Positions 1-64,000 of a stretch of 64,000 nucleotides of DNA are shown piece after piece. The notes beneath the pieces are model-generated. The model was not told the origin of the DNA. It worked only from the letters and a program-made list of their open reading frames with translations, and searched no databases. The stretch spans positions 211,089 through 275,088 of the forward strand of contig CAZNDZ010000002.1 in the NCBI GenBank assembly GCA_964572155.1. The letters run 5' to 3'. The stretch is from an uncultured Planctomycetales bacterium (GTDB taxonomy: Bacteria; Omnitrophota; Gorgyraeia; Zapsychrales; Fredricksoniimonadaceae). The position numbers were made by a program, and so were the translations under genes. Within the stretch, counting starts at the first letter, position 1. Every line of letters starts with the position of its first letter.

Positions 1-10353: not shown

Positions 10354-10547
10354 TAGGCGAAATCCTCTATGACTTTTTTAACTTCCACATCGGCTTTATC
10401 TATTTTAGCTTTACATGCACGCAATAAATTAACCGCCTCTTTGATGCGTTGACCCAAATCATCAACGTCAATCTCATCGTTTTCAATTTCAGCGATCAAT
10501 TCATCTAAATGCTTTAATGCTTCTTGGTATTTGATATCTTTAGACAT
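10353..10547 (-). CDS. xseB: exodeoxyribonuclease VII small subunit
   Basis: 64-aa helical protein of typical XseB size and sequence (ALKHLDELIAEIENDEIDVDD). Immediately downstream of xseA. Confidence 0.8.
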   Translation of the reverse strand: MSKDIKYQEALKHLDELIAEIENDEIDVDDLGQRIKEAVNLLRACKAKIDKADVEVKKVIEDFA

Positions 10548-10548
10548 G

Positions 10549-11778
10549 TTATTTTATATCACTTTCAACGACGCCATCCTCAAAGGTTGTAAAAAGCTGT
10601 TTTGCCTTTAAAGCGTCTTTCTTAGAGTATATCACACGGCCATCTTTATTGCGCGTGATAGAAAAACCGCGCTTTAACGTATTCTTGGGATCCGCCATAT
10701 CAATTAACTTTTGATATTGTTTTATTTTATCCCTTGCCCTCTCTAGGCGCAAATGAATTGTTTTCTTTAATGTGACTTTATACTGCTTCAATCGCTCTTG
10801 TGAAACCTTGATCATGGTCACCGGCGTGCGCTTAAAGGCATCTGCCAAAGACTTCACATGGCGCTGTTGTGCTTTTAGATACTCTTGAGCCAATTCGATC
10901 ACGCGCTTTTGACGATCATCGATTTTCTCCATACATTCTTTGACCCGATAAATTAAAAACTGCGCTACTGCTGTCGGGGTTTTTGCAAAGGTGTGCGCTG
11001 CAAGATCAGTGATCGTCGTATTTATCTCGTGGCCAATGCCGCTTATAACGGGCAAGCTGCTTTGAGCTATGGTTGTGGCAATAAGCTCGCTATCAAAACA
11101 ACTCAATTCTGTGACCGATCCTCCACCTCGAGTGATCACAATGCAATCAAGCGCCATGCTATTTAATACCTTTAATGCATTAGCCACAGATTCTTGTGCA
11201 TTCTTACCTTGCATCGTGGCATCTTTGATAAAAACCCTAAAGCCATACCCACTGCGTTTTAACTCGTCAGTAAAATCATGATACGCCGCACTGTCAAAAG
11301 ATGTGATCAAACCAATATTTAACATCAAATCCGGCAACACAAGCCGTTTATTTAAATCTAAGGTCCCTTTGGCTTTTAGCATGGCGATCAAGCGTTGACG
11401 GTCTTGAGCTATCTTGCCCAAAGTATAAACAGGATCTATGCTTTCTACAATCGCGCGGATTTGACCAAATGGTGCGTAATAATCAATCTTCAGTAAAAGC
11501 TTAACTTGGATATCTTCTTTTAGCGCAAAACCATTCTCAGTGCTTTTTAGGATTTGATCTATTTTAAGACGAGTGTTGGCCCAGATGGTGGCGCCAATTT
11601 TTGCAACGACTTGATTCGACGATGCTTCTTTTTCACTTAGGGTAAAATAAAGATGATTATTTTTTTCACGTAGTTCTTGGATTTCACCACAAACCCACAA
11701 GGCTCTGGGGAAGCCGGACTTTAAAACATCCTTAATGAAATTGCCTAACTCAGATACCGTCAGGAATTCTTCGCTCAT
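10549..11778 (-). CDS. xseA: exodeoxyribonuclease VII large subunit
   Basis: 409 aa with an OB-fold N-terminus and XseA catalytic region. Adjacent xseB. Confidence 0.8.
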   Translation of the reverse strand: MSEEFLTVSELGNFIKDVLKSGFPRALWVCGEIQELREKNNHLYFTLSEKEASSNQVVAKIGATIWANTRLKIDQILKSTENGFALKEDIQVKLLLKIDYYAPFGQIRAIVESIDPVYTLGKIAQDRQRLIAMLKAKGTLDLNKRLVLPDLMLNIGLITSFDSAAYHDFTDELKRSGYGFRVFIKDATMQGKNAQESVANALKVLNSMALDCIVITRGGGSVTELSCFDSELIATTIAQSSLPVISGIGHEINTTITDLAAHTFAKTPTAVAQFLIYRVKECMEKIDDRQKRVIELAQEYLKAQQRHVKSLADAFKRTPVTMIKVSQERLKQYKVTLKKTIHLRLERARDKIKQYQKLIDMADPKNTLKRGFSITRNKDGRVIYSKKDALKAKQLFTTFEDGVVESDIK

Positions 11779-12203
11779 GCTTTAAGTAATCCTAAATCTA
11801 ACATTTCTTTTTCTAAAGCTTGGCCGGCAGGGATGATGATTGATTCCATAGCTTTTAATTTCTTATCAAGTTCATGCTTCATGCCGTGAAGTTTTTTGGC
11901 ATTATCTGGCGTCTTACGTTGCAAATCAGCCACATACCATTGTTCAAAATCTTTATGTTCTTTAAATAATGCATTGAACTCCTCCAACGCTTTCATGCAA
12001 ACAATAATGCTCTCATGTTTTTTAACGCATGCCAACTCCTTCACAGCCCCCCATGTGCGCATGGCAAACCCTTGGGTGATGAATTGGCGCTGGTCCATCA
12101 CATAAAATGTTTCTAGATTCTTTTCCATCTCATCTAGAAAAGCCACTAAATCTTTCTTCATTTGCTGCTCTTGTTGAAACTTCACAATGATTGGAATCAT
12201 CAA
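11775..12203 (-). CDS. hypothetical protein
   Basis: 142-aa ORF translationally coupled to xseA. No recognisable motif. Confidence 0.4.
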   Translation of the reverse strand: MMIPIIVKFQQEQQMKKDLVAFLDEMEKNLETFYVMDQRQFITQGFAMRTWGAVKELACVKKHESIIVCMKALEEFNALFKEHKDFEQWYVADLQRKTPDNAKKLHGMKHELDKKLKAMESIIIPAGQALEKEMLDLGLLKA

Positions 12204-12210
12204 AAATGCC

Positions 12211-14226
12211 TTATTTAAAAGGTTTATAATGTGTTAATGCCGCCCATAATTGATCCCATTGCATGACAGGCATCACCGTCGAATAATCATCTGTCCACGT
12301 GCGCATTGGCTTATAATCCCCTGTATGCAATTCACGCCAACCCTCTTTGCTGATCAAATGAATAAAACGCTCTTGATCCCACGTCATCACCGCCCAAAAT
12401 GTTCTTAAGGTAATTCCGTTTTGCTCTGCTTCTTTGATTGCAACGTAGGCCCCTGTTTCTAAAGCAATATTTGCGAGCACCGGTTCAAGATTGAAATATC
12501 GACTCGGGATATGCAATAAAATTCCGCCTCGTTGAGTTAAATGTTCCTGATAAATTTTAACAACATCTTTATTGATCAAATGCACAGGGATCGCATCACC
12601 GCCAAATGCATCAACGATTAATAAATCATAAACACTGCCAGGGGTATTAACTAGCGACAACCTCGCATCACCGATAGCAACACGGATATGACCTGGGGCA
12701 GATGCCAAATACCAAAAATGGGATTTAGCAATGGATAAAACATCAGGATCCAGTTCGTAAAAATCCATCGGAACATCTGGCTTACTATACATGGCGGTTG
12801 TGCCAGCCCCTAAACCAATGGCACCAACGCGCTGTGCTTTAAAAATATCTTTTTGAAAAATCTCTCCCAACGGTGACAAGGGACTGTAATAACCCAAGGG
12901 CACAAAACGTTTGGACTCATCGGTCCATTGAATCCCATGCAGCGTCGTGCCATGCACAAACGTGCGCACACCATTCTTATCAAACACATCATAAATGCCG
13001 TAATAATTACGCTTCTTAACCAATGAATGATGGGGATTCGTCCAATAATCCGCCCCAATAGCAATCATAATCAAAGCTAACAAAATAAGCCGCGTGATTT
13101 TATGCGGATAGACAAATGCAATGATACCAAGCCCAAAGAGGAATTCAACTGGTGAATAAGATATTAAGGGGACAATCCAACTGGTGACAAATCCACCTAA
13201 AAAACCACCTAACGATATCATGACATAAAAGAACGTTAGCTTGCCAGATGATGGTTTTGATTGGATCAATTCTTTTTGTGTAAACAAACACAAGAAAAAT
13301 AAGATCAGATTAAATAAGATCACCGACCATGCAGCCGGCAAAAATGATGTTCTGACTTGAAAATAAAACGTAACCCCAAGTGTAATGGCAATAGCAGGAA
13401 TAAATTTAAACCAAGATGGATACCAAGGCTTACTCTTAAAACATAAAATGAAACTTAACAGATAAATGCTAAGCGGGATGATCCACAATAATGGGATGGG
13501 CGCTACTTCATAAGTGATTAAATTGGTGACGGATAAGAATAACATGACACCGGCTGCACTGAGCAACAACCAACGCAGCGCCTGTGACCTTGTGACAACA
13601 GCCGCCCCCTCATCTTCTGTCTTAACATCTTTAACCGTAATCACTCGAAAAGCCCAAATCGTAAGCGCGACCAACAAAACATAAATCACGCGCCAAATAT
13701 TTAACTGCTCGGTATTGGTTAACAATGGTTCTACAAAAAATGGATAAGACCATAAGGCGAGAAACGAACCAACATTTGAGATAGCATATAAAATGAAAGG
13801 ATGATTACGTCGAGCATGGTCGCTGGATGACAACCACGCTTGAGTGACTAAAGAAATCGTTGATAACACCAAGAACACTGGTCCAATGGTTGTAATTAAC
13901 CGAACAAAGATATCCAACACCAATGGCATGCCGGATGCATGATGATCGACATGAATACTGCGTCCTGGAAAGAAGAAAAAGGGTATGAGCAATAAAACTA
14001 AGTGAATCTTCAAATATTTCTTAAAACCAAACATGTCAATGCCCTTATGCGCAAACGCATACCCCGCCAAGAGCACCGCCTGAAAAAACACCACACAAGC
14101 CCCCCAGACCAAATAACTACCACCGTAAATGGGCAACAATAATTTCGCAATGATCAATTCAATCTGAAATAAAAGAAATGCGGAAAAGAATGTGATGACG
14201 CTAAGTAATAAGAAACTTAATTGAAA
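12211..14226 (-). CDS. polytopic membrane protein with C-terminal spermidine-synthase-like (PABS) methyltransferase-fold domain
   Basis: About 11 predicted TM helices, followed by an SpeE-like domain (AIGLGAGTTAMY...LLIVDAFGGDAIPVHL). The listed ORF start overlaps the tRNA. An in-frame GTG at about 14226 preceded by AAGGAG is the likely start. Confidence 0.6.
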   Translation of the reverse strand, partial: FQLSFLLLSVITFFSAFLLFQIELIIAKLLLPIYGGSYLVWGACVVFFQAVLLAGYAFAHKGIDMFGFKKYLKIHLVLLLIPFFFFPGRSIHVDHHASGMPLVLDIFVRLITTIGPVFLVLSTISLVTQAWLSSSDHARRNHPFILYAISNVGSFLALWSYPFFVEPLLTNTEQLNIWRVIYVLLVALTIWAFRVITVKDVKTEDEGAAVVTRSQALRWLLLSAAGVMLFLSVTNLITYEVAPIPLLWIIPLSIYLLSFILCFKSKPWYPSWFKFIPAIAITLGVTFYFQVRTSFLPAAWSVILFNLILFFLCLFTQKELIQSKPSSGKLTFFYVMISLGGFLGGFVTSWIVPLISYSPVEFLFGLGIIAFVYPHKITRLILLALIMIAIGADYWTNPHHSLVKKRNYYGIYDVFDKNGVRTFVHGTTLHGIQWTDESKRFVPLGYYSPLSPLGEIFQKDIFKAQRVGAIGLGAGTTAMYSKPDVPMDFYELDPDVLSIAKSHFWYLASAPGHIRVAIGDARLSLVNTPGSVYDLLIVDAFGGDAIPVHLINKDVVKIYQEHLTQRGGILLHIPSRYFNLEPVLANIALETGAYVAIKEAEQNGITLRTFWAVMTWDQERFIHLISKEGWRELHTGDYKPMRTWTDDYSTVMPVMQWDQLWAALTHYKPFK

Positions 14227-14249
14227 CACACACGCTCCTTGATTAAAAA

Positions 14250-14341
14250 TGGCGGAGAGGGAGAGATTTGAACTCTCGATCCAAGTTACCCCGGATAACA
14301 GTTTTCGAGACTGCCGCATTCGACCACTCTGCCACCTCTCC
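14250..14341 (-). tRNA. tRNA-Ser (anticodon CGA), CCA encoded
   Basis: Minus-strand read GGAGAGGTGGCAGAGTGGTCGAATGCGGCAGTCTCGAAAACTG...GGATCGAGAGTTCAAATCTCTCCCTCTCCGCCA. Long variable arm. Anticodon loop CU-CGA-AA. Confidence 0.85.
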
Positions 14342-14367
14342 AATATCCAAAAGTCTTTTTCAAGCCG

Positions 14368-15021
14368 CTAATTATACATTTCTTCCCTTTTTAAGGGAAT
14401 TAAATTTGAAAAGTACATCACGCGGGCTATGTCGGTCAGTTTCAATAATTTGACAGCTTTACCAAGCGTCACGGATTTTCCTAACAACTGCTGAGCCATT
14501 TCAAAACGTGGCGTGCGCTTCAATGATTTCTGAGGCAATGACAGTAAAGCAACATGAATGGTTGGGTTATCATTGATAAAACCTAATTTGATGCCATGCT
14601 CCATGATCTCGCGCAGCAAAAGGATTGAAAAATTAATCTTATGTGGTCGGGTCTTTTTAACCCACGCGTCTTTATAACTTTCAACCACCTTAGGGGTTAT
14701 TTGAGAAATGTATTTGATCGACGGATAAGCGACGCTTAGAAACTCACTAAAATGCAGAATCAATTGTGCAAAACGACCTTGGGTAATATCGCTATACTGA
14801 TCTTGGATATGAACTAAAAATTGTTCAAAAAAAGCAACATATGAAATTTCACGAACAACCGTTAACATCTCACCCGATGCTATCTTCTTCTCCGTCGCCT
14901 CCAATAATTTCAAAGCTTCTTTTTCATCAGACCCTGCGACTTGAGAATATAATAATCCGCGTGCATAAAACTCGATGTAATACGTATCCCCAATTTTCTT
15001 AATATTACCCATTGCGATCAA
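14368..15021 (-). pseudogene. tyrosine-recombinase (phage integrase) N-terminal fragment: arm-binding and core-binding domains only, catalytic domain absent
   Basis: N-terminus MGNIKKIGDTYYIEFYARG is a typical integrase arm-type DNA-binding start. The ORF ends after about 217 aa with no R-H-R-Y catalytic domain. Lies next to the tRNA-Ser. Confidence 0.5.
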
Positions 15022-15527
15022 CGCTCTATTTCAATATCAATGACGCGCCCTTTTTTAAAAGGCCGCTCATTAGATTTTAATAACCATACACTATAAAACC
15101 TCATGATATATGTAAACATAATCCAAACCATCAAATCACGCACGATGGACCAACTAGACTTCACTGTCGCACTAATAACAGCCAGTGGTGCTAAAAGTTT
15201 AAATAAGAACGCCAATAATATACCCCAAAATCCAAACGTATTAACCACAAACAAAAACGCCATCATCCACGACGTCACCCCTAGAACATTAGACATCGTC
15301 ACACAATAACGCGACAGTACCGGTTTAAATTTTTGATTATAAGAAAATGGAAAGATAAAAATTAAGAATACGACGATCAATGCATACGACACAACGCTTA
15401 AAAACGGTAAGAGCAACTGCGATGCCTTGGTCACCCCCCAGAAAAACAAAGCCCCCAACAGCACAATCGCTGCTACGAAAAACAAGAAAACTGTAAAACC
15501 TTTAAAGCCACTGTAGACTTTTATCAT
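15018..15527 (-). CDS. hypothetical membrane protein (4 TM)
   Basis: 169-aa hydrophobic ORF overlapping the integrase fragment. No family recognised. Confidence 0.4.
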   Translation of the reverse strand: MIKVYSGFKGFTVFLFFVAAIVLLGALFFWGVTKASQLLLPFLSVVSYALIVVFLIFIFPFSYNQKFKPVLSRYCVTMSNVLGVTSWMMAFLFVVNTFGFWGILLAFLFKLLAPLAVISATVKSSWSIVRDLMVWIMFTYIMRFYSVWLLKSNERPFKKGRVIDIEIER

Positions 15528-15538
15528 ATTAAGTGGGA

Positions 15539-15585
15539 CTCACTTCGAATCCCTTTTATAAAAAAACGGAGAGGCAGGGATTCGG
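15539..15585. repeat. 47-bp direct repeat copy A: degenerate duplicate of the tRNA-Ser(TGA) 3' end plus flank (att-like)
   Basis: Matches 15670-15716 with 1 mismatch. Continues as a degenerate pseudo-T-arm. Confidence 0.8.
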
Positions 15586-15669
15586 TGCCCTCCAGTCGCC
15601 TTTGGCTCCTTACGGGTCAGCCACTCGGCCTGTCTATTATGATGCTCCTGCTCGTCGCATCAAACAGGC

Positions 15670-15716
15670 CTCACTTCGAATCCCTTTTATAACAAAACGG
15701 AGAGGCAGGGATTCGA
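15670..15716. repeat. 47-bp direct repeat copy B: 3' end of tRNA-Ser(TGA) plus downstream flank
   Basis: Covers the T-arm and acceptor 3' strand of the intact tRNA and about 25 nt of flank. Confidence 0.8.
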
Positions 15717-15782
15717 ACCCTGGGTCCCTTGCGAGACAACGGTTTTCAAGACCGCCGCATTCGACCACTCTGCCACCTCTCC
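15698..15782 (-). tRNA. tRNA-Ser (anticodon TGA), no encoded CCA
   Basis: GGAGAGGTGGCAGAGTGGTCGAATGCGGCGGTCTTGAAAACCG...CAGGGTTCGAATCCCTGCCTCTCCG. Anticodon loop CU-UGA-AA. Long variable arm. Confidence 0.85.
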
Positions 15783-15827
15783 AAAATTTACGCGTGCAAA
15801 TATACCACCCGACGTCGGATATGTCAA

Positions 15828-16433
15828 CTAGGATGGGACAAACAAGAGCTTGTAGATCGTGTGGTAAACATTCACGGTTTGATGGGATAAATGTTTAACA
15901 AACGTGACCAAAGAAAACTCACTCATCACCATAGCTAAAAGCAGCGCGGCGATGATCACATGAAAGATGAAAGCCAAACCAAAACTTAAGAAATATCCCC
16001 CCTTGATCGTCGCCTGTTCGCTTTCATGCAAGTGTTGCGCGGTGACAACCACATGCATGGTCCAAAAAAAGCTTAAGACCAAGATGGCCGGATTTTCATA
16101 TCTGCCCAAAACACCCGTGGTATGCAAAATTAAAAAGGCTATGCTTAAGATAAGTGTATAAATTGGAATGATTAAAGCAGCAACTTCGGCGATGGGTTTT
16201 GCAAAGGCTAATAGTTTAGTGACAATGGTTTGACCGAAGGTGAAGATTTCTTGGAAATTGTAAACAAAGAGGTAAACCACCACAAAGGCTTCAACGCCAT
16301 ATAGCAACCACTGCTCTTTTGGTTCTCCGACAGCAACCACAGTTTTATAGAAAGACCACACCAAGGCAACAAGGAATGGAACTAAGAGGATAAAACAAAT
16401 GAGTTTTAAAATGCCCAACAAATTGGCTTTCAC
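15828..16433 (-). CDS. hypothetical polytopic membrane protein
   Basis: 201 aa with about 6 TM helices. No recognised motif. Confidence 0.4.
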
Positions 16434-16441
16434 AACAGCTC

Positions 16442-17716
16442 CTATCGACGGGTGATCTTGGTTGCTCCGCCCATATATGGACGTAACACTTCTGGGATCA
16501 CCACATCACCCTCTTTGGTCTGGTAGTTTTCTAAGATGGCAATCATGGTGCGCGGCAAAGCCACACCTGAACCATTGAGCGTATGTAAAAATCCTTTTTT
16601 CTTGCCGTCTTTGCCTTTATAAGAAATGTTGGCACGACGCGCTTGGAAGTCTTCAAAATTAGAACAGCTTGAACCTTCAAGCCATTTATCCAAACCAGCT
16701 GCATAAACTTCTAGGTCATAGCATTTAGCAGCGGCAAAACTAATATCCCCACTAGCCAACAACAACACACGGTAAGGAATATTCAATAATTCAAAAATCT
16801 TTTTAGCATTCACAACCAAGGTCTCTAATTCTTCATAAGAGGTTTCAGGACGGACAAACTTAACAAGCTCCACCTTATCAAATTGGTGAACACGAACAAG
16901 CCCACGCGTGTCTTTGCCATAGGAACCTGCTTCACGTCGGAAACATGTTGAATAAGCTGTATAATATAAAGGCAATTGCTCTTCTTCGAGCATTTCATCA
17001 CGATGGATATTGGTGACAGGCACTTCTGCTGTTGGGATTAAATATAAATCATCAGCGGTTACATGGTACATGTCTTCTTTCATCTTAGGCAATTGCCCTG
17101 TCCCTGTCATTGACGCGGCATTAACCAAGACCGGTGTAAACATTTCACGGTAACCATGTTGGCTTGTATGAACATCTAACATGAAATTATACAAAGCTCG
17201 TTCAAGGCGCGCGCCTTGGTCTTTGTATAAAATGAAATTAGAACCAGAAAGTTTGGTGCCGCGTTTAAAATCAATGATGTCTAAATCTTCACCGATTTCA
17301 ATGTGTGTCTTTGGTTTGAAATCTAATTTAGGAAGATCCCCCCACGTACCCACCACCCGATTTAACTCAGGACCACCGACGGGAACTGTGCTGTGCGGCA
17401 TATTGGGAATAGTAATTTGAATTTCATAAATTTCTTGTTCAATTTTTTTAATGACCGGATCCATTGCGTCTATTTGCGCGGCAATTTGTTTCATGCTGGC
17501 AATGGTCATTTTGGGATCAGTTTTTTCTTTAATCATGCGGCTGATCGTGTCATTGGCGGCATTTTTTTGAGCTTTTAGATCATCAATCTCAACCAGTAAT
17601 TGACGGCGTTTTTGATCCAAATCTAAAATCCTACTTAAATCAATATTAACGCGCTTAGCAGCTAAGCCAGCTTTAACTTTATCGACATTTTCTCGGATAT
17701 ATTTAAGGTCTAACAT
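16442..17716 (-). CDS. serS: seryl-tRNA synthetase
   Basis: N-terminal coiled-coil arm (MLDLKYIRENVDKV...) and class II aaRS core. 424 aa. Confidence 0.9.
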   Translation of the reverse strand: MLDLKYIRENVDKVKAGLAAKRVNIDLSRILDLDQKRRQLLVEIDDLKAQKNAANDTISRMIKEKTDPKMTIASMKQIAAQIDAMDPVIKKIEQEIYEIQITIPNMPHSTVPVGGPELNRVVGTWGDLPKLDFKPKTHIEIGEDLDIIDFKRGTKLSGSNFILYKDQGARLERALYNFMLDVHTSQHGYREMFTPVLVNAASMTGTGQLPKMKEDMYHVTADDLYLIPTAEVPVTNIHRDEMLEEEQLPLYYTAYSTCFRREAGSYGKDTRGLVRVHQFDKVELVKFVRPETSYEELETLVVNAKKIFELLNIPYRVLLLASGDISFAAAKCYDLEVYAAGLDKWLEGSSCSNFEDFQARRANISYKGKDGKKKGFLHTLNGSGVALPRTMIAILENYQTKEGDVVIPEVLRPYMGGATKITRR

Positions 17717-17718
17717 AA

Positions 17719-18150
17719 TTAATTATTGGTCTTCTTTTCTTTTAACGCGATGTTAATTTGCTCTAAGAGAAACTTCGCATTGATGGGTTTTGATAAATAG
17801 TTTTCGCCGCCTTCTTCATAGCAATTGATGATGCTGCCTGGCGTATCCATGCTTGTTAAAAACAGCACGGGGATATTCTTGGTTATCTCCTCACTTTTGA
17901 GCATCTTACAGACAATTGGCCCCTTAATATCAGGCAAATTGTAGTCTAAAATAATCAAATCCGGTCTGTTTTCTTTAGCCAAAATAAACCCCGCATTGCC
18001 CTCAAATGCAGACAATGGCGTGTAACCACCCCGCGCGATCGTCGATGAAACCAACTTTTGATCGACTTCGCTGTCTTCAATGACTAAAATCTTGATATGT
18101 TTATTGTCAGGAGTTTTTCGGGAAAATTTTGCTAAAATCTTTGAAAACAT
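17719..18150 (-). CDS. single-domain response regulator (receiver only)
   Basis: CheY-like receiver (ILVIEDSEVD...DLIILDYNLPDIKG...LFLTS). 1-bp gap from serS. Confidence 0.75.
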   Translation of the reverse strand: MFSKILAKFSRKTPDNKHIKILVIEDSEVDQKLVSSTIARGGYTPLSAFEGNAGFILAKENRPDLIILDYNLPDIKGPIVCKMLKSEEITKNIPVLFLTSMDTPGSIINCYEEGGENYLSKPINAKFLLEQINIALKEKKTNN

Positions 18151-18201
18151 GGAGTTATGTTATACAAATCAGGCAGGGGTGTCAATGTTAAAGTGACGCA
18201 T

Positions 18202-18546
18202 TTACTCTAGAATAACACTTGAAAGGTTTCTTAGAATCACATCATGCTGTTCTTTATTAATTATGCCTATCTGATTTATGAGCCGACTATTATCTATGGC
18301 TAAAATTTGATCAATTAACACATCAGAATCATGTTCTAAACCGGTTTCCTTATTAGCCTTAATACGAACCCTTAATAATGTAGACGCATCTATGAGGGCG
18401 GTTGTCAGCGGACAAACAATCGTACTGGCTAAATAGTTATTTAATCCATCGGTTTGCACAATAACAACTGGCCTTACCTTCCCTGGCTTTGTACCAAAAG
18501 GAGGATTTAAATTTGCTAAAAAGATATCAAATTTTTTAATTTTCAT
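18202..18546 (-). CDS. mazF: MazF/PemK-family endoribonuclease toxin
   Basis: 114 aa. N-terminal KFDIFLANLNPPFGTKPGKVRPVVIV is the typical PemK/MazF signature. Overlaps the upstream small antitoxin gene by 4 bp. Confidence 0.8.
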   Translation of the reverse strand: MKIKKFDIFLANLNPPFGTKPGKVRPVVIVQTDGLNNYLASTIVCPLTTALIDASTLLRVRIKANKETGLEHDSDVLIDQILAIDNSRLINQIGIINKEQHDVILRNLSSVILE

Positions 18547-18779
18547 GGGATTAAATGAGGGTCTAATAATTCCATTTCTTTTAATACTGCCATGGAATTA
18601 TCTCGGACAAGTTTTGATTCTTTACGAAATTGTTTCATTAGATTCTTACGTCTATTTAACTTATTGTAAAGCTCTACCGCTTCATTAATGTACGCATTCC
18701 TTGAAATCTTTATTTGTTTAATCATATTCTCAGCCTCTTCAAAAATCTCATCTTTTAACTTTAGTGATAGCACTTTCAT
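18543..18779 (-). CDS. putative antitoxin (small RHH/MazE-like DNA-binding protein)
   Basis: 79 aa starting MKVLSLKLKDE, with an AAGGAGG RBS. The N-terminal extension in the ORF track lies over a GC-rich non-coding element. Confidence 0.55.
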   Translation of the reverse strand: MKVLSLKLKDEIFEEAENMIKQIKISRNAYINEAVELYNKLNRRKNLMKQFRKESKLVRDNSMAVLKEMELLDPHLIP

Positions 18780-18834
18780 GTAAGCCTCCTTGGTATCACT
18801 AAAAGTATATACTTTTAAAAACCTAAATTCAAGA

Positions 18835-18945
18835 AATAAAGCGCCCGGAAATTTTTTAGGCGTGGATCGCGGCAGCCCCCGTGGCCTCTTAATCGCTAGC
18901 AGATCAAGACGCACTCCCACCGGGATCCTGTGGGCGCTTTATAAA
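18835..18945 (-). other. GC-rich structured element: candidate complex terminator or small RNA
   Basis: A roughly 100-nt region much more GC-rich than its surroundings. It is closed by a 9-bp stem (AAAGCGCCC ... GGGCGCTTT) followed by a U-rich tract on the minus-strand transcript. It lies just after the spoVG stop. Confidence 0.35.
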
Positions 18946-18947
18946 CG

Positions 18948-19223
18948 TTACACTGTTTGGTACGCTTCTAAAACTTTCTGAGTGATCTTTTCTTTTACTT
19001 CTTTGCTCATGCAACGCACCCGCTCGAACCAGCGTTCATTCTTGCGGTCAAGCTCGCTTGGCATGGCAACGAATAACCCGTTTTTGCCATCAATAACCTT
19101 AACACCTTTGATTAATAAAGCGTCGTTGATACCTAAATCCACAAACGCTTTGGTGCGGTTCCCGTCGGCATCTGGCAGACGGTGCACTTTGACAACTGAT
19201 AATTCAATTTCATCTTTACCCAT
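18948..19223 (-). CDS. spoVG: SpoVG-family nucleic-acid-binding regulator
   Basis: Matches the SpoVG core (VHRLPDADGNRTKAFVDLGINDALLIKGVKVIDGKNGLFVAMP). Start taken at MGKDEIE after AGGAGGGGG. Confidence 0.85.
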   Translation of the reverse strand: MGKDEIELSVVKVHRLPDADGNRTKAFVDLGINDALLIKGVKVIDGKNGLFVAMPSELDRKNERWFERVRCMSKEVKEKITQKVLEAYQTV

Positions 19224-19404
19224 ACCCCCTCCTTGTTTGTTTAACATGTTAAAAGCATAAATCATGTTTGATTATTTGTCAAATTATTATTTTATCTATA
19301 GTCAATTAGTTTATTGACCAATGAAACATAAAATATTGCAAAAAATGCAAGAGATGTTATACTTAAAGATATTTATTTATTTTTATTCTACCAAAGGACA
19401 ACTT

Positions 19405-19953
19405 ATGTTACTCGGCAAACGCATTGAGGCAATTCGTAAGGCAAAGAAGATGAAATTAACAGAACTTTCAAATGAAACCGGCATTCAGCTAGCCACCCTG
19501 TCCCGCATTGAAAATATGAAGATGACAGGCACGTTAGAGTCACACATCAAGATTGCCAAAGCACTTGGCATTGACGTAACGGAGCTGTACCGTGACATTG
19601 AAAAAGACAATGCCATTGTTGAATTTCAAGACCATCACGTTGCTGACATATTTACCCACAGCGATTCCGCCATCACAGAAATCTTAACCAAGAACATGCT
19701 TGATAAAAAAATGATGCCTGCGCTCATCCGCATTGAACCGTCAGGAAAAACTAATTTAGAACAGAATCGTCCTGGGAGTGAAAAATTTATCTTTGTTTTA
19801 GAAGGCCATTTGGAAGTTGAAATCAATAATCAAACATATAATTTAAATAAACACAGCACCATGTATTTCGACGCGTCCCTTCCCCATATATACCTTAACA
19901 AAGGAAAGACAAACGCCAAGATCTTATGCGTATCAACACCTGTTACACTTTAA
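19405..19953 (+). CDS. XRE-family HTH plus cupin-domain transcriptional regulator
   Basis: HTH (LLGKRIEAIRKAKKMKLTELSNETGIQLATLSRIE), then a cupin beta-barrel (EKFIFVLEGHLEV...MYFDASLPH). Start moved to the Met after AGGACAA. Confidence 0.7.
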   Translation: MLLGKRIEAIRKAKKMKLTELSNETGIQLATLSRIENMKMTGTLESHIKIAKALGIDVTELYRDIEKDNAIVEFQDHHVADIFTHSDSAITEILTKNMLDKKMMPALIRIEPSGKTNLEQNRPGSEKFIFVLEGHLEVEINNQTYNLNKHSTMYFDASLPHIYLNKGKTNAKILCVSTPVTL

Positions 19954-19965
19954 AGGAGATCTACA

Positions 19966-20325
19966 ATGTCTAAGAAAATACTCATCTGCGACGACGAAGA
20001 AGGCGTCCGAGAATCACTCAAACTAATCCTAGGTGAAACCCACGACCTCATCATCGTCGAAGGCGGCCAACAAGCCCTGCACGCACTGGCCCACTCTAAA
20101 GACATCGCACTCATTTTCATGGACATCAAAATGCCCAAAGTCAACGGCATCGACACCCTAACCGAAATCAAAAAGCATTACCCCAAAACCAAAATCATCA
20201 TGGTCACCGGCTACAAATCCGTCGAAACCGCCGCCGAAGCCTCCAGACTAGGCGCATCAGGCTACATCATTAAACCGTTTAAGTCGGAAGAAATCTTGGA
20301 AGCGGTTAAAAAGCATTTAAGCTAA
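19966..20325 (+). CDS. single-domain response regulator
   Basis: Receiver domain (KILICDDEEGVRE...FMDIKMPKVNG...IIMVTGY). 119 aa. Confidence 0.8.
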   Translation: MSKKILICDDEEGVRESLKLILGETHDLIIVEGGQQALHALAHSKDIALIFMDIKMPKVNGIDTLTEIKKHYPKTKIIMVTGYKSVETAAEASRLGASGYIIKPFKSEEILEAVKKHLS

Positions 20326-20326
20326 T

Positions 20327-21934
20327 ATGAATTTCTTCTCCATTAGCGCTTTAATCAATGCCATATCTTGTATCTGGCTTTGCATTTTTATTCTCTCGAA
20401 CCCCTCTAAATCCAAAACCAATACAACTTTTTGCTTCTTTCTTATATCTGTAGCGTGTTGGGCAAGTTTCTGGTTTCTTTGGAGTTTCTTGCCATACACT
20501 AGTACAACATTTTTATACGAAAGATTATGCAACCTTTGCGCATTCTTTATATGCGTAACTTTCTTTCATTTTGCAACACATCTCATTAATGAATATGAGC
20601 GGTATAGAAGAATAATTTACTACTTATATATTTTTAACTGCTTACTAGCACTCTTATCTTTATTTACAAACCTGATTATCGAAAAACCTCAGACTGATAT
20701 GCTAATTCCTTTGTATCCCCTTGCAGGAAAGTTATTCTTTATTCAACTCTTAGAATATATCCTTCTTCCAGGGTACTCTCTTTACATCATACATAGAAAA
20801 ATTTTAAATAAATCTGGGGATACAACTAAGTTAAAAATTGTATTTTGGGGAATGCTAATTGGATTCTCAGGAGGCCTAACAAATTATCCTATGTGTTTTA
20901 AAATCCCCATTTATCCTTTTGGAAATATTCTTGTGCCTTTATTTGTCGTGTTCATTTCCTACGGAATCTTAAGGCATCAATTGATGGATATTCGCGTCAT
21001 TATTCGAAAGAATTTAATTTATACCATCATGGTTATCTTGATTTCACTTTTATACTTCTTCTCGGTTTTCATCATTGAACATTATTTCAAATCAATATTT
21101 GGGTATAAATCCTTCCTAATATCTATTGTCTTTGCACTTATCATCAGCCTTTTGTTCATCCCGCTTAAAAATTTCATTCAGTCTTTTGTAGAGAAAATAT
21201 TATTTAAAGGAAATTACCTAGAAATAACCCAAGAGAACTCTTTATTGAGACAAGAAGTCGCTCAGACGGAGCGGCTTAAATCGGTGGCTATTTTAGCCAG
21301 TGGGTTGGCGCATGAGATTAAGAATCCTTTGACTGCTTTAAATACTTTTGCGGAATATCTTCCCCAAAAATCCAATGACCCAGAATTCATTAAGAAATTT
21401 ACACCCATTGTCACAAGCGAAGTCAATCGCATCAACGCACTCGTTCACGAACTACTAGAATTCGCCAAACCAGCTCCCGTCAACCTTAAACCCAGCAACA
21501 TTCATACTTTGCTAGACGCGACACTAGATTTCTTAAGCAATGACTTCTTAAAAAACAACATCCGAATCATTAAGAACTACCCCAATGATCAACTAACACT
21601 TATCTCTATTGACACCAACCAATTCAAACAAGCCATACTTAATATCATCCTAAACGCCATCGATGCCATGCCCAGTGGTGGCACAATAACCATCACCACA
21701 GAAACCATCAATCAAACATTTCACCTCACCATCCAAGACACCGGACGAGGCATCAACCCCAAAGATATCCCCCACATCTTCGACCCCTTCTTCACCAAAA
21801 AAGACCACGGGACCGGATTGGGATTATCAGTAACACATGAAATCATTAAAAATCATCAGGGAAAGATATTTGTAGAAAGCAAACAAGACAGCGGGACAAC
21901 GTTTATTATTGAGCTTCCATATGAATTACTTTGA
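20327..21934 (+). CDS. sensor histidine kinase (HisKA_7TM-type N-terminal 7-TM domain, HisKA, HATPase_c)
   Basis: 7 TM helices, H-box (SGLAHEIKNPLTAL), N/G boxes (ILNAIDAMP...DTGRGI...GTGLGLS). Confidence 0.8.
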   Translation: MNFFSISALINAISCIWLCIFILSNPSKSKTNTTFCFFLISVACWASFWFLWSFLPYTSTTFLYERLCNLCAFFICVTFFHFATHLINEYERYRRIIYYLYIFNCLLALLSLFTNLIIEKPQTDMLIPLYPLAGKLFFIQLLEYILLPGYSLYIIHRKILNKSGDTTKLKIVFWGMLIGFSGGLTNYPMCFKIPIYPFGNILVPLFVVFISYGILRHQLMDIRVIIRKNLIYTIMVILISLLYFFSVFIIEHYFKSIFGYKSFLISIVFALIISLLFIPLKNFIQSFVEKILFKGNYLEITQENSLLRQEVAQTERLKSVAILASGLAHEIKNPLTALNTFAEYLPQKSNDPEFIKKFTPIVTSEVNRINALVHELLEFAKPAPVNLKPSNIHTLLDATLDFLSNDFLKNNIRIIKNYPNDQLTLISIDTNQFKQAILNIILNAIDAMPSGGTITITTETINQTFHLTIQDTGRGINPKDIPHIFDPFFTKKDHGTGLGLSVTHEIIKNHQGKIFVESKQDSGTTFIIELPYELL

Positions 21935-23546
21935 AATTATAAATTTATTAATTATCTTAATTAACTTACCCATTGCCATTTTCTTATTGATAAATAGCAA
22001 AGGAAAAAAACCAAACATTTTACTAAGCTTTTTATGTCTTGCTGCTGTGGTATGGGGATTAGGCGCTTACAATTATTCAATAACAAAATCTAAAGATATC
22101 GCTCTTTTCTGGTGGCAAATAGCAAATATCGGAGGCATTTTATCAACGGTCATCTTTTATCACTTTATACTCGCATATCTGGAAATAAAACAAATTTTTC
22201 TTAGTGCTATAACCATTCTTTTAGCATCAATATTTCTAACTCTAAATTTCCTTTATAAAGAAATATTCATTGGTGAACTTAAATTTCTCTTTGATCAGTT
22301 TTATTATATAAATATCCCCGCAAATAAAATCAGCATTTTTCTTATCTATTATGTTAGTTTTTATTTCTTACTTCTTTCATATTCATTTTATTTACTCTTA
22401 AAAGAATACTCCATTAGTTCGGATATTCGTCGACTTCAGATGAAATATTTAATACTTGGTATGATTATAGGTTTTATTGGATGTCACGCATGTTTCATAC
22501 CAATATTTCAAATTAATCTTTACCCTTACCTTAGTATCTTCATAGCTATTTATACAATTCCTATTTGTTATGCCATGATTAAGTATCAATTAATGGATAT
22601 TAATATTATTATTAAAAAGAGTCTTGTATATACTGTTCTAATTTCTGTAATCTCCCTGTTCTACCTCATTCTTACATACATCACAGAACACGCTATACAG
22701 TCAATGATAGGTTATAAATCTATTTTTGTATCTACCCTATCAGCAACGATCATTGCTTTAGCTTTTATCCCACTAAGAAACTTAATCCAAACCATTATAG
22801 AAAAAACCTTATTCCAAGGCAGTTACATACAAAAAATTGAAGAAAACGAACTCCTCAAACAAGAAGTCGCTCAGACCGAAAGGTTGAAGTCGATTGCGAC
22901 ATTGGCTAGTGGGTTGGCTCATGAAATTAAGAATCCTTTGACGGTATTAAAGACTTTTGGGGAGTTTTTACCTTCTAAAATAGACGATAAAGAATTTTTA
23001 CAAAAATTTGCGCCACTGATTAATAAGGAGATTAACCGCATCAATAGCCTGCTCCAAGAATTATTGTGCTTCTCCAAACCAACACCTGTCTTATTACAAC
23101 CTAATAATATTCATCAAATCATTAACTCAACACTGGACCTTGCTTCAAATTCTATTAGCAAACAACACATCACTATTAAATGTTCTCTCCACAACGGAAT
23201 GACATTGCTAAATATAGATATTAATCAATTCAAACAAGCCTTGCTTAACATTATATTAAACGCGGTTGATGCAATGCCGCAGGGTGGGGTTTTGACAATA
23301 ACGACAACAATAGATCAAAATACATTTCAATTGCGCATTCAAGATACAGGTCAAGGCATCGACAAAACAGATATACCTCATATCTTTGACCCCTTCTTTA
23401 CAAGAAAAACTCACGGCACAGGTCTTGGGCTATCGATCACTCACGAGATTATTAAAAATCACAAGGGAAGAATCTTTGTGGAAAGCATTAAAGACAAAGG
23501 CACAACATTTATCATCGAACTGCCTTACAACTCACCTTTATTATAA
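21921..23546 (+). CDS. sensor histidine kinase, paralog of the upstream kinase (tandem duplicate)
   Basis: Same architecture and near-identical H-box region (LKQEVAQTERLKSIATLASGLAHEIKNPLTVL). Start overlaps the upstream stop (cATATGa). Confidence 0.8.
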   Translation: MNYFEIINLLIILINLPIAIFLLINSKGKKPNILLSFLCLAAVVWGLGAYNYSITKSKDIALFWWQIANIGGILSTVIFYHFILAYLEIKQIFLSAITILLASIFLTLNFLYKEIFIGELKFLFDQFYYINIPANKISIFLIYYVSFYFLLLSYSFYLLLKEYSISSDIRRLQMKYLILGMIIGFIGCHACFIPIFQINLYPYLSIFIAIYTIPICYAMIKYQLMDINIIIKKSLVYTVLISVISLFYLILTYITEHAIQSMIGYKSIFVSTLSATIIALAFIPLRNLIQTIIEKTLFQGSYIQKIEENELLKQEVAQTERLKSIATLASGLAHEIKNPLTVLKTFGEFLPSKIDDKEFLQKFAPLINKEINRINSLLQELLCFSKPTPVLLQPNNIHQIINSTLDLASNSISKQHITIKCSLHNGMTLLNIDINQFKQALLNIILNAVDAMPQGGVLTITTTIDQNTFQLRIQDTGQGIDKTDIPHIFDPFFTRKTHGTGLGLSITHEIIKNHKGRIFVESIKDKGTTFIIELPYNSPLL

Positions 23547-24709
23547 AGCTCAACTAACGCAGCAACTGGGATTGGATGGAATTGTTTCATAGAGAACTTT
23601 TGGATTTCTCCGATGGCGATTTCTTTGCTTAGGCCTTTGCGATATGAACGATCTGTTGTGATGGCATCATAGGTATCTGCAACAGCGATGATCGCGGCAA
23701 TGATAGGGATTTCTTCGCCTTTAAGACCGGTTGGATATCCTTTGCCGTCATAACGTTCGTGATGATATTTAACACCATTGATAACTTCATCAAAACCAGT
23801 TAACGGCGATAAAATTTCAGCCCCACGTGTGGTGTGGGTTTTCATGATTTCATATTCTTCGGCAGTTAATTTATCAACCTTACAAAGAATTGATTCCGCA
23901 ACACCAATCTTACCGATATCGTGCAATAACCCAGCGATATAAAGGTTCTCAAAGAACTTTGGAGGAAAATCATATGCTTTGGTGGCTTCCATTTGACGCG
24001 CAATGGCCAAGGCATATTTGGTCACACGCTCGGTATGACCGTGCGTATAGGCATCCTTGACTTCAATGGCAGACCCTAAGGCGATGGTTGTTTGAATAAA
24101 TAAATTGCGGTTACGCTCTGCTTCACGTTTTAAGTCTTCAAACAATTGTGCATTTCTAATCCCCATGGCCACATCAGATGCTAAGGCGGAAAAGAAATCT
24201 AATTCTTCCTGCTCGAATCGGTTCCCGTCGTGTTTTTGACCTAAGAGCAAGATTGCCAACAAATGATGTTGATAATATGCAGGGACACAAGCAATCGCAT
24301 TAAGCCGTGGCATTTGTTCACTCACTTCATGCAATAATTCTTTGGTGCCATTGCCGTTAGAAATAACACTTTCTTTCCAAATTAATTTATTAATGTCTTC
24401 CGCAACTAGGGCGTTGCGGTTTTCAACGAGATATTTATACTCTTTCTGACAAAAGAATTTAATAATAGGATTGGTTTTATCAAATCGTATAAATCCTTCA
24501 GGGATTCGTGAGCCGGGAGCTCCTCGAGAAATCGACAAAACGTAAATATCTTTGACGGGATCATACAGAATCATGCCCGCGTGATCGATATGAACACGCT
24601 GGACAATGGAACGAACAATTAATTTAATCAAAAGACGTGGATCATGGATTAAAATCATCCCCTTTGCCGCGGCTTCTAATTCTTTTTTATAATCGATCTT
24701 TACGGACAT
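23525..24709 (-). CDS. GAF-like domain plus HD-GYP phosphohydrolase (putative c-di-GMP phosphodiesterase)
   Basis: HD motif (GLLHDIGKIGV) and HD-GYP signature (HHERYDGKGYP). Confidence 0.8.
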   Translation of the reverse strand: MSVKIDYKKELEAAAKGMILIHDPRLLIKLIVRSIVQRVHIDHAGMILYDPVKDIYVLSISRGAPGSRIPEGFIRFDKTNPIIKFFCQKEYKYLVENRNALVAEDINKLIWKESVISNGNGTKELLHEVSEQMPRLNAIACVPAYYQHHLLAILLLGQKHDGNRFEQEELDFFSALASDVAMGIRNAQLFEDLKREAERNRNLFIQTTIALGSAIEVKDAYTHGHTERVTKYALAIARQMEATKAYDFPPKFFENLYIAGLLHDIGKIGVAESILCKVDKLTAEEYEIMKTHTTRGAEILSPLTGFDEVINGVKYHHERYDGKGYPTGLKGEEIPIIAAIIAVADTYDAITTDRSYRKGLSKEIAIGEIQKFSMKQFHPIPVAALVELYNKGEL

Positions 24710-24714
24710 ACGAT

Positions 24715-25074
24715 TTATTTCTGGATTTGCGATAATACAACTTTCTCTAATTCTTCTAGGATCAACGGCTTGTGTATATAACTAATGACGCCCAAACTAT
24801 TCGCTTCTTTAAAAGTTTCTTCTTCTTCAACACCTGTCACCATGATGACGCGCGTTTGATTATTAGCTTTACGCAATTCTCTTAAAACCTCAACACCTGT
24901 CATCTCTTCCATGCGCACATCTAACAGAACCAAATCAGGACTTTCTTTGGCAATGATATCTAAAGCTTGCCTTCCTCCCGACGCTAAAAGTACGTCAATG
25001 CCACGCTTCTTAAAAAAGCTACGCGCAAATTCTCTGACATCGCTTTCATCGTCAACGATCAACATTTTTGCCAT
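24715..25074 (-). CDS. single-domain response regulator
   Basis: Receiver (KMLIVDDESDVRE...LVLLDVRMEEMTG...IMVTG). Confidence 0.8.
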   Translation of the reverse strand: MAKMLIVDDESDVREFARSFFKKRGIDVLLASGGRQALDIIAKESPDLVLLDVRMEEMTGVEVLRELRKANNQTRVIMVTGVEEEETFKEANSLGVISYIHKPLILEELEKVVLSQIQK

Positions 25075-25160
25075 AAGCGCCTCATTTTCTTATTTTCAAC
25101 AACTACATTTTAAGTTTAACCAAACAATTTTTCTTTTACAAGGTCTATCACACAATTTAT

Positions 25161-27332
25161 TTAGAAAACAACCGGCAATTCTATTTTCATCTTTGTGCCT
25201 ATCATATATCGAGATGTCATAACCACACTGCCACCATGATTTTCCTCGATAATTTTCCGAATCACATACAGCCCCAACCCTGTTCCCTTTTTACTAGACA
25301 ATTTTGTTGTGAAAAACGGAGTGAACAATTTCTCACGGTCATCATCTTTCACACCAATCCCGTTATCTTCAACAATGATTTCCAAAAAATTTCCTTGAGG
25401 TCGAGCGCGTATCAACAAAGTTGGCTCAAATCCAATCTCAACCTTCTCAGTTTTACGCTGCATCATGGCATCATAAGCATTATCAATCAGATTAAAGAAC
25501 ACTTCCTGCAACTGCGTGAAATTCGCCTTAAGTTTTGGCAAATTCTCATCAAAATCTCGCACAACTTTCAACTCACTGGTCTTAATCTTAAACTGCGCCA
25601 TCTCAAAAGCAGACTTCAACACCGCATCAAAATCAACTTCCGCCAAACCAGCATCCCCTTTACGCGTATAACGCAACAACCCCTGCACAATTTCCCCACC
25701 CTGAACAACGTTTTCCTGAACCCTAGTAAACGCCCTCTCCAAATCATCAAACGTCTCTTTATAATTATCCGGAACCCCTTTATCTTTAGTAATCTTAATC
25801 GTATCCAACGCATCCCCCGCAATAAACCCCATCGCATGAAACCGATTATTAATCTGATGCGACAACCCATCCGCCATCGTCCCAATAGTAGCCATCTTCT
25901 CCGCCTGAAACAACTGCTCCTGAGTGCGTTTGACTTCCTCATAAAACTGAGCATTTTCAATAGCCAAAGCAATCTGATTTGTCAACGACGAGAACACCGT
26001 CAAATCCTCATCCGTAAAAGCCTTCCCCGACTCCTTCTTTCCAAAAACAATAAAAGCCAACAACTTATCCTCAATATGAATCGGAAGCACCAACTCCCCC
26101 TTCAACTGAATAATCTCCTGCTCAATCTCCCCAAGCCGCTGAATCTTTTGATCCTTATTCTTCTGCTGAAATTCTTCAAAATTAATAGGATTATGATTAC
26201 CAGTTAATTGGCCAACTAAAACTGAACTAAATGGCAAAAATTCTAAATAATCATTACTCTGTCTTCTACTTTTAAAGGCACTCAAGATATACTGTTTAGC
26301 CTTATCATCTCTTAAATAAACTAACGTATGTTCCAAATGAACAGCGCGAGTTACAACATACACAACCAAATTCAACAACTTCTTTAACTGCTTAACCCTC
26401 CCCATCCCAGTTGCCGCTTGTCGTAAAGTCGCTTGATATCGACGCTGCTCTTGAAGAATCTTATCTTCCGCTCGTTTCTGAAGATACAAATAAATAAATG
26501 GACCAACTGTACAAAAGAACGCCATAAAAACTGTCGGAATAAGCCATAAACCGTTACCAAGAATTTTGTAACCAACCCATAACGGTATTCCTAGAACCAA
26601 TGCATACACAAACACAAAGATTGAAGCTCTTGTAAAAATAATCTTAATGTCTAAAAGTTGATACCTAACCATTGCATACGCAACACATAAACCGTACAAT
26701 CCAATACAGACATTGCCAAAAGGAACAATTTCATAAGGTGGAATCTTAAGTACCAAATTAAAATTAAATGCACCTCCAGCATAACCAAAGATTGTAGACC
26801 ACAATAGAAACTTCAGTTGTTGTTTTCTTAATATGCTTTTCTCACTATTAAACTCAAAAAATATTAAATAAATGCACCATAAAACAATTAACGTGTAATA
26901 AATCAGAAAAATATAATACCCAACCCCTGGAACTGTAAAGTTTCTCAGAAGAAAAGCAGGAGCAGTTTTCTCAACAAAAAAAGGAGTAAAATTTAAAAAT
27001 GAGAAGAGTATCGCTAGCGCATAAGCCCCTTTTATCAAGAACCCTTTATCTGAAAGTTTTAAAAAAGAACAAGTAAAATGGAAAAATGTTGTTGGTATAA
27101 AAATAACCCCTAAAATACACAACCTGTCCCAAAATAGTGCCTCATCAGGAAATTTTGACTTAATCATTAAGATGGAAAAGAAACTCCAAAAAGAAATAGC
27201 TAATGAATAAAATGAATATGTTCTATTTGCTATATTCTTTGGATTCTTTAATAGAACAAAAAAAGCCAAGAATGCTAGAACGATTGCATTAAAGGCATAA
27301 GAACAAATAAATAATAATTCGTAATTATTCAT
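25161..27332 (-). CDS. sensor histidine kinase (7-TM N-terminus, GAF-like region, HisKA, HATPase_c)
   Basis: About 7 TM helices, H-box (ADGLSHQINNRFHAM), N/G boxes (NLIDNAYDAM...DNGIGV...GTGLGLYV). Confidence 0.75.
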   Translation of the reverse strand: MNNYELLFICSYAFNAIVLAFLAFFVLLKNPKNIANRTYSFYSLAISFWSFFSILMIKSKFPDEALFWDRLCILGVIFIPTTFFHFTCSFLKLSDKGFLIKGAYALAILFSFLNFTPFFVEKTAPAFLLRNFTVPGVGYYIFLIYYTLIVLWCIYLIFFEFNSEKSILRKQQLKFLLWSTIFGYAGGAFNFNLVLKIPPYEIVPFGNVCIGLYGLCVAYAMVRYQLLDIKIIFTRASIFVFVYALVLGIPLWVGYKILGNGLWLIPTVFMAFFCTVGPFIYLYLQKRAEDKILQEQRRYQATLRQAATGMGRVKQLKKLLNLVVYVVTRAVHLEHTLVYLRDDKAKQYILSAFKSRRQSNDYLEFLPFSSVLVGQLTGNHNPINFEEFQQKNKDQKIQRLGEIEQEIIQLKGELVLPIHIEDKLLAFIVFGKKESGKAFTDEDLTVFSSLTNQIALAIENAQFYEEVKRTQEQLFQAEKMATIGTMADGLSHQINNRFHAMGFIAGDALDTIKITKDKGVPDNYKETFDDLERAFTRVQENVVQGGEIVQGLLRYTRKGDAGLAEVDFDAVLKSAFEMAQFKIKTSELKVVRDFDENLPKLKANFTQLQEVFFNLIDNAYDAMMQRKTEKVEIGFEPTLLIRARPQGNFLEIIVEDNGIGVKDDDREKLFTPFFTTKLSSKKGTGLGLYVIRKIIEENHGGSVVMTSRYMIGTKMKIELPVVF

Positions 27333-27335
27333 TTT

Positions 27336-28613
27336 TTAAGTCAACTGGAATGATAAATGGGAATTAATGTTAATATTTCGATCTTTGATATATTGGCCCC
27401 TTAGTAAAAGAATTTTCTTTATTTCATCATCAGAAAAAATCTTTGCGCCTGACTTAAATACACAATTATCAAGTCCACTTTCTTTCATAAACAAAAGAAA
27501 ATTAGATAAATTACTCATATCTACACTACCAGTTGTAGGTTTTAAAACTTTTGCATGGTCGATTGAAAGTATAATTGCTTCAGCTAAACATCCAAAAATT
27601 GTGCAACTCTTACCAAATCCAAAATCATAATCGGATTCTAAACCACTAAAATCTACCAATCCTCCCTCAAGCACAACCTTAGAATCATCTCCTAAATTAC
27701 GATTTATTCCCTCAGGTCTAGCATCATCTAAAATAATAAAATTCTGAGGAATATCTTCAGGCATGAGAACTCTATTTATTGATGAAGTAACACAAACACC
27801 TAGATGATGCTCTTTCAAAACTTCTTTTCTTTCATCACTTTTTAACATCGCAGAAAAAATCTGAATATTTACTTTAGGAAATTTTTCTTTAAGCCTTGAT
27901 TTAACAAATTTTAACCTCTTTTCGTTTATATCATACAAAGAAATATTTATCACTCCTTGTAACGCCAACATTTCTACAATCTGTGAGCCCATTCTACCGG
28001 CCCCCAAAATGATTATTCTTAGATCTTTTATAGCAATATTTGACAAAAACAACATTCTACGAATAGAGATAAGTATAGAAATAGAAGTAACCGTGTGCCC
28101 AGTAGTTATGAAAACATCTTTTTCGCTGATAAATTTATTAAAATATTCTCCACGTTTAGTAACTATTGGCCACCATGCACCTAACCCAACATTACAATTT
28201 CTTCTCGAAATCTTAACAGAGAAATCAATCATCCTCTTTGCTTCTTTTAAAGACTTCTTTCTATCATTCAATAATTCATCTGGAAGCAATAAACTTGAAA
28301 CAATTAATCCATTCACTCCTTTACTAGTTTTAATTCTTGATATAACAAAAGGTGGGAACAATCCTAACAATCTAACAAACTTCTTCTTTATTAAGAATTT
28401 TCTAATAAATGAAAGAAAGGGAAGTGCGATAAAAAAATCTTGCGATCTTCTAGGGTGAACTAAGAAAATAAAATCAGAATCAAAACCATACAAAAATCTA
28501 CGTAAAGAAGATGGAAGCCTTCTAACAGGCAATAAATTGACAACAAAATCACGAATATACAACAAAAACGCTATTGACCAATTCTTATACCATATCTTTT
28601 TATTGTATAGCAT
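27336..28613 (-). CDS. hypothetical protein with Rossmann NAD(P)-binding domain
   Basis: Glycine-rich dinucleotide-binding motif (IIILGAGRMGSQIVEMLA) in the middle of 425 aa. The N-terminal 200 aa are unassigned. Confidence 0.35.
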   Translation of the reverse strand: MLYNKKIWYKNWSIAFLLYIRDFVVNLLPVRRLPSSLRRFLYGFDSDFIFLVHPRRSQDFFIALPFLSFIRKFLIKKKFVRLLGLFPPFVISRIKTSKGVNGLIVSSLLLPDELLNDRKKSLKEAKRMIDFSVKISRRNCNVGLGAWWPIVTKRGEYFNKFISEKDVFITTGHTVTSISILISIRRMLFLSNIAIKDLRIIILGAGRMGSQIVEMLALQGVINISLYDINEKRLKFVKSRLKEKFPKVNIQIFSAMLKSDERKEVLKEHHLGVCVTSSINRVLMPEDIPQNFIILDDARPEGINRNLGDDSKVVLEGGLVDFSGLESDYDFGFGKSCTIFGCLAEAIILSIDHAKVLKPTTGSVDMSNLSNFLLFMKESGLDNCVFKSGAKIFSDDEIKKILLLRGQYIKDRNININSHLSFQLT

Positions 28614-28624
28614 AAAGAATTTAT

Positions 28625-29923
28625 TTAGAATTTATGTGTCAAATTCATCAAGACCATATTAATAATCTGCGTATACTTCCCATCCACCGTCGCCCCACTT
28701 GCGCTACCTACATCATTATCAATCTTGCGTGGTTGATAAATTAATGCGGAATAGGCCATGTCTAAGGTTAGACTTTTTGTTAAGTCGTAACCGAAACCTG
28801 CCGTCAAGCCATGCGAATCACTATCGGCTAGACTGGGGTCGAAGGTGTCGTCTGGAATTGGGGATGTGTGATGGTAATACCCGGCACGTAAACGTAGCGC
28901 ATCTGTCGCTGAATATTCAAAACCGATGGCTTGTGACCAGACTGAATTCCAATCTTTAGATGTTGGATTTCCGGAATTTAGCACGGACAATCTTGTGGCA
29001 TCTGTTTCTTGGGTGAAGTTGACGGCTTGATTCTTGATGCTGCCCCAATCCATCCATTCTAAATCAAGGTTAACGCGCAAGCGTTCAATCGGTTTGAAAC
29101 TGTAACCTATGATGACGCTTTGTGGTAGCGTCATCTTGCTTGTTACTTTTGTTTCATAGGATGTATCGCCAAAAATTCCTAGATAATTTGAACCTGAACC
29201 ATTTAACTTACTTAAATATGCTTTTCCCTCATATTCATGGAAAAATCCACTGCGATACATGATGCCCCATTGATTGGTGTCATTGATTTTATACATCGAC
29301 GCCAAACGATACCCTAGCGCACCATCTTTTCCTTTTAATTGAAAATCACCATCCGCACCACCTGGCTGGATCAAGCGCTTGCTTAAGCTAATTTTGGAAT
29401 CATCGTAATCGGAACTTAACGCGAATGACCAGTTGTCCGTCACTTGATAGGCGGCGGTTAAGGCAAAATTTTTATTCTCAATAACGGATTCTGTCGCCAC
29501 ATATCGCAACGATGAATCCTCAGCCCATTGTGTAGCTAAACCGAAATATGAATTCGCACCAAAACCAACGGTTAATTTATTAGCAATCACTGGAACCGAA
29601 ACATACAAATTAGGGATAAAGAAATTATTACGACGCGCTTGAACCTTATCACCGGAAGACGATTTATAATCCGACTGCGGACTTAAAATGGCAAAACCAA
29701 CAGCAGTTTGCACCTCTTTGATCTGCGTTAAACCTGCAGGATTATAATAAACAGCAGCGGGCGTATTCGCTTGCCCCACAAATGCAGAACCCATCGCTTC
29801 AGCAGCAGCATCGGGTACCTCAGTGCGAAAAGCACCTGAACCAGCGGCAAAAATATTTGTTGTGAAACATAGGGTTGCGATCAAGAAGGTAAGGGTGAAA
29901 ACACGGCGGAAGCATTGAGTCAT
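28625..29923 (-). CDS. fadL: FadL/OmpP1/TodX-family outer-membrane hydrophobic-compound transporter
   Basis: Signal peptide, N-terminal hatch motif (AAGSGAFRTEVPDAAAEAMGSAFVGQANTPAAVYYNPAG), beta-barrel profile and C-terminal Phe. Confidence 0.8.
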   Translation of the reverse strand: MTQCFRRVFTLTFLIATLCFTTNIFAAGSGAFRTEVPDAAAEAMGSAFVGQANTPAAVYYNPAGLTQIKEVQTAVGFAILSPQSDYKSSSGDKVQARRNNFFIPNLYVSVPVIANKLTVGFGANSYFGLATQWAEDSSLRYVATESVIENKNFALTAAYQVTDNWSFALSSDYDDSKISLSKRLIQPGGADGDFQLKGKDGALGYRLASMYKINDTNQWGIMYRSGFFHEYEGKAYLSKLNGSGSNYLGIFGDTSYETKVTSKMTLPQSVIIGYSFKPIERLRVNLDLEWMDWGSIKNQAVNFTQETDATRLSVLNSGNPTSKDWNSVWSQAIGFEYSATDALRLRAGYYHHTSPIPDDTFDPSLADSDSHGLTAGFGYDLTKSLTLDMAYSALIYQPRKIDNDVGSASGATVDGKYTQIINMVLMNLTHKF

Positions 29924-30004
29924 ACAGGATCCTCCATATTGAATTATATAATATATTAATTATATAGGAGGAATGGGTTTGTTGAAGTGAAAAAGTGGAA
30001 ATTT

Positions 30005-30349
30005 TTATGTGGCGTACTTCATGAGATATTTTTGCAGTGCGCTAATTACCACCTGATTTAATGATATTTTCTTTTCTTGTGCGTACATATAAACCAAGCG
30101 ATGCAACTCTTCACCAGTGCGAATATTAAAAGAACCTTTAAATGGCTTTTCAGGTATAATGTTTTTCTTCTTACACGTTTCTAAATAATCAATGACAGCC
30201 GTTTCAAAAGATTTTCTTAAAGAAGCAACATCATATCCTTCATAGCTAACTAAACCCTTAATCTGCTCCACCTTCCCATAAAAACATTTATCATCATCAC
30301 TATAATGAACAGAACCATAATATCCTTTATACTCCATCATGTCTTTCAT
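30005..30349 (-). CDS. hicB: HicB-family antitoxin
   Basis: 114 aa with N-terminal RNase-H-like HicB fold (YKGYYGSVHYSDDDKCFYGKVEQIKGLVSYEG) and C-terminal DNA-binding tail. Overlaps hicA by 4 bp. Confidence 0.75.
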   Translation of the reverse strand: MKDMMEYKGYYGSVHYSDDDKCFYGKVEQIKGLVSYEGYDVASLRKSFETAVIDYLETCKKKNIIPEKPFKGSFNIRTGEELHRLVYMYAQEKKISLNQVVISALQKYLMKYAT

Positions 30350-30591
30350 AAGAGATTTCCTTCATTTAGTATTTCTATAACTTGATCAATCTGATACATT
30401 TTTAATATTTTGCTTGGATGAGGCTCATGCAAAATAATTAAACCATATTTTTCATGCATGAATTTTCTTCTAGAACCATTACCGTAAAACTCCTCGTAAC
30501 CAAAATGCCTTAACAACCTACACACCTCTTCCCATTTGAAATCTTTTGGCCTGCTCTTAATCCTGTGAATTAATTTCTGTATTTGACTCAT
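30346..30591 (-). CDS. hicA: HicA-family mRNA interferase toxin
   Basis: 81-aa YcfA/HicA-like protein (FKWEEVCRLLRHFGYEE...HEPHPS). Confidence 0.75.
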   Translation of the reverse strand: MSQIQKLIHRIKSRPKDFKWEEVCRLLRHFGYEEFYGNGSRRKFMHEKYGLIILHEPHPSKILKMYQIDQVIEILNEGNLL

Positions 30592-30618
30592 TTATTAGTT
30601 TATCACATTTCTGTTATT

Positions 30619-30640
30619 TTGCAACTGTATATAGTTGCAA
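30619..30640. promoter_or_regulatory. palindromic operator candidate upstream of hicAB (TTGCAACT-n6-AGTTGCAA)
   Basis: Perfect 8-bp inverted repeat 28 bp upstream of the hicA start. Confidence 0.5.
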
Positions 30641-30647
30641 AAGCTAG

Positions 30648-31013
30648 TTATTTTAATCTAAAAAACGCATTCTTAATGTGTGTTATTTCTTTGGCCCTAT
30701 CCTTCATCAAAATTGAGACCACATCGAATCTGCTTAAGATGGCGACCGTGCCGTGTTTGTATTTCATGTACACTTGTGCTAGTTTGATCAGGCGTTTTTG
30801 TTTGTGGTAGGTGACGGATTCGAAGGGTTGGCCGTATTGTGTTGAGAAACGGGTTTTGACCTCCACAAACACGAGCACTCCTCCGTCTCGAGCAACTATG
30901 TCGATTTCACCTAATAAGCATCGAAAATTTTGTTCGATGATCTTAAATCCCTTTGAGTGCAAATATTCACACGCGGCTTGCTCGCCTATCTTTCCAAATG
31001 ATACATTGGTCAT
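30648..31013 (-). CDS. yraN: YraN-family (UPF0102) predicted PD-(D/E)xK endonuclease
   Basis: 121 aa (GEQAACEYLHSKGFKIIEQNFRCLLGEIDIVARDGGVLVFVEVKTR). Last gene of the long overlapping T4SS/pilus gene run. Confidence 0.75.
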   Translation of the reverse strand: MTNVSFGKIGEQAACEYLHSKGFKIIEQNFRCLLGEIDIVARDGGVLVFVEVKTRFSTQYGQPFESVTYHKQKRLIKLAQVYMKYKHGTVAILSRFDVVSILMKDRAKEITHIKNAFFRLK

Positions 31014-32131
31014 AAGCCTCCCATTGCTTTAAAACGTTCTTGGGCTTTGCTTTCTTCAAGTGTTCGAAGCTGCTCTTCTTTGGCTTGATTGAGCATGTGG
31101 TCAATCACAATGGCATAATCGCTTATATCTTTTAATTTATCTGTAAGGGAATCTTTTTCTTGTTGTAAATAGGTGATACCTTTTTGGATAATATTCTTGT
31201 AAGCATCTTCCAAGATGGGATGATCTTTATAGCGGTTGAGCCATTCTAATGCTTCATTATATTGGTCGATGGCTTGACTAATGGCACGTTGGGATGCAAT
31301 CGCTTGCACATGATTTAGACGATCAGCATCATTAAGCGTAAGTAAAAAAATGAAGTCTACAGATGTAAAAGGCCTATTAGGTTGGGACAAACTTTCTAAC
31401 AGATCCGTGGCTACTGTCTTTTGATGCTGATATGTTGAAAGCGCATTGTTAATTGTCGTGATATTCGTGTCTTTATATGCTTTTAAGACATGTCCAATCC
31501 TTTTGGATGGGCCGACTAAAAATATTGCCCCACTCTCAACTCGCCAAACAGGCAAGATGGATAGAATGTTTTCCTTCTTAGCGCCTCGAAGATTGAAAAG
31601 GTTAAATAACTTTTCAAAAAGATTTGGCGCATTTACATATTCAAAATCTTTAAAGGCGGCATTGGCTTGACAACTTTTTAATAAGCTGTCTAAATCGTTT
31701 TTATATGTTCCCCTAAAGAACTTCTCCTGAACACAATTATAGATAGCTTCTTTGCGTAGCATATTTAGATCGTGACGATTATTATCTTCCAAGTCTTTTA
31801 AACGATCGTACGTTGTATTAAAACGCAAATATGACAATGTTTGGAAATGTTTAAATACATCTGCCTCCGCTGGCGCGCCATATTCCCAAAGTAGTAAGTC
31901 AGAGGACTTTAAATTTTGACGATGCGTTGTTGCACTTAAATCATCGATGGATTTCTTAATTTCTAAATCTGGATCAATACTCCATGTCATCAAGGGCTTA
32001 ACGACAGATTTCTTATACGCATATGGATCACCTAATGCCGAGGTCAAATCATGATCTGTTTTATCGCTTTGAAATATATCTGCCATGGCATTGGATTGCA
32101 GGATCAGAATTAATAATATTACGTGCATCAT
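31010..32131 (-). CDS. secreted hypothetical protein in the T4SS/pilus cluster
   Basis: 373 aa with a signal peptide (MMHVILLILILQSNAMA). Translationally coupled on both sides. No family recognised. Confidence 0.45.
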   Translation of the reverse strand: MMHVILLILILQSNAMADIFQSDKTDHDLTSALGDPYAYKKSVVKPLMTWSIDPDLEIKKSIDDLSATTHRQNLKSSDLLLWEYGAPAEADVFKHFQTLSYLRFNTTYDRLKDLEDNNRHDLNMLRKEAIYNCVQEKFFRGTYKNDLDSLLKSCQANAAFKDFEYVNAPNLFEKLFNLFNLRGAKKENILSILPVWRVESGAIFLVGPSKRIGHVLKAYKDTNITTINNALSTYQHQKTVATDLLESLSQPNRPFTSVDFIFLLTLNDADRLNHVQAIASQRAISQAIDQYNEALEWLNRYKDHPILEDAYKNIIQKGITYLQQEKDSLTDKLKDISDYAIVIDHMLNQAKEEQLRTLEESKAQERFKAMGGL

Positions 32132-32445
32132 TTAGTTGGAGCCTCAATTAACCTTGTAACGGCTTCTTGAGCTTTTTTAAGTTGATCCATCTTCTTTTGT
32201 TGCCAATCTAAGTACGCTTGTGCATTTGCTAGACTTGGGTCGTTAAGCAGATTGATCACGACTTGAGGTGTTGTTTTTGGCCAATCTAAAATATGCTCTT
32301 TTTTCTTAAATGGTTTCTTTTTATCGACCTGAAAATATTCAACGGGTTCCAGCTTAAAGAAACTATTTGCCAATAGCGTCGAAGGCAACAGCATCACCAA
32401 AAATATTACAGCGATGTTGGGTCGGGAATTGCGGTTTTGCAGCAT
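32128..32445 (-). CDS. small secreted hypothetical protein in the cluster
   Basis: 105 aa with a signal peptide. Overlaps both neighbours. Confidence 0.4.
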   Translation of the reverse strand: MLQNRNSRPNIAVIFLVMLLPSTLLANSFFKLEPVEYFQVDKKKPFKKKEHILDWPKTTPQVVINLLNDPSLANAQAYLDWQQKKMDQLKKAQEAVTRLIEAPTK

Positions 32446-33110
32446 TCTCTAAACCTCCAATAAACCCACAGATACTTTCCGGCAGGATCAACATGATCAT
32501 TTTCCCATAAACGAGCATCTGTGCCTGGAGCCATGCACATAAGCTTATTTGGCTCTAACATTTGCACTTTATCACGGACTGGATCAACAACAAAACCCGC
32601 GGCACTGATCCCTCTCAAGGAAATCAATGCAGATGAAACCCCTGGGCTATAATGGTTGATAAATCCTGTCCTTGGATAAAGCGGCCCCCAGTTACCAATA
32701 AAATATGACGCATTATTTACGGTTGCTCTGCGCCAATGTTCTTGATTAAACTCCGATAAATACCTTATGCCCATTGTTGTGCTTAATAGCGATGAACATA
32801 AAACAGCTTGTTGTATTTGTTTCAACGGGAAATCATAGACATGCACTTCATTAAAACGTAGGTTTCCTCCGTTTAAAGCGCCTAAACTAGATTTGCTTGC
32901 GATCGTACTCATGATAAAAGTTGGCTCATAATATGAGATTCTAATGCCTGGAACATCACCAACCATGCAGGGACCGTATTGTTTTAATTGGGTGCACTGC
33001 ATATCGATCTTGGTAATCGCATGACCAATGCGCGCCACCTCACCTTGAATATCCGTAACAGCAGCGAATGCGTTTGATCCGAACAACATGAGAAAAAGAA
33101 TATGGATCAT
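32406..33110 (-). CDS. periplasmic Cys-containing protein, candidate short TraU-like F-type T4SS component
   Basis: Signal peptide. Several blocks resemble F-plasmid TraU as recalled from memory (ISYYEPTFIM ~ IGYWEPMAL; IRYLSEFNQEHW ~ IAYLSEIDPTW; conserved Cys). 234 aa, versus about 330 aa for TraU. Confidence 0.35.
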   Translation of the reverse strand: MIHILFLMLFGSNAFAAVTDIQGEVARIGHAITKIDMQCTQLKQYGPCMVGDVPGIRISYYEPTFIMSTIASKSSLGALNGGNLRFNEVHVYDFPLKQIQQAVLCSSLLSTTMGIRYLSEFNQEHWRRATVNNASYFIGNWGPLYPRTGFINHYSPGVSSALISLRGISAAGFVVDPVRDKVQMLEPNKLMCMAPGTDARLWENDHVDPAGKYLWVYWRFRECCKTAIPDPTSL

Positions 33111-33988
33111 ATTTTCATAATAAAAGCCAAGGCATAAAACGGCGGAACATTATAATCTGCTGCAACGGTATGTGTATGCCCTTGCCCCCCTCCCGTCCTT
33201 CCCGTTCGCGGGATAGGACTAAACATGCTGGCATGACCGCCTGGATTACTTCCGTACAATCCTTTATTGCTAATTAAATCAATTGAAACATTTGGATTCT
33301 CCTCGTGATCATGTGAAGGTATTTCAGAAATTGTTAAAACATGACTTCCCGTTAAGCCCGTATGATCATGACTGACACTGCCACCAGTTTGATTTAAAGC
33401 CCCCATGATATTTGTTTTAGCAAAACCTTGGTCATCTTGCCTAGCACCTACTATAAACTTATCTCTTAAATCCGGCGTACCATTATTGCCGTCGCATAAG
33501 ATCCACCCAATGGGTATATCTGCAATAGTGCCTGACCAAGCAGCAATCACACCAGCGGCGATGATATTACGATCACTAACGCCAATCATGCTGCTGATGC
33601 TACTTCCCTCAGATGACGCTTGAGACAAACGTGCCATCAACATTCCTGTCAGATTCACTGGAACTTGAGTTGTGACCGTCATGGTTTTTGATGCAAATGA
33701 TGCCTGATATGCATGATTCCAAGGATTCCTTAATGACCATAAGGGGCTTAAATAGCCCTCTGTTTGTAATTGCTCCAAATCATTAGGCCACCGACGATTG
33801 TCAGTATAATATTTCTGAGCGGCTGTTTGGATGATCCCAACCTCAGTAATGGTTTTCTCGCCGGCTTTTATTTCAATAGCCCGCACCGCCATAGGCATCA
33901 ACGCAGATGTGAGCAATGCGATGATACCCATGGCTACGGCTAATTCAATTAAACTGAATGCTTTTTTATTTAGAATGTGACGGTCCAT
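33107..33988 (-). CDS. prepilin-type minor pilin fused to a C-terminal phage tail-collar domain (putative adhesin pilin)
   Basis: Class III signal (KKA|FSLIELAVAMGII, Glu at +5). GspG-like PWNHAY motif. C-terminal tail-collar-like sequence (GWILCDGNNGTPDLRDKFIVG...SHDHTGLTGSHVLTISEIPSHDH...PPFYALAFIMKI). Confidence 0.7.
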   Translation of the reverse strand: MDRHILNKKAFSLIELAVAMGIIALLTSALMPMAVRAIEIKAGEKTITEVGIIQTAAQKYYTDNRRWPNDLEQLQTEGYLSPLWSLRNPWNHAYQASFASKTMTVTTQVPVNLTGMLMARLSQASSEGSSISSMIGVSDRNIIAAGVIAAWSGTIADIPIGWILCDGNNGTPDLRDKFIVGARQDDQGFAKTNIMGALNQTGGSVSHDHTGLTGSHVLTISEIPSHDHEENPNVSIDLISNKGLYGSNPGGHASMFSPIPRTGRTGGGQGHTHTVAADYNVPPFYALAFIMKI

Positions 33989-34419
33989 GTTGAACTTGTA
34001 TCGTCATAGGCAACCTTAGTTGCGCTATTGTTAAAATAATTGGTTAATTTATCCGCCTCAGTTTTTGCCAAACTACTCAAGGAAATATCAAATCGCGTTT
34101 TATCTGCCGTATTGGCCACCACGTTATAATCCCCTCCCCACGGATTCGTCTTACTAGCAACAAAACCATCCGGCAATACTTTCGCGGTCTTAAGAACATC
34201 AACGCTCATGCCAGCATAATTGATATTACCCGACGCTAAATAACTCTCCGCCGCTGTCCTTAAAGTTTGAACACTATTTGCCGCTGACTGAACGCGGGCA
34301 TTGTCTCTTAAACCTGATGATACTGAAATACTTAAAATGAGCACTGTTAACACAGCCAGTCCTATGGCTAGTTCTACTAAAGAAAAACCTTCTTGTGATG
34401 CGATGCTTCTTCTTTTCAT
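33970..34419 (-). CDS. prepilin-type major (pseudo)pilin, GspG-like
   Basis: Leader MKRRSIASQEG|FSLVELAIGLAVL (G-1, F+1, E+5). GspG-like NPWGGDY motif. 149 aa. Confidence 0.75.
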   Translation of the reverse strand: MKRRSIASQEGFSLVELAIGLAVLTVLILSISVSSGLRDNARVQSAANSVQTLRTAAESYLASGNINYAGMSVDVLKTAKVLPDGFVASKTNPWGGDYNVVANTADKTRFDISLSSLAKTEADKLTNYFNNSATKVAYDDTSSTWTVTF

Positions 34420-34433
34420 TTTCCTCTCCTTTT

Positions 34434-35630
34434 TTACCCCCCCGCGATCTGTGTCAAACTCCCATACACAGGAATTAAGAACGCGAAGGCAATGATGATT
34501 AAAAACACTCCACCCAACAGCAATAATGCTGGTTGAATGAGCATGACCATTTGATCGACGCGGTCATGTACGCGCTTATTAAAATATCCTGATAGGTTTG
34601 AAACATATTCCGGTAGTCGTGTCATTTCTTCTCCACGACGAATAGTAAATATCACAACAGAGGAAAAAATCGGATCTGTTTTGAGAGCTTCCCATAACGG
34701 CATACCTCCAAACAAATAATCGCGACATTGATAAACATGACGGCTAATGATGCTCACATTTAACGCGTTTAAATCATTGATGCATTTGATCAATGGCACT
34801 CCGTTGCGCAATAAAATTGATAGATTTAGAAAATAAAACGCTAAGTCTGTTTCTTTCTTGATGCGGCCCATCAATGGGATGCGATATATCACCATGTCAT
34901 AAATACGCTGATTTTTTCTTAATACGAAAATGCCTACAGTCAATAGAATCACCGGAATAACGAGCAATAAAATAAAATGTTTTTGTAAGCATACACTCAT
35001 GGCAATCACAATGCTGGCCGTCCCTTTAAGGCGTGCAGTATCTGGTAATAATTGTTTTAATTTCGGAATAACGTTTAGACCCACATACATCATCACGCTT
35101 ATTAATAAACAAAATACGATCGATGGGTATGTCAAAGCTTCGTGTAATTTATGACGGATCTCTGCTTGCCTTTTAAAATACTGCGCTAAAAGTTGATACG
35201 ACGCTTCTAACTTTCCACTCTGTTCGCCGCTTTTGATGGTCAAAATAACGATCCATGGAAAAGTATTGGTTTTTCTAAAAGCATCCGCCAGACTTAAACC
35301 CTCCTCAATCTTATCTCTTAAAACATCAATAACATGAGCTAAAGTTACATCTTGAGTAGAATCCCTCAGTGACAGCAACATCTGCGTTAAACTTAATCCT
35401 GTTTGCTGCATATTGCTTAAATCTTCAAAAAATGCCGTTAAGGTCTTTACGGATAACCGTTTCATCTGATAAAACTTTTCGAAAAATAAGACGAAATCCG
35501 GCTGTAAATCGATCAACTCCAATTGATGCACCTTTATGTATGCCATTATTTCTTGTTTGGTTGCTGATAACGAACCACGGACATCTTGACCTTGAGCATT
35601 TAATGCCTGATATTTCCAATGTTTGATCAT
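34434..35630 (-). CDS. GspF/PilC-family inner-membrane platform protein
   Basis: 398 aa with two cytoplasmic repeats and 3 TM helices, typical of the T2SSF family. Overlaps the ATPase gene by 4 bp. Confidence 0.75.
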   Translation of the reverse strand: MIKHWKYQALNAQGQDVRGSLSATKQEIMAYIKVHQLELIDLQPDFVLFFEKFYQMKRLSVKTLTAFFEDLSNMQQTGLSLTQMLLSLRDSTQDVTLAHVIDVLRDKIEEGLSLADAFRKTNTFPWIVILTIKSGEQSGKLEASYQLLAQYFKRQAEIRHKLHEALTYPSIVFCLLISVMMYVGLNVIPKLKQLLPDTARLKGTASIVIAMSVCLQKHFILLLVIPVILLTVGIFVLRKNQRIYDMVIYRIPLMGRIKKETDLAFYFLNLSILLRNGVPLIKCINDLNALNVSIISRHVYQCRDYLFGGMPLWEALKTDPIFSSVVIFTIRRGEEMTRLPEYVSNLSGYFNKRVHDRVDQMVMLIQPALLLLGGVFLIIIAFAFLIPVYGSLTQIAGG

Positions 35631-37165
35631 CCAAGCACCCGCCTTGCTTCGTCAGGGGTTGTTTTACCCTCTTTGATCATCTGCAAAACCTGCGTCTCCA
35701 TCGATGTGGCAACACCCTGTGTTTTCAAATACGCTTTTAAACCGGCCATATTCTGCGCTAATAGTAATTCCTCGATGGTGTCATCACAATCAATGATCGA
35801 TGCCACAACACTACGCCCCTTAAACCCACCCAAACAATACTTACAACCTTTTGTACAATGCGGACATACCAACCGCACCAAGCGCTGTGTGATCACCATA
35901 GAAATATTGGATGCCATATAGGCAAATGGCACACCTAAATCATGAAGCCTTAAAAATGCATCTATGCCTTGCTTAGCGTGCAGAGTGGCAAAAACTTTAT
36001 GACCTGTCATGGACGCGCGTATGGCTTCTTGCGCAGTTTGGGCATCGCGAATTTCACCAATGAGAATGATGTTGGGATCATGGCGTAAGAAAGCACGAAC
36101 GGAATTGCCAAAATTAATATCTCTTTTATCATTGGTTTGTACTTGCGTGATTAAGGCATGATGCATTTCAACGGGATCTTCAATGGTCAGAATCTTGCGC
36201 TCAATGCTTTTCATGAAATTTAACATGGCATACAGCGTCGTGGTCTTCCCACATCCTGTAGGCCCAACAATCAATACCATCCCTTCTGGCTTCTTTAATT
36301 TCTGTTCGATCGTATACCACTGCTCTGATGTATATCCCAAAGACACCAAAGGGATTGAAGCCTTCTGCTTATCTAAAAGCCGCAAGACCAGTGAACTTCC
36401 CTGCACACAGGGAATATGTGATACACGGACATCCACCACGGCATGATGATGCGTATATGTGAAACGCGCGTCATGAAATTTGCCAAAATCACTGATCGTA
36501 ACATCCGCTTTATGAAAGATGATATTGACCAACCGTTTTTGTAAGTCTAACTTTAAGGTCTGATAAAAATGCAAGATCCCATCAATGCGAAAACGTACTT
36601 CGACAGCTTTTAAGGACGGCTCTATATGAATATCCGTAGCCCCTTTCGAGAGCGCGTCATTAAAACATTGCTCTACCCACTGTGGTAGATCATCCCCTCG
36701 TGTATCATCATGTGATTTCCATACCTCATCATTATTACTTAAATCTTCTATGGCTTTACGCAACGCCGCCTCAGGCGCTAACATAAATTGTGCTTTGGTA
36801 TTGATCTTGGCTTCAATGGCATCGGTGGTTGCCATGTCGTCACTAAAAGCCATGATAAAAACAATGCCCTCATGCGCCTTGGCAGGAAAAATCATATGCT
36901 TCACCATGAAATCAACGCCTAACAATTTAACCATTTCTTGCGCGGCTTCATATCGCCCCTCATAGACACCCCATCCAACTTGTTTGGCTAAGGCATGCAC
37001 AATTTGATCGTCGCTGATAAAGTCATAATCCTTTAACACTTTCCCGATGCGTTCATGCCCATTATTCTTCTGAACGGATAAACAAAAATTTAACGCCTTA
37101 TCATTGATTAATCCTTGTTCTTTTAGAATATGACCAATGCGTTGATTGTGCATTTTACCTCCCAA
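35627..37165 (-). CDS. GspE/PilB-family secretion ATPase with N-terminal MshEN/GSPII_E_N domain
   Basis: Walker A (GPTGCGKTTTLYAML), Asp/His boxes, tetracysteine motif (CPHC...C..C). N-terminal IGHILKEQGLINDKAL domain. Confidence 0.85.
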   Translation of the reverse strand: MGGKMHNQRIGHILKEQGLINDKALNFCLSVQKNNGHERIGKVLKDYDFISDDQIVHALAKQVGWGVYEGRYEAAQEMVKLLGVDFMVKHMIFPAKAHEGIVFIMAFSDDMATTDAIEAKINTKAQFMLAPEAALRKAIEDLSNNDEVWKSHDDTRGDDLPQWVEQCFNDALSKGATDIHIEPSLKAVEVRFRIDGILHFYQTLKLDLQKRLVNIIFHKADVTISDFGKFHDARFTYTHHHAVVDVRVSHIPCVQGSSLVLRLLDKQKASIPLVSLGYTSEQWYTIEQKLKKPEGMVLIVGPTGCGKTTTLYAMLNFMKSIERKILTIEDPVEMHHALITQVQTNDKRDINFGNSVRAFLRHDPNIILIGEIRDAQTAQEAIRASMTGHKVFATLHAKQGIDAFLRLHDLGVPFAYMASNISMVITQRLVRLVCPHCTKGCKYCLGGFKGRSVVASIIDCDDTIEELLLAQNMAGLKAYLKTQGVATSMETQVLQMIKEGKTTPDEARRVLG

Positions 37166-37682
37166 TCATGATGATCTTTTCTTGACCTTGTTCATCTGTG
37201 ATAACCATTCTGTCGTCGGAAATACTCTTGACCTTATAGGCGCTATCAATAAACTGCCCTATTTTGAAATACGTCACACTGCCATTTATTAGCACAATCG
37301 CCTGTTTTTCAGCACCTAATTGAACAATGCCATTTAATTTGATGGGATCTGACGCAACGTCCTTTATGTTCACTTCAGAGCTTTGTTCATACTTAGAGAG
37401 TTTTGATTGAATTTCTTTTTGCTTCAATTGCAAATCCGCACGCATTACATCCAGATCCAATAATTTTATTTCTCGTAATCGCTCATTTTCTTGATTAATA
37501 AATGCACGCATCGGATCCTCAGGTTTTTTCTCAGGAACAACGCTTTCAACAGTCTTAATAGAGTTACTTTCTTCTACTGTCTTGTCAGGATCTTGATCCA
37601 ACATAGATATTTCTTTGGCATGTATCTGAATCTGCCAAATTAAGAAGATACTGACGAAACAACAACATTTCTTAAACCCCAT
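37155..37682 (-). CDS. PilP/GspC-like bitopic protein (secretin-interacting HR-like beta domain)
   Basis: N-terminal TM, coiled coil, C-terminal domain (IKLNGIVQLGAEKQAIVLINGSVTYFKIGQFID...KVKSISDDRMVITD) resembling PilP/GspC HR domains. Confidence 0.5.
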   Translation of the reverse strand: MGFKKCCCFVSIFLIWQIQIHAKEISMLDQDPDKTVEESNSIKTVESVVPEKKPEDPMRAFINQENERLREIKLLDLDVMRADLQLKQKEIQSKLSKYEQSSEVNIKDVASDPIKLNGIVQLGAEKQAIVLINGSVTYFKIGQFIDSAYKVKSISDDRMVITDEQGQEKIIMIGR

Positions 37683-39213
37683 AAACCCCTCCTATGATTT
37701 GACATAACGCATTTTTACATTCAATCGATGTAATACGGATTGGATAAAACTCTTGCCATGAATTCATCAAGTCTAAAATGCGAACTCGTTCTGACGTAGA
37801 TGACACCTGATAAAACGAAAGTTTAAACTTGATGGCATTCATACCTAAATATACTGGATCATTCGTAACTATGTCGACGATCTCTAAATTCACTTTTAAC
37901 CCATAGGTGCTCGCATCATGTTTCAATCGACTCATAAAAGCGGCATAATTCAAGGAGGATTTCAAAACAACGTCATCTTTTAATAGCATTAATACGTTAA
38001 TCATTGTTTGTATATCTTTAGACCCATCATTTTTTGTAAGGGCCAATCGCAAGCGTTGACCTAGTTGATCATTAACCTTCTCATTTGTCACAATAGCGTC
38101 TTGCCATATGTCATGGAGCATCAAATCTCCTTGATACTCATAGACATTGGGAAGTATCATGGCGTTTAAATCCCATGCTCCATCTGTAACGTGATTAAGA
38201 TTAAATTCTTTTACCTCAAACCCGTAAGGCAAACGTTGGATGAGATCAAGATAAATGTCCTCGGCATTCTTATAAGATATGGATTTTAAGTACGCGCTTA
38301 ATTTTGTTTTGTACGCTAGAGCAAGGGCTTGTTTTATTTGCTGCTCCTTTTGTTGATGAAAAGCTTGAGCAGCCTTGGCTTGATGATCCAAATACATGCC
38401 AGTGCCCCATATACCACCACATGTAAAGATACCCCCCATCAAAATACCCAGATACGTGAGCCGTTGAGTAAACAGGGCATGTCGTTTTTTTCTAGCTAAA
38501 TCTTTAGGCAGGATAAAACTATGAGGAAATTTTGCGGTTTTTAATCCTTCAAGAACAGGATACGCAACATCTAAGTGCAAAACCTCATCTTGACTGACTA
38601 ATTTGAGTTTAATCAATGCGCTTAACCACTCTTTATTATTGCAAATAAGCACATAGCCCATGTCTTTGTCACTGCCTGCACTATAAACGCTCCAAGTTCT
38701 CTTAATCTCATGAGCCATATACTCCATATCGCGCATGGCAATGTGACGGGCATCGCTGAATTTAGAACCGCTAAAAATTGTCACAATGGCCATTGTTTTG
38801 ATATCATCAACAACAATCACTGCCTTCGTATCATTAAGCAAATCTTTAGATCTTAAGAAAGCGCGTAAAGCCACTTGATAAGGGACAAGCGCGCTCGGCG
38901 TAATGGGCTTGAAATATTCATAGATTTCTTCAATCTTAGATTTATTAACAGCCATCAACTGCACGACATTGGCAGATAACCACTCCTGTAAAACGAGATA
39001 CTCATCATTAAAAACCTGCGACATCAATGTTGTTTTTTGAGGCATCATGCTTGGTTCAATGGTCAACTGTTTTACTTGAACATGCAGACAAGCTACAGTT
39101 GCTTGCTTAAACGTGGATTTATAATTTCTGATAAATTCATCTTTTCCATAAGAACCAACATTCCCGTTAACCTCAAGGAATAACCATTCATCAAATAAGG
39201 CGTGCAACATCAT
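37672..39213 (-). CDS. GspL-like / PilM-PilN-fusion-like assembly protein (cytoplasmic actin-like domain, TM, periplasmic domain)
   Basis: 513 aa with a single TM near residue 265 (LTYLGILMGGIFTCGGIW), a roughly 250-aa cytoplasmic N-domain and a roughly 230-aa periplasmic C-domain. Positioned between the secretin and ATPase genes. Confidence 0.4.
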   Translation of the reverse strand: MMLHALFDEWLFLEVNGNVGSYGKDEFIRNYKSTFKQATVACLHVQVKQLTIEPSMMPQKTTLMSQVFNDEYLVLQEWLSANVVQLMAVNKSKIEEIYEYFKPITPSALVPYQVALRAFLRSKDLLNDTKAVIVVDDIKTMAIVTIFSGSKFSDARHIAMRDMEYMAHEIKRTWSVYSAGSDKDMGYVLICNNKEWLSALIKLKLVSQDEVLHLDVAYPVLEGLKTAKFPHSFILPKDLARKKRHALFTQRLTYLGILMGGIFTCGGIWGTGMYLDHQAKAAQAFHQQKEQQIKQALALAYKTKLSAYLKSISYKNAEDIYLDLIQRLPYGFEVKEFNLNHVTDGAWDLNAMILPNVYEYQGDLMLHDIWQDAIVTNEKVNDQLGQRLRLALTKNDGSKDIQTMINVLMLLKDDVVLKSSLNYAAFMSRLKHDASTYGLKVNLEIVDIVTNDPVYLGMNAIKFKLSFYQVSSTSERVRILDLMNSWQEFYPIRITSIECKNALCQIIGGVYGV

Positions 39214-40586
39214 TGATCTCTCCTTGGCGTCATAAAGATAATCAACTCCGTCTTATTATTCTTATGCTGACTGTACTCAAAGAATTTACCTAAGAGCGGG
39301 ACTTTTGAAAGGATCGGTACGCTTTGTTTAGAGTTTTCTTTTGTTGTGGTGATCAACCCGCCAATAGCAACGGTCTGACCTTCTTTTAACTTCACCATGG
39401 TATTGATAGACTTCGTGGTGGTTTGCGGCGCTTCAATGAGCGTATTGCCTGAGGTGATCGAACGAATATTATCTATGCTGGTTACAACCGGCGTGACCGA
39501 TAAATATATATCGTCGCCAACGATATTTCCCAAAAGGCGCATGGTCACGCCTTCTTGAACTTGGGATGTTGAGATTGACGTCACGGTGCCTGTTTGAGTT
39601 GTTTCAATGGATGAATGGTCAACGAAACTTTGAGTAGACCCCACTTGAATAACAGCAACCTGATTATTTAGAATCCTTACCCTAGGTTGCGAAACAACTT
39701 CCACCTTGCCTTGTTTAGCCAAAGCATCGATGGCTAATTTGAATTTCGAACCATCCGCGTAAAACTTTAAGAAATCACCACTTGTAAAATGATTCGATGC
39801 AAAATTACTAGACAATCCTAAACTATTAAACTTCTTTAAATCATCAATCAACACATTCCAATCAACCCCAAAACGATTCTCTTGGTTTAATGTGACTTCA
39901 ACAACCTTCACATCAACTTCAATTTGAACAGAAACTTTTTTGTTTAAATCTTTAAAATAGCGTCGAATGCTCTCTAATCTAAGCGGCACATCGGTCACAA
40001 TGACCATGCCTGCGGGCTTATTAACGGATATTTTGGCTGTAGATGACGCTAATGACTTAACATTATTTATCACATCATCCCAAAAGGACAATGCTGTCAA
40101 TTGACTGCCAACCACGATCTTTGTACCAAGTTTAACATGTTGACTTTGGGTGCTGTTGGATGAGTTGTCTGAGGATTCCACAAAAGATTCATTGCTAGTC
40201 ACATCATTGAAATCCTGCGTGATGGGCGGTAAAAGCACGCGAAAGATTTTGGTTTGTTCTGCTAAAATGATCAATTGATGATCTTCGATCTTGTAGCCAT
40301 ATCCAAGTGTATACAGCAATCGACTCAACACTTTGTCAATGCTCACATCTTTCACGTCGATACTGACCTTCTTATCTTCGACATTAACCCCAAGCAAAAC
40401 ATCATAACCCATAGATTGCGCAATGGGTTTCAACACCGACGTCAATGGCAAATCCATCACATGCAGTGTTACCACTTGCTGTAATCCTTTGGACGGCGTT
40501 GTTACATCGTTACTCGCCCATGCTCCTTGGCACGCTTGTAATGTCAGACACATCATCAACGTTATTATTTTCAGAAGGTTTTTCAT
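39210..40586 (-). CDS. secretin (GspD/PilQ/PilN family), possibly a lipoprotein
   Basis: C-terminal secretin domain (VKLKEGQTVAIGGLITTTKENSKQSVPILSKVPLLGKFF...IIFMTPR). N-terminus MKNLLKIITLMMCLTLQAC-QGAWA|S has both a lipobox-like Cys and an AxA SPase I site. Confidence 0.8.
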   Translation of the reverse strand: MKNLLKIITLMMCLTLQACQGAWASNDVTTPSKGLQQVVTLHVMDLPLTSVLKPIAQSMGYDVLLGVNVEDKKVSIDVKDVSIDKVLSRLLYTLGYGYKIEDHQLIILAEQTKIFRVLLPPITQDFNDVTSNESFVESSDNSSNSTQSQHVKLGTKIVVGSQLTALSFWDDVINNVKSLASSTAKISVNKPAGMVIVTDVPLRLESIRRYFKDLNKKVSVQIEVDVKVVEVTLNQENRFGVDWNVLIDDLKKFNSLGLSSNFASNHFTSGDFLKFYADGSKFKLAIDALAKQGKVEVVSQPRVRILNNQVAVIQVGSTQSFVDHSSIETTQTGTVTSISTSQVQEGVTMRLLGNIVGDDIYLSVTPVVTSIDNIRSITSGNTLIEAPQTTTKSINTMVKLKEGQTVAIGGLITTTKENSKQSVPILSKVPLLGKFFEYSQHKNNKTELIIFMTPRRDQ

Positions 40587-40848
40587 ACGACTCCTTTTGG
40601 GTTGCTATGGGATAAGCCCCTGCTTTGGCCCATTGCCCTGGTTTAATGAGTACCAATTCTTTGTGTTCTGGGATAAATACACCATTTTCAATATGCGCTG
40701 GAACACCAACATCTTGTACAATTGGCTCATTCCAATGGTAGAACGGCACGTTGCTGATTTTGGAAGCCTCATGTTTTACCTTTTCTTGCGCAGCGCAACC
40801 CATACACAAAACACCATATAACAATAAAAACATATACCTAAAGACCAT
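40510..40848 (-). CDS. small secreted/lipoprotein-like protein upstream of the secretin (pilotin candidate)
   Basis: Signal peptide ending in Cys (MVFRYMFLLLYGVLCMGCAAQ). About 112 aa from the internal Met. Translationally coupled to the secretin. Confidence 0.35.
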   Translation of the reverse strand: MVFRYMFLLLYGVLCMGCAAQEKVKHEASKISNVPFYHWNEPIVQDVGVPAHIENGVFIPEHKELVLIKPGQWAKAGAYPIATQKESYEKPSENNNVDDVSDITSVPRSMGE

Positions 40849-43318
40849 AAGGGTGCTCCTTTGCGCATAATTGTATTGCTTCCATAAAATCACCTTCGCA
40901 TTCCTCTACTTTCTTTATTAAATATTCATTATTACGGGGCTCAGAATTTGCCACCCAATATAAAAATGGATCCGGCACAAGACGCACAACACCACAAGAG
41001 TTTTCTGTAATCACTAACCCTTCAGAAAACTTACCCTTCACGGTTTCGAGCGTCTTAAGCAACTTAATTTTCTGATCATCTAAGGATAAGCTGCTTTTAA
41101 GCAAGTCAATGACAGCAGGTTCTTGTTTAAGAAAAATCTTATTTGAGGCATTGGCAATAATGGCAATACCACTTTCAACACGGGTTAAATCTGCAATTTC
41201 TTGTGTGATGGCAATGGTTGAACAGCGGTACTTGCGAAATGTCTTAAAGGCATTGGTAATAAAATCCGCCGTATTTTTTACTTTTAACAGGGACCACGCT
41301 TCATCAATGAGCAAATATTTTCTTTTAGAGCGCATCTCCTGATGAGCTACAAAATTTGTCATAAAGAACATGAGATTAAGCAAAACAGCCACTTGTAAAT
41401 CAGGGTAAGAACTTAAGTTTGCTAACTCAAAAGCAATAAAACGGCTATTCATTTGGAATTGATTGGGCCCATCAAAGAACCCACCGTATGGTCCTTTCTT
41501 AGTAAACGGCGTTAACCGCAAAGCCAGCGTTGGCCCCATTAAAGAATTAATGCCACAACTGCTGTTAAATTCATTGTCATTTAAAATTGACGTCACATCT
41601 GATAAGAATACTTCTTGGCGTTCATCTTTCTGGCGATATGCCACCATGATGGCTTGGTGCAGGAGGCCCTCTTCTTCTCTTGTCAGACGATAACGTTCAT
41701 CTCCACCACTTGCCATTTGTGACAACAATGATAGTAAAAACGATAAATTCTCAGGGGTCGGCGGATGGGCAAAAGGATTAAATGTAACAGGATTATTCAA
41801 ATCAAAAGCAACATATTGTCCTTTCAAGATTTGACATAATTTCTTATATGAATCGCCTTTATCTAAAATAAAAAAATGACTCCCTAAACGATCGCTTTGA
41901 AGGATAAAATCATTGATAAAGAAACTTTTCCCAGCTCCTGAAGCTCCCACGACAACCCCATGGGGGTTGATGTTAGAATCAAACATATCAAAATTAACAG
42001 CTTGGCCTCGACGATTGAAGTACATTTGAGCAAGGGTTCGCGTTCCTTGATAAGCTCCAAAGACAGGCAACATATCAGCAGCATTGTTAGATAACAACCT
42101 TCTGGAGCGACGGACAAAGTTTTCGTAATATGGATCGAAATTAAGAGGCAAACACGTCAAGAATAATGATGCCCCTATTAAATCCTCCTTCATGCCTTCA
42201 CATTGAAGTCGATTAAGGCCATTGATAATCTGATCACTCTGAGCTTCTACATCTTGTGCTTGAAAACCTCGAACAATCCAATGAAAGCGGGCCTGCACGA
42301 TGCGTTGATTACCCTGATACATTTCTTTAATCACATCATCAATCTCGTTCTTCTTCGCAACAGATTCAATAGATTGATCCCCTAACCAATTTTCTTTATG
42401 CATGAACGTAAAATCTTTTTGAAACTTTAACTGATCCAAAGATTTCTGTGATGATGGAACCGTAAGGTTAACCACCATCATCAACTCAACAGCTTGATCC
42501 AATAAATTAAAACTTCCTCCTTCATAAAATTCTTTACAAAACATCCCTATATGAGTTTCTATAGGCATTTCCTTTAAACTCATCAGACACATATGTTGCT
42601 CTTCAAAGAAAAACCCTTTTGCATTCGCGGATGGACTATTAAAAAGCACTTGATCACGAATATTCTCTTCCTCATTAAACCGATGATTAGGCGTTTTTAA
42701 AGAACGTTTTGGATTTAAAATCTCGTAAAGAAAAATTGTTAAGTCTTCTGCAGATAATGGTTGAACCTTAGTATGAACCGAATTAAATAATCCTTCGATT
42801 AAGGCAATATGTTGTTTAAAAGCATTTTGATGCGCTAATAATTCGCTTTCAACCTGCACGCCATTACTTCTTTTCCAAATAGGGAAAAATCTTACTGCAA
42901 CATAAATGTCAATATGCTTTAGAACAAATTTATGGTTATTATGCTCAAACAAACCGTGTTGATGGGTTTCTATATATGAAGAACGATTCTTTAAAAAAAC
43001 AGAAGTAACATTCTCATCTTCTTTGTAATTTGCATAATTCTTAAGGGACTCATTTATATTAGACTTTGTTCTTAGGATAAGTTGGCATGCAAAGTTTTCA
43101 GATGGCAGACGAGCTAAGAAGTTTTGCCATTGGATGATCATCATATTTAAATCACCTTCTGTTTTCCCTTCAATATCCGTCACCCCCACCTTCCAAATTT
43201 TCCCAAGGCTACCGTCGGATAAAATGCACATATCGTTGGAGTATTCAATATAGGGTAGCAAGTCGACAAAACTTAAGCCCTCGTCAAATAATTGCTCTAT
43301 GTCTTTATGTCGCAGCAT
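40838..43318 (-). CDS. traC: VirB4/TraC-family type IV secretion ATPase
   Basis: 826 aa. Walker A (VVVGASGAGKSFF). Hallmark Walker B (YLLIDEAWSLL) of the CagE/TrbE/VirB4 family. Position after the traV-like gene, as in F. Confidence 0.8.
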   Translation of the reverse strand: MLRHKDIEQLFDEGLSFVDLLPYIEYSNDMCILSDGSLGKIWKVGVTDIEGKTEGDLNMMIIQWQNFLARLPSENFACQLILRTKSNINESLKNYANYKEDENVTSVFLKNRSSYIETHQHGLFEHNNHKFVLKHIDIYVAVRFFPIWKRSNGVQVESELLAHQNAFKQHIALIEGLFNSVHTKVQPLSAEDLTIFLYEILNPKRSLKTPNHRFNEEENIRDQVLFNSPSANAKGFFFEEQHMCLMSLKEMPIETHIGMFCKEFYEGGSFNLLDQAVELMMVVNLTVPSSQKSLDQLKFQKDFTFMHKENWLGDQSIESVAKKNEIDDVIKEMYQGNQRIVQARFHWIVRGFQAQDVEAQSDQIINGLNRLQCEGMKEDLIGASLFLTCLPLNFDPYYENFVRRSRRLLSNNAADMLPVFGAYQGTRTLAQMYFNRRGQAVNFDMFDSNINPHGVVVGASGAGKSFFINDFILQSDRLGSHFFILDKGDSYKKLCQILKGQYVAFDLNNPVTFNPFAHPPTPENLSFLLSLLSQMASGGDERYRLTREEEGLLHQAIMVAYRQKDERQEVFLSDVTSILNDNEFNSSCGINSLMGPTLALRLTPFTKKGPYGGFFDGPNQFQMNSRFIAFELANLSSYPDLQVAVLLNLMFFMTNFVAHQEMRSKRKYLLIDEAWSLLKVKNTADFITNAFKTFRKYRCSTIAITQEIADLTRVESGIAIIANASNKIFLKQEPAVIDLLKSSLSLDDQKIKLLKTLETVKGKFSEGLVITENSCGVVRLVPDPFLYWVANSEPRNNEYLIKKVEECEGDFMEAIQLCAKEHPYGL

Positions 43319-43892
43319 CGTATTTCCTTTTGTTTTGGGTAGTTTGCTTTATTGGGAAGCCCATTGGACTTTTAACTTTTTGATCTTCTTCTTTCATGCT
43401 TAATAACTCTCTAATCTTTTCAAAAAGAGATATGATTTGGCTGTCATGTATATTAAATCTTCCTTCTACACGTAATTCGAGTTCTTGAATCTTTTGTGCT
43501 AATTCTTTATGGGTTAGAATTAAATCTCTTAATTTGACAAAAATACGCATGATTTGTAGATTAACTTCAATGGCTTTCTCACTGTTAAGTACTGAAGATA
43601 GCATTGCTATCCCAAGCTCTGTGAATGCATATGGTGGTTTTCTAGCGCCTCCCCATCTTGATATCGCAAAATGCGATATCAAGTTTCTCATCTCATCTTG
43701 AGTTAATTGAAACATACAGTCTTCAGGAAACCTTCTTGTATTTCTTTTCACTTGCTCATTTAATCTAAAGGTTTCAACTCCATACAAAATCGCCAAATCC
43801 CTATCCAACATAACTTTTTTGCCGCGTATCAAAAAAATTCTCTCTTGTATAACTTCTATAGAGACATCACTTACTTTGATATTTTTCTTCAT
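43305..43892 (-). CDS. ORF6N (KilA-N-related) domain DNA-binding protein
   Basis: Classic ORF6N sequence (RIFLIRGKKVMLDRDLAILYGVETFRLNEQVKRNTRRFPEDCMFQLTQDE). Start taken at MKKNIKV. Occupies the F traR position between traV and traC. Confidence 0.7.
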   Translation of the reverse strand: MKKNIKVSDVSIEVIQERIFLIRGKKVMLDRDLAILYGVETFRLNEQVKRNTRRFPEDCMFQLTQDEMRNLISHFAISRWGGARKPPYAFTELGIAMLSSVLNSEKAIEVNLQIMRIFVKLRDLILTHKELAQKIQELELRVEGRFNIHDSQIISLFEKIRELLSMKEEDQKVKSPMGFPIKQTTQNKRKYDAAT

Positions 43893-44256
43893 TTTTTTCT
43901 CCTTTGCCTTCTTTTCCAGGAACAATGATAGGTAAAATTGAGTCTTGTATTTCATCCTCAATAAACCACTTTGGCCCTCGAATCATAAGATAGACCCAAT
44001 GACCAGCAACTAGGACACCGGAATCTTGATCTGACTTATGGTCTGGGATCCATACTTTTTTAACGACTGGCGGCTCAATAACGGGAACATATGGCTTTAC
44101 ATAGCCAAATACTTTTTGTTCCTTGAATTGGTCCAATTGATTTATTTCAAGATCCGGCATTAATACTTTTCTTTCTGCTGTTTCTTTGACGAGTCGGTGT
44201 GCGCAACCGCTAGTTAATAGAAGACAACTTATTAAAATTAGTGCGTAATAGGCCAT
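43867..44256 (-). CDS. small lipoprotein, TraV/VirB7-like
   Basis: Signal peptide with lipobox-like LLTSGC. 129 aa. Position between the traB-like gene and traC, as for traV in F. Confidence 0.45.
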   Translation of the reverse strand: MAYYALILISCLLLTSGCAHRLVKETAERKVLMPDLEINQLDQFKEQKVFGYVKPYVPVIEPPVVKKVWIPDHKSDQDSGVLVAGHWVYLMIRGPKWFIEDEIQDSILPIIVPGKEGKGEKNEEKYQSK

Positions 44257-45307
44257 TGATTCTCACTCCTTTTTGAACGACAAAATATACACTATTGCCG
44301 CTGGGTATATGGACAGCAGGGATGATGTATTCTGCTTGTTTTTCGTAATATTGGGATAAATCGCTGGAACTTTTGGCAAGGCCACTAAACAAGGCATGCC
44401 GGCTCACATCGCCTGTCACATTACGTTCTACCTCGCCAAAGCGACTTTGTGATGTGGTGATTTCATTGTCAGCTAAAGCTGTTGAACCACCTGACATAAA
44501 TCCCCCTAAGAATGTTACGGCTAAAGCTTTGCCAGTATTTCTAACAACTTGCCCTTTGATCCCTAATTCACCATAAGCGTCGGTGACATAGCCAATGTCT
44601 TGTTCGTGTTCAAAGACTTGGCCATTGGGTAAAACAAACGATATGGCAACAATTTGAATAAGCGCTCGCTCTGAATTTATATCCCCAACGGCTTTGCCCA
44701 AGACAAAAGCACCCTTTAATGGAACTCTTGTTTTATTTGGGCCATAAAAAGCCTCATCCAATTTGATTAAGACAGGTAATGGACTGTTTAAATCTGAAGA
44801 AGCATAAACACCAGTTAGTAATGTCCCTTTACAAAATGATCCAATCGGTAAATAAACAAATTCTTTAGCTGAATCTAATTCTTTGATCGGTGCGACAGCT
44901 AGCTCAAATGATGTAGTTATTGATGTATCCTGATTAGATGTATTTGCAGCTATTATTTCTCGAATATTATTTAACGAATCAACCACTATTTTTTGGTCTT
45001 TGTTTGACTGTTCTGTTGCTTGTTTGATGGACTGTACTTGTTCTTCCATAGCTTTGATCCTATCTTCAAAATCGTAGTAACTTTTTTGAAGACCTTTCAT
45101 GAATTCCAGCTTCTCAGTGTCCCCAACGGCTATGCCCATGGCATCTTTTGATTGTTCTTTTAAAATAGGGATATCTTTCTTTTGAGTTAGATCTGATTGA
45201 GCAAATACAAAGACACAACATATAACAGCAACGACACCCAAAACCCCATAGGAGACCAATGGATCTTTTTTAAACTGTGCTTTTAGTTTTTCGAGGTAAT
45301 CATCCAT
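44210..45307 (-). CDS. traB: TraB/VirB10-family protein
   Basis: Short cytoplasmic N-terminus, single TM (VLGVVAVICCVFVFA), coiled-coil linker, C-terminal TrbI-like beta domain (GELGIKGQV...). Position after the traK-like gene. Confidence 0.55.
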   Translation of the reverse strand: MDDYLEKLKAQFKKDPLVSYGVLGVVAVICCVFVFAQSDLTQKKDIPILKEQSKDAMGIAVGDTEKLEFMKGLQKSYYDFEDRIKAMEEQVQSIKQATEQSNKDQKIVVDSLNNIREIIAANTSNQDTSITTSFELAVAPIKELDSAKEFVYLPIGSFCKGTLLTGVYASSDLNSPLPVLIKLDEAFYGPNKTRVPLKGAFVLGKAVGDINSERALIQIVAISFVLPNGQVFEHEQDIGYVTDAYGELGIKGQVVRNTGKALAVTFLGGFMSGGSTALADNEITTSQSRFGEVERNVTGDVSRHALFSGLAKSSSDLSQYYEKQAEYIIPAVHIPSGNSVYFVVQKGVRINGLLRTNFNKLSSIN

Positions 45308-45924
45308 ATCTTTGTCTCATCTCCTTCTTGGCCACTTGGATTTAAGATGTCCGAGTTTGACGCTATCGCCAGAATACCTTTATATGAAATCTGTTGAATC
45401 GGAACCATCGTGGCGCTGTTATTCAAGTTTTTTGCACTTAGTTCGTAAATGATTGTTGTTGGAAACTCATAAGCATGAGTAAAACTTAATTCAATGGGTG
45501 AATCTTTTAATGTTATAGTTCTATGTAAAGATATCTGTGTTGATCCTGCTGGAATATTTCCTAGAAGCACATCCTTCATTAAATCCATGACATTTAGATC
45601 CCCTTTAAAAGAATTTGTTTTACCACCAATAACAACGCTTAAATCGTGTGCTTGAGATATTTGTAAACTAAGTGGATACGATGTACCTGACGCCCCTGTT
45701 ACAAAAATGTCTGCAGGTGTATTAGACTTTGGCAAGATGTATAGTGTGCGATCTACAGCTTCTACTAGAATTGAATCTGCCGCTCCGCCTTTAATGACCT
45801 TAGAAATATTTTCAGGGAATGACACTTCACTCACCTTACCAACGTTGACATGCACGGTCGTGACTTCTGCAGCATTAAGGTTGTAACTAATGACCATAAA
45901 CAGAATAATTATAAAAACTCTCAT
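45283..45924 (-). CDS. traK: TraK/VirB9-family secreted protein
   Basis: Signal peptide. Beta-rich 213-aa protein in the traE-traK-traB position. Confidence 0.5.
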   Translation of the reverse strand: MRVFIIILFMVISYNLNAAEVTTVHVNVGKVSEVSFPENISKVIKGGAADSILVEAVDRTLYILPKSNTPADIFVTGASGTSYPLSLQISQAHDLSVVIGGKTNSFKGDLNVMDLMKDVLLGNIPAGSTQISLHRTITLKDSPIELSFTHAYEFPTTIIYELSAKNLNNSATMVPIQQISYKGILAIASNSDILNPSGQEGDETKIWMITSKN

Positions 45925-46532
45925 GAAGCATGCTCCTGTTCAATGGCTTCAATAAGCAAGCCATATGGATTGCTTGATGTTGGCCCTACTATGCGTACTG
46001 TGATTAAAAAAGTTAATTGTTGCTCTTTAACTGCTTCCTTCCCCATGTACATCACCTTGACCCCTTTGACATGGACAATAAACCCTTTGCTCTTAACGTT
46101 GACAATTGGATCACTCTCGAGCGTGAACATCGACGATATATTACTGCGTTTAATTTCTTCTAAATCTTTAACTAATCTCAACTTGGTTTGCGTAAATAAC
46201 GACGGCGACATGAAACGTTGCGTTCTTTCGAACACAGCTTGGGATGTAATAGGATTGAAATTGTTCCAATTAAGCAACCACGCAGCCACAAAAGCAGACA
46301 CGGTTTCTATGCTGTTGTTTGCAGGGACCGCGACACCTGCTTGCCATACCCCTGGTATATAGTAAATTGATTTAGGTCGTGCCATTGTGTAAACCAACGA
46401 TATGCTTAAAATAACGCACACACAGCAAATTGCGATGCAAACAGCCCACAGCCGCGTGTTAATAAATTCGGCTCGAGATAAACGCTCTACAAATTGTGTG
46501 CTTTTACTTCTGACGGCGTCCATAAGCTCCAT
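45921..46532 (-). CDS. traE: TraE/VirB8-family bitopic protein
   Basis: N-terminal TM then periplasmic domain. Blocks match F TraE as recalled from memory (ERTQRFMSPSLFTQTKLRLVKDLEEIKRSNISSMFTLES vs HQALLQYIRPGAQNQMKVILAEEAKRIKNDNVNSAFFQTS). Confidence 0.6.
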   Translation of the reverse strand: MELMDAVRSKSTQFVERLSRAEFINTRLWAVCIAICCVCVILSISLVYTMARPKSIYYIPGVWQAGVAVPANNSIETVSAFVAAWLLNWNNFNPITSQAVFERTQRFMSPSLFTQTKLRLVKDLEEIKRSNISSMFTLESDPIVNVKSKGFIVHVKGVKVMYMGKEAVKEQQLTFLITVRIVGPTSSNPYGLLIEAIEQEHAS

Positions 46533-46794
46533 ACTGTTGCGTGTTCTTAGGATTTGGTGCTAAACCTGGGAAATCTATGCCGCGCACATACAACCAATGC
46601 AACAAATAACCAAAAGGTTTGCCTTGTTTAAACTTCACTAATATGACCCACCCGATAATTCCTAATATTCCTGGAACGTAAGGTTCAAGAAATAAACTAC
46701 CCAAACCTATGCCTAATGCCAAGACGGCGATATCTTCCACTTCGAGACCGAAAAGAATTTGTGGCTTATCGATACTGCGATAACATTTGCGCAT
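46504..46794 (-). CDS. traL: TraL/VirB3-family small membrane protein
   Basis: Start taken at MRKCYRS. Matches the F TraL pattern as recalled from memory (FGL..ED...L..G.....VKFKQGKPFGYLLHWLY ~ [21 protein letters not shown]). Directly downstream of the pilin gene. Confidence 0.65.
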   Translation of the reverse strand: MRKCYRSIDKPQILFGLEVEDIAVLALGIGLGSLFLEPYVPGILGIIGWVILVKFKQGKPFGYLLHWLYVRGIDFPGLAPNPKNTQQYGAYGRRQK

Positions 46795-46796
46795 GA

Positions 46797-47078
46797 TTAA
46801 CCTGTCGCAACCTTTGTTAATAACATGGGTAAGAATAAAAGCATGATGAACGCTACAGCACAAGACAACGCGAGCTTATGCCTTCCTCTTAATAATGACG
46901 CTACACCCGTCAATAAGATCACAGCCCCTAATATTTTGGCTATGGGCCCTTTTAAGATATTGATCGATTGTGTTGAGAAATCGTTGGCTACACCAAGAGG
47001 ATCATCTGCCATAACCTTCGACATGAAACAAAAAATAAATATTTGAAACAACAACACCTTACGTAACAACGACGTCAT
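46797..47078 (-). CDS. traA: T4SS pilin (TraA/VirB2/TrbC-like propilin)
   Basis: 93 aa with a signal peptide (…FMSKVMA|DDP), then two hydrophobic helices separated by a short basic loop (LLRGRHK). First small gene of the tra-like run. Confidence 0.6.
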   Translation of the reverse strand: MTSLLRKVLLFQIFIFCFMSKVMADDPLGVANDFSTQSINILKGPIAKILGAVILLTGVASLLRGRHKLALSCAVAFIMLLFLPMLLTKVATG

Positions 47079-48196
47079 ACCCTGCCTCCTTTAATAAAAA
47101 CAACTCTTGATAAAATAATTAAGACAAAGAATACCCCTACGAACACAACACAAAAATATGGATACTCAAATGTGTTGGCTTGAGTTCTTCCAACATAAAT
47201 AGATACATAGGAGCTAATGGTTGCTAATAGTGCCCATGATTTAACCCATACAAAATTTATGATGTAATGAAATAGATATGCTGTGTTGCTGCTGATGATG
47301 AAAGCTAAGATGACAAATGGAAATATTACAGCTAAAGACATTTGTGCAAGGCCATGCAAGACAGGTAGAAAATTTAATGCATGTAATACATATGGGTAAA
47401 CATCTAACTTGGAACCATCACCTATGCTTTGCTCTGCGTATGATCTAATAATGAGTTGCTTAAGATCATCGTTTGAGATATTTAATAATGTCGATAATTT
47501 TTGACGTGAGGCCTGCTTTAGATTTGGATCATTCTCGAAATACTGATCAATATCCCGCTCGATCTTCTGCCACTGTTTCTTTTCTTCTTTGGAATAATAA
47601 TCTTGTATGGTCTTACGTGTAGGCGCATCATGTTGCAAACGCGTCCATGCTGGCATGTAATGCTGCAGAATAAAACTCTTGAATGTTGCTCTTAAAGCTT
47701 TGTCTTGAAAGCCAACGTTTGTACCTTCTCTAATATATAGACAAACTTTCTGTATTTGATACGGGCTATCAAGAAACCTCAAATGCTCCGGAAGAATTTT
47801 GTCCATGATAGCAATCATTGCGAACACATACGAATCAATGCCCTGATTAACATAGGTAAATATCACAGGCACTTTATCAAACCGAATCAAAGCTTCTTTA
47901 ATGTCTTTACTCTCAACACTGGATTGACCGTATGATTCTTGGGCGCTTTTATAATCGTTTAAGGATTGTGACGGGAGAAGTAAGACAACGAGGGTAAAAA
48001 TAGAAACAACATAAACCCATATTCGGCCATACTGGCCTTTTCTGGCTAGGTTCCAAAAAATTAAGAAGTACGCCACCACCCCAAGTAGGATACCAATAGA
48101 CGATTGTTTGAAAATGTAGTCCATCAGCATTTGGGAGAAGTTTAACCCAAGAACAGACAAAGCCGTGTCGAGTGGCGTTAAACCAAAAACATGCAT
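47075..48196 (-). CDS. polytopic membrane protein, possible VirB6/TraG_N-like component
   Basis: 373 aa with 2 N-terminal and about 3 C-terminal TM helices around a roughly 200-aa hydrophilic loop. First gene of the cluster, overlapping the pilin gene by 4 bp. Confidence 0.3.
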   Translation of the reverse strand: MHVFGLTPLDTALSVLGLNFSQMLMDYIFKQSSIGILLGVVAYFLIFWNLARKGQYGRIWVYVVSIFTLVVLLLPSQSLNDYKSAQESYGQSSVESKDIKEALIRFDKVPVIFTYVNQGIDSYVFAMIAIMDKILPEHLRFLDSPYQIQKVCLYIREGTNVGFQDKALRATFKSFILQHYMPAWTRLQHDAPTRKTIQDYYSKEEKKQWQKIERDIDQYFENDPNLKQASRQKLSTLLNISNDDLKQLIIRSYAEQSIGDGSKLDVYPYVLHALNFLPVLHGLAQMSLAVIFPFVILAFIISSNTAYLFHYIINFVWVKSWALLATISSYVSIYVGRTQANTFEYPYFCVVFVGVFFVLIILSRVVFIKGGRV

Positions 48197-48319
48197 TTCA
48201 TTTGTAACTGCAATCGGGGGAAAGTTAAGGTGCGAATGAAGCTTATCGTTTAGGGGGATAAACGATTGATGAAACTACAATAATTATATTGATTATTTTG
48301 ATTGTGTCAAGAAATATTT

Positions 48320-48589
48320 TCATTCACCATAATGCGTACGAGCCCGCTTTATATATACAATGTTTTCTTCTACATTTATTGAGTAAATAATTCTATCTTT
48401 ATAAGATAGACGGTAGGAATAATTTCCCGCCAACTCTCCCATCAGCTTCTTACCTTCATAGGGATTCTTGGCAATAATTTCTTCTAATATATCTCGAAGT
48501 TTATTTCTTAATCTTGGAGCGAGCTTGTCGATATCCTTCTTGGCTAATGATGTAAAACGAATTTCAAAATCTTTTCGTTTAATCACCAA
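48320..48589 (-). CDS. RelE/ParE-family toxin
   Basis: 89 aa (LMGELAGNYSYRLSYKDRIIYSINVEENIVYIKRARTHYG). Overlaps the upstream Phd-like gene. Confidence 0.75.
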   Translation of the reverse strand: MVIKRKDFEIRFTSLAKKDIDKLAPRLRNKLRDILEEIIAKNPYEGKKLMGELAGNYSYRLSYKDRIIYSINVEENIVYIKRARTHYGE

Positions 48590-48833
48590 AAACCTCTTTC
48601 ATCGATAAGGTTTTTCCAGACTTGATCTCTTTATCAGCGGCTTTAATACTTTTTGCCAATCCTGGGGTTGAAAGGATTTCTAACGTCTCAAGCAAATTCT
48701 CATAATCATCCTTTGAAAGCAAAACCACATTACCTTCTTTGGAAGTTATCTCATAAACCCTGTGAGATTTATTGAGATCTTTAATCATCTTAAACCACTT
48801 TGTACGAGCACTTGTTGCGGAAACTGTTGTCAT
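48579..48833 (-). CDS. Phd/YefM-family antitoxin
   Basis: 84 aa (EGNVVLLSKDDYENLLETLEILSTPGLAKSIKAADKEI). Confidence 0.75.
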   Translation of the reverse strand: MTTVSATSARTKWFKMIKDLNKSHRVYEITSKEGNVVLLSKDDYENLLETLEILSTPGLAKSIKAADKEIKSGKTLSMKEVFGD

Positions 48834-48842
48834 ATGATTCTC

Positions 48843-48862
48843 CTATGTACGTTATTATGTAC
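48843..48862. promoter_or_regulatory. palindromic operator candidate upstream of phd-parE (ATGTAC-n8-GTACAT)
   Basis: 6-bp inverted repeat 10 bp upstream of the phd start codon. Confidence 0.4.
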
Positions 48863-48878
48863 ATAATATAACACGCTA

Positions 48879-49718
48879 TTAAGACTTACGCAAGACTAAA
48901 GTCGGATCAATCAACAATGGATAGCTTGTTGCTGGCTCGTCGATGATGACAGTTAGGGTTTTTTGGTCGAGGATTTTGTATTTGCCTTGTTTTTTGATGC
49001 CGTCGTTGGTCCAATAGGTCACTGGCTCTAGGACGGCGGTTAGCATTTTGTCCATGATTTTATAATCTGGTAGAGCTTTTTTGACGGTGGTCATGACTTG
49101 ATCGCGTTTTTTTCGATCATTCTTATCAATGCCATTGATCACCATCTCTTGATACAAACTCACACTCCCGTCTTTGGCGCTCTCTAGCACAACATTACGG
49201 CCCATGGATTTGTATTGCCATTCATAGCGACTGCCATATTTGCTATTTGGTTTGCGGGCATAGATCCATTCTTTAAGCTCGATGGTGTCCTTGTCCTTCG
49301 CATGCTGCCGATACGCAATCACATCCACATCATTATCATAAATCAACCACTGCAATGCACCTTCTGTGTAAACAACACTTTTAAAGGGCATCTTGGCATT
49401 TTTCAATAAACCGGTAAACATATAGCTTGTTGTATCGTAATTGATAAAGACTTTCTTATCGACCGTCGGGGTTTTGCGGTAGAAATTGGTGCTGATGCTT
49501 AAATCTTTACCATTAAGCGGAATTTTAATCTGGCAAGAAAAAACATCTTTCGAATAATTAACCTTAACCTCTGTATTACTTAAACCAACCGTCTCATCCC
49601 CTTGCGCTTTTACCATGATAGCTTTAATGGCGGGCATTAATGCTGGAGGAATATCTTCCGCCTGAGAAGATACTGGCAATAATAAACATATCAATAGTAA
49701 GGCTCTAAACATTAGCAA
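48879..49718 (-). CDS. secreted protein paralogous to the N-terminal domain of the 1134-aa beta-propeller repeat protein
   Basis: Signal peptide. Clear similarity to residues about 100-200 of the 50826-54230 product (YWT.DG..K.....L......VIIDEPATSYPLLIDP vs YWTKQG.QKEV....SVLVLEIQEPKESYPLTIDP). Confidence 0.6.
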   Translation of the reverse strand: MLMFRALLLICLLLPVSSQAEDIPPALMPAIKAIMVKAQGDETVGLSNTEVKVNYSKDVFSCQIKIPLNGKDLSISTNFYRKTPTVDKKVFINYDTTSYMFTGLLKNAKMPFKSVVYTEGALQWLIYDNDVDVIAYRQHAKDKDTIELKEWIYARKPNSKYGSRYEWQYKSMGRNVVLESAKDGSVSLYQEMVINGIDKNDRKKRDQVMTTVKKALPDYKIMDKMLTAVLEPVTYWTNDGIKKQGKYKILDQKTLTVIIDEPATSYPLLIDPTLVLRKS

Positions 49719-49723
49719 GAATG

Positions 49724-50104
49724 CTATACGAATTTCTTAGTTAACTTCTCAATAAGCGAGGCATATTCAGGTATTCTCATAAAAATCATCTGGGCGACGA
49801 CTTCTTTGTACGTATGGACAGTGTCATTGCGACGATCTGTCATTTCTAAAAAACCTGCAACTTCATCTTCAGATAAAAAACCTAATGGCAACAACTCTCT
49901 AAAAACTGCCTTGGGAGAATTAGCAACAATACCTTCTTTTTCATTCAAATACGCTTGTGTATATTTCCATAATGCTTCAAATGTATATTTAAACCGCTGT
50001 ATTGCAGCATCTCTAATAATAACTGAATAAGGTTCTTTCAAAATATCCTGTAATGTCTTTAACGCTTTTAGAACATCTTGATACTTTAATTCTAATTTTT
50101 CCAT
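49724..50104 (-). CDS. HEPN-domain protein (HI0074-type nucleotidyltransferase substrate-binding subunit)
   Basis: 126 aa. HI0074-like helical protein with an Rx4HxY-like region (RRNDTVHTY). Confidence 0.7.
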   Translation of the reverse strand: MEKLELKYQDVLKALKTLQDILKEPYSVIIRDAAIQRFKYTFEALWKYTQAYLNEKEGIVANSPKAVFRELLPLGFLSEDEVAGFLEMTDRRNDTVHTYKEVVAQMIFMRIPEYASLIEKLTKKFV

Positions 50105-50385
50105 ACAATTGCATCCTTCAACACCTGTTGTTTAAAATCTTCAGAAACTTCAGATAAATTCACAAGATCGACCTTATAAGGAATACAAGAATCTTCAATC
50201 TTTTCTCTTAATAATGAAATGCGCGATATTGTTTGGCCAACCTTAGGAACCAAAGCCACGTCCACATCTGAGCCAAAATTAGAATCACCTCGAGCACGGG
50301 AACCAAACAAAAGAACCCCGACAGGCTCTTGCCCCAATTCTGTTAATATCAATTGCTTAACTTGATCTAAATATCTATTTTGCAT
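50092..50385 (-). CDS. minimal nucleotidyltransferase (MNT, Pol-beta superfamily) paired with HEPN
   Basis: GS...[DE]hD motif (LFGSRARGDSNFGSDVDVALV). 97 aa. Overlaps the HEPN gene. Confidence 0.75.
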   Translation of the reverse strand: MQNRYLDQVKQLILTELGQEPVGVLLFGSRARGDSNFGSDVDVALVPKVGQTISRISLLREKIEDSCIPYKVDLVNLSEVSEDFKQQVLKDAIVWKN

Positions 50386-50488
50386 AGTTAAAGTATAAAC
50401 CTAAAATTGACGTTTTCCAATATATTCTACCAAAACCAACATCCCCTACTTACCCTAGAAAACCATTGTGTCACGGTTTTTATCGCAT

Positions 50489-50764
50489 CTAAATTATAAT
50501 ACTGGTTTTATACGTCTTTTTATCAGAGGCAGTATGTTCCAAAATGGAACATACTGATTTTTCACTTAACTCCTTATCTTTGAATATATTAAGTAAATGT
50601 TTTGTAATTGCAGGACGTTTGGTTCCAAATAGAATGGCAAGTTGGGCTTGACTTAGCCAAACAGTCTCATTGTTCAACTGAACTTCGACAGTTATTTTGG
50701 AACCCTTAGGACGAAACACAACAATTTCTTGCTTATTTACTTGATTCACATTCTTCATCATCAA
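50489..50764 (-). pseudogene. RhuM-family (virulence protein RhuM) N-terminal fragment
   Basis: 91 aa matching the RhuM N-terminus (VQLNNETVWLSQAQLAILFGTKRPAITKHLLNIFKDKELSEKSV), then terminating. Full-length homologs are about 340 aa. Confidence 0.5.
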
Positions 50765-50825
50765 ACCCTCATGTTTTTGTCATTTTAAACCCAATGTGTC
50801 CCATTTTTTATATTGCCAATATATT

Positions 50826-53800
50826 CTAATCCAACCAGAATAACGCATTCATAACCGCCGCCGTCGCATCATCCGCAATCTCAACAATAAACGCACTATT
50901 CTGCCCGTCGTATTTTGTTCCCGAAAAAACCCCTTCCATATCTTCTGTATTTGGTACATAACCGCCAGCATACACCTCATTAGCACTAACAGCTAATGCA
51001 ACAATATCATCCGCACCAATGCTACCAAGCCAAGTAATCCAATTCATAGATGGGGGACTCCCGTCACTAATCTCAACGGTAAATCCTTCCATAATTGCTA
51101 CATTAGTAAATGTTCCTAGCTTAGAATTAACTGTTGCCCAAGAACCAGACGCATACGTATAACCGCTAGCATAAATTTCATCACCACTTATAGCTAACGA
51201 TTTAATCCGATTGTTTCCACTTCCCCCAATCCACATGCGCCATGCTAAAGTTGGCGGACTGCCATCAGCAATTTCCACAACAAACCCCTTATCCGTTGTA
51301 TTTGTAACTGTGCCAAATGATATTACAGCTGTTTCAAATGTTGCAGAATTATCCGCATATCCACCTGCATAAATCTCATCACCATTGACCGCTAAAGCGT
51401 ATAGACTATCCACAGAATCTCCACCAAACCAATGTCGCCATTCGAATGTAGGCGGCCCTCCATCTGCAATTTCCACCACAAAACCTTCGTAAAGAGCATC
51501 TGTCATTGTGCCCAATGTTGATGCAAAAGTTTCCCACGAAACAGACGTATCGCTCGCTCCACCAGCATATATTTCATCACCTACAACAGCTAATGAGTAA
51601 ATAAAATCATGATTTGACCCTCCAATAAATGCAAGCCATTCAAATGTTGGCGGCCCACCATCGGCAATTTCAACCAAAAAACCTTCTTCTTGATTATTTG
51701 AAAATGTCCCTACAATAGATCCAAAAGTATCCCAACCAGCAGAAGTACCACTATATCCTCCAGCATAAATTTCATCACCATTTAGTGCCAAAGCATAAAC
51801 TATCTCTCCTAAATTCCCTCCCAACCAAGCACGCCATGCTAAAGTTGGCGGACTTCCATCAGCAATTTCAACAACAAATCCATCACTTGCACCTGTAAAT
51901 GTACCTACCTCAGAACCTACCGTATCCCAGGAACCTGATGAATTGCTATATCCACCCACGTAAACCTCATCTCCATTTATAGCCAAAGCCTGAACAACAG
52001 ATCCGCCATCTCCACCTAACCATACTCTCCAATTAAGATTGGGTGTAGCCCCATCAGTAATTTCAATCACAAATCCTTCTTGCACATAATTAGGCGTCCC
52101 TACATCTGGCACTGTACCTAAAGTTTGTGCATACGATTGTCCCCCCGCATAAATCTCATCTCCATTTACAGCTAAGGCATTAACCTGAGATGACCCACTA
52201 CCTATTAACCATTGCAACCAGAAATACGTTGGTGGCGACCCATCGTTTAACTCAGCCAACAATGCGGCATTGTTTCCACCCGCAAGCATACTCCCAGATA
52301 CAACCGTAAACGTTTCCAAACTAGCACTTGTTATAACATAAGTCCCAGCATAAATCGCCTCACCATTAACCGCTAACCCATAAACCAGATTCGTCTGAGC
52401 ATTACCCAACCACATCTGAAATGCCAAACTCGGCGGAGAACCATCCGCAATCTCAACAACAAACCCTTGATTCACCCCCGGATTATTCAACGTCCCCACC
52501 CTAGACCCCGCCGTATCCCAAGATGCCGAAGAATTCGCATAACCACCTGCATAAATCTCATCCCCATTGATAGCTAACGCAAGAACAACATCCGCCCCAA
52601 CACCTCCCAACCACATCCGCCATTCCAAACTTGGAGGCCCCCCATCAGCAATTTCAACAACAAAACCCTCTCCATTGGCTAAAGTATTTGTCAAAGTACC
52701 AATGGTAGAAACAGCAGTGTCCCACGAATCGGAAGATTGTGTATATCCACCCGCATAAATTTCATCACCATTGATGGATAAAGCTCTAACAGAATCAATA
52801 CCACTACCCCCAACATACATCCCCCAAGGCAACGAAGGAGGACCTCCATCCTGTATCTCAACTACAAAACCTTCATTAACAGTTGCCACATTTGTACCAA
52901 CCAATGATCCAAATGTTTCTATAGAATCATATGACCCCCAGACGCCCCCCGCATAAATTTCATCCCCATTTACTGCAAGAGCATAAACAATATCTTGACC
53001 AGATCCACCCAACCATATACGCCACTCTAATGTCGGGGGACCACCATCTGTTATCTCAGCCACGTATCCTTCTGAGTTTCCTGAAAAAGCCGTAAAAGTT
53101 CCAATCGTAGATACTGCCGTATCCCACAGAGCAGATGAATATGAAATACCCCCAGCATAAATCTCATCACCATTAACTGATAACGCAAGAACTTGATCGA
53201 GCCCAACTCCACCCAACCACATCAACCATTCAAGTGTTGGCGGACTCCCATCCGCAATCTCAACGACAAAGCCTTCATTGCCACCAGACAGGGTATTTGT
53301 TACGGTACCAACAGTAGATCCTGCTGTTGCCCATAAATCAGAAGAATCAGTATACCCCCCCGCATAAATCTCATCCCCATTAACCGTCAAAGAATTAAGC
53401 GTTGCCCCAGCAACACCACCAACATACATCATCCAATTAACCACCGGCGGATTAGCACTAGTGACTTCTGATACAAAAACAGCTGTCCCTCCATTATATG
53501 TCCCCACCATTGTTACCGCTTGATTCACCTTACCATTTGTTCCCCCACCCACATAAATTTCTCCACTACTTGGTTCAACACCCACAGCGGCAACCGTTGT
53601 TGCCAAAGCCTGACCTTCCCCCAACCACTGCCCATACGCAATCGACGGATCAATCGTCAACGGGTAAGATTCTTTAGGTTCTTGAATTTCCAACACCAAC
53701 ACCGATGATCCTTCAATATAAGCCTTTACTTCTTTTTGCTGTCCTTGTTTTGTCCAATAAACAAAAGGTTGAATTTGTGCAATCGTTCCATTGCGTAACA

Positions 53801-54230
53801 TTTCAAGGGTGACATTTGAATCAGAACTAAATCGCCATTTATAAATACTGCCTGTATTAGCATTTGGTTTATTTGTTTTGATTAATTCTTTGGTTAGGAT
53901 TTTCTTGTCTTGAATATGCTGTGTAAAAACATACACGTCGATGGGATTATCTAAAACAAATTTAAAACTAACCGATTCTTTTGAACCGGTCATCTGCACA
54001 TCTTGAATTAATTCATGAGGTGTTTGTGTGATCGTCGTTGTGACATTCAAACCGTTTATTGTGTCGGAAAAAATTAGTGGTCTTGTGGGTGTTATACGCT
54101 GACCATCAAGGACAGGCATCGTCTCTGATGAGATGTTTAATGATGATTTAACGATTGGCGCATGTGTTAATGGCCATGGGGGTAAAATTAGGGCTAGAGC
54201 TAGCCCAAAGTGAGTTAAAGACTTAAACAT
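50826..54230 (-). CDS. giant secreted beta-propeller repeat protein (SBBP-like repeats, about 14 copies)
   Basis: 1134 aa with a signal peptide. Roughly 50-55-aa repeats carry the consensus W.MWLGG.G.D.V.ALA(V/I)NGDEIYAGGY...DT..STVGT...EGFVVEIADGSPP. Confidence 0.75.
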   Translation of the reverse strand: MFKSLTHFGLALALILPPWPLTHAPIVKSSLNISSETMPVLDGQRITPTRPLIFSDTINGLNVTTTITQTPHELIQDVQMTGSKESVSFKFVLDNPIDVYVFTQHIQDKKILTKELIKTNKPNANTGSIYKWRFSSDSNVTLEMLRNGTIAQIQPFVYWTKQGQQKEVKAYIEGSSVLVLEIQEPKESYPLTIDPSIAYGQWLGEGQALATTVAAVGVEPSSGEIYVGGGTNGKVNQAVTMVGTYNGGTAVFVSEVTSANPPVVNWMMYVGGVAGATLNSLTVNGDEIYAGGYTDSSDLWATAGSTVGTVTNTLSGGNEGFVVEIADGSPPTLEWLMWLGGVGLDQVLALSVNGDEIYAGGISYSSALWDTAVSTIGTFTAFSGNSEGYVAEITDGGPPTLEWRIWLGGSGQDIVYALAVNGDEIYAGGVWGSYDSIETFGSLVGTNVATVNEGFVVEIQDGGPPSLPWGMYVGGSGIDSVRALSINGDEIYAGGYTQSSDSWDTAVSTIGTLTNTLANGEGFVVEIADGGPPSLEWRMWLGGVGADVVLALAINGDEIYAGGYANSSASWDTAGSRVGTLNNPGVNQGFVVEIADGSPPSLAFQMWLGNAQTNLVYGLAVNGEAIYAGTYVITSASLETFTVVSGSMLAGGNNAALLAELNDGSPPTYFWLQWLIGSGSSQVNALAVNGDEIYAGGQSYAQTLGTVPDVGTPNYVQEGFVIEITDGATPNLNWRVWLGGDGGSVVQALAINGDEVYVGGYSNSSGSWDTVGSEVGTFTGASDGFVVEIADGSPPTLAWRAWLGGNLGEIVYALALNGDEIYAGGYSGTSAGWDTFGSIVGTFSNNQEEGFLVEIADGGPPTFEWLAFIGGSNHDFIYSLAVVGDEIYAGGASDTSVSWETFASTLGTMTDALYEGFVVEIADGGPPTFEWRHWFGGDSVDSLYALAVNGDEIYAGGYADNSATFETAVISFGTVTNTTDKGFVVEIADGSPPTLAWRMWIGGSGNNRIKSLAISGDEIYASGYTYASGSWATVNSKLGTFTNVAIMEGFTVEISDGSPPSMNWITWLGSIGADDIVALAVSANEVYAGGYVPNTEDMEGVFSGTKYDGQNSAFIVEIADDATAAVMNALFWLD

Positions 54231-54280
54231 ATAATCTAGATTATAGAGGGTCTAGATTATGTGTTCATTAGAAATGTGTT

Positions 54281-56224
54281 TTATTTTGATGAAACATTCT
54301 TCTTTAAACGCTGTTCCCAAACCTTGGCGTCCTCTGGCTTTAAACCTGGGAGTGGATATTTTTCTGGGTCGGCGATCCATTTGAGTTGGGCTTGGCTAAA
54401 GGAGTCTCTGGCTTTATCTTTATCGCCCTTCTTTGCGTAAAGAACACCGAGGTTATACCATGCTTGTGCATTTTCGGGTTCGGCTTTGGAGGCGGATAAA
54501 AATAATCCAAGCGCAGTATCTATGTCGCCTTTTTCATAATAAATGCGGCCGGCTTGTAAAAATGGTTCAGCTTGTTTAGAAAAACTTTTGGTGAGCATTT
54601 CGAATTCTTTTAACGCTTCCTCTTTATTGCTCATCTTATAATTTAATAAACCACGATTTAATCGCGCCTCATAATTTTCTTTATCAATGACGAGCGCGGC
54701 ATTGTAATCACCCATCGCTTCGTTTTGATGTCCGAGTTTGATCAGCGTCGCACCACGATTGTTAAAATATTCGGCTTGGCCCATGTCATAATAGATGGCC
54801 AAATTAAAATATTTCAGCGCCTCTTCATATTTCTTCTGCTTTGCTTGCAAGATGCCCATGTTGTAATAGGCTTTTGCATAATGCTGGGCGCGTCCGGCGG
54901 AGATTAGGATTTTTCCGTCATCTTGATAAATACGGCCTTTTTTCGCCACCTCTAATGCCTTCTCAAAATCTGCGAGCGCTTCATCATTCTTGCCTTCACC
55001 TAAATAAATCATCCCGCGGTTGTTATACCCAAAAGCAATTTCTGGTGAACGATTGATCACATTGTTCCATAACGTTAAACCATTTTTCCACATGCCCAAG
55101 TTATAGAAACATAAACCAGCCAGAATGACAACGGCCGCAAAACTTGCATTCATAAAGAGCTTACGTTTTGACGCATTTAATTTTGCATATTGAAACTCCC
55201 ACAAACGACCAACCGCCAAACATGCGGCTAATGCGGGTAAATATAAGAAGCGGTCAGCAACGAAAGAAATATCGCGCGCATCCAAACGCCAGACGAAGAA
55301 AATGGATAGTACAAAATATATAAATGCAAAAATGACCCAACGATTCTTACGGTAAAACCAAAGGCCCACACCTGTCGCCACTAAAATCAACCATGAAACA
55401 ATGTACGCCGCGTTGGTGATCGCAACCGGTTCTGGCATGCTATAAATTGGTGACAAATTAAAGGGCCAGAAGAAACGTTTGATATAAAACGACGCGCTCC
55501 ATAACCACGTCATGATCCCCGTCATGAAATCAAAATTAATCTCGCGTGAATTCTGAGAATAGGTGATCCAAGCAATGGGTTCAATGACTAAAAAGAACGG
55601 AATTTTATCAACAATAGAGGCGATCGAAATCTTGCGCCCGCGCATCCAATCAACCACCCACAAAATCCAAGGTAAAGACAATGCCATGGGTTTGGCTAAA
55701 ATACTTAAGAAACCTGCTACCAATGCCAGAACAAAAAATTGCACCTTGTTTTTACCTTCTAAATACCCCAAATAAAAATAAATTGAGATTAAATAAAACA
55801 AACTATACATCAAATCTTTTTGAGCCGTTGCCCACGCTACGTTCTCAACGCGTGCGGGATGCAAGGCAAAGAGCAAGGCCGCGGCCATTGCCCCCATCGA
55901 CGTCAAACCAAAACGCATCGCCACTAAAAACACCATCCACACAACTAAGATATGCGTAAGTAAGCTGGACAAATGGAACACCATGGCATTCTTGGCAAAT
56001 AACTTGTAGAGAATGGCAAAATTAAAAACTGTGAGCGGAATATAGGTATGATTGGCCGTGTCTTTTTCAAAGAACATATGCAATGGATCAGACCATGTAA
56101 ACTCCGTCACAAATTTATTATTGGTAATATGCGCAGGATCATCCCAATTAAGCAAATCAGAGGCCACCACACGACTAAAAGCAATTGCCGTGATAAATGC
56201 TAGAATTAAAAGATACTTTTTCAT
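54281..56224 (-). CDS. membrane glycosyltransferase-like N-domain (PMT/ArnT-like, about 11 TM) fused to TPR repeats
   Basis: The N-terminal 400 aa are polytopic. The C-terminal 250 aa carry multiple TPR motifs (AYYNMGILQAKQKKYEEALKYFNLAI...). Confidence 0.6.
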   Translation of the reverse strand: MKKYLLILAFITAIAFSRVVASDLLNWDDPAHITNNKFVTEFTWSDPLHMFFEKDTANHTYIPLTVFNFAILYKLFAKNAMVFHLSSLLTHILVVWMVFLVAMRFGLTSMGAMAAALLFALHPARVENVAWATAQKDLMYSLFYLISIYFYLGYLEGKNKVQFFVLALVAGFLSILAKPMALSLPWILWVVDWMRGRKISIASIVDKIPFFLVIEPIAWITYSQNSREINFDFMTGIMTWLWSASFYIKRFFWPFNLSPIYSMPEPVAITNAAYIVSWLILVATGVGLWFYRKNRWVIFAFIYFVLSIFFVWRLDARDISFVADRFLYLPALAACLAVGRLWEFQYAKLNASKRKLFMNASFAAVVILAGLCFYNLGMWKNGLTLWNNVINRSPEIAFGYNNRGMIYLGEGKNDEALADFEKALEVAKKGRIYQDDGKILISAGRAQHYAKAYYNMGILQAKQKKYEEALKYFNLAIYYDMGQAEYFNNRGATLIKLGHQNEAMGDYNAALVIDKENYEARLNRGLLNYKMSNKEEALKEFEMLTKSFSKQAEPFLQAGRIYYEKGDIDTALGLFLSASKAEPENAQAWYNLGVLYAKKGDKDKARDSFSQAQLKWIADPEKYPLPGLKPEDAKVWEQRLKKNVSSK

Positions 56225-56235
56225 AACAACCTTTC

Positions 56236-56646
56236 TTATTTCGTCGCCTGCATTAATTCATTAATGAAATCTAAATTAACCATCGCTCCTAAAGATTCAG
56301 CTTTGCGGACATCGGCCCAAGCATTTTCATAATCTTTGAGTTCATAATAGGTCAAGGCACGACGGTTGTATGCCTTCGCATAGGATGGATCTACAGCAAT
56401 GGCTCTTGTAAAATCTTGCAACGCTTCTTCTAAATTACCTTGTGTGATATAAGCTTGGCCGCGATTATTGTAGGCTTTGGCATTATCAGGGTTAAGTTCT
56501 ATGGCCTTATTGAAATTAAGAATGGCTTGCTCTGTTTCGCCTTTCTTGGCAAGCTTTATGCCAAGATTATTATATTCTGCAGATGTTTCGGCATGGGCTA
56601 TTGAAAGACTTAAAATAACGAACAATGCACTTAAAAAAATTTTCAT
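56236..56646 (-). CDS. TPR-repeat secreted protein
   Basis: Start taken at MKIFLSALFVILSLSIAHA. Three TPR motifs (AEYNNLG..., AKAYNNRGQAY..., AKAYNRRALTY...). Confidence 0.65.
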   Translation of the reverse strand: MKIFLSALFVILSLSIAHAETSAEYNNLGIKLAKKGETEQAILNFNKAIELNPDNAKAYNNRGQAYITQGNLEEALQDFTRAIAVDPSYAKAYNRRALTYYELKDYENAWADVRKAESLGAMVNLDFINELMQATK

Positions 56647-56650
56647 AGCA

Positions 56651-58447
56651 CTATTTTGTTTGATGAAATTGAGTTTCATACAGACGGCGATATAACGGGC
56701 ATGTAAACAACAATTCATCATGCGGACCACAGCCAACAATCTTACCCGCTTCTATCACCACAATCTTATTGGCTTTCATGATGGTCGATAATCGATGGGC
56801 AATGGCGATTACTGTGCGGCCTTGCATCAATTCATCCAAAGCTTGCTGCACATATTTTTCTGATTCAGAATCAAGCGCAGATGTAGCTTCATCTAAAATT
56901 AAAATTGGTGGATTCTTTAAGATGGCACGCGCAATGGTCAAACGCTGCTTCTCACCGCCGGATAAACGAAAACCACGATCCCCCACCATGGTGTCGTAAC
57001 CCTTTGGCATCTTTTCAACAAAATGATTCGCAAAGGCATGTTGCGCGGCTGCCTTGATCTGATCATCCGTTGCTTCAAATGTGCCATAGGCAATATTATT
57101 GCGCACGGTGTCATTGAACAACACGGCTTCTTGCGTCACAATGCCGATCTGGCCACGCAAGGATTTAAACGAAAGATCTTTGACATTTACCCCATCAAAA
57201 ATCACATTGCCGTTGGTTGCATCGTAAAAACGCGGAATCAAATTGACCAAGGTTGACTTACCACTGCCCGTCGGTCCCACAATGGCAACCAGCTCACCTT
57301 TTTTAATTTCCAAATTAATATCAGATAACACCGTCTCATTTTTGTCATAACTAAACGTGACGTGATCAAACACAACTTTTTGCTTTAACGGTTCTGCATC
57401 TTTGGCTTTTTCTTTTTCAACAACAGACGGCTTTGCATCTAACACTTCATAAATGCGTTCATTTGCACCTAAAGCTTGTTGGATAATCGCCTGCACGTTA
57501 GCCATGCGCTTGATGGGGCGAATGACTTGTAGAATAGATGCCATAAATACACCAAAAACACCAAAGGACAACCCACCATCTAAAACTTGTTTACCTAAAA
57601 CCAAAATAATAGCAATCCCACATATAGCCCCCACCATTTCGGTTAATGGACCAACAAGCATCATGCTCTTGATTGATTTCATCCGTACTTTATAATACCC
57701 CTGATTTTGTTGTCGGAAACGTTCAATCTCATACTTTTCCGTCGTGAACGCTTTAAGGATGCGCACGCCAGATATTGTTTCTAATAACAATGAATTAATA
57801 TCAGCCATTTTTTCTTGAGTATTCTTTGAAAGCTTGCGCAACCGTTTTGAAATTAGCGCCATGGGCCAGCCGATGAGCGGGAACATGATAAATAAAATGA
57901 GCGTACCTTTGAAATTAACGGTGAAGGCAAATGAGATAAAAACTAAAATTAAGAATGGCTGTTTAAATAAATCAGTGACGGCATAGGAAACAGCATTTTC
58001 AATCACGGCCACATCATTGGTGATGCGCGAGATTAACTCACCCGTGCGTTTCTTAGAAAAATAGTCTAATGATAATGTTTGAATGCGATCAAACAAACGA
58101 TAGCGCACATCACGCATGACACTTTGAGCAATGTCATTCATTAAATAATCACTGCAAAACAAAATAATTTGCTTAACAAAGAACATCGCTAAAAATGACA
58201 ATGGAATAACCCAAAACAATGTATGAACATCGGTATTGTTTAATTTATCAACGATGTTAGATATGAACTCAGGTACCTGATTAGGTAAAATGATTTTCTT
58301 GTTAGTGAAAATGCGGTCAATGACCGGCAGCATGAATGATAACTGCACACCTTCGAACAGGGATGATAGGAGGATAAAAAATATGGCTAAACCAAAACGT
58401 TTCTTGTGTCCGCCAACCAACGAAAGCAATTTAAAATAATTCTTCAT
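56651..58447 (-). CDS. msbA: ABC transporter permease/ATPase fusion, MsbA-like lipid exporter
   Basis: 6-TM domain plus NBD (GPTGSGKST; LSGGEKQRLTIARA; ILILDEATSALD). Start taken at MKNYFKLL. Next to lpxB. Confidence 0.75.
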   Translation of the reverse strand: MKNYFKLLSLVGGHKKRFGLAIFFILLSSLFEGVQLSFMLPVIDRIFTNKKIILPNQVPEFISNIVDKLNNTDVHTLFWVIPLSFLAMFFVKQIILFCSDYLMNDIAQSVMRDVRYRLFDRIQTLSLDYFSKKRTGELISRITNDVAVIENAVSYAVTDLFKQPFLILVFISFAFTVNFKGTLILFIMFPLIGWPMALISKRLRKLSKNTQEKMADINSLLLETISGVRILKAFTTEKYEIERFRQQNQGYYKVRMKSIKSMMLVGPLTEMVGAICGIAIILVLGKQVLDGGLSFGVFGVFMASILQVIRPIKRMANVQAIIQQALGANERIYEVLDAKPSVVEKEKAKDAEPLKQKVVFDHVTFSYDKNETVLSDINLEIKKGELVAIVGPTGSGKSTLVNLIPRFYDATNGNVIFDGVNVKDLSFKSLRGQIGIVTQEAVLFNDTVRNNIAYGTFEATDDQIKAAAQHAFANHFVEKMPKGYDTMVGDRGFRLSGGEKQRLTIARAILKNPPILILDEATSALDSESEKYVQQALDELMQGRTVIAIAHRLSTIMKANKIVVIEAGKIVGCGPHDELLFTCPLYRRLYETQFHQTK

Positions 58448-58508
58448 AGGAAGTTCAATTTTAGTATGGGGTTTGACTTTTGTCGAGGGCTTTGTTAGTA
58501 TCCTTTTC

Positions 58509-64000: not shown

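Follow-up and report, generated by a model that had tools for sequence, protein, structure and literature searches.

Omnitrophota are a little-known phylum of ultra-small predators or parasites. In a 64-kb stretch of an Omnitrophota chromosome, referred to here as the window, a first-pass annotation had singled out a run of genes joining an F-type type IV secretion system (T4SS) to a type IV pilus, and this raises the question whether they encode one composite machine or two neighbouring ones, and what such a machine could serve for.

Organization of the locus

The run goes from 48196 down to 30648 on the minus strand. Both the ORF listing and a separate gene prediction on the public contig, identical in sequence, bear out a single-strand, overlapping arrangement, the gene number being 21 rather than about 22 as announced. 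All genes are co-oriented and every junction is an overlap or a gap of at most 14 bp. Families were assigned with Pfam and NCBIfam models, and with family HMMs built here and compared with F-plasmid or other plasmid proteins. In the order of reading, starting from a promoter-like site, genes 1 to 9 run from TraG_N to TraC, genes 10 to 17 from a small lipoprotein to the minor pilin and genes 18 to 21 from TraU to YraN:

48283..48310, minus strand: promoter-like site, TTGACA-16 nt-TATAAT (12 of 12 positions match), 87 nt before the first gene
47075..48196, minus strand: TraG N-terminal-domain (TraG_N)/VirB6-like polytopic membrane protein, 373 aa
46797..47078, minus strand: VirB2/TraA-type T4SS pilin, 93 aa; TrbC/VirB2 19.2 bits, below cut-off
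46504..46794, minus strand: TraL (VirB3-like), 96 aa according to the public gene call
45921..46523, minus strand: TraE (VirB8-like bitopic protein); Pfam TraE 45.6 bits, cut-off 24.8
45283..45924, minus strand: TraK-like (VirB9-like) periplasmic/outer-membrane core protein, from TraK_N and position
44210..45307, minus strand: TraB (VirB10 family); Pfam TrbI 74.7 bits
43867..44256, minus strand: TraV lipoprotein (VirB7 analogue); Pfam TraV 24.8 bits, cut-off 21; lipobox LTSGC
43305..43892, minus strand: ORF6N-domain (KilA-N-like DNA-binding) gene; Pfam ORF6N 111.5 bits
40838..43318, minus strand: TraC, F-type VirB4 ATPase; TraC_F_IV 75.7 bits, P-loop_TraG 144 bits
40510..40848, minus strand: small conserved lipoprotein, 112 aa, between traC and the secretin gene; lipobox LCMGC
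39210..40586, minus strand: secretin with STN domain and lipoprotein signal LQAC; Secretin 118.7 bits, STN 28.1 bits
37672..39213, minus strand: PilO-like assembly protein, 513 aa, assigned because it follows the secretin gene, the order of R64 and PAPI-1 clusters
37155..37682, minus strand: PilP/GspC-like periplasmic protein, 175 aa; T2SSC 18.7 bits, TIGR03021 PilP 20 bits, below cut-off
35627..37153, minus strand: pilus extension ATPase, PilB/GspE/MshE family; T2SSE 306 bits, MshEN 25.5 bits
34434..35630, minus strand: GspF/PilC-type inner-membrane platform; T2SSF 121 bits in two stretches, GspF 176 bits
33970..34419, minus strand: major prepilin, type IVb-like, cleavage motif G/FSLVE (cut after G); Bundlin 29.6, PilS 22.1, N_methyl 20.5 bits
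33107..33988, minus strand: minor prepilin, 293 aa, in PilV position; N_methyl 22.8 bits
32406..33110, minus strand: short form of TraU, 234 aa, F-type-specific periplasmic protein; Pfam TraU 46.9 bits, C-terminal part only
32128..32445, minus strand: TraF remnant, 105 aa
31010..32131, minus strand: TraH-family periplasmic protein, 373 aa, F-type-specific, from family profile and orthologues
30648..31013, minus strand: YraN/UPF0102 nuclease-fold gene; Pfam UPF0102 108.7 bits; overlaps traH by 4 bp

The promoter-like site is the only 12/12 match within 29900-49800 and lies in the 123 bp that separate a ParE-like gene from the first tra gene. Across the region, promoter-like sites are no more numerous than in shuffles, so that the case for this promoter rests on position and not on enrichment. 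A scan of the traC-secretin boundary found no minus-strand terminator. Nor could a promoter or terminator be accommodated there, each of the three reading frames (traC, lipoprotein, secretin) running into the next; two independently transcribed islands, which would have undone the first proposal, are not supported. The T4SS and pilus genes form one co-oriented, overlapping, promoter-preceded chromosomal operon.

As the first-pass annotation had supposed, profile HMMs assign the tra genes to T4SS families, and to the F type among these. TraC scores best, among 15 models, against TIGR02746 (TraC-F-type, 374 bits, under the equivalog cut-off of 567) and its family HMM matches F TraC (E 4e-48). 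The top NCBIfam model of TraB is the F-type one (96.5 bits) and its family HMM retrieves F TraB (E 1.7e-28), as that of TraE does F TraE (E 2.5e-9). TraL, with two TM helices, reaches 31 bits in Pfam (cut-off 24.4) and 23 bits with TIGR02762. Three assignments stay below threshold but are backed by fitting position and membrane topology. The first gene of the run, which had been thought to start with the pilin, codes for a protein with at least four hydrophobic helices and a TraG_N score of 24.7 bits (cut-off 36.1); TraG is the best F-plasmid match of its family HMM (E 3e-12) and an orthologue in a relative locus (L005) matches TraG_N without reservation. Compared with F TraG, it lacks the C-terminal mating-pair-stabilisation half. 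The 93-aa pilin displays a signal peptide and two hydrophobic helices, and TraA is its family's best F-plasmid match (E 0.0016). The TraK-like protein, encoded between traE and traB, carries a signal peptide and scores 21.3 bits with TraK_N (cut-off 24.8) and weakly with VirB9; its family HMM has no significant match in the F plasmid, while an orthologue (L006) weakly matches TraK_C. The ORF6N gene between traV and traC occurs only in the window and in its closest relative (L007), and is to be regarded as an insert outside the conserved machine.

Downstream of the pilins, the TraU family HMM matches F TraU (E 1.6e-16), and the orthologues from a relative locus, L020, and from Ca. Velamenicoccus archaeovorus are matched by TraU along their whole length. 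The next two genes had been listed as secreted unknowns; they turn out to encode a TraF remnant and a TraH-family protein. The remnant aligns with residues 83-124 of a 256-aa L020 orthologue (Pfam TraF 35.2 bits, cut-off 23): the part ahead of the thioredoxin-like domain has been kept, the domain itself lost. By tblastn, the V. archaeovorus TraF-like protein matches at 32152-32268. The TraH family profile retrieves 170 proteins; among the 120 listed, several are named TraH and all but two contain Pfam TraH (PF06122), one of these two being the window's own. The latter is 23% identical to V. archaeovorus BU251_02595 over 287 aa (E 1e-22), and the L020 orthologue reaches 25.8 bits with Pfam TraH (cut-off 25). 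Membership of YraN in the machine is unproven: most loci end before the region 3′ of traH, and in V. archaeovorus it is a type I restriction-modification system that comes after traH.

Taken at the level of predicted proteins, these assignments show an F/SXT-lineage T4SS with pilin, equivalents of VirB3, 4, 6, 7, 8, 9 and 10, and the F-specific TraU, TraF (a remnant here) and TraH. With the two distal genes identified as the TraF remnant and TraH, the pilus module turns out to be nested, with F-type genes on either side of it (traC before, traU after). It had been described as standing in place of the F-type distal half; it does follow traC, but TraH, the TraF remnant and TraG_N are present.

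The type IV pilus module

The gene order of the module is that of R64 and other type IVb clusters, and also of PAPI-1; the secretin and the ATPase, on the other hand, score best against MSH/type IVa models. For the secretin, NCBIfam scores are all below cut-offs (MshL 203, PilN type IVb 140, PilQ 118 bits) and the nearest plasmid matches are PilN-family genes, with 24-27% identity. The extension ATPase reaches 328 bits with PilB and 304 bits with GspE. Its N-terminal MshEN c-di-GMP-binding motif is supported by NF053729 (39.9 bits, above the cut-off of 38), and two RxGxxL...Q repeats are visible in the translation. The major prepilin family HMM matches plasmid type IVb major pilin (E 5e-14) and the minor one matches PilV in its N-terminal part (E 2.5e-9). 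The C-terminal His-rich region of the minor prepilin gives only weak matches to Gp10_C (E 0.01) and Collar (E 0.027), so a tip adhesin resembling a tail fibre or tail collar remains a candidate role; shufflon-like repeats were sought and none was found.

Three identities, of the PilO-like protein, the PilP-like protein and the lipoprotein, are weak assignments relying on position and weak matches only. The secretin gene is followed first by that of the 513-aa PilO-like protein and next by that of the 175-aa PilP/GspC-like one, not PilP/GspC followed by GspL/PilMN as first read. The former has no family match in Pfam or NCBIfam and, with its profile, no PDB match; its single-sequence AlphaFold model is unusable (pLDDT 38). 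The gene is nevertheless kept in 34 of 36 loci. In most relatives it encodes about 390 aa and is followed by at least one short gene; the 513-aa protein is apparently a fusion of these, a suggestion made without alignment. The 112-aa lipoprotein matches nothing in Pfam or NCBIfam. Its gene was found in 33 of 43 loci, 34 of 38 orthologues show a lipobox-like motif, and it is possibly a pilotin or PilL/TcpQ analogue. The module had been called complete, which is slightly overstated since neither prepilin peptidase nor retraction ATPase is found in it.

Distribution and co-inheritance

TraC relatives with at least 42% identity all come from Omnitrophota-type MAGs and from the chromosome of Ca. 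V. archaeovorus LiM. The next best, 28% identical, belong to Bdellovibrionota and are without pilus genes, and the nearest plasmid TraC is 25% identical. A search for synteny at the traC-secretin junction, proposed from the outset, found the secretin after traC in 38 of 39 informative loci; the extension ATPase is kept in 18 of 26. In V. archaeovorus the pilins are followed by TraU, a TraW-like protein, TraF and TraH, confirming the nested arrangement. Pairwise identities of TraC correlate with those of the secretin (r 0.96) and the ATPase (r 0.97) as with those of TraB (r 0.95), values that none of 2000 permutations reached. Comparative genomics shows in this way that the T4SS and pilus halves are co-inherited and diverge in step, not as two adjacent islands would, and the locus is a chromosomal, lineage-wide feature of Omnitrophota and not a one-off. 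That co-transcription and co-inheritance reflect physical or functional coupling is not proven.

Possible functions of the composite locus

We favour, with a probability of roughly 55%, the reading in which the locus combines two envelope machines in a composite specific to Omnitrophota and is inherited as a single chromosomal operon. The machine is most likely a regulated cell-contact transfer apparatus, a variant of known machinery whose substrate and target are unknown. The pilus module would build an adhesive fibre, its extension being gated by c-di-GMP as inferred from the MshEN domain, and the tail-fibre-like minor pilin would bind the surface of another cell. In F, TraN and the C-terminal half of TraG act in mating-pair stabilisation; both are missing from the window locus and the adhesive pilus would replace them in this role. 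The T4SS would then form an envelope-spanning channel and a short pilus for contact-dependent macromolecule transfer. In the Velamenicoccus clade the operon additionally carries an SXT-like TraD and a weak MobC/replication-relaxation-like gene, which points to transfer of nucleic acid (or DNA-protein) as the original job. In contrast, TraD, the MobC-like gene and TraW are absent from the operon and the 64-kb window in the clade studied here; either the coupling protein is encoded elsewhere or this version is reduced to pilus and adhesion functions.

This last possibility, that transfer has been lost in the window's clade and that a surface-fibre or adhesion apparatus making a conjugative-type and a type IV pilus remains, is unlikely but survives best among the alternatives. 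F-type systems can assemble pili without TraD, and besides the missing coupling protein, MobC-like gene and TraW, it can invoke the truncated TraF, the shortened TraU and the MshE-type c-di-GMP motif, typical of adhesion pili. Yet the channel set (TraC, TraB, TraK, TraV, TraE, TraL, TraG_N) is both intact and conserved, the operon of sister clades still includes TraD, and a coupling protein might lie beyond the window.

Neither relaxase nor oriT was found, and without a coupling protein in the window, which bears on a conjugative reading, substrate transfer is not demonstrated for this version. It is improbable that the locus is an ordinary ICE or integrated plasmid whose accessory thin pilus assists liquid mating, as in IncI R64/TP114 and PAPI-1. 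Conjugative elements bearing type IVb pili are indeed well known (PMC9045228 and PMC5297154). One plasmid has MobH, TraD and a PilN-to-PilV cluster. The R64- and PAPI-1-like pilus order, the TraD and MobC-like gene of the Velamenicoccus clade and the toxin-antitoxin pairs on both sides of the window operon go in the same direction. Against this, the 64 kb contain no detected relaxase, integrase or coupling protein (T4CP), and no tRNA or direct, att-like repeats border the operon. Its GC content equals that of the flanks, which are made of housekeeping genes (among them lpxB, an msbA-like ABC exporter, serS, men genes and xseA), and the upstream BatD-LpxB-GFO-ABC-TPR flank recurs in another genome, at a TraC identity of only 66%. 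Moreover, the family is limited to one phylum with all parts diverging congruently, far from the closest plasmid TraC.

Equally improbable are two independent machines on one transcript, a pilus operon having once inserted into a tra operon. The halves are separable, since L020 has a tra operon without any pilus gene and other loci lack ATPase, platform and pilins; two clades retain next to traC only the secretin, PilO and sometimes PilP, so that the pilus part is not always complete in the locus. But the nesting has been kept, with overlapping reading frames, over phylum-scale divergence (TraC down to 42%), the halves co-diverge as closely as the T4SS genes do among themselves, and secretin and PilO-like genes still adjoin traC where the other pilus genes are absent. 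Least convincing is DNA uptake, with secretin and pilus capturing DNA and T4SS-derived parts crossing the envelope as in Helicobacter ComB: the similarities of the secretin to HofQ/PilQ, of ATPase, platform and pilins to ComG and of TraC, faintly, to the CedB DNA importer are generic to the superfamilies and far under cut-offs, the terminal YraN nuclease-fold gene has no counterpart at this place in V. archaeovorus, the window shows no ComEC, ComEA or DprA, and ComB differs from an F-type T4SS, which brings a pilin of its own and F-specific proteins for pilus assembly.

For the composite transfer apparatus that we prefer, expression data come from V. archaeovorus, the only cultured representative, with gene mapping based on locus-tag order. 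Transcript levels of the operon in culture are low, about 2-16 TPM (Lonsing et al. 2025, PMC12583861 supplementary file 2), and none of its proteins turned up in three metaproteomes in which 1282 of 1936 CDS were detected, including products of genes inserted into the operon or adjacent to it (PMC12583861). This argues against a constitutive main predation device. Whether the target is conspecifics or the host or prey of ultra-small epibionts is unknown. Molecule transfer from V. archaeovorus to prey cells has been published, its authors drawing no link to the locus (PMC13153191), and such prey-directed transfer is a plausible biological context. The literature on Omnitrophota and on the V. 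archaeovorus culture, as far as searchable, holds no description of this architecture, in keeping with the initial impression of novelty: an F-type transfer machine and a type IV pilus in one operon, recurrent across Omnitrophota and apparently undescribed.

Gene order and identity of the F-type core

Both the ORF listing and gene calls on an identical public contig (NCBI GCA_013565695.1, JACCDT010138498.1, 238,680 bp; the same sequence is present in a Logan assembly) give 21 minus-strand genes from 48196 down to 30648, with an overlap or a gap of at most 14 bp at every junction. The single co-oriented run proposed in the first-pass annotation is thus borne out by independent gene calls. The run and the signals at its two ends are the following.

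48196-30648, minus strand: 21-gene operon
48310-48283: promoter-like TTGACA-16-TATAAT matching at 12/12 positions, 87 nt upstream of the first start codon (site scan and sequence reading)
30617-30642: 26-bp palindrome after the last gene of the operon

Inside the run, traC and the secretin gene are linked by overlaps through a small lipoprotein gene, and a terminator scan detected no minus-strand terminator-like site between them.

In the window, TraL, TraE, TrbI/TraB, TraV, TraC (TraC_F_IV with P-loop_TraG) and TraU pass their Pfam cut-offs; TraK_N, the VirB2/TrbC pilin and TraG_N fall below them. TraC reaches 75.7 bits with TraC_F_IV (cut-off 28.1). Its top NCBIfam model is TIGR02746 (TraC-F-type), with 374 bits for an equivalog cut-off of 567, and it is therefore a divergent member of this type. 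For the VirB10 homologue, F-type TraB ranks first in NCBIfam. Predicted membrane topologies agree with the T4SS assignments, and family HMMs built from the orthologues collected here recover the corresponding F-plasmid proteins.

Family HMMs run against F-plasmid proteins (family, F-plasmid match, E-value)
TraC, TraC, 4e-48
TraB, TraB, 1.7e-28
TraU, TraU, 1.6e-16
TraG_N, TraG, 3e-12
TraE, TraE, 2.5e-9
pilin, TraA (top match), 0.0016

The F-order core of pilin, TraL, TraE, TraK, TraB, TraV and TraC claimed from the sequence alone therefore holds: TraK and the pilin are sub-threshold, yet position and topology back both, and the pilin is also supported by its family HMM. Two defining features of the MPF_F class are met, namely a VirB4 of TraC_F_IV type and TraL/E/K/B/V in F order together with a VirB2/TraA-type pilin.

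The first-pass annotation had placed two secreted unknowns after TraU. They can now be identified as a TraF remnant and TraH by way of a pilus-less relative (locus L020) and of a family profile. In L020, traC is followed by a lipoprotein, a 204-aa gene, full-length TraU, a thioredoxin-like gene, and 256-aa and 422-aa proteins matching Pfam TraF and TraH, respectively. The window 105-aa ORF aligns to the pre-thioredoxin segment of this TraF. A single-sequence search with the 373-aa ORF gave only 3 relatives; the profile of its family retrieves 170 proteins, BU251_02595 of Candidatus Velamenicoccus archaeovorus being one. Among the 120 matches listed, 118 carry a TraH domain, and one of the two that do not is the window's own protein. 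Direct HMM and hhalign comparisons of this protein with F-plasmid TraH were uninformative, the TraH-family profile gave only chance matches against PDB sequences, and hhalign of family alignments against single F or Rhodanobacter proteins yielded no usable probabilities. Since the downstream pair corresponds to a TraF remnant and TraH, the pilus module is enclosed by traC on one side and traU-traF-traH on the other, and is thus nested in the F-type operon. TraU itself is found in the window, TraH is assigned through its family and TraF is reduced to the 105-aa remnant.

Compared with F, several components are missing. Neither HMMs nor tblastn (E up to 1) detected TraW, TrbC or TraN in the window, and in V. 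archaeovorus TraW gives only a weak signal. The C-terminal half of TraG likewise went undetected throughout the window. Unlike F, the operon carries no relaxase, and the version in the window has no coupling protein (T4CP): neither was present among the ORFs scanned from the 64 kb, which cover only part of the genome, nor did tblastn with TraD-type queries reveal a coupling protein in the window. The definition of a conjugative system as a relaxase and a T4CP associated with a T4SS is consequently not fulfilled there.

A type IV pilus module of mixed affinities

The gene directly after traC encodes a 112-aa lipoprotein, and the next one a secretin that has both an STN domain and a lipobox (LQAC). 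Then come a 513-aa PilO-like protein without detectable family and a weak PilP/GspC-like protein. Next are a PilB/GspE-family ATPase, a GspF/PilC platform, a prepilin of Bundlin/PilS type and, as last pilus gene, a 293-aa prepilin whose C-terminal part is faintly similar to phage tail-collar and Gp10 domains. The major pilin scores 22.1 bits with Pfam PilS (cut-off 22) and 29.6 bits with Bundlin (cut-off 22.3). For the secretin, MshL is the top model (203 bits, cut-off 250), the PilN model giving 140 bits, also below its cut-off. The best NCBIfam model for the ATPase is PilB, and its N-terminal segment passes the NCBI model of the MshE-type c-di-GMP motif (39.9 bits vs 38). The PilO-like protein has no match in Pfam or NCBIfam even at permissive thresholds; its profile gave only chance matches against PDB sequences, and its single-sequence AlphaFold model (pLDDT 38) was not used for a fold search.

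Type IVb pili accompanying conjugation are known for IncI plasmids and PAPI-1. The gene order of the module is that of the IncI1/IncI2 (R64, TP114) thin pilus and of the PAPI-1/ICE type IVb pilus: small lipoprotein, secretin (PilN), PilO, PilP, ATPase (PilQ), platform (PilR), PilS and a large minor pilin at the PilV position. The R64-type arrangement is thus met in its pilL-to-pilV order, lipoprotein secretin and PilS-type pilin, and the likeness extends to a presumed role in helping the T4SS to find and hold the partner cell. It is not met for PilU, PilT and the PilV shufflon with Rci. Those systems carry a prepilin peptidase (PilU) and a transglycosylase (PilT), and R64 also a shufflon and Rci, whereas PilU, PilT and Rci are absent from the operon genes and no shufflon-like inverted repeats were seen at the minor pilin gene. 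Moreover, in the IncI and PAPI-1 systems the pil genes form an operon of their own, located on a mobile element next to a T4SS of I or GI type.

The secretin and the ATPase score higher with MshL and PilB/MshE models than with type IVb models, recalling the MSHA pilus, as does the MshEN c-di-GMP-binding motif. The lack of a prepilin peptidase in the operon is likewise shared with all MSH loci (PMC6668835). However, the MSHA pilus has a different gene order, the present module is embedded in a T4SS operon, and no Pfam or NCBIfam match to MshM, MshN or MshI/J/K equivalents was obtained among the accessory ORFs. MSH and type IVb pili have been reported as largely confined to Proteobacteria (PMC6668835). 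A type II secretion system is not satisfied either: only a weak T2SSC match (18.7 bits) was found, with no GspL or GspM, and the operon has two pilins only, the major one Bundlin/PilS-like, against the GspG-K pseudopilin set.

Distribution, co-inheritance and chromosomal setting

A protein search with TraC retrieved hundreds of proteins, those with names being assigned to 'Candidatus Omnitrophica/Omnitrophota'. Scanning one genome per species gave 54 loci with 40-75% TraC identity, from Omnitrophota MAGs, one MAG titled only 'bacterium', 'uncultured Planctomycetales'/'Planctomycetia' MAGs with the same locus, and the complete LiM chromosome of V. archaeovorus. The next matches drop to 28% (Bdellovibrionota/Oligoflexia), then to 23-24% for a second Omnitrophota paralogue, and in these more distant T4SS loci TraC is not accompanied by a secretin or by pilus genes; both were rejected as instances of the same architecture for lack of pilus genes there. 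When window proteins and family HMMs were mapped onto the loci, gene order was the same across all of them, and the traC-secretin junction noticed in the first-pass annotation recurs in related genomes.

Components found after traC, counted over non-redundant loci with enough downstream sequence (component, informative loci)
secretin, 38/39
PilO-like gene, 34/36
ATPase, 18/26
platform, 17/24
pilins, 15/24

Variants exist. L020 has no pilus genes in the locus, a hot-spring clade is reduced to traC, lipoprotein, secretin, PilO, a short gene and TraH, and another group has secretin, PilO and PilP followed by unrelated genes. Such reduced loci could be taken to favour two independent machines that merely share a transcript. 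On the other side, TraC and the pilus proteins diverge together, with r 0.93-0.97 for their pairwise identities, as tightly as TraC and TraB do, and 0/2000 permutations in the co-divergence test reached the observed correlations.

A less likely reading is an ordinary ICE, which would fit the R64- and PAPI-1-like order of the pilus genes and the coupling-protein and MobC-like genes of one related clade. Nevertheless, the window is chromosomal, with menaquinone genes, xseA, serS, two tRNA-Ser genes, sensor kinases, fadL, lpxB, an msbA-like exporter and Bat/TPR genes, and its GC content is uniform. At the operon no ICE boundary was found, that is, no bordering tRNA, direct repeats or integrase. 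The upstream chromosomal flank recurs in a genome that shares 66% TraC identity, and megablast of the 17.5-kb region against plasmids gave no match. Thus one co-inherited, chromosomal and lineage-specific operon nests a type IV pilus module in a T4SS of the F/SXT lineage.

Other features of the window and of its relatives deserve mention. Three toxin-antitoxin pairs bracket the operon and are absent in a syntenic relative (L003), where a TPR gene abuts the first tra gene.

30005-30591: HicA/HicB-like toxin-antitoxin pair
48320-48833: Phd/ParE-like toxin-antitoxin pair
49724-50385: MNT/HepT-like toxin-antitoxin pair
43305-43961: ORF6N/KilA-N-type DNA-binding gene inserted between traV and traC with overlapping frames, only in the window and its closest relative (L007)
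50489-50764: short fragment of a possible DNA-binding gene, RhuM-like by eye only
50826-54230, minus strand: 1134-aa ORF upstream of the operon, with toxin-antitoxin genes between
12211-14343: 710-aa ORF without family match
14250-14341: tRNA-Ser(CGA)
15697-15783: second tRNA-Ser(UGA)
20327-23546 and 25161-27332: two tandem paralogous 7TM-receptor histidine kinases and a third with a GAF domain
23525-24709: HD-GYP-like HD_5/GAF protein

Neither Pfam nor NCBIfam assigns the 1134-aa ORF to a family. Within it a 198-nt (66-aa) unit is repeated in tandem about 12 times, and nowhere else in the window is GC skew as strong (-0.33 to -0.36). Its product may be a secreted protein of repeat or beta-propeller-like type. 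As the 5' end of the 710-aa ORF overlaps tRNA-Ser(CGA), its true start is probably further downstream. The HD_5/GAF protein is possibly a c-di-GMP phosphodiesterase and may be relevant because the pilus ATPase has a c-di-GMP motif.

The second TraC/VirB4 paralogue (23-24% identity; L071-L075, L078-L080) occurs in the same MAGs as the operon (for example L074 with L014, and L078 with L007). Its locus includes VirB6-, VirB8- and VirB10-like genes and a coupling protein, without pilus genes, and is probably a conventional mobile-element T4SS. In an unclassified MAG (L080, 5071-6564), a secretin gene lies about 3 kb upstream of a divergent TraC paralogue. As for taxonomy, records titled 'uncultured Planctomycetales' or 'Planctomycetia' have the Omnitrophota-type operon (L008, L012-L014, L017, L018, L021, L022, L027, L030, L039, L048, L054, L058), one of them with the window's chromosomal flank; these titles probably reflect coarse taxonomic labelling.

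Possible function and significance

The SXT/R391 and IncA/C-pAQU branch of F-type T4SS shares with the operon the order pilin, traL-E-K-B-V-C...traU, traF, traH, the TraG N-terminal domain and a TraC of TraC_F_IV type. The closest plasmid matches to the window TraC are from Vibrio/Photobacterium MPF_F plasmids, although identity to any plasmid TraC is only about 25%. In contrast to F plasmids, the operon is chromosomal, its family is lineage-restricted and it contains a secretin-based pilus module. The Neisseria gonorrhoeae genetic island is likewise a chromosomal F-type T4SS with a use other than plasmid self-transfer (DNA secretion); its TraC is a distant relative (29% identity over part of the protein). 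The gonococcal island has a relaxase, a coupling protein, TraN, TraW and TrbC, but that locus is without secretin or type IV pilus genes.

The clade of V. archaeovorus has two extra genes between TraG_N and the pilin. The first encodes a protein of about 255 aa with a weak match to the MobC 'replication-relaxation' family (E 3e-6), the second a 754-779-aa coupling protein that scores best with SXT_TraD. In V. archaeovorus the pilins are followed by TraU, a 170-aa protein with a weak TraW match, a TraF-like protein, TraH and then a type I restriction system; no relaxase was seen in this locus. On the same chromosome (CP019384), the operon is interrupted after the minor pilin gene and before traU by a GNAT/TacA1 toxin-antitoxin pair of opposite orientation (L086, 7020-7890), and a 224-aa gene lies between traL and traE (L024, 6133-6807).

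For V. archaeovorus, the one member in culture, TPM and three metaproteomes are available for each CDS of CP019384 (supplementary file 2 of Lonsing et al. 2025, PMC12583861). The operon was mapped onto these rows by inference from locus-tag order and gene order: BU251_02605 being CDS 510, TraH (BU251_02595) is CDS 508 and the operon spans about CDS 480-508. For its rows, transcript values are 1.8-15.7 TPM and each of the three proteomes has 'n.d.'; genome-wide, 1282/1936 CDS were detected. The exceptions are three insertion genes, CDS 486 and the toxin-antitoxin pair 503/504, which are detected when the surrounding tra/pil genes are not. Low TPM and undetected proteins argue for a weakly or conditionally expressed machine.

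We propose that the pilus would provide c-di-GMP-gated adhesion to a partner cell, replacing TraN and the C-terminal half of TraG, and that the T4SS would serve as a contact-dependent transfer channel. The ancestral function is likely nucleic-acid transfer, given TraD and a MobC-like gene in one clade. The window's version is inferred to be a reduced form, whose ability to transfer is uncertain. Less likely readings are a DNA-uptake machine and, for the window's version, a pilus-only apparatus.

Going further, the secretin/PilO/PilP sub-complex, instead of forming a pilus machine of its own, could belong structurally to a composite nanomachine of T4SS and type IV pilus, ancestral to Omnitrophota, by which ultra-small epibionts would pass nucleic acids or proteins into the larger cells to which they are attached or take them from these, including the route of V. 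archaeovorus RNA to its prey. We consider this unlikely on present evidence; if true, the machine would represent a new class of apparatus for transfer between cells, equipped with two filament systems and two outer-membrane rings.

The papers on Omnitrophota searched here deal with type IVa pili, Tad pili, F-type ATPases and giant proteins, and leave this locus out. An Omnitrophota survey (PMC10066038) has no mention of T4SS, type IV secretion, conjugation or secretin, and two 2026 Omnitrophota preprints and two V. archaeovorus papers do not mention the operon, Kizina et al. 2022 being outside this search. Among the papers searched, those naming both Omnitrophota and T4SS refer to Omnitrophota only in passing. 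A 'T2SS-like' locus next to giant genes, described in a preprint, was rejected as the same system: its genes are rcpC/Tad-like and its description mentions no tra genes, which makes it probable that the two systems differ.

To our knowledge, a type IV pilus module that is nested in an F-type T4SS operon and co-evolves with it would be without precedent. The operon would also be an F-type system that lacks a relaxase and is inherited vertically outside Proteobacteria. Its variants differ in the presence of the coupling protein and of the pilus motor, and form a natural series for learning how the parts depend on each other. The bacteria of this phylum are widespread, ultra-small and uncultivated and are thought to be predators or parasites; their means of exchanging material with other cells is not known. 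For such exchange, a conserved chromosomal operon combining a conjugation-type channel with its own adhesion pilus offers a concrete and testable candidate.

Follow-up and report, generated by a model that had tools for sequence, protein, structure and literature searches.

An Omnitrophota operon combining an F-type type IV secretion system and a type IV pilus module, with no coupling protein gene

Gene content of the operon

The window analysed here is a stretch of 64,000 nucleotides (GCA_964572155.1 CAZNDZ010000002.1:211089-275088), in which positions 30648-48196 carry 21 minus-strand ORFs that overlap their neighbours or are separated from them by no more than 14 bp and constitute one tightly packed operon (Table 1). 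The operon is chromosomal and its host is an uncultured Omnitrophota bacterium; among 669 homologs of its TraC protein, those with a named source were labelled Omnitrophota or Omnitrophica. The promoter-like site is the sole perfect match within 29900-49000 and is located directly 5' of the first gene, in the 123-bp gap separating parE from the VirB6-like gene. At the other end of the operon, the palindrome may serve as a terminator.

Table 1. Genes and sequence features of the operon, from its 5' side to its 3' side.
Feature	Position	Strand	Evidence
Promoter-like site (putative)	48283..48310	-	TTGACA, 16-nt spacer, TATAAT; 12/12 matches, consensus match only
VirB6/TraG_N-like polytopic inner-membrane protein, 373 aa	47075..48196	-	Pfam TraG_N 1.4e-5, under curated cutoff
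Candidate VirB2/TrbC-like conjugative pilin, 93 aa	46797..47078	-	Pfam TrbC/VirB2 1.4e-3, weak
TraL (VirB3-like)	46504..46794	-	Pfam TraL 3.2e-7; hhalign 91% vs Rhodanobacter plasmid TraL
TraE (VirB8-like role)	45921..46523	-	Pfam TraE 6.9e-12; hhalign 96.6%
TraK (VirB9-like outer-membrane core component)	45283..45924	-	Pfam TraK_N 3.5e-4; hhalign 95.2% vs plasmid TraK
TraB (VirB10/TrbI family)	44210..45307	-	Pfam TrbI 1.2e-20; phmmer 4.9e-27 vs plasmid TraB
TraV lipoprotein (VirB7-like)	43867..44256	-	Pfam TraV 4.7e-5; lipobox LLTSGC read from sequence
ORF6N-domain protein	43305..43892	-	PF10543 2.4e-32; between traV and traC
TraC/VirB4 ATPase, 826 aa	40838..43318	-	TraC_F_IV and P-loop_TraG; TIGR02746 TraC-F-type 374 bits
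Small lipoprotein	40510..40848	-	Lipobox LCMGC; precedes secretin in nearly all relatives
Secretin, lipoprotein, MshL/PilN type	39210..40553	-	Pfam Secretin 2.6e-34 and STN
PilM/GspL-like pilus assembly protein	37672..39213	-	AlphaFold model, pLDDT 77; Foldseek
PilP/GspC-like periplasmic protein	37155..37682	-	TIGR03021 pilP_fam 1.1e-3, Pfam T2SSC 1.6e-3, both weak; position conserved
PilB/MshE/GspE-type pilus extension ATPase	35627..37153	-	T2SSE 3.7e-91; MshEN 1.3e-5
PilC/GspF platform protein	34434..35630	-	T2SSF 3.5e-35; GspF 1.4e-51
Major type IV prepilin	33970..34419	-	Leader ...SQEG/FSLVE; N_methyl, Bundlin 9.5e-7, PilS 1.6e-4
PilV-like minor pilin	33107..33988	-	N_methyl 6.2e-5; hhalign 96% vs PilV N-terminus
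TraU, shortened, 234 aa	32406..33110	-	Pfam TraU 3.1e-12, C-terminal part only; hhalign 99.6% vs plasmid TraU
TraF-like N-terminal remnant, 105 aa	32128..32445	-	Clusters with L024 14997-15767; hhalign to TraF 44%, weak
TraH homolog	31010..32131	-	Clusters with L024 15764-17032 (Pfam TraH 8.1e-6)
YraN/UPF0102 predicted PD-(D/E)xK nuclease, last gene	30648..31013	-	PF02021 1.9e-31
Palindrome	30617..30642	.	11 bp arms; just 3' of yraN

A number of the genes belong to an F-type type IV secretion system (T4SS). The VirB6-like protein matched its homolog at locus L088, which carries PF07916, in a phmmer comparison (1.2e-24). The VirB2-like candidate combines a signal peptide with two hydrophobic helices, and in most relatives a homolog separates the VirB6-like gene from traL. 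The Walker A (GASGAGKS) and Walker B (DEAW) motifs of TraC are intact and their columns are invariant across the family. At the 3' side, TraU is shorter than in the sister clade (about 300 aa), and the TraF-like remnant is devoid of the thioredoxin-like domain; the L024 protein with which it clusters is 256 aa long and matches Pfam TraF at 1.5e-8. For TraH, the homolog at L097 matches TIGR03755 at 1.9e-17.

Between traC and traU, genes for a secretin, pilins, a platform and alignment proteins surround that of a second ATPase and make up a full type IV pilus module with it. The secretin scored 203 bits with TIGR02519 (MshL) and 140 bits with TIGR02520 (PilN, type IVB), and among plasmid proteins it best matched PilN-family secretins from conjugative plasmids. 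The small lipoprotein preceding it had no family match in Pfam, profile and hhalign comparisons; a pilotin or TcpQ-like role is plausible. The AlphaFold model of the PilM/GspL-like protein comprises a cytoplasmic actin-fold domain, a long helix and periplasmic alpha-beta domains, for which Foldseek retrieved PilM (5eou, 5.6e-9) and cyto-GspL in complex with GspE (4pht, TM 0.59 on target). This protein is a fusion of two genes that are separate in relatives, as residues 3-391 resemble a 384-aa protein of L090 (7e-83) and residues 397-512 a 160-aa protein of the same locus (1e-19). The ATPase carries an N-terminal MshEN c-di-GMP-binding motif and a cysteine cluster (CPHC..CKYC), suggesting control by c-di-GMP; it scored 328 bits with TIGR02538 (PilB), 304 with GspE, 52 with TIGR02788 (VirB11) and 39.9 with NF053729 (cutoff 38). 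The major prepilin matched a plasmid type 4 major pilin (phmmer 2.1e-7). The C-terminal domain of the PilV-like protein resembles a phage tail collar, its homolog at L097 (6111-6965) matching PF07484 Collar at 3.8e-4, and the protein may act as a tip adhesin. Neither a prepilin peptidase nor a retraction ATPase was found in the window.

The two remaining genes had been taken by the initial annotation as hints of a DNA-related function. Pfam matches placed both where it had reported them, the ORF6N gene between traV and traC and yraN at the end of the operon; the hint itself proved weak. Among the hybrid loci, ORF6N is restricted to L011 and L058, the closest relatives, and is absent from L090/L012 and all others; it is a lineage-specific insertion and not a core part. 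The 4-nt overlap of yraN with traH is kept in identical arrangement in L122 (44% TraH identity), whereas no yraN was seen after traH in the clade whose operons encode a coupling protein.

DNA-recruiting proteins in the locus and in its relatives

Searches for a type IV coupling protein (T4CP), a relaxase and VirB11 covered the window and 10 kb past each edge, about 84 kb or one third of a 238-kb contig (flanks taken from GCA_013565695.1, JACCDT010138498.1, 238,680 bp). None of these families was present among the Pfam matches of all genes called in this interval. Omnitrophota T4CP and MobC-like queries gave no phmmer match in the six frames of the window (stop-to-stop ORFs of at least 40 aa), nor did TraD and MobH of a Rhodanobacter F-type plasmid against its called genes. 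The cluster thus lacks VirB11, coupling protein and relaxase as first noted, and no T4CP and relaxase were encountered in the 10 kb beyond either edge, where their presence had been considered. Pfam and NCBIfam models also confirmed that the operon encodes two ATPases in all, TraC/VirB4 and the PilB/GspE-type protein. The absence of VirB11 is no anomaly here because, to our knowledge, it is the norm in F-type systems, which work without it.

Whether the cluster sits on a plasmid or an integrative element had also been raised. The genes flanking the operon are housekeeping genes, the upstream order BatD-LpxB-GFO-MsbA-TPR-operon is common to the window and L090 (66% TraC identity), no integrase was seen adjoining the operon and GC content shows no anomaly in the region. 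The context is that of a chromosome. On either side, toxin-antitoxin genes give the flanks the look of genomic island borders. An integrase fragment lies 15 kb from the operon.

Among GTDB species representatives, identical gene order was found in about 50 Omnitrophota loci, one of them in the complete genome of Ca. Velamenicoccus archaeovorus LiM, and conservation of the hybrid operon in chromosomes is phylum-wide. In about 10 relatives, a MobC-like relaxase candidate and a T4CP are encoded between the VirB6-like and VirB2-like genes; both are absent from the clade of the window and about 20 other species-level genomes. Where the junction between the VirB6-like gene and VirB2-TraL is visible (28 hybrid loci), the T4CP is absent from 20 and present in 8; L027 and L029, in which the junction is cut off, also have one. 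The sister-clade T4CP (754 aa) is TraD-like, with matches to TraG-D_C, T4SS-DNA_transf, TrwB_AAD_bind and SXT_TraD. The MobC-like protein encoded upstream of it (257 aa) has the motif PDG...EVE.RYK and matches NF041423 (MobC family replication-relaxation) at 1.4e-9, which makes this PD-(D/E)xK protein a candidate relaxase. By their fixed place, these two genes show what the operon of the window is missing. In a neighbour-joining tree of TraC, the T4CP-bearing loci fall within a polytomy in one of the two main branches. Loss of the module in the window's lineage, rather than failure to gain it, is a tentative reading.

No T4CP was found in the 10-kb flanks of any T4CP-less locus; these flanks carry housekeeping genes (Kdo transferase, LpxK, ferrochelatase, RmlD, TPR), and neither a relaxase nor an integrase recurs in them. 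The pilus module is also variable. L024 has the T4SS and a T4CP and no pilus module, and the clade L037/L039/L041/L045/L060 has T4SS genes without PilB, PilC or pilins; by this gene content, PilB appears dispensable for the T4SS part. Some close relatives' MAGs hold a second T4SS with its own T4CP (L078 with L018, L079 with L054 and L082 with L011), which is compact and unrelated (23% TraC identity).

Candidate functions of the operon

We propose, with middling confidence, that the operon encodes a coupling-protein-less hybrid of an F-type T4SS and a type IV pilus, domesticated as a coupling-protein-independent machine for cell contact or transport. It is probably no longer capable of conjugation by itself, as the DNA-recruiting proteins are missing although they have a fixed place in the operon of sister lineages. 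One machine is the F-type mating-pair-formation set (VirB6-like protein, VirB2-like pilin, TraL/E/K/B/V/C, TraU, TraF remnant and TraH) and the other the set inserted between traC and traU (lipoprotein, PilN/MshL-type secretin, PilM/GspL-like, PilP-like, PilB/MshE-type and PilC proteins and two pilins). TraC would power the secretion-system part, and the PilB-like ATPase would dock on the PilM/GspL-like protein and PilC and extend a thin pilus through the secretin. The window's lineage would have trimmed periplasmic F-specific factors, with a short TraU, a TraF without its thioredoxin-like domain and two further genes gone. Alone, such a machine would be unable to recruit relaxase-bound DNA. 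The thin pilus, with its collar-domain adhesin, may attach to a host or partner cell, and a conjugative-type pilus or conduit may be provided by the envelope-spanning T4SS. The most likely function would be that of a coupling-protein-independent cell-contact organelle. Of the three options offered by the initial annotation, a non-conjugative system is the best supported: the T4CP-less form is intact in about 20 species-level genomes, in a housekeeping context, with upstream synteny to a relative at 66% TraC identity and no adjacent integrase.

That the system still conjugates or mobilises DNA, served in trans by a T4CP and relaxase of a second T4SS or a plasmid, is unlikely, though less so than the other alternatives. 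The sister-clade operons with T4CP and MobC-like protein indicate a channel type compatible with DNA transfer, relatives' MAGs, including the closest, hold a second T4SS with its own T4CP, and the absence is known for about one third of the contig. However, T4CPs normally co-evolve with their channel and are encoded beside its genes; here the operons of some 20 species-level genomes are T4CP-less, as are their 10-kb flanks, the second T4SS is very distant, and the housekeeping context, the upstream synteny with a distant relative and the lack of an adjoining integrase also argue against it. A DNA-uptake machine like Helicobacter ComB, in which pilus and secretin capture DNA and YraN processes it, appears rather improbable. 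ComB consists of VirB2, 3, 4, 6, 7, 8, 9 and 10 homologues without VirB11 or VirD4, the same component set as in the operon, a secretin, a pilus ATPase and pilins are the usual uptake apparatus, and yraN is translationally coupled to traH in the window and L122. The HofQ, ComGA, ComGB and ComGC models do match, but weakly, far under cutoffs and below PilB, GspE and MshL; comEC, comEA, dprA and pilT are all absent from the window. YraN is a near-universal housekeeping gene that does not end the operon in other clades, and F-specific TraU and TraH together with a PilV-like adhesin indicate cell-cell contact.

The same losses could mean that the operon is what is left of an integrated conjugative element, inactive and in decay: it lacks a T4CP and a relaxase as well as TraW, TrbC and TraN, its TraU is short and its TraF truncated, and the toxin-antitoxin genes and integrase fragment lie nearby. 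We regard this as very unlikely, since none of the 21 tightly coupled ORFs is disrupted, the TraC catalytic motifs are invariant, and the reduced gene set is kept in relatives with TraH identity down to 44% and TraC identity of 66-75%, which implies long purifying selection. Scarcely credible is the option, also raised initially, that the PilB-like ATPase was recruited as a VirB11-type motor of the secretion system. It is the sole second ATPase of the operon and belongs to the same superfamily (PF00437); its scores, however, are those of PilB/MshE/GspE, and an N-terminal MshEN domain with a cysteine cluster typifies GspE/MshE-type pilus ATPases rather than VirB11. Furthermore, it always accompanies PilC, pilins and a PilM/GspL-like partner, relatives keep T4SS genes without it, and F-type systems need no VirB11. 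We rejected it as a VirB11 substitute and assign it as the motor of the type IV pilus module, which is complete.

Comparison with known systems

The proposed domesticated machine has a close counterpart in the LiM operon (NZ_CP019384.1, 602,710-625,238), the T4CP-bearing version, shared with relatives L019-L032, L088 and L097-L112. It is orthologous gene for gene and in the same order, with 47% TraC identity. In the LiM-type version, a 90-aa protein, the MobC-like protein and the T4CP are encoded between the VirB6-like and VirB2-like genes, TraU and TraF are full-length, two additional genes, one thioredoxin-like and one of 180 aa, are found before traU, and the operon end carries defence islands without yraN; the operon of the window has none of these three genes nor the two additional ones, and ends in yraN.

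With the F-type (MPF_F) T4SSs of F and SXT/R391-like MOBH elements, such as the Rhodanobacter denitrificans plasmid NZ_CP088981, the operon shares TraL, TraE, TraK, TraB, TraV, TraC, TraU, TraF, TraH and a TraG_N-type VirB6, the order traL-E-K-B-V-(small gene)-C, the absence of VirB11 and a TraC that scores best on the F-type model. Unlike them, it has no TraD coupling protein, relaxase, TraW, TrbC, TraN or C-terminal TraG domain, its pilin is VirB2/TrbC-like and not TraA-like, TraF is truncated, a type IV pilus module lies inside the operon, and it is chromosomal and phylum-conserved rather than carried by a mobile element. NZ_CP088981 also combines a T4SS and a type IV pilus without VirB11. 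Its pil cluster and the other thin-pilus (type IVb, pilL-pilV) clusters, those of IncI1 plasmid R64 and PAPI-1/ICEclc-type ICEs, have the same order as the window's module (small protein, PilN-family lipoprotein secretin, PilO/PilM-like, PilP, ATPase, platform, major pilin, PilV-like) and are likewise associated with a conjugation-type T4SS. They form a separate cluster, however, whereas the module of the window is interleaved with T4SS genes in one operon. This module also differs from them in a short pilin leader with F at +1, as in type IVa pilins or pseudopilins, in an ATPase and a secretin that score best on MshE/PilB and MshL models, and in having no prepilin peptidase, lytic transglycosylase or shufflon.

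T4SSs that work without a coupling protein include Helicobacter ComB (DNA uptake), Bordetella Ptl and Brucella VirB. Like the system described here, they are VirB4-driven envelope channels without a VirD4-type protein or relaxase, and ComB is also devoid of VirB11. They are P-type (VirB-like) whereas the window's system is F-type, and we know of no embedded type IV pilus and secretin module in any of the three.

Anatomy of the hybrid operon and its second ATPase

The 21 ORFs of the hybrid operon, which joins F-type type IV secretion system (T4SS) genes to a type IV pilus module, are closely packed, neighbours either overlapping by 4-95 nt or being separated by at most 14 bp. The first part encodes a VirB6/TraG_N-like protein, a VirB2/TrbC-like pilin (weakly supported), TraL, TraE, TraK, TraB, the lipoprotein TraV and TraC. 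The best model for the VirB4 ATPase was that of F-type TraC (TIGR02746; 1.4e-111, 374 bits, under the equivalog cutoff of 567), and Pfam TraC_F_IV was matched at 4.6e-21. All five of TraL, TraE, TraK, TraB and TraV had Pfam matches and were aligned with annotated F-type plasmid proteins (hhalign, 76-97%). The three genes preceding yraN correspond to F-specific factors; TraU and TraH of the periplasmic set are present and TraF is represented by an N-terminal remnant alone, while TraW, TrbC and TraN were not detected in the operon by Pfam profiles or phmmer comparison. A homolog search with TraH returned only three proteins, one of which led to locus L122 (L-numbers denote loci of relatives). 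TraC has hundreds of homologs (42-75% identity), and their named sources were always Candidatus Omnitrophota or Omnitrophica.

A complete type IV pilus/T2SS-like module sits between traC and traU. It encodes, in order, a small lipoprotein, a lipoprotein secretin, a 513-aa protein, a PilP/GspC-like protein (assigned on a weak match), the ATPase, a PilC/GspF platform protein, a major prepilin and a PilV-like minor pilin. The secretin, whose lipobox was read from the sequence, matched Pfam at 2.6e-34, MshL at 203 bits and type IVB PilN (TIGR02520) at 140 bits (1.1e-40, under that model's cutoff); its best plasmid matches were PilN proteins. In Pfam, the platform matched T2SSF (3.5e-35), the ATPase T2SSE (3.7e-91) and two proteins N_methyl. 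The AlphaFold model of the 513-aa protein (pLDDT 77) consists of an actin-like domain of the PilM/cyto-GspL kind, a long helix and periplasmic alpha-beta domains. Foldseek matched it to PilM (5e-9) and to GspL of the GspE-GspL complex (8e-9), and the protein is a fusion of two genes found separately in relatives. When the unknown proteins of the module were aligned by hhalign with single Rhodanobacter PilO2, PilM, PilP and TcpQ sequences, no signal was obtained. No prepilin peptidase (A24) was found among the genes of the window; one may be encoded elsewhere in the genome. The homolog of the PilV-like minor pilin in L097, a relative with a type IV coupling protein (T4CP), matched the Collar domain PF07484 (3.8e-4); with the collar-like C-terminal motif of the pilin, this suggests a receptor-binding tip adhesin.

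Pfam and NCBIfam agree with the initial annotation that TraC/VirB4 and a PilB/GspE-type protein are the only ATPases of the operon. One of the options it raised, that the latter serves as a motor of the VirB11 superfamily, is not supported. The 508-aa protein, the sole PF00437 member, scored 328 bits with PilB, 304 with GspE and 52 with VirB11 (TIGR02788, cutoff 250), and it did not qualify as a VirB11 by model score, by length (~330-350 aa) or by lack of a GspE-type N-terminal domain. It carries a tandem c-di-GMP-binding MshEN motif (NCBIfam 39.9, cutoff 38) and a cysteine cluster. Across the compared loci its gene always adjoins those of PilC, pilins and PilM/GspL-like proteins. Locus L024 retains the T4SS genes with the pilus module wholly absent, and a clade of five loci (L037, L039, L041, L045 and L060) has T4SS genes but, over 10 kb, none for PilB, PilC, pilins, TraU and TraF; 3' of traC these five loci keep the secretin together with the PilM/GspL-like protein and another of 156 aa. 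Combined, the model scores, the MshEN motif, the pilus-gene neighbours and the relatives devoid of PilB indicate that the second ATPase is a pilus motor and not a VirB11 replacement. F-type systems are not known to have a VirB11, and in ~67 kb of a reference F-type plasmid from Rhodanobacter the sole annotated ATPase of the VirB11/PilB kind belongs to the pil cluster. A group of signalling genes lies 3-11 kb away; one product reads as an HD-GYP type protein, and a regulatory link between these genes and the MshEN ATPase is possible.

Coordinates of features in the window and in related loci
Feature	Sequence	Position	Strand	Remark
Member of ~800-1500-aa family	window	2610-5669	minus
Two tRNA-Ser genes (anticodons CGA, TGA) bracketing a 217-aa ORF	window	14250-15783		weak phage-integrase SAM-like N-terminal domain
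Integrase-like ORF	window	14368-15021		N-terminal fragment; 15.6 kb from operon
Signalling genes	window	19966-27332		GAF + HD_5 protein, three HisKA_7TM kinases, three receiver proteins
HicAB	window	30005-30591		toxin-antitoxin pair downstream of operon
Palindrome	window			11-bp arms; 3' of last operon gene (yraN)
Hybrid operon	window	30648-48196	minus	21 ORFs
TraH	window	31010-32131	minus	longer L024/L097 homologs match Pfam TraH, TIGR03755
TraF N-terminal remnant	window	32128-32445	minus	longer L024/L097 homologs match Pfam TraF
TraU	window	32406-33110	minus	hhalign 99.6%
PilV-like minor pilin	window	33107-33988	minus	C-terminal motif GWILCDGNNGTPDLRDKF, resembling phage tail collar
PilB/GspE-type ATPase	window	35627-37153	minus	MshEN motif RIGHILKEQGLINDKALNFCLSVQ then RIGKVLKDYDFISDDQIVHALAKQ
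TraC/VirB4	window	40838-43318
Promoter-like site	window	48310-48283	minus	perfect match to consensus TTGACA-16-TATAAT; just 5' of first gene
Phd/ParE and MNT/HEPN	window	48320-54230		toxin-antitoxin pairs upstream of operon
279-aa ORF	window	48879-49718		N-terminal domain common to 1134-aa protein
257-aa protein	L088	3040-3813		5' of T4CP; homologs in L019, L024, L025, L028-L032
~800-1500-aa family	L003	16539-20345
~800-1500-aa family	L039	17274-20471
~800-1500-aa family	L060	17759-20653
~800-1500-aa family	L040	2029-4353
~800-1500-aa family	L048	12195-16067
~800-1500-aa family	L079	1820-6277		adjoins second-type T4SS
Defence island	L097	11153-19604		3' of traH
Defence island	L112	11369-18871		3' of traH
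Defence island	L098	8060-17535		3' of traH

Coupling protein, relaxase and chromosomal setting

The initial annotation had reported no T4CP, relaxase or VirB11 in the window, and had named a T4CP with a relaxase just past its edges as the finding that would speak against it. The absence was confirmed and the finding that would have spoken against it did not turn up: Pfam assigned these families to none of the called genes of the window and of 10 kb on each side, and neither a T4CP nor a relaxase was found in those flanks. The flanks were read from contig JACCDT010138498.1 (238,680 bp; GCA_013565695.1), in which the window is the reverse complement of ~145,020-209,019. phmmer searches gave no match for Omnitrophota T4CP and MobC-like queries in the six-frame translated window, nor for plasmid TraD and MobH queries among its called genes. 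The MobH relaxase was detected only in the Neisseria loci L086 and L087 and in none of the Omnitrophota loci.

Outside the operon the window is ordinary chromosome, and GC content is even over the whole window, operon included. Superoxide dismutase, peroxiredoxin, aquaporin, menaquinone, XseAB, SerS, sensor kinase and FadL genes lie on one side of the operon and the Bat operon, LpxB and MsbA on the other; beyond the window edges come ribonucleotide reductase, ferrochelatase and IMPDH at one end and MetH, MoxR and FeoB at the other. In L090, a relative with 66% TraC identity, BatD, LpxB, a GFO-family oxidoreductase, MsbA and a TPR protein likewise lie upstream of the operon. Between its TPR genes and the operon the window holds a block that is inserted relative to L090, namely a 1134-aa repeat protein (~60-aa repeats), an ORF6N fragment, MNT/HEPN, a 279-aa protein and Phd/ParE. 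The only integrase-like ORF in the window lies between two tRNA-Ser genes and probably remains from an old integration event. An integrated element bounded by these tRNA-Ser genes (14.2-15.8 kb) was rejected because SerS, sensor kinases and FadL intervene, the GC content does not change and L090 shares the gene order of the upstream flank.

It had also been proposed that an ORF6N protein and the YraN nuclease hinted at a DNA-related function. ORF6N is found between traV and traC only in the closest hybrid relatives L011 and L058 and is missing from L090 and every other locus, which marks it as an accessory insertion. The yraN and traH genes overlap by 4 nt both in the window and in L122 (44% TraH identity), and the linkage is thus real within this sub-clade. 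In the T4CP-bearing clade traH is followed by variable defence genes, not by yraN.

Proteins of a family of ~800-1500 aa, multi-copy in Omnitrophota and without a Pfam match, directly adjoin the hybrid operon in several genomes. They share a conserved N-terminal ~340 aa with a signal peptide and a C-terminal ~65 aa around a variable middle, an architecture that resembles that of cargo or effectors.

Two forms of the operon in Omnitrophota

When one genome of each GTDB species was scanned, 54 loci had the TraC type of the operon. Their titles read Candidatus Omnitrophota or Omnitrophica, with some "uncultured Planctomycetales" or "bacterium", and among them is a locus in the complete genome of Ca. 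Velamenicoccus archaeovorus LiM. The gene order from the VirB6-like gene to traH is conserved across the hybrid loci. Loci L019, L020, L024, L025 and L027-L032 have three additional genes that separate the VirB6-like from the VirB2-like gene and encode a 90-aa protein, a 257-aa protein and a 754-aa T4CP that matches TraG-D_C, T4SS-DNA_transf, TrwB_AAD_bind and SXT_TraD. The junction between the VirB6-like and VirB2-like genes is visible in 28 hybrid loci; it holds this MobC-like/T4CP module in 8 and lacks it in 20, and the T4CP is present as well in L027 and L029, where the junction is cut off. No T4CP was found in the 10-kb flanks of the T4CP-less loci. The flanking ORFs of these loci are mostly of housekeeping families (Kdo transferase, LpxK, ferrochelatase, RmlD, radical SAM, TPR), and no family of relaxases or integrases recurs among them.

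Wherever that stretch is covered, the loci with the 257-aa gene are also those with the T4CP. The 257-aa protein matched neither Pfam nor, by profile search, PDB sequences; its conserved PD-(D/E)xK-like motif PDG...EVE.RYK and its match to the MobC family replication-relaxation protein NF041423 (NCBIfam; 1.4e-9, under the family cutoff) make it a candidate MOBC-type relaxase of Omnitrophota, including V. archaeovorus. No relaxase was found 3' of the T4CP-bearing operons, where only defence genes occur; these form variable islands with LexA-like, CBASS (patatin and SMODS), type I R-M, AbiE, GmrSD and PHP-AAA proteins.

The hybrid operons formed one clade in a TraC tree built by neighbour joining, and the T4CP-bearing hybrids nested within one of its two main branches, beside the window's clade. 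The nearest outgroups were systems of Bdellovibrionota and a second, compact T4SS of Omnitrophota, and a T4CP was present in those outgroup loci that reach far enough 3' of traC. For the window's lineage, loss of the MobC-like/T4CP module is tentatively favoured over its gain. TraU measures 234-253 aa in the window's clade, compared to ~300 aa in the T4CP-bearing form, and TraF ~100 aa compared to ~240 aa; the thioredoxin-like gene and the 180-aa gene before traU are also missing from this clade. One MAG (assembly PCRK01) seemed to hold both a T4CP-bearing and a window-type operon but proved to have two T4CP-bearing copies.

The second compact T4SS (L075-L079, L082-L084) has 23% TraC identity and shares MAGs with the hybrid operon. 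Its TraC-type ORF of ~920 aa, which by its length suggests a VirB3-VirB4 fusion, is followed ~5 kb downstream by a 570-aa T4CP, and in L084 a secretin lies upstream too.

Function, origin and known systems

Members of the Omnitrophota are ultra-small, occur widely and are uncultured; they are believed to rely on other cells or to prey on them. That the hybrid operon unites an F-type T4SS and a thin pilus in one chromosomal operon is well supported. Its function can be proposed with less assurance: we infer a contact or transport organelle that would work independently of a coupling protein, a reading we regard as evenly poised. Among the options left by the initial annotation, we thus favour a non-conjugative system. 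That the recruitment genes lie elsewhere, a T4CP and relaxase being supplied in trans, is in keeping with the second, T4CP-bearing T4SS in the MAGs of relatives, and we rate it as unlikely. ComB-like DNA uptake is distinctly improbable; neither comEC nor dprA was found in the window. We give very little credence to an operon in decay, and least to the use of PilB as the T4SS motor, which is scarcely credible.

The machine derives from a partnership, known in conjugative plasmids and ICEs, between a conjugation channel and a contact pilus; it has become fixed in the chromosome and, in the window's lineage, is without the substrate-recruiting module. On a broader and rather unlikely proposal, the operon is a conserved partner- or prey-contact organelle of ultra-small, host-dependent Omnitrophota, its two forms having two transfer roles. 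The form with T4CP and MobC, as in the predator V. archaeovorus, would inject nucleic acid or protein into cells; the T4CP-less form, which is far more common, would be repurposed for coupling-protein-independent traffic, importing material from the host cell or secreting it onto that cell, and its secretin would work alongside the F-type channel.

Type IVa and Tad pili of Omnitrophota (Seymour et al. 2023, PMC10066038) and a T2SS/Tad-like locus beside giant genes (West-Roberts et al. 2023) have been described; a full-text search of Omnitrophota surveys and two 2026 preprints found no description of the hybrid operon. A 2026 paper proposed that V. archaeovorus passes molecules into prey cells (PMC13153191), and we speculate that the T4CP-bearing operon of this predator (NZ_CP019384.1, 602,710-625,238) is a candidate route. 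The operon is relevant to how Omnitrophota contact partners and exchange material, and the forms with and without the DNA-recruiting module offer a natural comparison for the role of a T4SS after coupling-protein loss and for whether a secretin can cooperate with an F-type channel.

What is new is the combination: two known kinds of machine, the F-type T4SS and the conjugative thin pilus, share one chromosomal operon as a fusion, here without T4CP and relaxase. The pilus module differs from the R64-type thin pilus, which has a long type IVb leader, in that the leader of its prepilin is ~11 aa with F at +1. No counterpart of the R64-type PilU peptidase, PilT transglycosylase or shufflon was seen in the operon, as no peptidase, SLT or Rci was detected by Pfam or phmmer comparison. 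It resembles that pilus in its PilN-family lipoprotein secretin and, when compared with the annotated plasmid cluster, in the order pilN-O-P-Q-R-S-V. The gene order of the pilus module recurs in the pil cluster of NZ_CP088981, a Rhodanobacter plasmid that encodes an F-type, MOBH T4SS as well.

What the first reader, a model, noticed from the sequence alone, without database searches (positions are those of the whole stretch)
33107..33988. Type IV (pseudo)pilin fused to a phage tail-collar domain
The ORF has a canonical prepilin leader and hydrophobic N-helix with Glu+5, and a GspG-like PWNHAY motif. Its C-terminal 140 aa match the phage tail-collar / microcystin-dependent-protein domain (GWILCDGNNGTPDLRDKF...SHDHTGLTGSHVLTISEIPSHDH...PFYALAFIMKI). 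A receptor-binding phage-fibre-type domain displayed on a minor pilin would be a tip adhesin, analogous in role to R64 PilV. I am not aware of this fusion being described. It suggests pilus-mediated recognition of a specific surface, possibly recipient cells or a host.
Basis: partly seen in the sequence, partly recalled or inferred. Interest (0 to 1): 0.75.

Follow-up and report, generated by a model that had tools for sequence, protein, structure and literature searches.

The report
Pilin fused to phage tail-fibre tip
This gene encodes a small type IV pilus subunit carrying the receptor-binding tip of a phage tail fibre, a fusion conserved across the uncultured phylum Omnitrophota that probably lets their pili grab a specific target cell.

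Summary
The ORF is real: 33107..33988, minus strand, 293 aa. Residues 1-137 are a type IV (pre)pilin. Pfam N_methyl passes its cutoff, Glu+5 is invariant in 60/60 homologs, and the AF2 pilin fold has pLDDT >95.

Residues 146-293 are homologous to receptor-binding tips of phage and tailocin fibres. Family-profile E-values are 1e-21 (Photorhabdus Pvc13), 1.4e-18 (phage Pa223 gp60) and 2.6e-15 (C24). PHROG 5795 scores 2e-25. Pfam Collar itself is below threshold (14.9 vs 24 bits).

The fusion is not a one-off. At least 120 full-length protein clusters exist, nearly all named ones from Omnitrophota MAGs. The gene follows the major pilin gene in 14 of 21 related loci and precedes a TraU-like gene in all 17 that reach downstream. 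The block sits inside an F-like T4SS cluster with no relaxase, coupling protein or integrase in the window.

There is no shufflon. Instead, a hypervariable insert (residues 229-266) occurs as at least 14 cassette types shuffled independently of the pilin module.

Best reading: a tip-located, probably trimeric adhesin of a T4b-like pilus. It is a new variant of the known "modular pilin" kind. Function is inferred, not shown.

The parts
33107..33988 (-). Whole gene: 293-aa modular minor (pre)pilin, pilin module plus tail-fibre-tip module.
   Evidence: ORF list. An identical protein is found on 10 public contigs. At least 120 full-length homolog clusters exist.
33959..33988 (-). Class III signal (leader) peptide, residues 1-10 (MDRHILNKKA). 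Predicted cleavage is before F11.
   Evidence: N_methyl and TIGR02532 are above their cutoffs. Alignment A1 shows the conserved K-K-[GA]|F-S-L-I-E-L. Cleavage is inferred.
33578..33958 (-). Pilin module, residues 11-137. It has a hydrophobic alpha-1 helix with invariant Glu15 (+5), a small 4-stranded head and no cysteines.
   Evidence: AF2 pLDDT is 89-98 over residues 11-130. Foldseek hits to PilA1, PilE and PilA4 have probability 0.97-0.99. Profile hits to geopilin, PilE and GspG have E=1e-6 to 1e-3.
33554..33577 (-). Short linker, residues 138-145.
   Evidence: It lies between the confident pilin fold and the first conserved block of the C-domain. The boundary is approximate.
33110..33553 (-). 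Tail-fibre-tip (collar-needle-head type) domain, residues 146-293. The conserved scaffold reads GxIxAWSGxIxxIPxGWxLCDGxNGTPDLRDKFIVGA ... PPFYALAFIMK.
   Evidence: PHROG 5795 E=2.4e-25. PDB profile hits are 9qgo (Pvc13) 1e-21, 9nxk (Pa223 gp60) 1.4e-18 and 6ov6 (C24) 2.6e-15. Fold searches of the domain model return only tail fibres.
33191..33304 (-). Hypervariable insert, residues 229-266. This is the presumed distal 'head' that contacts the receptor.
   Evidence: Top-residue frequency is 0.14-0.24 with indels, against 0.78-0.90 in the flanks. At least 14 cassette types occur in 60 sequences, decoupled from pilin-module relatedness. The assignment as 'head' is by analogy to gp37/C24 (PMC12028318).
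33362..33370 (-). HxH motif 1 (H207-D-H209).
   Evidence: Motif scan. H207 is nearly invariant.
33305..33313 (-). HxH motif 2 (H226-D-H228), within LTISEIPSHDH.
   Evidence: It aligns with the HxH of Pvc13 (PYHYH) and Pa223 gp60 (PAHTH) in the alignments. H226 is nearly invariant.
33170..33178 (-). HxH motif 3 (H271-T-H273), within GGGQGHTHT.
   Evidence: It aligns with GQGHNH (Pvc13), GQTHNH (gp60) and PHSHT (C24).
33970..34419 (-). Major pilin gene (149 aa, leader MKRRSIASQEG|FSLVEL), immediately upstream and overlapping.
   Evidence: Pfam Bundlin 29.6 bits and PilS 22.1 bits are both above cutoff. It is the only other prepilin-type gene in the 64-kb window.
34434..40586 (-). Pilus assembly genes: platform (34434-35630), ATPase (35627-37165), PilP-like (37155-37682), a 513-aa protein of unknown family (37672-39213) and secretin (39210-40586).
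   Evidence: T2SSF 121 bits and T2SSE 306 bits. Secretin hits are MshL 4e-60 and PilN T4b 1e-40, and PilP is weak at 1e-3. Synteny is conserved in Omnitrophota loci.
31010..33110 (-). Three genes always found downstream of the fusion: TraU-like (32406-33110), a 105-aa gene (32128-32445) and a 373-aa gene (31010-32131).
   Evidence: TraU PF06834 scores 46.9 bits. The TraU-like gene follows the fusion pilin in 17 of 17 related loci that extend downstream, and the 105-aa and 373-aa genes were detected after it in most of them.
40838..48196 (-). F-type T4SS genes upstream, in F-plasmid order: TraG_N, TraL, TraE, TraK, TraB, TraV, (ORF6N insert), TraC.
   Evidence: Pfam hits.

Best explanation
The gene encodes the single minor pilin of a type IVb-like pilus.

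- **Processing and assembly (inferred).** A prepilin peptidase removes the 10-residue leader. No such peptidase is encoded in the window. The hydrophobic alpha-1 helix with Glu5 then docks the small pilin module into the filament made of the neighbouring major pilin.
- **Position (inferred).** The C-terminal module would clash with subunits stacked above it, and the homologous phage domains are intertwined homotrimers held by HxH motifs that coordinate metal ions. Three copies therefore most likely form the first layer of the filament, as CofB and TcpB do. That cap would display one trimeric fibre tip at the distal end of the pilus.
- **Specificity (partly shown).** The conserved collar and needle form the scaffold. 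The hypervariable insert (residues 229-266) forms the distal head that binds a surface glycan or outer-membrane protein of a target cell. Specificity changes by recombinational replacement of the head cassette, not by a shufflon.
- **Coupling (inferred).** Binding by the pilus brings the target cell to the co-encoded F-like T4SS.

**Shown here:** the two-module architecture, the homologies, the synteny and the cassette mosaicism.

**Inferred:** processing, tip location, trimer formation, metal binding, the ligand class and the coupling to the T4SS.
For: **Pilin module.**
- N_methyl and TIGR02532 are above cutoff.
- Glu5 is invariant in 60/60 homologs.
- The AF2 pilin fold has pLDDT >95, with Foldseek pilin hits.

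**Fibre-tip module.**
- PHROG tail families score down to E=2.4e-25.
- PDB profile hits are Pvc13 1e-21, Pa223 gp60 1.4e-18 and C24 2.6e-15. All three are 3-chain entries, and the HxH motifs are aligned.
- The literature describes these as trimeric, gp37-like tips with collar, needle and head domains and metal ions in the needle.
- Fold searches of the domain model return only tail fibres.
- Collar recurs in 52/60 members.

**Context.**
- The gene directly follows the bundlin/PilS-like major pilin, and these are the only two prepilin genes in the window.
- The order secretin, 513-aa protein, PilP-like, ATPase, platform, pilin, fusion is conserved at 25-75% amino-acid identity across Omnitrophota MAGs.

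**Specificity signature.**
- A conserved scaffold surrounds a hypervariable insert.
- At least 14 insert types are decoupled from pilin-module phylogeny. For example, the window and P0003 are 72% identical in the N-module but differ in type, while the window and P0024 are 36% identical but share a type.

**Precedents.** Trimeric tip minor pilins CofB and TcpB, and modular pilins as tip adhesins (PMC8179133). Interchangeable variable pilus tips coupled to a secretion system in a predator (PMC12075869).
Against: - There are no experimental data of any kind. Expression, processing, pilus incorporation and ligand are all unknown.
- No multimer prediction could be run.
- Position -1 of the leader is Ala rather than the usual Gly.
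- No prepilin peptidase or retraction ATPase is encoded in the window (for PilD). Retraction was not addressed.
- In four related genomes the fusion gene travels with the TraU-like, 105-aa and 373-aa genes but has no adjacent pilus genes. This ties it at least as tightly to the T4SS-like genes as to the pilus.
- Pa223-type fibres are highly conserved, and their receptor-binding role is questioned by their own authors.
Confidence: 0.6

Rival explanations
1. The protein works mainly with the F-like T4SS rather than as a pilus tip. In this view it is a pilin-anchored, surface-exposed adhesin that stabilises contact between the T4SS and a target cell, a TraN-like mating-pair-stabilisation role. 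It could also cap a short pseudopilus that pushes through the secretin.
For: - The TraU-like gene follows the fusion gene in 17 of 17 related loci that extend downstream.
- In L008, L012, L013 and L025 this unit lacks adjacent pilus and TraC genes.
- The pilus block is inserted exactly where F plasmids carry traW/trbI, between traC and traU (F gene order from my own knowledge).
- The Pfam scans of the cluster returned no F-pilin (TraA) family.
Against: - The pilin module is strongly conserved with an invariant Glu5, the residue needed for filament assembly.
- The gene overlaps the major pilin gene and follows it in most loci.
- The TraU-like, 105-aa and 373-aa proteins have no characterised function here and no PDB relatives.
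- The two readings are not mutually exclusive.
Confidence: 0.2
2. It is a PilV-type recipient-recognition adhesin of a conjugative element. The pilus would be a 'thin pilus' that selects recipients for DNA transfer, as in R64, SPI-7 and PAPI-1.
For: - T4b-like pilus genes are embedded in tra genes.
- The TraU-like protein's best NCBIfam hit is an ICE family, TIGR03756, though far below cutoff.
- The variable C-terminus is analogous to PilV.
Against: - No relaxase, coupling protein or integrase was found in 64 kb.
- No tRNA gene lies at the cluster's borders.
- GC content is the same as the flanks.
- The cluster and its neighbour YraN are syntenic across MAGs down to 25% identity, which suggests vertical inheritance.
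- There is no full-length homolog in 72,556 plasmids.
- There is no Shufflon_N domain, no Rci-type repeats and no alternative cassettes.
Confidence: 0.12
3. The C-domain acts as a monomeric lectin-like module decorating the pilus shaft, or as a cell-anchored protein never assembled into a filament. There would be no trimer and no tip location.
For: - The modular-pilin paper notes that a shaft location cannot be excluded if the linker is flexible (PMC8179133).
- The AF2 monomer models are not nonsensical in the conserved core, where pLDDT is about 90.
Against: - All solved homologs are intertwined trimers.
- The HxH motifs are conserved and aligned with those of the solved trimeric fibres.
- The linker is only about 8 residues.
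- Low pLDDT in the needle and head parts of a monomer model is what an obligate oligomer would give.
Confidence: 0.06
4. It is an artefact: a prophage tail-fibre remnant, an assembly chimera or a mis-called ORF, as the database name 'tail fiber protein' would suggest.
For: NCBI names one homolog 'tail fiber protein'.
Against: - The identical protein is recovered on 10 independent contigs from several sequencing runs.
- At least 120 full-length clusters share the same junction.
- Synteny is conserved.
- No phage structural genes were found among the window proteins scanned against Pfam.
Confidence: 0.02

Closest known systems
Modular type IV pilins (Raynaud et al. 2021, PMC8179133), e.g. Streptococcus sanguinis PilB (pilin + vWA) and PilC (pilin + lectin)
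   Same: A small N-terminal pilin module is joined by a short linker to a C-terminal module that is a recognisable domain from outside pilus biology. The protein is a minor pilin, and the predicted role is as a tip adhesin.
   Different: - The grafted module here is a phage or tailocin fibre tip that is an obligate homotrimer in all solved relatives.
- That paper's catalogue of 264 architectures lists IPR011083 (the tail-collar domain, from memory) only in two singleton, more complex architectures. The simple pilin-collar form is absent, probably because Pfam Collar misses this family.
- The host phylum is uncultured.
CofB (ETEC CFA/III) and TcpB (Vibrio cholerae TCP), the single minor pilins of type IVb pili
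   Same: There is one minor pilin gene directly after the major pilin gene. It combines a pilin module with extra C-terminal domains. CofB and TcpB form homotrimers located at the pilus tip (PMC8179133; titles). This shows that three pilin modules can carry one trimeric distal assembly.
   Different: No sequence similarity was detected beyond the N-terminal helix. The C-domains of CofB and TcpB are beta-repeat and beta-sandwich domains, not fibre tips. They act as adaptors for secreted proteins (CofJ, TcpF) rather than as direct variable receptor binders.
PilV adhesins of IncI1 (R64) thin pili and of SPI-7 / PAPI-1-type ICE pili
   Same: A minor pilin of a T4b-like pilus encoded among conjugation-type genes, with a variable C-terminus that sets target specificity. 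R64 biology is from my own knowledge.
   Different: - There is no Shufflon_N domain.
- There are no sfx-type inverted repeats, no silent cassettes and no Rci recombinase.
- Variation is between genomes, by cassette replacement, not within a cell.
- No relaxase or coupling protein was found.
- No homolog occurs on plasmids.
Receptor-binding tips of long tail fibres and eCIS fibres: T4 gp37, Bizionia prophage C24 (6OV6), Pseudomonas phage Pa223 gp60 (9NXK), Photorhabdus Pvc13 (9QGO)
   Same: These are homologous over about 150 residues, with the same conserved blocks: WxG..IP.GW.LCDG..GTPDLR, the HxH motifs and PPYYxLxFIxK. The variable central part corresponds to the head in the collar-needle-head layout.
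   Different: These proteins attach through an N-terminal shaft to a phage baseplate or tail. Here the shaft is replaced by a pilin module with a class III signal peptide, so the carrier is a bacterial pilus. The tip domain here is also among the shortest.
Myxococcus xanthus Kil (Tad) pilus with interchangeable minor-pilin 'Tips' (PMC12075869)
   Same: A pilus whose tip exposes variable domains for recognising different target cells. It is functionally tied to a second secretion apparatus, in an organism living off other cells.
   Different: That is a Tad/Flp pilus with multi-protein tip complexes and a T3SS-like partner. Here there is a single fusion pilin, a T4b-like pilus and an F-like T4SS. 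A predatory lifestyle for this organism is only inferred from its phylum (PMC10066038).

Membership tests
Type IV (pre)pilin / class III signal peptide proteins | N-terminal methylation/cleavage motif scoring above curated thresholds | tested here: met
   Pfam N_methyl scores 22.8 bits against a cutoff of 21.2. TIGR02532 scores 19.8 against 16.3. 60/60 family members match.
Type IV (pre)pilin / class III signal peptide proteins | Glu at position +5 of the mature protein, within a hydrophobic alpha-1 helix | tested here: met
   E15 is invariant in A1. The AF2 helix spans residues 13-64.
Type IV (pre)pilin / class III signal peptide proteins | Gly at position -1 of the cleavage site | tested here: not met
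   The window protein has Ala (KKA|FSL). Most homologs have Gly and several have Ala. From my own knowledge, Ala is the one substitution reported to be tolerated by prepilin peptidases, so this weakens 'canonical' but not membership.
Type IV (pre)pilin / class III signal peptide proteins | Pilin fold (alpha-1 helix packed on an antiparallel beta-sheet) | tested here: met
   pLDDT is 89-98 for residues 11-130. Foldseek hits to PilA1, PilE and PilA4 have probability 0.97-0.99.
Type IV (pre)pilin / class III signal peptide proteins | Cleavage and methylation by a prepilin peptidase, and incorporation into a filament | not testable with these tools
   No PilD homolog is in the window. Testing needs the full genome and experiments.
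Pfam Collar (PF07484, phage tail collar domain) / MDP-like proteins | Score at or above the gathering threshold over the whole 57-position model | tested here: not met
   The score is 14.9 bits against a cutoff of 24, with only positions 1-22 matched. 52/60 homologs hit at E<=0.01, best 6.6e-5. The family lacks the middle of the Collar model (CDGxNGTPDLR).
Long-tail-fibre receptor-binding tip (gp37 / C24 / Pa223 gp60 / Pvc13 C-terminal type) | Significant sequence homology to solved members over the whole domain | tested here: met
   E=1e-21, 1.4e-18 and 2.6e-15 over profile positions about 119-289. PHROG 5795 scores 2.4e-25.
Long-tail-fibre receptor-binding tip (gp37 / C24 / Pa223 gp60 / Pvc13 C-terminal type) | HxH motifs at positions equivalent to those of the solved trimeric fibres | tested here: met
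   Three HxH motifs lie at residues 207, 226 and 271. Two of them align with the HxH of the solved fibres. Metal binding itself was not tested.
Long-tail-fibre receptor-binding tip (gp37 / C24 / Pa223 gp60 / Pvc13 C-terminal type) | Intertwined homotrimer with a collar-needle-head fold | tested here: inconclusive
R64-type PilV shufflon adhesins | Shufflon_N constant region, multiple invertible C-terminal segments bounded by sfx repeats, and an Rci recombinase | tested here: not met
   No Shufflon_N hit appears even at E<=10. Only chance-level short repeats are present. There is no second copy of the C-domain in the window. The Pfam scans returned no recombinase or integrase family.
Type IVb minor pilin (CofB/TcpB type) | A single minor pilin gene adjacent to the major pilin gene in a T4b-type cluster | tested here: met
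   Only two prepilin genes are in the window, and they are adjacent. The major pilin matches Bundlin and PilS. The secretin matches the PilN T4b family at 1e-40, below its cutoff.
Type IVb minor pilin (CofB/TcpB type) | Sequence or fold similarity of the C-terminal domains to CofB/TcpB | tested here: not met
   No CofB or TcpB chain appears among the PDB profile hits at E<=1.
Modular pilins (definition of Raynaud et al. 2021) | An N-terminal pilin module plus a C-terminal module corresponding to a domain not specific to pilus biology, joined by a short linker | tested here: met
   The definition is in PMC8179133.

The most novel reading that the evidence does not exclude
The pilus block and the F-like T4SS genes may form one conserved, chromosomal 'catch-and-connect' machine. 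It would be central to the host-dependent or predatory lifestyle proposed for Omnitrophota.

- The pilus is capped by a trimer of this pilin.
- Its phage-derived head cassette is the host-range determinant and is exchanged by recombination, possibly with viruses of the same target cells. The best-covered phage match is a tail protein of a Methanosarcinales virus.
- Pilus binding delivers the target cell to a relaxase-less T4SS that moves proteins or DNA.
Probability: 0.2. Interest if true: 0.85.

Novelty: new variant of a known kind. Interest (0 to 1): 0.6.

Why it matters
- **A new kind of grafted module.** Modular pilins explain how simple filaments gain new functions. This family would add a case where the grafted module is a ready-made, obligately trimeric viral receptor-binding device. 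That implies a homotrimeric pilus cap and a direct evolutionary route from phage host-range modules to bacterial adhesins.
- **A handle on unknown partners.** Omnitrophota are uncultured and thought to depend on or prey on other cells, but their partners are mostly unknown. A conserved, easily recognised specificity determinant with discrete cassette types gives an experimental handle. Recombinant tips could be used to label and sort the target cells from environmental samples.
- **An annotation gap.** Standard domain models miss this family, so databases call its members either 'tail fiber protein' or a generic prepilin.

Tried and rejected
- **Shufflon or alternative cassettes.** The repeat search over 30000-37000 gave only short chance matches. 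An HMM of the C-domain found no second copy anywhere in the window. Rejected.
- **Pfam Collar / Gp10_C as the identification.** Both are sub-threshold for this protein. PHROG, PDB-profile and family-wide evidence replaced them.
- **GspG relationship of the PWNHAY motif.** GspG hits cover only the N-terminal helix. Not supported.
- **Plasmid or ICE origin.** No full-length homolog exists in PLSDB. The partial hits are fibre genes of an apparent Afp/PVC-like (contractile injection) locus on Serratia plasmids, judged by gene sizes only, not pilV. GC is flat, no tRNA gene lies at the cluster borders, and no integrase or relaxase was found.
- **Function of neighbours.** A PDB sequence search for the 373-aa and TraU-like proteins found nothing. 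Pfam found nothing for the 513-aa, 127-aa, 105-aa and 373-aa proteins.
- **Structure.** Two AF2 monomer runs were made, one full-length and one of the C-domain with 115 sequences. The C-domain stayed at mixed confidence.
- **Literature.** Searches for pilin plus tail collar, Omnitrophota plus pilin, and Omnitrophota plus conjugative/TraU found no description of this fusion or of the hybrid cluster. The library does not hold most subscription papers, and the C24 paper could not be read.
- **Organism name.** The window's own organism could not be named. The best genome match is an Omnitrophota MAG at 67% identity for this protein.
Full report
**1. The observation**

The 293-aa ORF at 33107..33988 lies on the minus strand. 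Its ATG sits 19 nt inside the end of the preceding gene (33970..34419). Its stop overlaps the ATG of the following gene (32406..33110) by 4 nt. It is therefore the middle gene of a tightly packed operon.

The N-terminus, MDRHILNKKA|FSLIELAVAMGIIALL, is a class III signal peptide.
- Pfam N_methyl scores 22.8 bits (cutoff 21.2).
- TIGR02532 scores 19.8 bits (cutoff 16.3).
- In an alignment of 60 full-length homologs, the Glu at mature position +5 is invariant.
- The one departure from 'canonical' is Ala instead of Gly at -1. Some homologs share this.

The PWNHAY motif is real and its core (N88, P89, W90, Y94) is (near-)invariant. I found no alignment that links it to GspG.

**2. The two modules**

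AlphaFold2 with 60 homologs gives a very confident small pilin for residues 11-135. Blockwise pLDDT is 89-98 for residues 11-130 and 83 for 131-140, with helix 13-64 followed by four strands. Foldseek matches to PilA1, PilE and PilA4 have probability 0.97-0.99.

The C-terminal 150 residues fail Pfam's Collar model: 14.9 bits against 24, with only the first 22 of 57 positions matched. They also fail Gp10_C.
- PHROG tail families: phrog_5795 E=2.4e-25, phrog_8469 2.2e-14, phrog_1800 'tail collar fiber protein' 6.7e-13.
- 164 phage genomes by tblastn, mostly annotated as tail fibre or tail protein.
- A family profile against the PDB: Photorhabdus Pvc13 (9QGO, E=1e-21), Pseudomonas phage Pa223 gp60 (9NXK, 1.4e-18) and the Bizionia prophage protein C24 (6OV6, 2.6e-15).
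- Collar recurs weakly in 52 of 60 family members, and Gp10_C in 12.

The papers behind those structures describe trimeric, intertwined fibres.
- The Pa223 tip 'closely resembles the C-terminal tip of T4 gp37'.
- C24 is a putative long-tail-fibre receptor-binding tip.
- C24 and gp37 share collar, needle and head domains, with metal ions held in the needle.
- The Pvc13 C-terminal region is the host-binding part of the PVC fibre.

The window protein has three HxH motifs, at residues 207, 226 and 271. Two of them align with HxH motifs of the solved fibres.

**3. It is a family, and where it lives**

The protein search found 2,933 relatives. The best 120 clusters are 269-310 aa long and nearly all span 94-100% of the query. 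Those carrying names come from Candidatus Omnitrophica/Omnitrophota MAGs. The names are 'tail fiber protein', 'prepilin-type N-terminal cleavage/methylation domain-containing protein' or 'type II secretion system protein'.

In species-representative genomes, matches covering the full length (residues 1-293) are essentially confined to Omnitrophota MAGs. A few are labelled uncultured Planctomycetales. Matches to the C-domain alone occur in many phyla. The best genome match is 67% identical, so the window most likely comes from an Omnitrophota genome. This is an inference.

The identical protein occurs on 10 contigs from several sequencing runs. That rules out a chimera.

**4. Surroundings**

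On the minus strand the window encodes, in order:
- TraG_N, TraL, TraE, TraK, TraB, TraV, an inserted ORF6N gene and TraC;
- a 127-aa gene;
- a secretin, a 513-aa protein, a PilP-like protein, a T2SSE ATPase and a T2SSF platform protein;
- a bundlin/PilS-like major pilin, then the fusion pilin;
- a short TraU-like protein, a 105-aa gene, a 373-aa gene and YraN.

The Tra genes follow the F-plasmid order, with the pilus block sitting between traC and traU. The F gene order is from my own knowledge.

No relaxase, coupling protein or integrase was found, and no tRNA gene lies at the cluster's borders. GC content matches the flanks, which carry menaquinone biosynthesis-type genes, seryl-tRNA synthetase and exonuclease VII. 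The major pilin and the fusion pilin are the only prepilin-type genes in 64 kb.

Synteny across related loci is as follows.
- The same order recurs in Omnitrophota MAGs at 25-75% protein identity.
- The TraU-like gene follows the fusion pilin in 17 of 17 loci that extend downstream.
- In four loci that unit stands apart from any pilus or TraC gene.
- One subclade has an extra 156-aa pilin, a paralog of the fusion's pilin module, between the major pilin and the fusion.

**5. Signature of a specificity determinant**

Conservation along the alignment is 0.78-0.90 (top-residue frequency) in residues 151-180 and 281-293. It falls to 0.14-0.24, with many indels, in residues 231-260.

The insert (residues 229-266) falls into at least 14 discrete types among 60 sequences. 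Type is decoupled from relatedness of the pilin module:

| Pair | Pilin-module identity | Insert |
|---|---|---|
| window vs P0003 | 72% | different type |
| window vs P0024 | 36% | same type |
| P0084 vs P0114 | 95% | different type |
| P0037 vs P0045 | 34% | same type, 88% identical |

This is cassette replacement by recombination, as in phage fibres. By the gp37/C24 layout, the insert corresponds to the distal head (this assignment is inferred).

There is no shufflon. Only chance-level repeats are present. There is no second C-domain copy in the window and no Shufflon_N domain.

The pilin module itself is reused. Of 82 representative proteins matching it at E<=1e-10:
- 31 carry this fibre-tip domain;
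- 15 are pilin-only;
- 36 carry other C-terminal extensions. Some of these are still collar-like (ending ...NPYVSVNFIIKY), and some are 1,190-1,833 aa long.

**6. Mechanism**

[quoted passage not shown] Three copies would form the first layer of the filament and present one trimeric collar-needle-head tip, whose head binds a surface structure of another cell.

Precedents:
- The T4b minor pilins CofB and TcpB are tip-located homotrimers. The same paper argues that modular pilins are most probably tip-exposed (PMC8179133).
- A predator's pilus with interchangeable variable tips that depends on a second secretion system is described for Myxococcus (PMC12075869).

Everything beyond architecture, homology, synteny and mosaicism is inference. 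I put this model at 0.6.

The main rival (0.2) is that the protein serves the F-like T4SS, given its unbroken linkage to the TraU-like gene. The two readings can be combined. A PilV-like role in true conjugation (0.12) is disfavoured because DNA-processing genes are absent and the cluster has a native, vertically conserved look.

**7. Comparison and novelty**

In kind this is a modular pilin. That concept was published in 2021 with a catalogue of 264 architectures. The catalogue lists IPR011083 only in two singleton, more complex architectures, not as this bimodular form. The identity of IPR011083 with the tail-collar domain is from memory. The main text does not mention it.

The Omnitrophota genomics papers discuss T4a pili, Tad pili and giant proteins. 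They do not mention this protein or the F-like/T4P cluster. No paper in the searchable library describes the fusion.

I therefore rate it a new variant of a known kind. The grafted module is an obligately trimeric viral receptor-binding tip, the family is large and lineage-wide, and it diversifies by cassette exchange.

Interest is 0.6. This is a moderate surprise for pilus specialists, and a practical route to finding the unknown partners of an uncultured phylum.

Noticed in passing
window 31010-48196 (minus strand): A hybrid cluster. F-type T4SS genes in F-plasmid order (TraG_N, TraL, TraE, TraK, TraB, TraV, TraC ... TraU-like) have a complete T4b/MSHA-like pilus block inserted between TraC and TraU. 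No relaxase, coupling protein, F-pilin or integrase was detected, and GC content equals the flanks. The arrangement is conserved across Omnitrophota MAGs and is not mentioned in the Omnitrophota papers I could read.
   Followed up: partly
L008, L012, L013, L025 (match at about 10000, 3784, 1216 and 10013): In these MAGs the unit fusion pilin + TraU-like + 105-aa + 373-aa + YraN has housekeeping-looking genes upstream instead of pilus/TraC genes (judged from N-terminal sequences only). L025 has an apparent prepilin peptidase gene about 6 kb upstream (3892-4884).
   Followed up: partly
L015-L021, L023 and L024, e.g. L018 10001-10471: A subclade carries an extra pilin of about 156 aa between the major pilin and the fusion pilin. 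It is a paralog of the fusion's pilin module (24-35% identity), so these pili would have two minor pilins.
   Followed up: no
proteins P0169 (1833 aa), P0179 (1310 aa), P0180 (1190 aa), P0244 (1445 aa), P0142 (524 aa): The same pilin module (E=1e-15 to 1e-7) heads much longer proteins with unrelated C-terminal regions. 36 of 82 close representatives have a C-terminal extension that the fibre-tip HMM does not match. The module looks like a general carrier for swappable tips.
   Followed up: partly
L087 (BK063672.1, Caudoviricetes sp. vir515, host given as Methanosarcinales), 2347-4450: The best-covered phage match to the C-domain (35% identity, E=2e-13) is one of three tandem phrog_5795 'tail protein' genes, two genes downstream of the tape-measure gene of an archaeal virus. 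A described Omnitrophota species, Velamenicoccus archaeovorus, is reported to attack other cells, and from memory its prey is a Methanosarcinales-related methanogen. This could be coincidence.
   Followed up: partly
window 43305-43961; L022 7667-8689: An ORF6N-domain gene interrupts the Tra genes between TraV and TraC in the window. In L022 a homolog (52% identity) sits elsewhere, between the platform gene and the fusion pilin, where the major pilin gene normally is. This suggests a mobile insert within the cluster.
   Followed up: no
window 30005-30349 and about 30350-30600; 49724-50104: Toxin-antitoxin-type genes flank the cluster on both sides. HicB/HicA lie just beyond YraN, and a HepT-like/NTase-substrate-binding gene lies beyond TraG_N.
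   Followed up: no
window 50826-54230: A 1134-aa ORF has no Pfam domain above threshold and a strongly negative GC skew (-0.33 to -0.36, against about -0.1 elsewhere). Two other large ORFs (2610-5669, 1019 aa; 12211-14343, 710 aa) also have no Pfam match.
   Followed up: no
window 32406-33110: The TraU-like protein is short here (234 aa) compared with 250-320 aa in related loci. Only its C-terminal 46 residues match Pfam TraU strongly.
   Followed up: no
window 14250-14341: A tRNA-Ser(CGA) gene lies inside the 5' end of the mechanically called 710-aa ORF (12211-14343, TTG start). The real start of that gene must be further downstream.
   Followed up: no
L086 (Serratia marcescens plasmid pQE32, AP028595.1), 6593-7480: The partial plasmid matches to the C-domain fall in unannotated 'hypothetical' genes. 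The locus looks like an Afp/PVC-like contractile injection locus (large neighbours plus an ATPase) on conjugative IncI1-typed Serratia plasmids.
   Followed up: no

Follow-up and report, generated by a model that had tools for sequence, protein, structure and literature searches.

Adhesion by type IV pili (T4P) during conjugation has precedent (PMC9045228, PMC5297154). The IncI plasmid R64 and the IncI2 plasmid TP114 encode a type IVb 'thin pilus' (pilL-M-N-O-P-Q-R-S-T-U-V) that accompanies a type IV secretion system (T4SS), and the T4P of PAPI-1 is required for recipient capture by its T4SS (PMC5297154). Alignment proteins of the PilMNOP type are found in the MSH pilus and in type II secretion systems (T2SS), but rarely in type IVb pili (PMC6668835). 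In the F plasmid, anchoring of the secretin-like TraK in the outer membrane is attributed to TraV (PMC7555446).

The locus analyzed here, part of a stretch of 64,000 nucleotides (the window), is a variant of the theme that a T4P helps a T4SS, and we infer its function. The initial annotation had flagged a secretin gene with three partner genes. These genes probably represent one half, outer membrane and alignment, of a full T4P-like machine within a divergent F-like T4SS operon, with the pilus serving the T4SS by target-cell capture (probability about 0.75).

The locus has only a remote relationship to the thin pilus systems known from plasmids. As in R64 and TP114, the core order is secretin, large bitopic protein, PilP-like protein, ATPase, platform, major pilin and adhesin-type minor pilin (compare L013), the last of which parallels PilV (PMC9045228), and the best plasmid matches of the secretin are mostly of the PilN family. 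In contrast to these plasmids, the T4SS is F-like instead of MPF_I and the pil genes are nested within the tra operon. No sequence similarity to PilO2, PilM or PilL/TcpQ was found, and the PilN model scored 140 bits against a cutoff of 288. Prepilin peptidase and transglycosylase are missing from the locus, no rci recombinase was present among the ORFs scanned, the pilin has a short leader with Phe at position +1, and an additional PilO/GspM-like domain or gene is present. With PAPI-1 and other ICEs with a GI-type T4SS the locus shares the chromosomal location of a type IV pilus alongside a T4SS, but there the pil genes stand apart in an R64-type cluster, and those elements carry an integrase, a relaxase and a coupling protein, which were not found here.

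Organization of the locus

The four overlapping genes on the minus strand at 37155-40848 encode a 112-aa lipoprotein, the secretin, a 513-aa and a 175-aa protein. All four ORF positions given previously were confirmed; the overlaps between neighbouring genes measure 4-77 nt. Chance ORFs can be excluded because of the HMM E-values and the conservation of the genes in other assemblies. The pilus genes are indeed placed between traC and a traU-like gene, the position at which the initial annotation expected TraW/TraU of an F-type system, within a close-packed run of about 21 genes (Table 1). The five genes directly downstream of the four encode an extension ATPase, a platform protein, two pilins and the TraU-like protein, and therefore the unit corresponds to a complete pilus machine, conserved as such, and not to a 'minimal' alignment set as assumed before. 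All genes of the locus are intact, with stop/start overlaps all along.

Table 1. Features of the locus and the evidence for their assignment (positions in the window).
Feature	Position	Strand	Evidence
Sigma-70-type promoter match TTGACA-16-TATAAT	48283..48310	-	perfect consensus match; the run's first gene starts ~90 nt downstream
Polytopic membrane protein, TraG_N/VirB6-like, 373 aa	47075..48196	-	Pfam TraG_N E 1.4e-5, below cutoff
VirB2/TrbC-like conjugative-type pilin, 93 aa, signal peptide and two hydrophobic helices	46797..47078	-	Pfam TrbC E 1.4e-3, below cutoff
TraL (VirB3 equivalent)	46504..46794	-	Pfam TraL E 3.2e-7; NCBIfam TraL E 5.2e-5
TraE (VirB8 equivalent)	45921..46532	-	Pfam TraE E 6.9e-12; NCBIfam TraE E 8.3e-11
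TraK-like (VirB9 equivalent)	45283..45924	-	Pfam TraK_N E 3.5e-4, weak; TraE-TraB position as in F
TraB (VirB10 equivalent)	44210..45307	-	Pfam TrbI E 1.2e-20; NCBIfam F-type TraB E 1.8e-27
TraV-like outer-membrane lipoprotein, 129 aa, LLTSGC lipobox	43867..44256	-	Pfam TraV E 4.7e-5, 24.8 bits, above 21-bit cutoff
ORF6N/anti-repressor-like gene	43305..43892	-	Pfam ORF6N E 2.4e-32; PHROG anti-repressor E 8.4e-29
TraC (VirB4-type ATPase)	40838..43318	-	Pfam TraC_F_IV and P-loop_TraG; NCBIfam TraC-F-type 374 bits, below 567 cutoff
Small conserved lipoprotein, 112 aa, secretin-linked; candidate pilotin or TraV paralogue	40510..40848	-	lipobox, conservation
Secretin, 458 aa: signal peptide, STN/N0 region, secretin domain, without S-domain	39210..40586	-	Pfam Secretin and STN
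GspL/PilM-PilN-like bitopic protein with fused PilO/GspM-like domain, 513 aa	37672..39213	-	AlphaFold fold
PilP/GspC-HR-like protein, 175 aa: N-terminal signal/anchor, coiled coil, C-terminal beta domain	37155..37682	-	AF2 fold
GspE/PilB-type extension ATPase, MshEN c-di-GMP-binding N-terminus	35627..37153	-	Pfam T2SSE E 3.7e-91, MshEN
GspF/PilC-type platform protein	34434..35630	-	Pfam T2SSF E 3.5e-35, two copies
Major type IV pilin, 149 aa, leader MKRRSIASQEG/FSLVE	33970..34419	-	Pfam Bundlin E 9.5e-7, PilS, N_methyl
Minor pilin with C-terminal phage tail-fibre/collar-like domain, candidate tip adhesin	33107..33988	-	N_methyl, PHROG
Short TraU-like protein, 234 aa	32406..33110	-	Pfam TraU E 3.1e-12 (C-terminal part only); TIGR03756 E 1.5e-6
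orf105, orf373, YraN/UPF0102 nuclease-fold protein, co-oriented, overlapping	30648..32445	-	UPF0102 E 1.9e-31

The same run holds F-like parts equivalent to VirB2, 3, 4, 6, 7, 8, 9 and 10, including, as in the F plasmid, its own TraV, TraK and TraB. For the two proteins with sub-threshold matches at the start of the run, the homologues in L007 also match TraG_N (E 2.3e-4) and Pfam TrbC (E 7e-3, below cutoff). TraW, TrbC, TraN, TraF, TraH, TraD and TraI are absent from the tra set of the locus according to Pfam and NCBIfam, and the NCBIfam scores of the T4P core and tra proteins all stay below the curated cutoffs. The promoter match is located between the stop of a ParE-like gene (48320, mapped from L001) and the start of the VirB6-like gene and was the sole 12/12 match among 51 sites; we infer that it functions as a promoter. 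Downstream of traU, the orf105/orf373/YraN trio is also found in L004 and L009; orf105 and orf373 matched no family.

Genes of the mobile type occur in and around the locus, with ORF6N within it and toxin-antitoxin pairs at both ends. The ORF6N gene is missing between traV and traC in L009 and L020 and probably represents a secondary insertion.

Conservation of the nested layout and its relation to the T4SS

The nested pilus-in-tra layout recurs in at least four other lineages of uncultured bacteria. The arrangement from traC through lipoprotein and secretin to the platform gene is kept in L004 (a MAG labelled Candidatus Omnitrophota), L009/L010, L020, L021 and L022, and in L020 the homologue of the 513-aa protein is only 25% identical, TraC 58%. 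Given the overlap of the pilus genes between traC and traU behind one candidate promoter, and the conservation of this nesting, the pilus would most likely serve the co-encoded T4SS by target-cell capture, like the conjugative type IVb pili of R64/TP114 and PAPI-1. A coupling protein (VirD4/TraD) or a relaxase was not found among all window ORFs of at least 450 aa, nor in the scanned flanks of L020, where a ferrochelatase and a response regulator are encoded. This leaves a conjugative role as a hypothesis.

An unlikely alternative is that both machines form one integrated apparatus which is not conjugative and is used for contact-dependent delivery of effectors or DNA to prey or host cells, or for DNA uptake. 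The T4P secretin, alignment complex and motor would then be combined with a minimal ComB-like T4SS core (the VirB equivalents listed above), with the paralogous TraV-type lipoproteins as link. The missing coupling protein and relaxase fit this idea, as does the chromosomal locus itself, where the GC content shows no shift and neither a neighbouring tRNA nor flanking repeats were found. Further points in its favor are that at least two orders of interleaved tra and pil genes exist (in L018 the secretin and the fused protein are followed by VirB2-like, TraL, TraE and TraK), that L022 retains TraC alone (58% identity) joined to the lipoprotein-secretin pair, that in the L020 cluster a VirB2-like pilin but no type IV pilin gene was seen, and that a TraV-like lipoprotein adjoins the secretin. 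However, a physical contact of the two machines is hypothetical, the DNA-processing genes could be located elsewhere in these fragmentary genomes, and the known pairs of R64 and PAPI-1 work as separate machines. In addition, the pilus cluster stands without tra genes in L019 and L023. Together with L007, where it is accompanied by nothing but VirB6/VirB2-like genes, and L022 with TraC alone, these loci also speak against the preferred reading, as they indicate that the pilus can exist without a full T4SS.

It is improbable that an unrelated T4P cluster was inserted by chance into the tra operon, without functional link and with tra genes that are perhaps a decaying remnant. The scattered mobile-type genes, the seven missing tra components and the partial tra sets of the relatives would agree with such an event, but the nesting was retained across lineages whose orthologues are 25-58% identical, and all genes are intact, with overlaps throughout. 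Moreover, the 58% identity of TraC between distant loci indicates purifying selection.

Alignment proteins, motor and pilins

Neither partner protein matched a Pfam or NCBIfam family above cutoff; none of 66 family members gave a Pfam match, and PDB sequences gave no match either. The AF2 model of the 513-aa protein (pLDDT 90.3) comprises an actin-like part (residues 1-230), a long helix (236-311) and two ferredoxin-like domains (317-393 and 415-512). Foldseek matched it to PilM (5eou, E 2.8e-9), the cytoplasmic domain of GspL (4pht, E 9e-9, TMt 0.60) and EpsL (1w97), in agreement with the GspL-like reading of the initial annotation. A GspL/PilM-type cytoplasmic fold followed by ferredoxin-like periplasmic domains is also found in GspL-GspE-GspM of the T2SS and in PilMNOP of type IVa pili, except that here sequence similarity is not detectable and the GspL-like and GspM/PilO-like parts are in one chain. 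The last ~115 aa are homologous to a separate, neighbouring 161-aa TM protein in relatives, and at the sequence level the second periplasmic domain is a fused copy of this PilO/GspM-like gene, a label based on predicted topology and not on a fold search. Similar long forms without the second TM occur in other lineages.

The C-terminal domain of the 175-aa protein was modeled by AF2 with a pLDDT of 81-93 from an alignment of only 2 sequences. In a Foldseek search against the PDB, ranks 1-12 were PilP or GspC/PulC HR domains, followed by GspB at rank 13 and LspC at rank 15; 3oss_C, an HR-type fold as in the GspC-GspD pair, superimposed with TMt 0.84 and rmsd 2.0. The proposed PilP/GspC-HR identity was thus borne out by the fold, with weak HMM support (Pfam T2SSC E 1.6e-3, TIGR03021 PilP E 1.1e-3); hhalign with an R64-type PilP from Serratia gave E 4.6e-5. 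Both partners accordingly show, in their predicted folds, the structural similarity to T4P alignment proteins whose absence would have spoken against the earlier proposal.

If the parts work as in PilMNOP-PilQ and GspC/L/M-GspD, the beta domain of the PilP-like protein would dock onto the STN/N0 ring of the secretin. The GspL-like protein would hold the hexameric ATPase beneath the platform and, spanning the inner membrane, couple it to the complex of PilP-like protein and secretin. Polymerisation of the 149-aa pilin through the secretin would be driven by the ATPase, with probable c-di-GMP gating via MshEN, and the minor pilin with its tail-fibre head may act as adhesin at the tip. In PHROG, residues 139-293 of this 293-aa protein matched the families tail protein (E 2.4e-25) and tail collar fibre (E 6.7e-13), and tail-fibre proteins from 197 phage records share ~34% identity with it. 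Prepilin peptidase, retraction ATPase and lytic transglycosylase genes were not found in the cluster.

The ATPase carries the c-di-GMP motif NF053729 (39.9 bits, cutoff 38), which is one of three likenesses to the MSHA pilus (MshI-J-K-L, MshE), the others being MshL as top NCBIfam model of the secretin (203 bits) and the presence of PilMNOP-type alignment proteins. Unlike in MSHA, the gene order is different, the MshL score is below the cutoff of 250, equivalents of MshM/N or MshB/C/D/O/P/Q are missing from the locus, and the alignment proteins match no Msh family.

A T2SS-like exporter with a pseudopilus piston instead of a surface pilus is very improbable. The GspL-like and GspC-HR-like folds are the hallmark pair of such systems, GspF is the top NCBIfam model for the platform and GspE the second-scoring one for the ATPase, but GspD, GspE and GspF fall well short of the cutoffs and the set of minor pseudopilins GspH-K is absent. 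The major pilin matches Bundlin and PilS, the large receptor-binding-type head of the minor pilin suits an exposed fibre, and the N-terminus of the ATPase is of the MshE type.

Secretin and small lipoprotein

The secretin (Pfam Secretin E 2.6e-34, STN E 1.7e-6) starts with ATG at 40586, preceded by AAGGAG at a distance of 5 nt. Among the NCBIfam models, MshL (203 bits, cutoff 250), PilN (140, cutoff 288) and PilQ (118) all scored below cutoff. The best solved structure was BfpB of the EPEC bundle-forming pilus (77.5 bits, residues 86-455), whereas f1 pIV reached 36.9 bits. In plasmid tblastn searches the best-ranked among the matches listed were mostly PilN-family secretins (24-27% identity), and 115 plasmid records matched at least 80% of the length; phage matches covered at most 63%. 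In these comparisons the secretin lies closest to BfpB, PilN and MshL and not to phage pIV, the affinity that would have pointed to a prophage. By membership the system is not a type IVb pilus of the R64 type, given the sub-threshold PilN and MshL scores and the missing similarity to PilO2, PilL and PilM. The major pilin also matches Pfam Bundlin; BfpC/G/U-type partners were not identified here. A remnant of a filamentous prophage with a pIV-type virion exporter is hardly credible: the secretin domain is generic and some phage records match its C-terminal half, but pIV scores less than half as high as BfpB, no phage match extends over 80% of the protein, the best-ranked plasmid matches listed are mostly PilN-type, and the neighbours are pilus and tra genes instead of pI/Zot-type phage genes.

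The N-terminus of the secretin reads MKNLLKIITLMMCLTLQACQGAWA followed by S, as quoted in the initial annotation, and its segment TLMMCLTLQAC satisfies a PROSITE-style lipobox regex, in line with the suggested lipidation. As a family trait lipidation did not hold: BfpB is an obligate lipoprotein, but a usable lipobox occurs in only 2/9 family secretins, and an SPase-I-type WA/QA/FA site is conserved. The codon of the lipobox Cys derives from the overlapping lipoprotein frame.

The 112-aa lipoprotein begins with MVFRYMFLLLYGVLCMGC followed by AA. Its ATG at 40848 overlaps the traC stop and has an AAGGAG Shine-Dalgarno sequence 7 nt upstream. The G-C core of the lipobox is invariant in 12/12 members, 10 of which pass the strict regex. 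Searches of Pfam, NCBIfam and PHROG gave no match. The proposed pilotin was confirmed as a conserved, secretin-linked lipoprotein; since it matches no known pilotin family and shows only a weak likeness to the TraV of the locus, 'pilotin' stays a hypothesis. By analogy with TraV and TraK, its most likely role would be that of an outer-membrane anchor or pilot for the secretin. It differs from TraV in lacking a Pfam TraV match and in being kept with the pilus cluster in the loci without tra genes (L019, L023), but hhalign with the local TraV family gave a collinear, weak alignment (E 2.2e-4, probability 45%). In 10 loci the lipoprotein gene directly precedes that of the secretin, and its overlap into the secretin start was found in the three loci measured.

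Organization of the locus

The initial annotation had described four ORFs on the minus strand at 37155-40848, encoding a secretin with a candidate pilotin, a GspL-like and a PilP-like partner. Our analysis recovered four ORFs at these positions, and they are not a chance pattern. The accompanying idea of a minimal alignment set inserted into tra genes holds in so far as the set is present amid tra genes; its extent had been underestimated, as the four genes form the first half of a longer block which continues with an ATPase, a platform protein and pilins. About 21 genes, running from 48196 to 30648, share one orientation, and their stops and starts overlap or abut. The sole perfect match to the sigma-70 consensus (TTGACA-16-TATAAT) in the 19 kb scanned precedes the first gene of this run by about 90 nt and follows the gene of a ParE-like toxin, and the same scan revealed no convincing terminator on this strand inside the run. 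The remainder of the window is ordinary chromosome with men genes, xseA, serS, lpxB and histidine kinases. A search for signs of recent integration at the locus found neither a GC shift nor an adjacent tRNA nor direct repeats at its flanks. The locus and the 513-aa protein, used as queries against the plasmid collection at the DNA and the protein level, gave no match, and the locus is therefore not a known plasmid module.

Features of the tra/pil locus and of its surroundings (window coordinates)
Feature	Position	Strand	Remarks
1019-aa ORF	2610-5669	-	
710-aa ORF	12211-14343	-	
tRNA-Ser gene	14250-14341		
GAF/HD_5 (HD-GYP-type) protein	23525-24709	-	
HicA/HicB	30005-30591	-	downstream of locus; HicAB also after the locus in L009
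orf105, orf373 and YraN/UPF0102 nuclease-fold gene	30648-32445	-	after the traU-like gene, overlapping stops/starts
Short TraU-like protein	after 293-aa pilin	-	Pfam/NCBIfam searches
293-aa protein, prepilin N-terminus	33107-33988	-	after 149-aa pilin
149-aa pilin	downstream of platform	-	Bundlin, PilS and N_methyl matches
GspF-type platform	downstream of ATPase	-	Pfam/NCBIfam searches
GspE/PilB-type ATPase	35627-37153	-	directly downstream of the four genes; Pfam T2SSE E 3.7e-91
175-aa protein	37155-37682	-	PilP/GspC-HR-like
513-aa protein	37672-39213	-	GspL/PilM-like
Secretin, 458 aa	39210-40586	-	
Small lipoprotein, 112 aa	40510-40848	-	
TraC, ORF6N gene, TraV-like lipoprotein, TraB, TraK, TraE, TraL	upstream of the four genes	-	Pfam
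ORF6N/anti-repressor-like gene	43305-43892	-	between traV and traC
93-aa VirB2/TrbC-like pilin and TraG_N/VirB6-like membrane protein	beyond TraL	-	upstream end of run
Perfect sigma-70 consensus	48283-48310	-	
PhD/ParE-like pair	48320-48833	-	upstream of locus
HepT-like/NTase-substrate-binding protein	49724-50104	-	upstream of locus
1134-aa ORF	50826-54230	-	

Conservation in related loci

The order traC, lipoprotein, secretin, GspL-like, PilO-like, PilP-like, ATPase and platform is conserved. Its nesting among tra genes is conserved in L004, a locus from a MAG and the only relative that carries the label Candidatus Omnitrophota, in L009/L010 from ENA metagenomes, and in the related loci L020 and L021. 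The locus L020 lies on an 86-kb contig and comprises the full VirB6-like-to-TraC block, flanked by ferrochelatase and response regulator genes. The full tra and pil block occupies positions 2731-16914 of this contig, with no type IV pilin gene in the available sequence; compared with the window, TraC is 58% identical and the GspL-like protein only 25%.

Other related loci show variants of this arrangement. At L022 (5729-14697) TraC alone (58% identical) is joined to the lipoprotein, the secretin and the pilus genes, and this pilus block adjoins a CsgG/DUF4810/GNA1162 cluster. Of the tra set L007 contains only the VirB6-like and VirB2-like genes, and L018 (1-3765) has a different order, in which the secretin and a fused protein directly precede a VirB2-like protein, TraL, TraE and TraK. 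At L014, L019 and L023 the pilus cluster is present and tra genes are not visible. The nested and the variant loci therefore indicate that the pilus module is an entity of its own which is repeatedly and stably tied to F-like T4SS genes.

The secretin and its apparent lipobox

The secretin start at ATG 40586 is preceded by AAGGAG 5 nt upstream and results in a 77-nt overlap with the 3' end of the small ORF. The gene caller of a public assembly had put the start at Met12, yet the signal peptides of the homologues are complete from the position that corresponds to Met1. The protein belongs to the secretin superfamily (Pfam PF00263, E 2.6e-34, 118.7 bits against a cutoff of 27.5). A signal peptide is present, the STN domain scored marginally (28.1 bits, cutoff 28.4), and the secretin domain ends at residue 455 of 458, with no C-terminal S-domain. 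Among the NCBIfam models MshL (TIGR02519) ranked best with 203.1 bits, below its cutoff of 250.2 bits. R64 PilN (TIGR02520) scored 139.7 bits against a cutoff of 287.65, and PilQ, SctC and GspD reached 118, 116 and 114 bits, all below cutoff. In the comparison with solved structures BfpB gave the best match (77.5 bits, residues 86-455), followed by PilQ (63), GspD (52) and f1 pIV (36.9). At least 80% of the secretin is matched by 115 records of the plasmid collection, and the best-ranked matches listed are mostly annotated PilN-family type IVb secretins with 24-27% identity; the coverage of phage matches never exceeds 63%. This pattern places the secretin on the MSH/T4b side and not with the phage exporters. 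The reading as a filamentous-phage pIV from a prophage remnant, which the initial annotation had weighed, was rejected on account of the low f1 pIV score relative to BfpB, the incomplete phage coverage and neighbours that are pilus and tra genes instead of phage genes.

The N-terminus of the secretin had also been proposed as possibly lipidated. It does fit a PROSITE-style lipobox (TLQAC), but a conserved lipobox Cys is not a trait of the family (two of nine members): among the eight other family secretins only that of L021 fits, and the remaining seven have no usable lipobox, with Phe in place of the Cys in L004 and the related L011. Conserved in the family is a signal-peptidase-I-type site (WA/QA/FA) six residues after the lipobox position. 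The Cys codon TGC consists of the last two bases of a Val codon (GTG) and the first base of a Pro codon (CCA) in the frame of the lipoprotein, and this overlap falls in the conserved C-terminal S-V-P motif of the latter. The Ala preceding the Cys derives from an AGC Ser codon of the lipoprotein, and the Phe of L004 and L011 would follow from a GTT Val codon by the genetic code alone. The best explanation for the lipobox of the secretin is that it is a side effect of the overlap of the two coding frames. Judged from the sequence, lipidation of the window secretin is possible, but it is no property of the family.

The small lipoprotein

The best start of the 112-aa lipoprotein is ATG 40848, with AAGGAG 7 nt upstream and an 11-nt overlap with the traC stop. 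The product begins with MVFRYMFLLLYGVLCMGC followed by AAQ. The G-C core of its lipobox is invariant in all 12 family sequences examined and 10 of them satisfy the strict regex; the two exceptions, from the window and L009, fail solely through a Cys at -3. In 10 loci the gene directly precedes that of the secretin. The overlap of both genes was measured in three of them and amounts to 77 nt in the window, 95 nt in L004 (4607-4701) and 77 nt in L007 (2052-2128), where the gene caller had overlooked the lipoprotein ORF. This two-frame overlap of 77-95 nt is kept even where the secretin-partner proteins share only about 28% identity. Through the overlapping frames the conserved tail of the lipoprotein, D-I-T-S-V-P-x-S-M-G, determines the c-region in the signal peptide of the secretin. 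As the lipoprotein is present without nearby tra genes in L019 and L023, it belongs to the pilus module.

The proposal of a pilotin was supported in one respect: a conserved small lipoprotein adjoins the secretin, which agrees with the usual description of a pilotin as a small outer-membrane lipoprotein encoded beside its secretin. Homology to a pilotin family did not emerge. The protein has no match in Pfam, NCBIfam or PHROG, and hhalign revealed no similarity of its profile to PilM or TcpQ/PilL. Membership in the known families (PulS/OutS, AspS, PilF/PilW/Tgl, MxiM/YscW, TcpQ) was not supported by homology, and a PulS-type mechanism is unlikely because the secretin has no C-terminal S-domain. 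The sole candidate relative is the TraV-like protein of the locus, with a weak hhalign match between the two families (E 2.2e-4, probability 45%, 92 collinear columns) and a weak BLASTP match (E 0.003, 35 residues); Pfam TraV (PF09676) does not match the small lipoprotein directly. The TraV of F systems is considered to anchor TraK in the outer membrane, and TraK itself has been likened to a secretin (PMC7555446). By analogy, an attractive but unproven possibility is that the lipoprotein may be a TraV-derived secretin partner.

The alignment proteins

In the 175-aa protein a hydrophobic N-terminus is followed by a low-complexity linker and a long helix, and the C-terminal domain is made of beta structure. 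Sequence signals from three independent sources, all of them weak, agree on PilP/GspC: Pfam T2SSC (E 1.6e-3, 18.7 bits against a cutoff of 27, with weak matches recurring in four of five family members), NCBIfam PilP TIGR03021 (E 1.1e-3, 20 bits, cutoff 34.65) and an hhalign match to the R64-type PilP of a Serratia plasmid (E 4.6e-5). None of the families PF04351, PF11356 and TIGR03021 was matched above cutoff, and a PDB sequence search returned noise only. An AlphaFold model was calculated from a two-sequence alignment, with a pLDDT of 81-93 in the C-terminal domain. Foldseek returned exclusively PilP or GspC/PulC HR structures from the PDB at ranks 1 to 12, including N. meningitidis 2ivw, P. 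aeruginosa 2y4y, 2y4x and 2lc4, and PulC 6hcg_e; GspB and LspC followed at ranks 13 and 15. The match to ETEC 3oss_C has a TMt of 0.84 and an rmsd of 2.0, and that to 2y4y_C a TMt of 0.68. At the level of the predicted structure the PilP/GspC-HR fold was confirmed, and the name PilP/GspC-HR-like is borne out by the fold search, with the sequence families below cutoff.

For the 513-aa protein only eight relatives came from a word-indexed search of 5.8 billion proteins, and 115 from a full HMMER scan over 1.84 billion representatives. The protein itself has no match in Pfam or NCBIfam. None of the 66 aligned family members matched the Pfam families for T4P/T2SS assembly (PilM, PilN, PilO, GspL), and their Pfam matches were just three stray single-member ones (E 0.003-0.006). 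A PDB sequence search with the family profile gave noise only. The AlphaFold model based on these 66 sequences (pLDDT 90.3) shows an alpha/beta actin-like domain (residues 1-230), one long helix (236-311) and two ferredoxin-like modules (317-393 and 415-512), the second with the topology alpha-beta-beta-alpha-beta-beta. Judged from the homologues, a membrane segment lies inside the long helix (KD hydropathy 1.6-2.6 at about 242-273). Foldseek matched the model to PilM (5eou, E 2.8e-9), to GspL (cytoplasmic domain in complex with GspE, 4pht, E 9e-9, TMt 0.60), to EpsL (1w97) and, further down, to FtsA. Thus the designation GspL-like is supported by the fold and not by a sequence family; the predicted combination of a cytoplasmic ASKHA domain, a TM helix and a periplasmic ferredoxin-like domain is the one expected of a GspL/PilM-PilN protein.

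Most relatives have a length of about 395 aa. The roughly 115 additional C-terminal residues of the 513-aa protein have their homologue in a separate protein of 161-166 aa in the relatives, whose gene follows that of the GspL-like protein and which has an N-terminal TM helix. From position and predicted topology we infer that this separate protein is the PilO/GspM equivalent. The fusion loses its TM helix, which is topologically consistent. Fused long forms of 509-543 aa without a second TM also exist in other lineages. A frameshift or pseudogene as the origin of the fusion was ruled out, since the same protein is found in three separate assemblies and independent long forms occur in other lineages; the GspL-GspM-type fusion is therefore a natural architecture.

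The ATPase and the pilins

The extension ATPase contains two tandem MshEN-type motifs (RIGxxL...Q), RIGHILKEQGLINDKALNFCLSVQ and RIGKVLKDYDFISDDQIVHALAKQ. It scored 39.9 bits with the c-di-GMP-binding model NF053729 (cutoff 38), and Pfam MshEN matched with E 1.3e-5. On the basis of both motifs and of the NF053729 score above cutoff, and by analogy, the ATPase is likely to be gated by c-di-GMP. About 7-12 kb further along the minus strand three 7TM histidine kinases and a GAF/HD_5 protein are encoded, and these could be relevant to control by c-di-GMP.

As a chimera, the 293-aa minor pilin joins a type IV prepilin N-terminus to a phage tail-fibre-like C-terminal domain. The cleavage region (KKA/FSLIE) has Ala and not Gly at -1, as in L004 and L014. 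Residues 139-293 (155 aa) contain HxH motifs and match PHROG tail-fibre/collar families with E 2.4e-25; tail-fibre proteins from 197 phage records share about 34% identity with this domain. The protein is likely a tip adhesin, by analogy with the PilV adhesins of R64/TP114 (PMC9045228) and the LPS-recognising PAPI-1 pilus (PMC5297154).

Comparison with known systems

With the R64-type T4bP, represented by the comparison locus L013, the order secretin, large bitopic protein, PilP, ATPase, platform, pilin and adhesin minor pilin is shared. In contrast, R64-type PilO2, PilM and PilL/TcpQ have no counterparts (hhalign of the family profiles against the Serratia and Rhodanobacter proteins, probability at most 10.6%). 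Membership in the R64 type was rejected, as neither the 513-aa family and PilO2 nor the lipoprotein and PilM or TcpQ/PilL show similarity. The conserved lipobox Cys of the T4bP lipoprotein secretins (BfpB/TcpC/PilN) is not kept across this secretin family. With MSHA the ATPase shares the MshE-type c-di-GMP domain, and the MshL secretin model scores best yet below cutoff. PilMNOP-type proteins are rare beside T4bP and present in MSH and T2SS (PMC6668835). The system combines T4b-like features (gene order, Bundlin-like pilin, nearest secretins), MSH-like features (MshL as best model, MshEN ATPase) and T2SS/T4aP-like features (folds of the alignment proteins). By its sequences it fails the curated cutoffs of every named family, and it is without the PilO2, PilL and PilM of R64.

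Of the F-type (MPF_F) set TraL, E, K, B, V, C and U are present, TraU in a short and partial form. The tra proteins are nearest to F-type NCBIfam models, all below cutoff (e.g. F-type TraC, 374 against 567 bits). TraW, TrbC, TraN, TraF, TraH, full TraG, TraD and a relaxase were not detected among the window ORFs scanned and in the related loci; these genes could be located elsewhere in the genome. The window ORFs scanned also include no coupling protein, integrase, prepilin peptidase (PilU) or lytic transglycosylase (PilT), the latter two being absent from the cluster as well.

Proposed mechanism and role

Starting from the folds and the gene set, the remaining steps can be proposed by analogy. 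The PilP-like domain would bind the N-terminal ring of the secretin. The GspL-like protein would clamp the ATPase, and its paired periplasmic domains would link the ATPase to the PilP-secretin complex. The ATPase, likely c-di-GMP-gated, would polymerise the 149-aa pilin, with the 293-aa pilin as putative adhesin at the tip, functionally parallel to the PilV adhesins and the PAPI-1 pilus. Because the pil genes are tightly co-packed with T4SS genes, the most likely role of the pilus would be, by analogy, the capture of target cells for the co-encoded T4SS.

A further-reaching alternative is an integrated, non-conjugative composite nanomachine, chromosomally encoded in uncultured, possibly Omnitrophota-type bacteria and previously undescribed. 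This reading, which agrees with the finding of neither a coupling protein nor a relaxase, with a T4SS set that equals a minimal VirB2,3,4,6,7,8,9,10 core and with tra/pil interleaving in more than one order, is considered unlikely. In such a machine a minimal ComB-like F-type T4SS core would be co-assembled with an MSH/T4b-like pilus, which would contribute alignment proteins from families of its own that are as yet unannotated and a pilin tipped with a phage tail fibre. Paralogous TraV-type lipoproteins would join the secretin to the outer-membrane core of the T4SS, and upon contact with other cells the machine would transfer or take up DNA or protein.

Target-cell capture would make the system a T4SS-helper pilus. 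To our knowledge, such pili have so far been known from IncI plasmids and GI-type ICEs, as separate R64-type type IVb clusters. The present locus contains a differently built pilus, whose genes are interleaved one by one with those of a divergent F-like T4SS, on the chromosome of uncultured bacteria and with no visible DNA-processing genes. Our literature searches brought up no description of a T4P encoded inside an F-like tra operon, and none of this system from Omnitrophota. The arrangement raises the question of a cooperation of the T4SS and T4P cores beyond simple adhesion. It offers testable candidates for the piloting of a secretin by a TraV-type lipoprotein, and it displays a natural GspL-GspM-type fusion. 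The GspL/PilM-like protein, the PilP-like protein and the secretin-coupled lipoprotein are covered by no Pfam or NCBIfam family, and seed alignments are provided for these three families, now annotated as 'hypothetical' by pipelines.

Neighbouring genes

Toxin-antitoxin pairs are located at both ends of the locus. The trio of orf105, orf373 and the YraN gene is also found 3' of traU in L004 and L009; orf105 and orf373 have no family assignment. The ORF6N/anti-repressor-like gene has the same position between traV and traC in L004 and is absent there in L009 and L020, and a copy with 49% identity follows the pilus ATPase in L023 (8418-8930). It resembles a small selfish gene that moves about among these clusters' genes.

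The large ORFs of 1019, 710 and 1134 aa have no Pfam match except for a sub-cutoff match of the 1134-aa ORF to CusB_dom_1. The called start of the 710-aa ORF is probably wrong, because its 5' end overlaps the tRNA-Ser gene. In the region of the 1134-aa ORF the GC skew is very strongly negative (-0.33 to -0.36).
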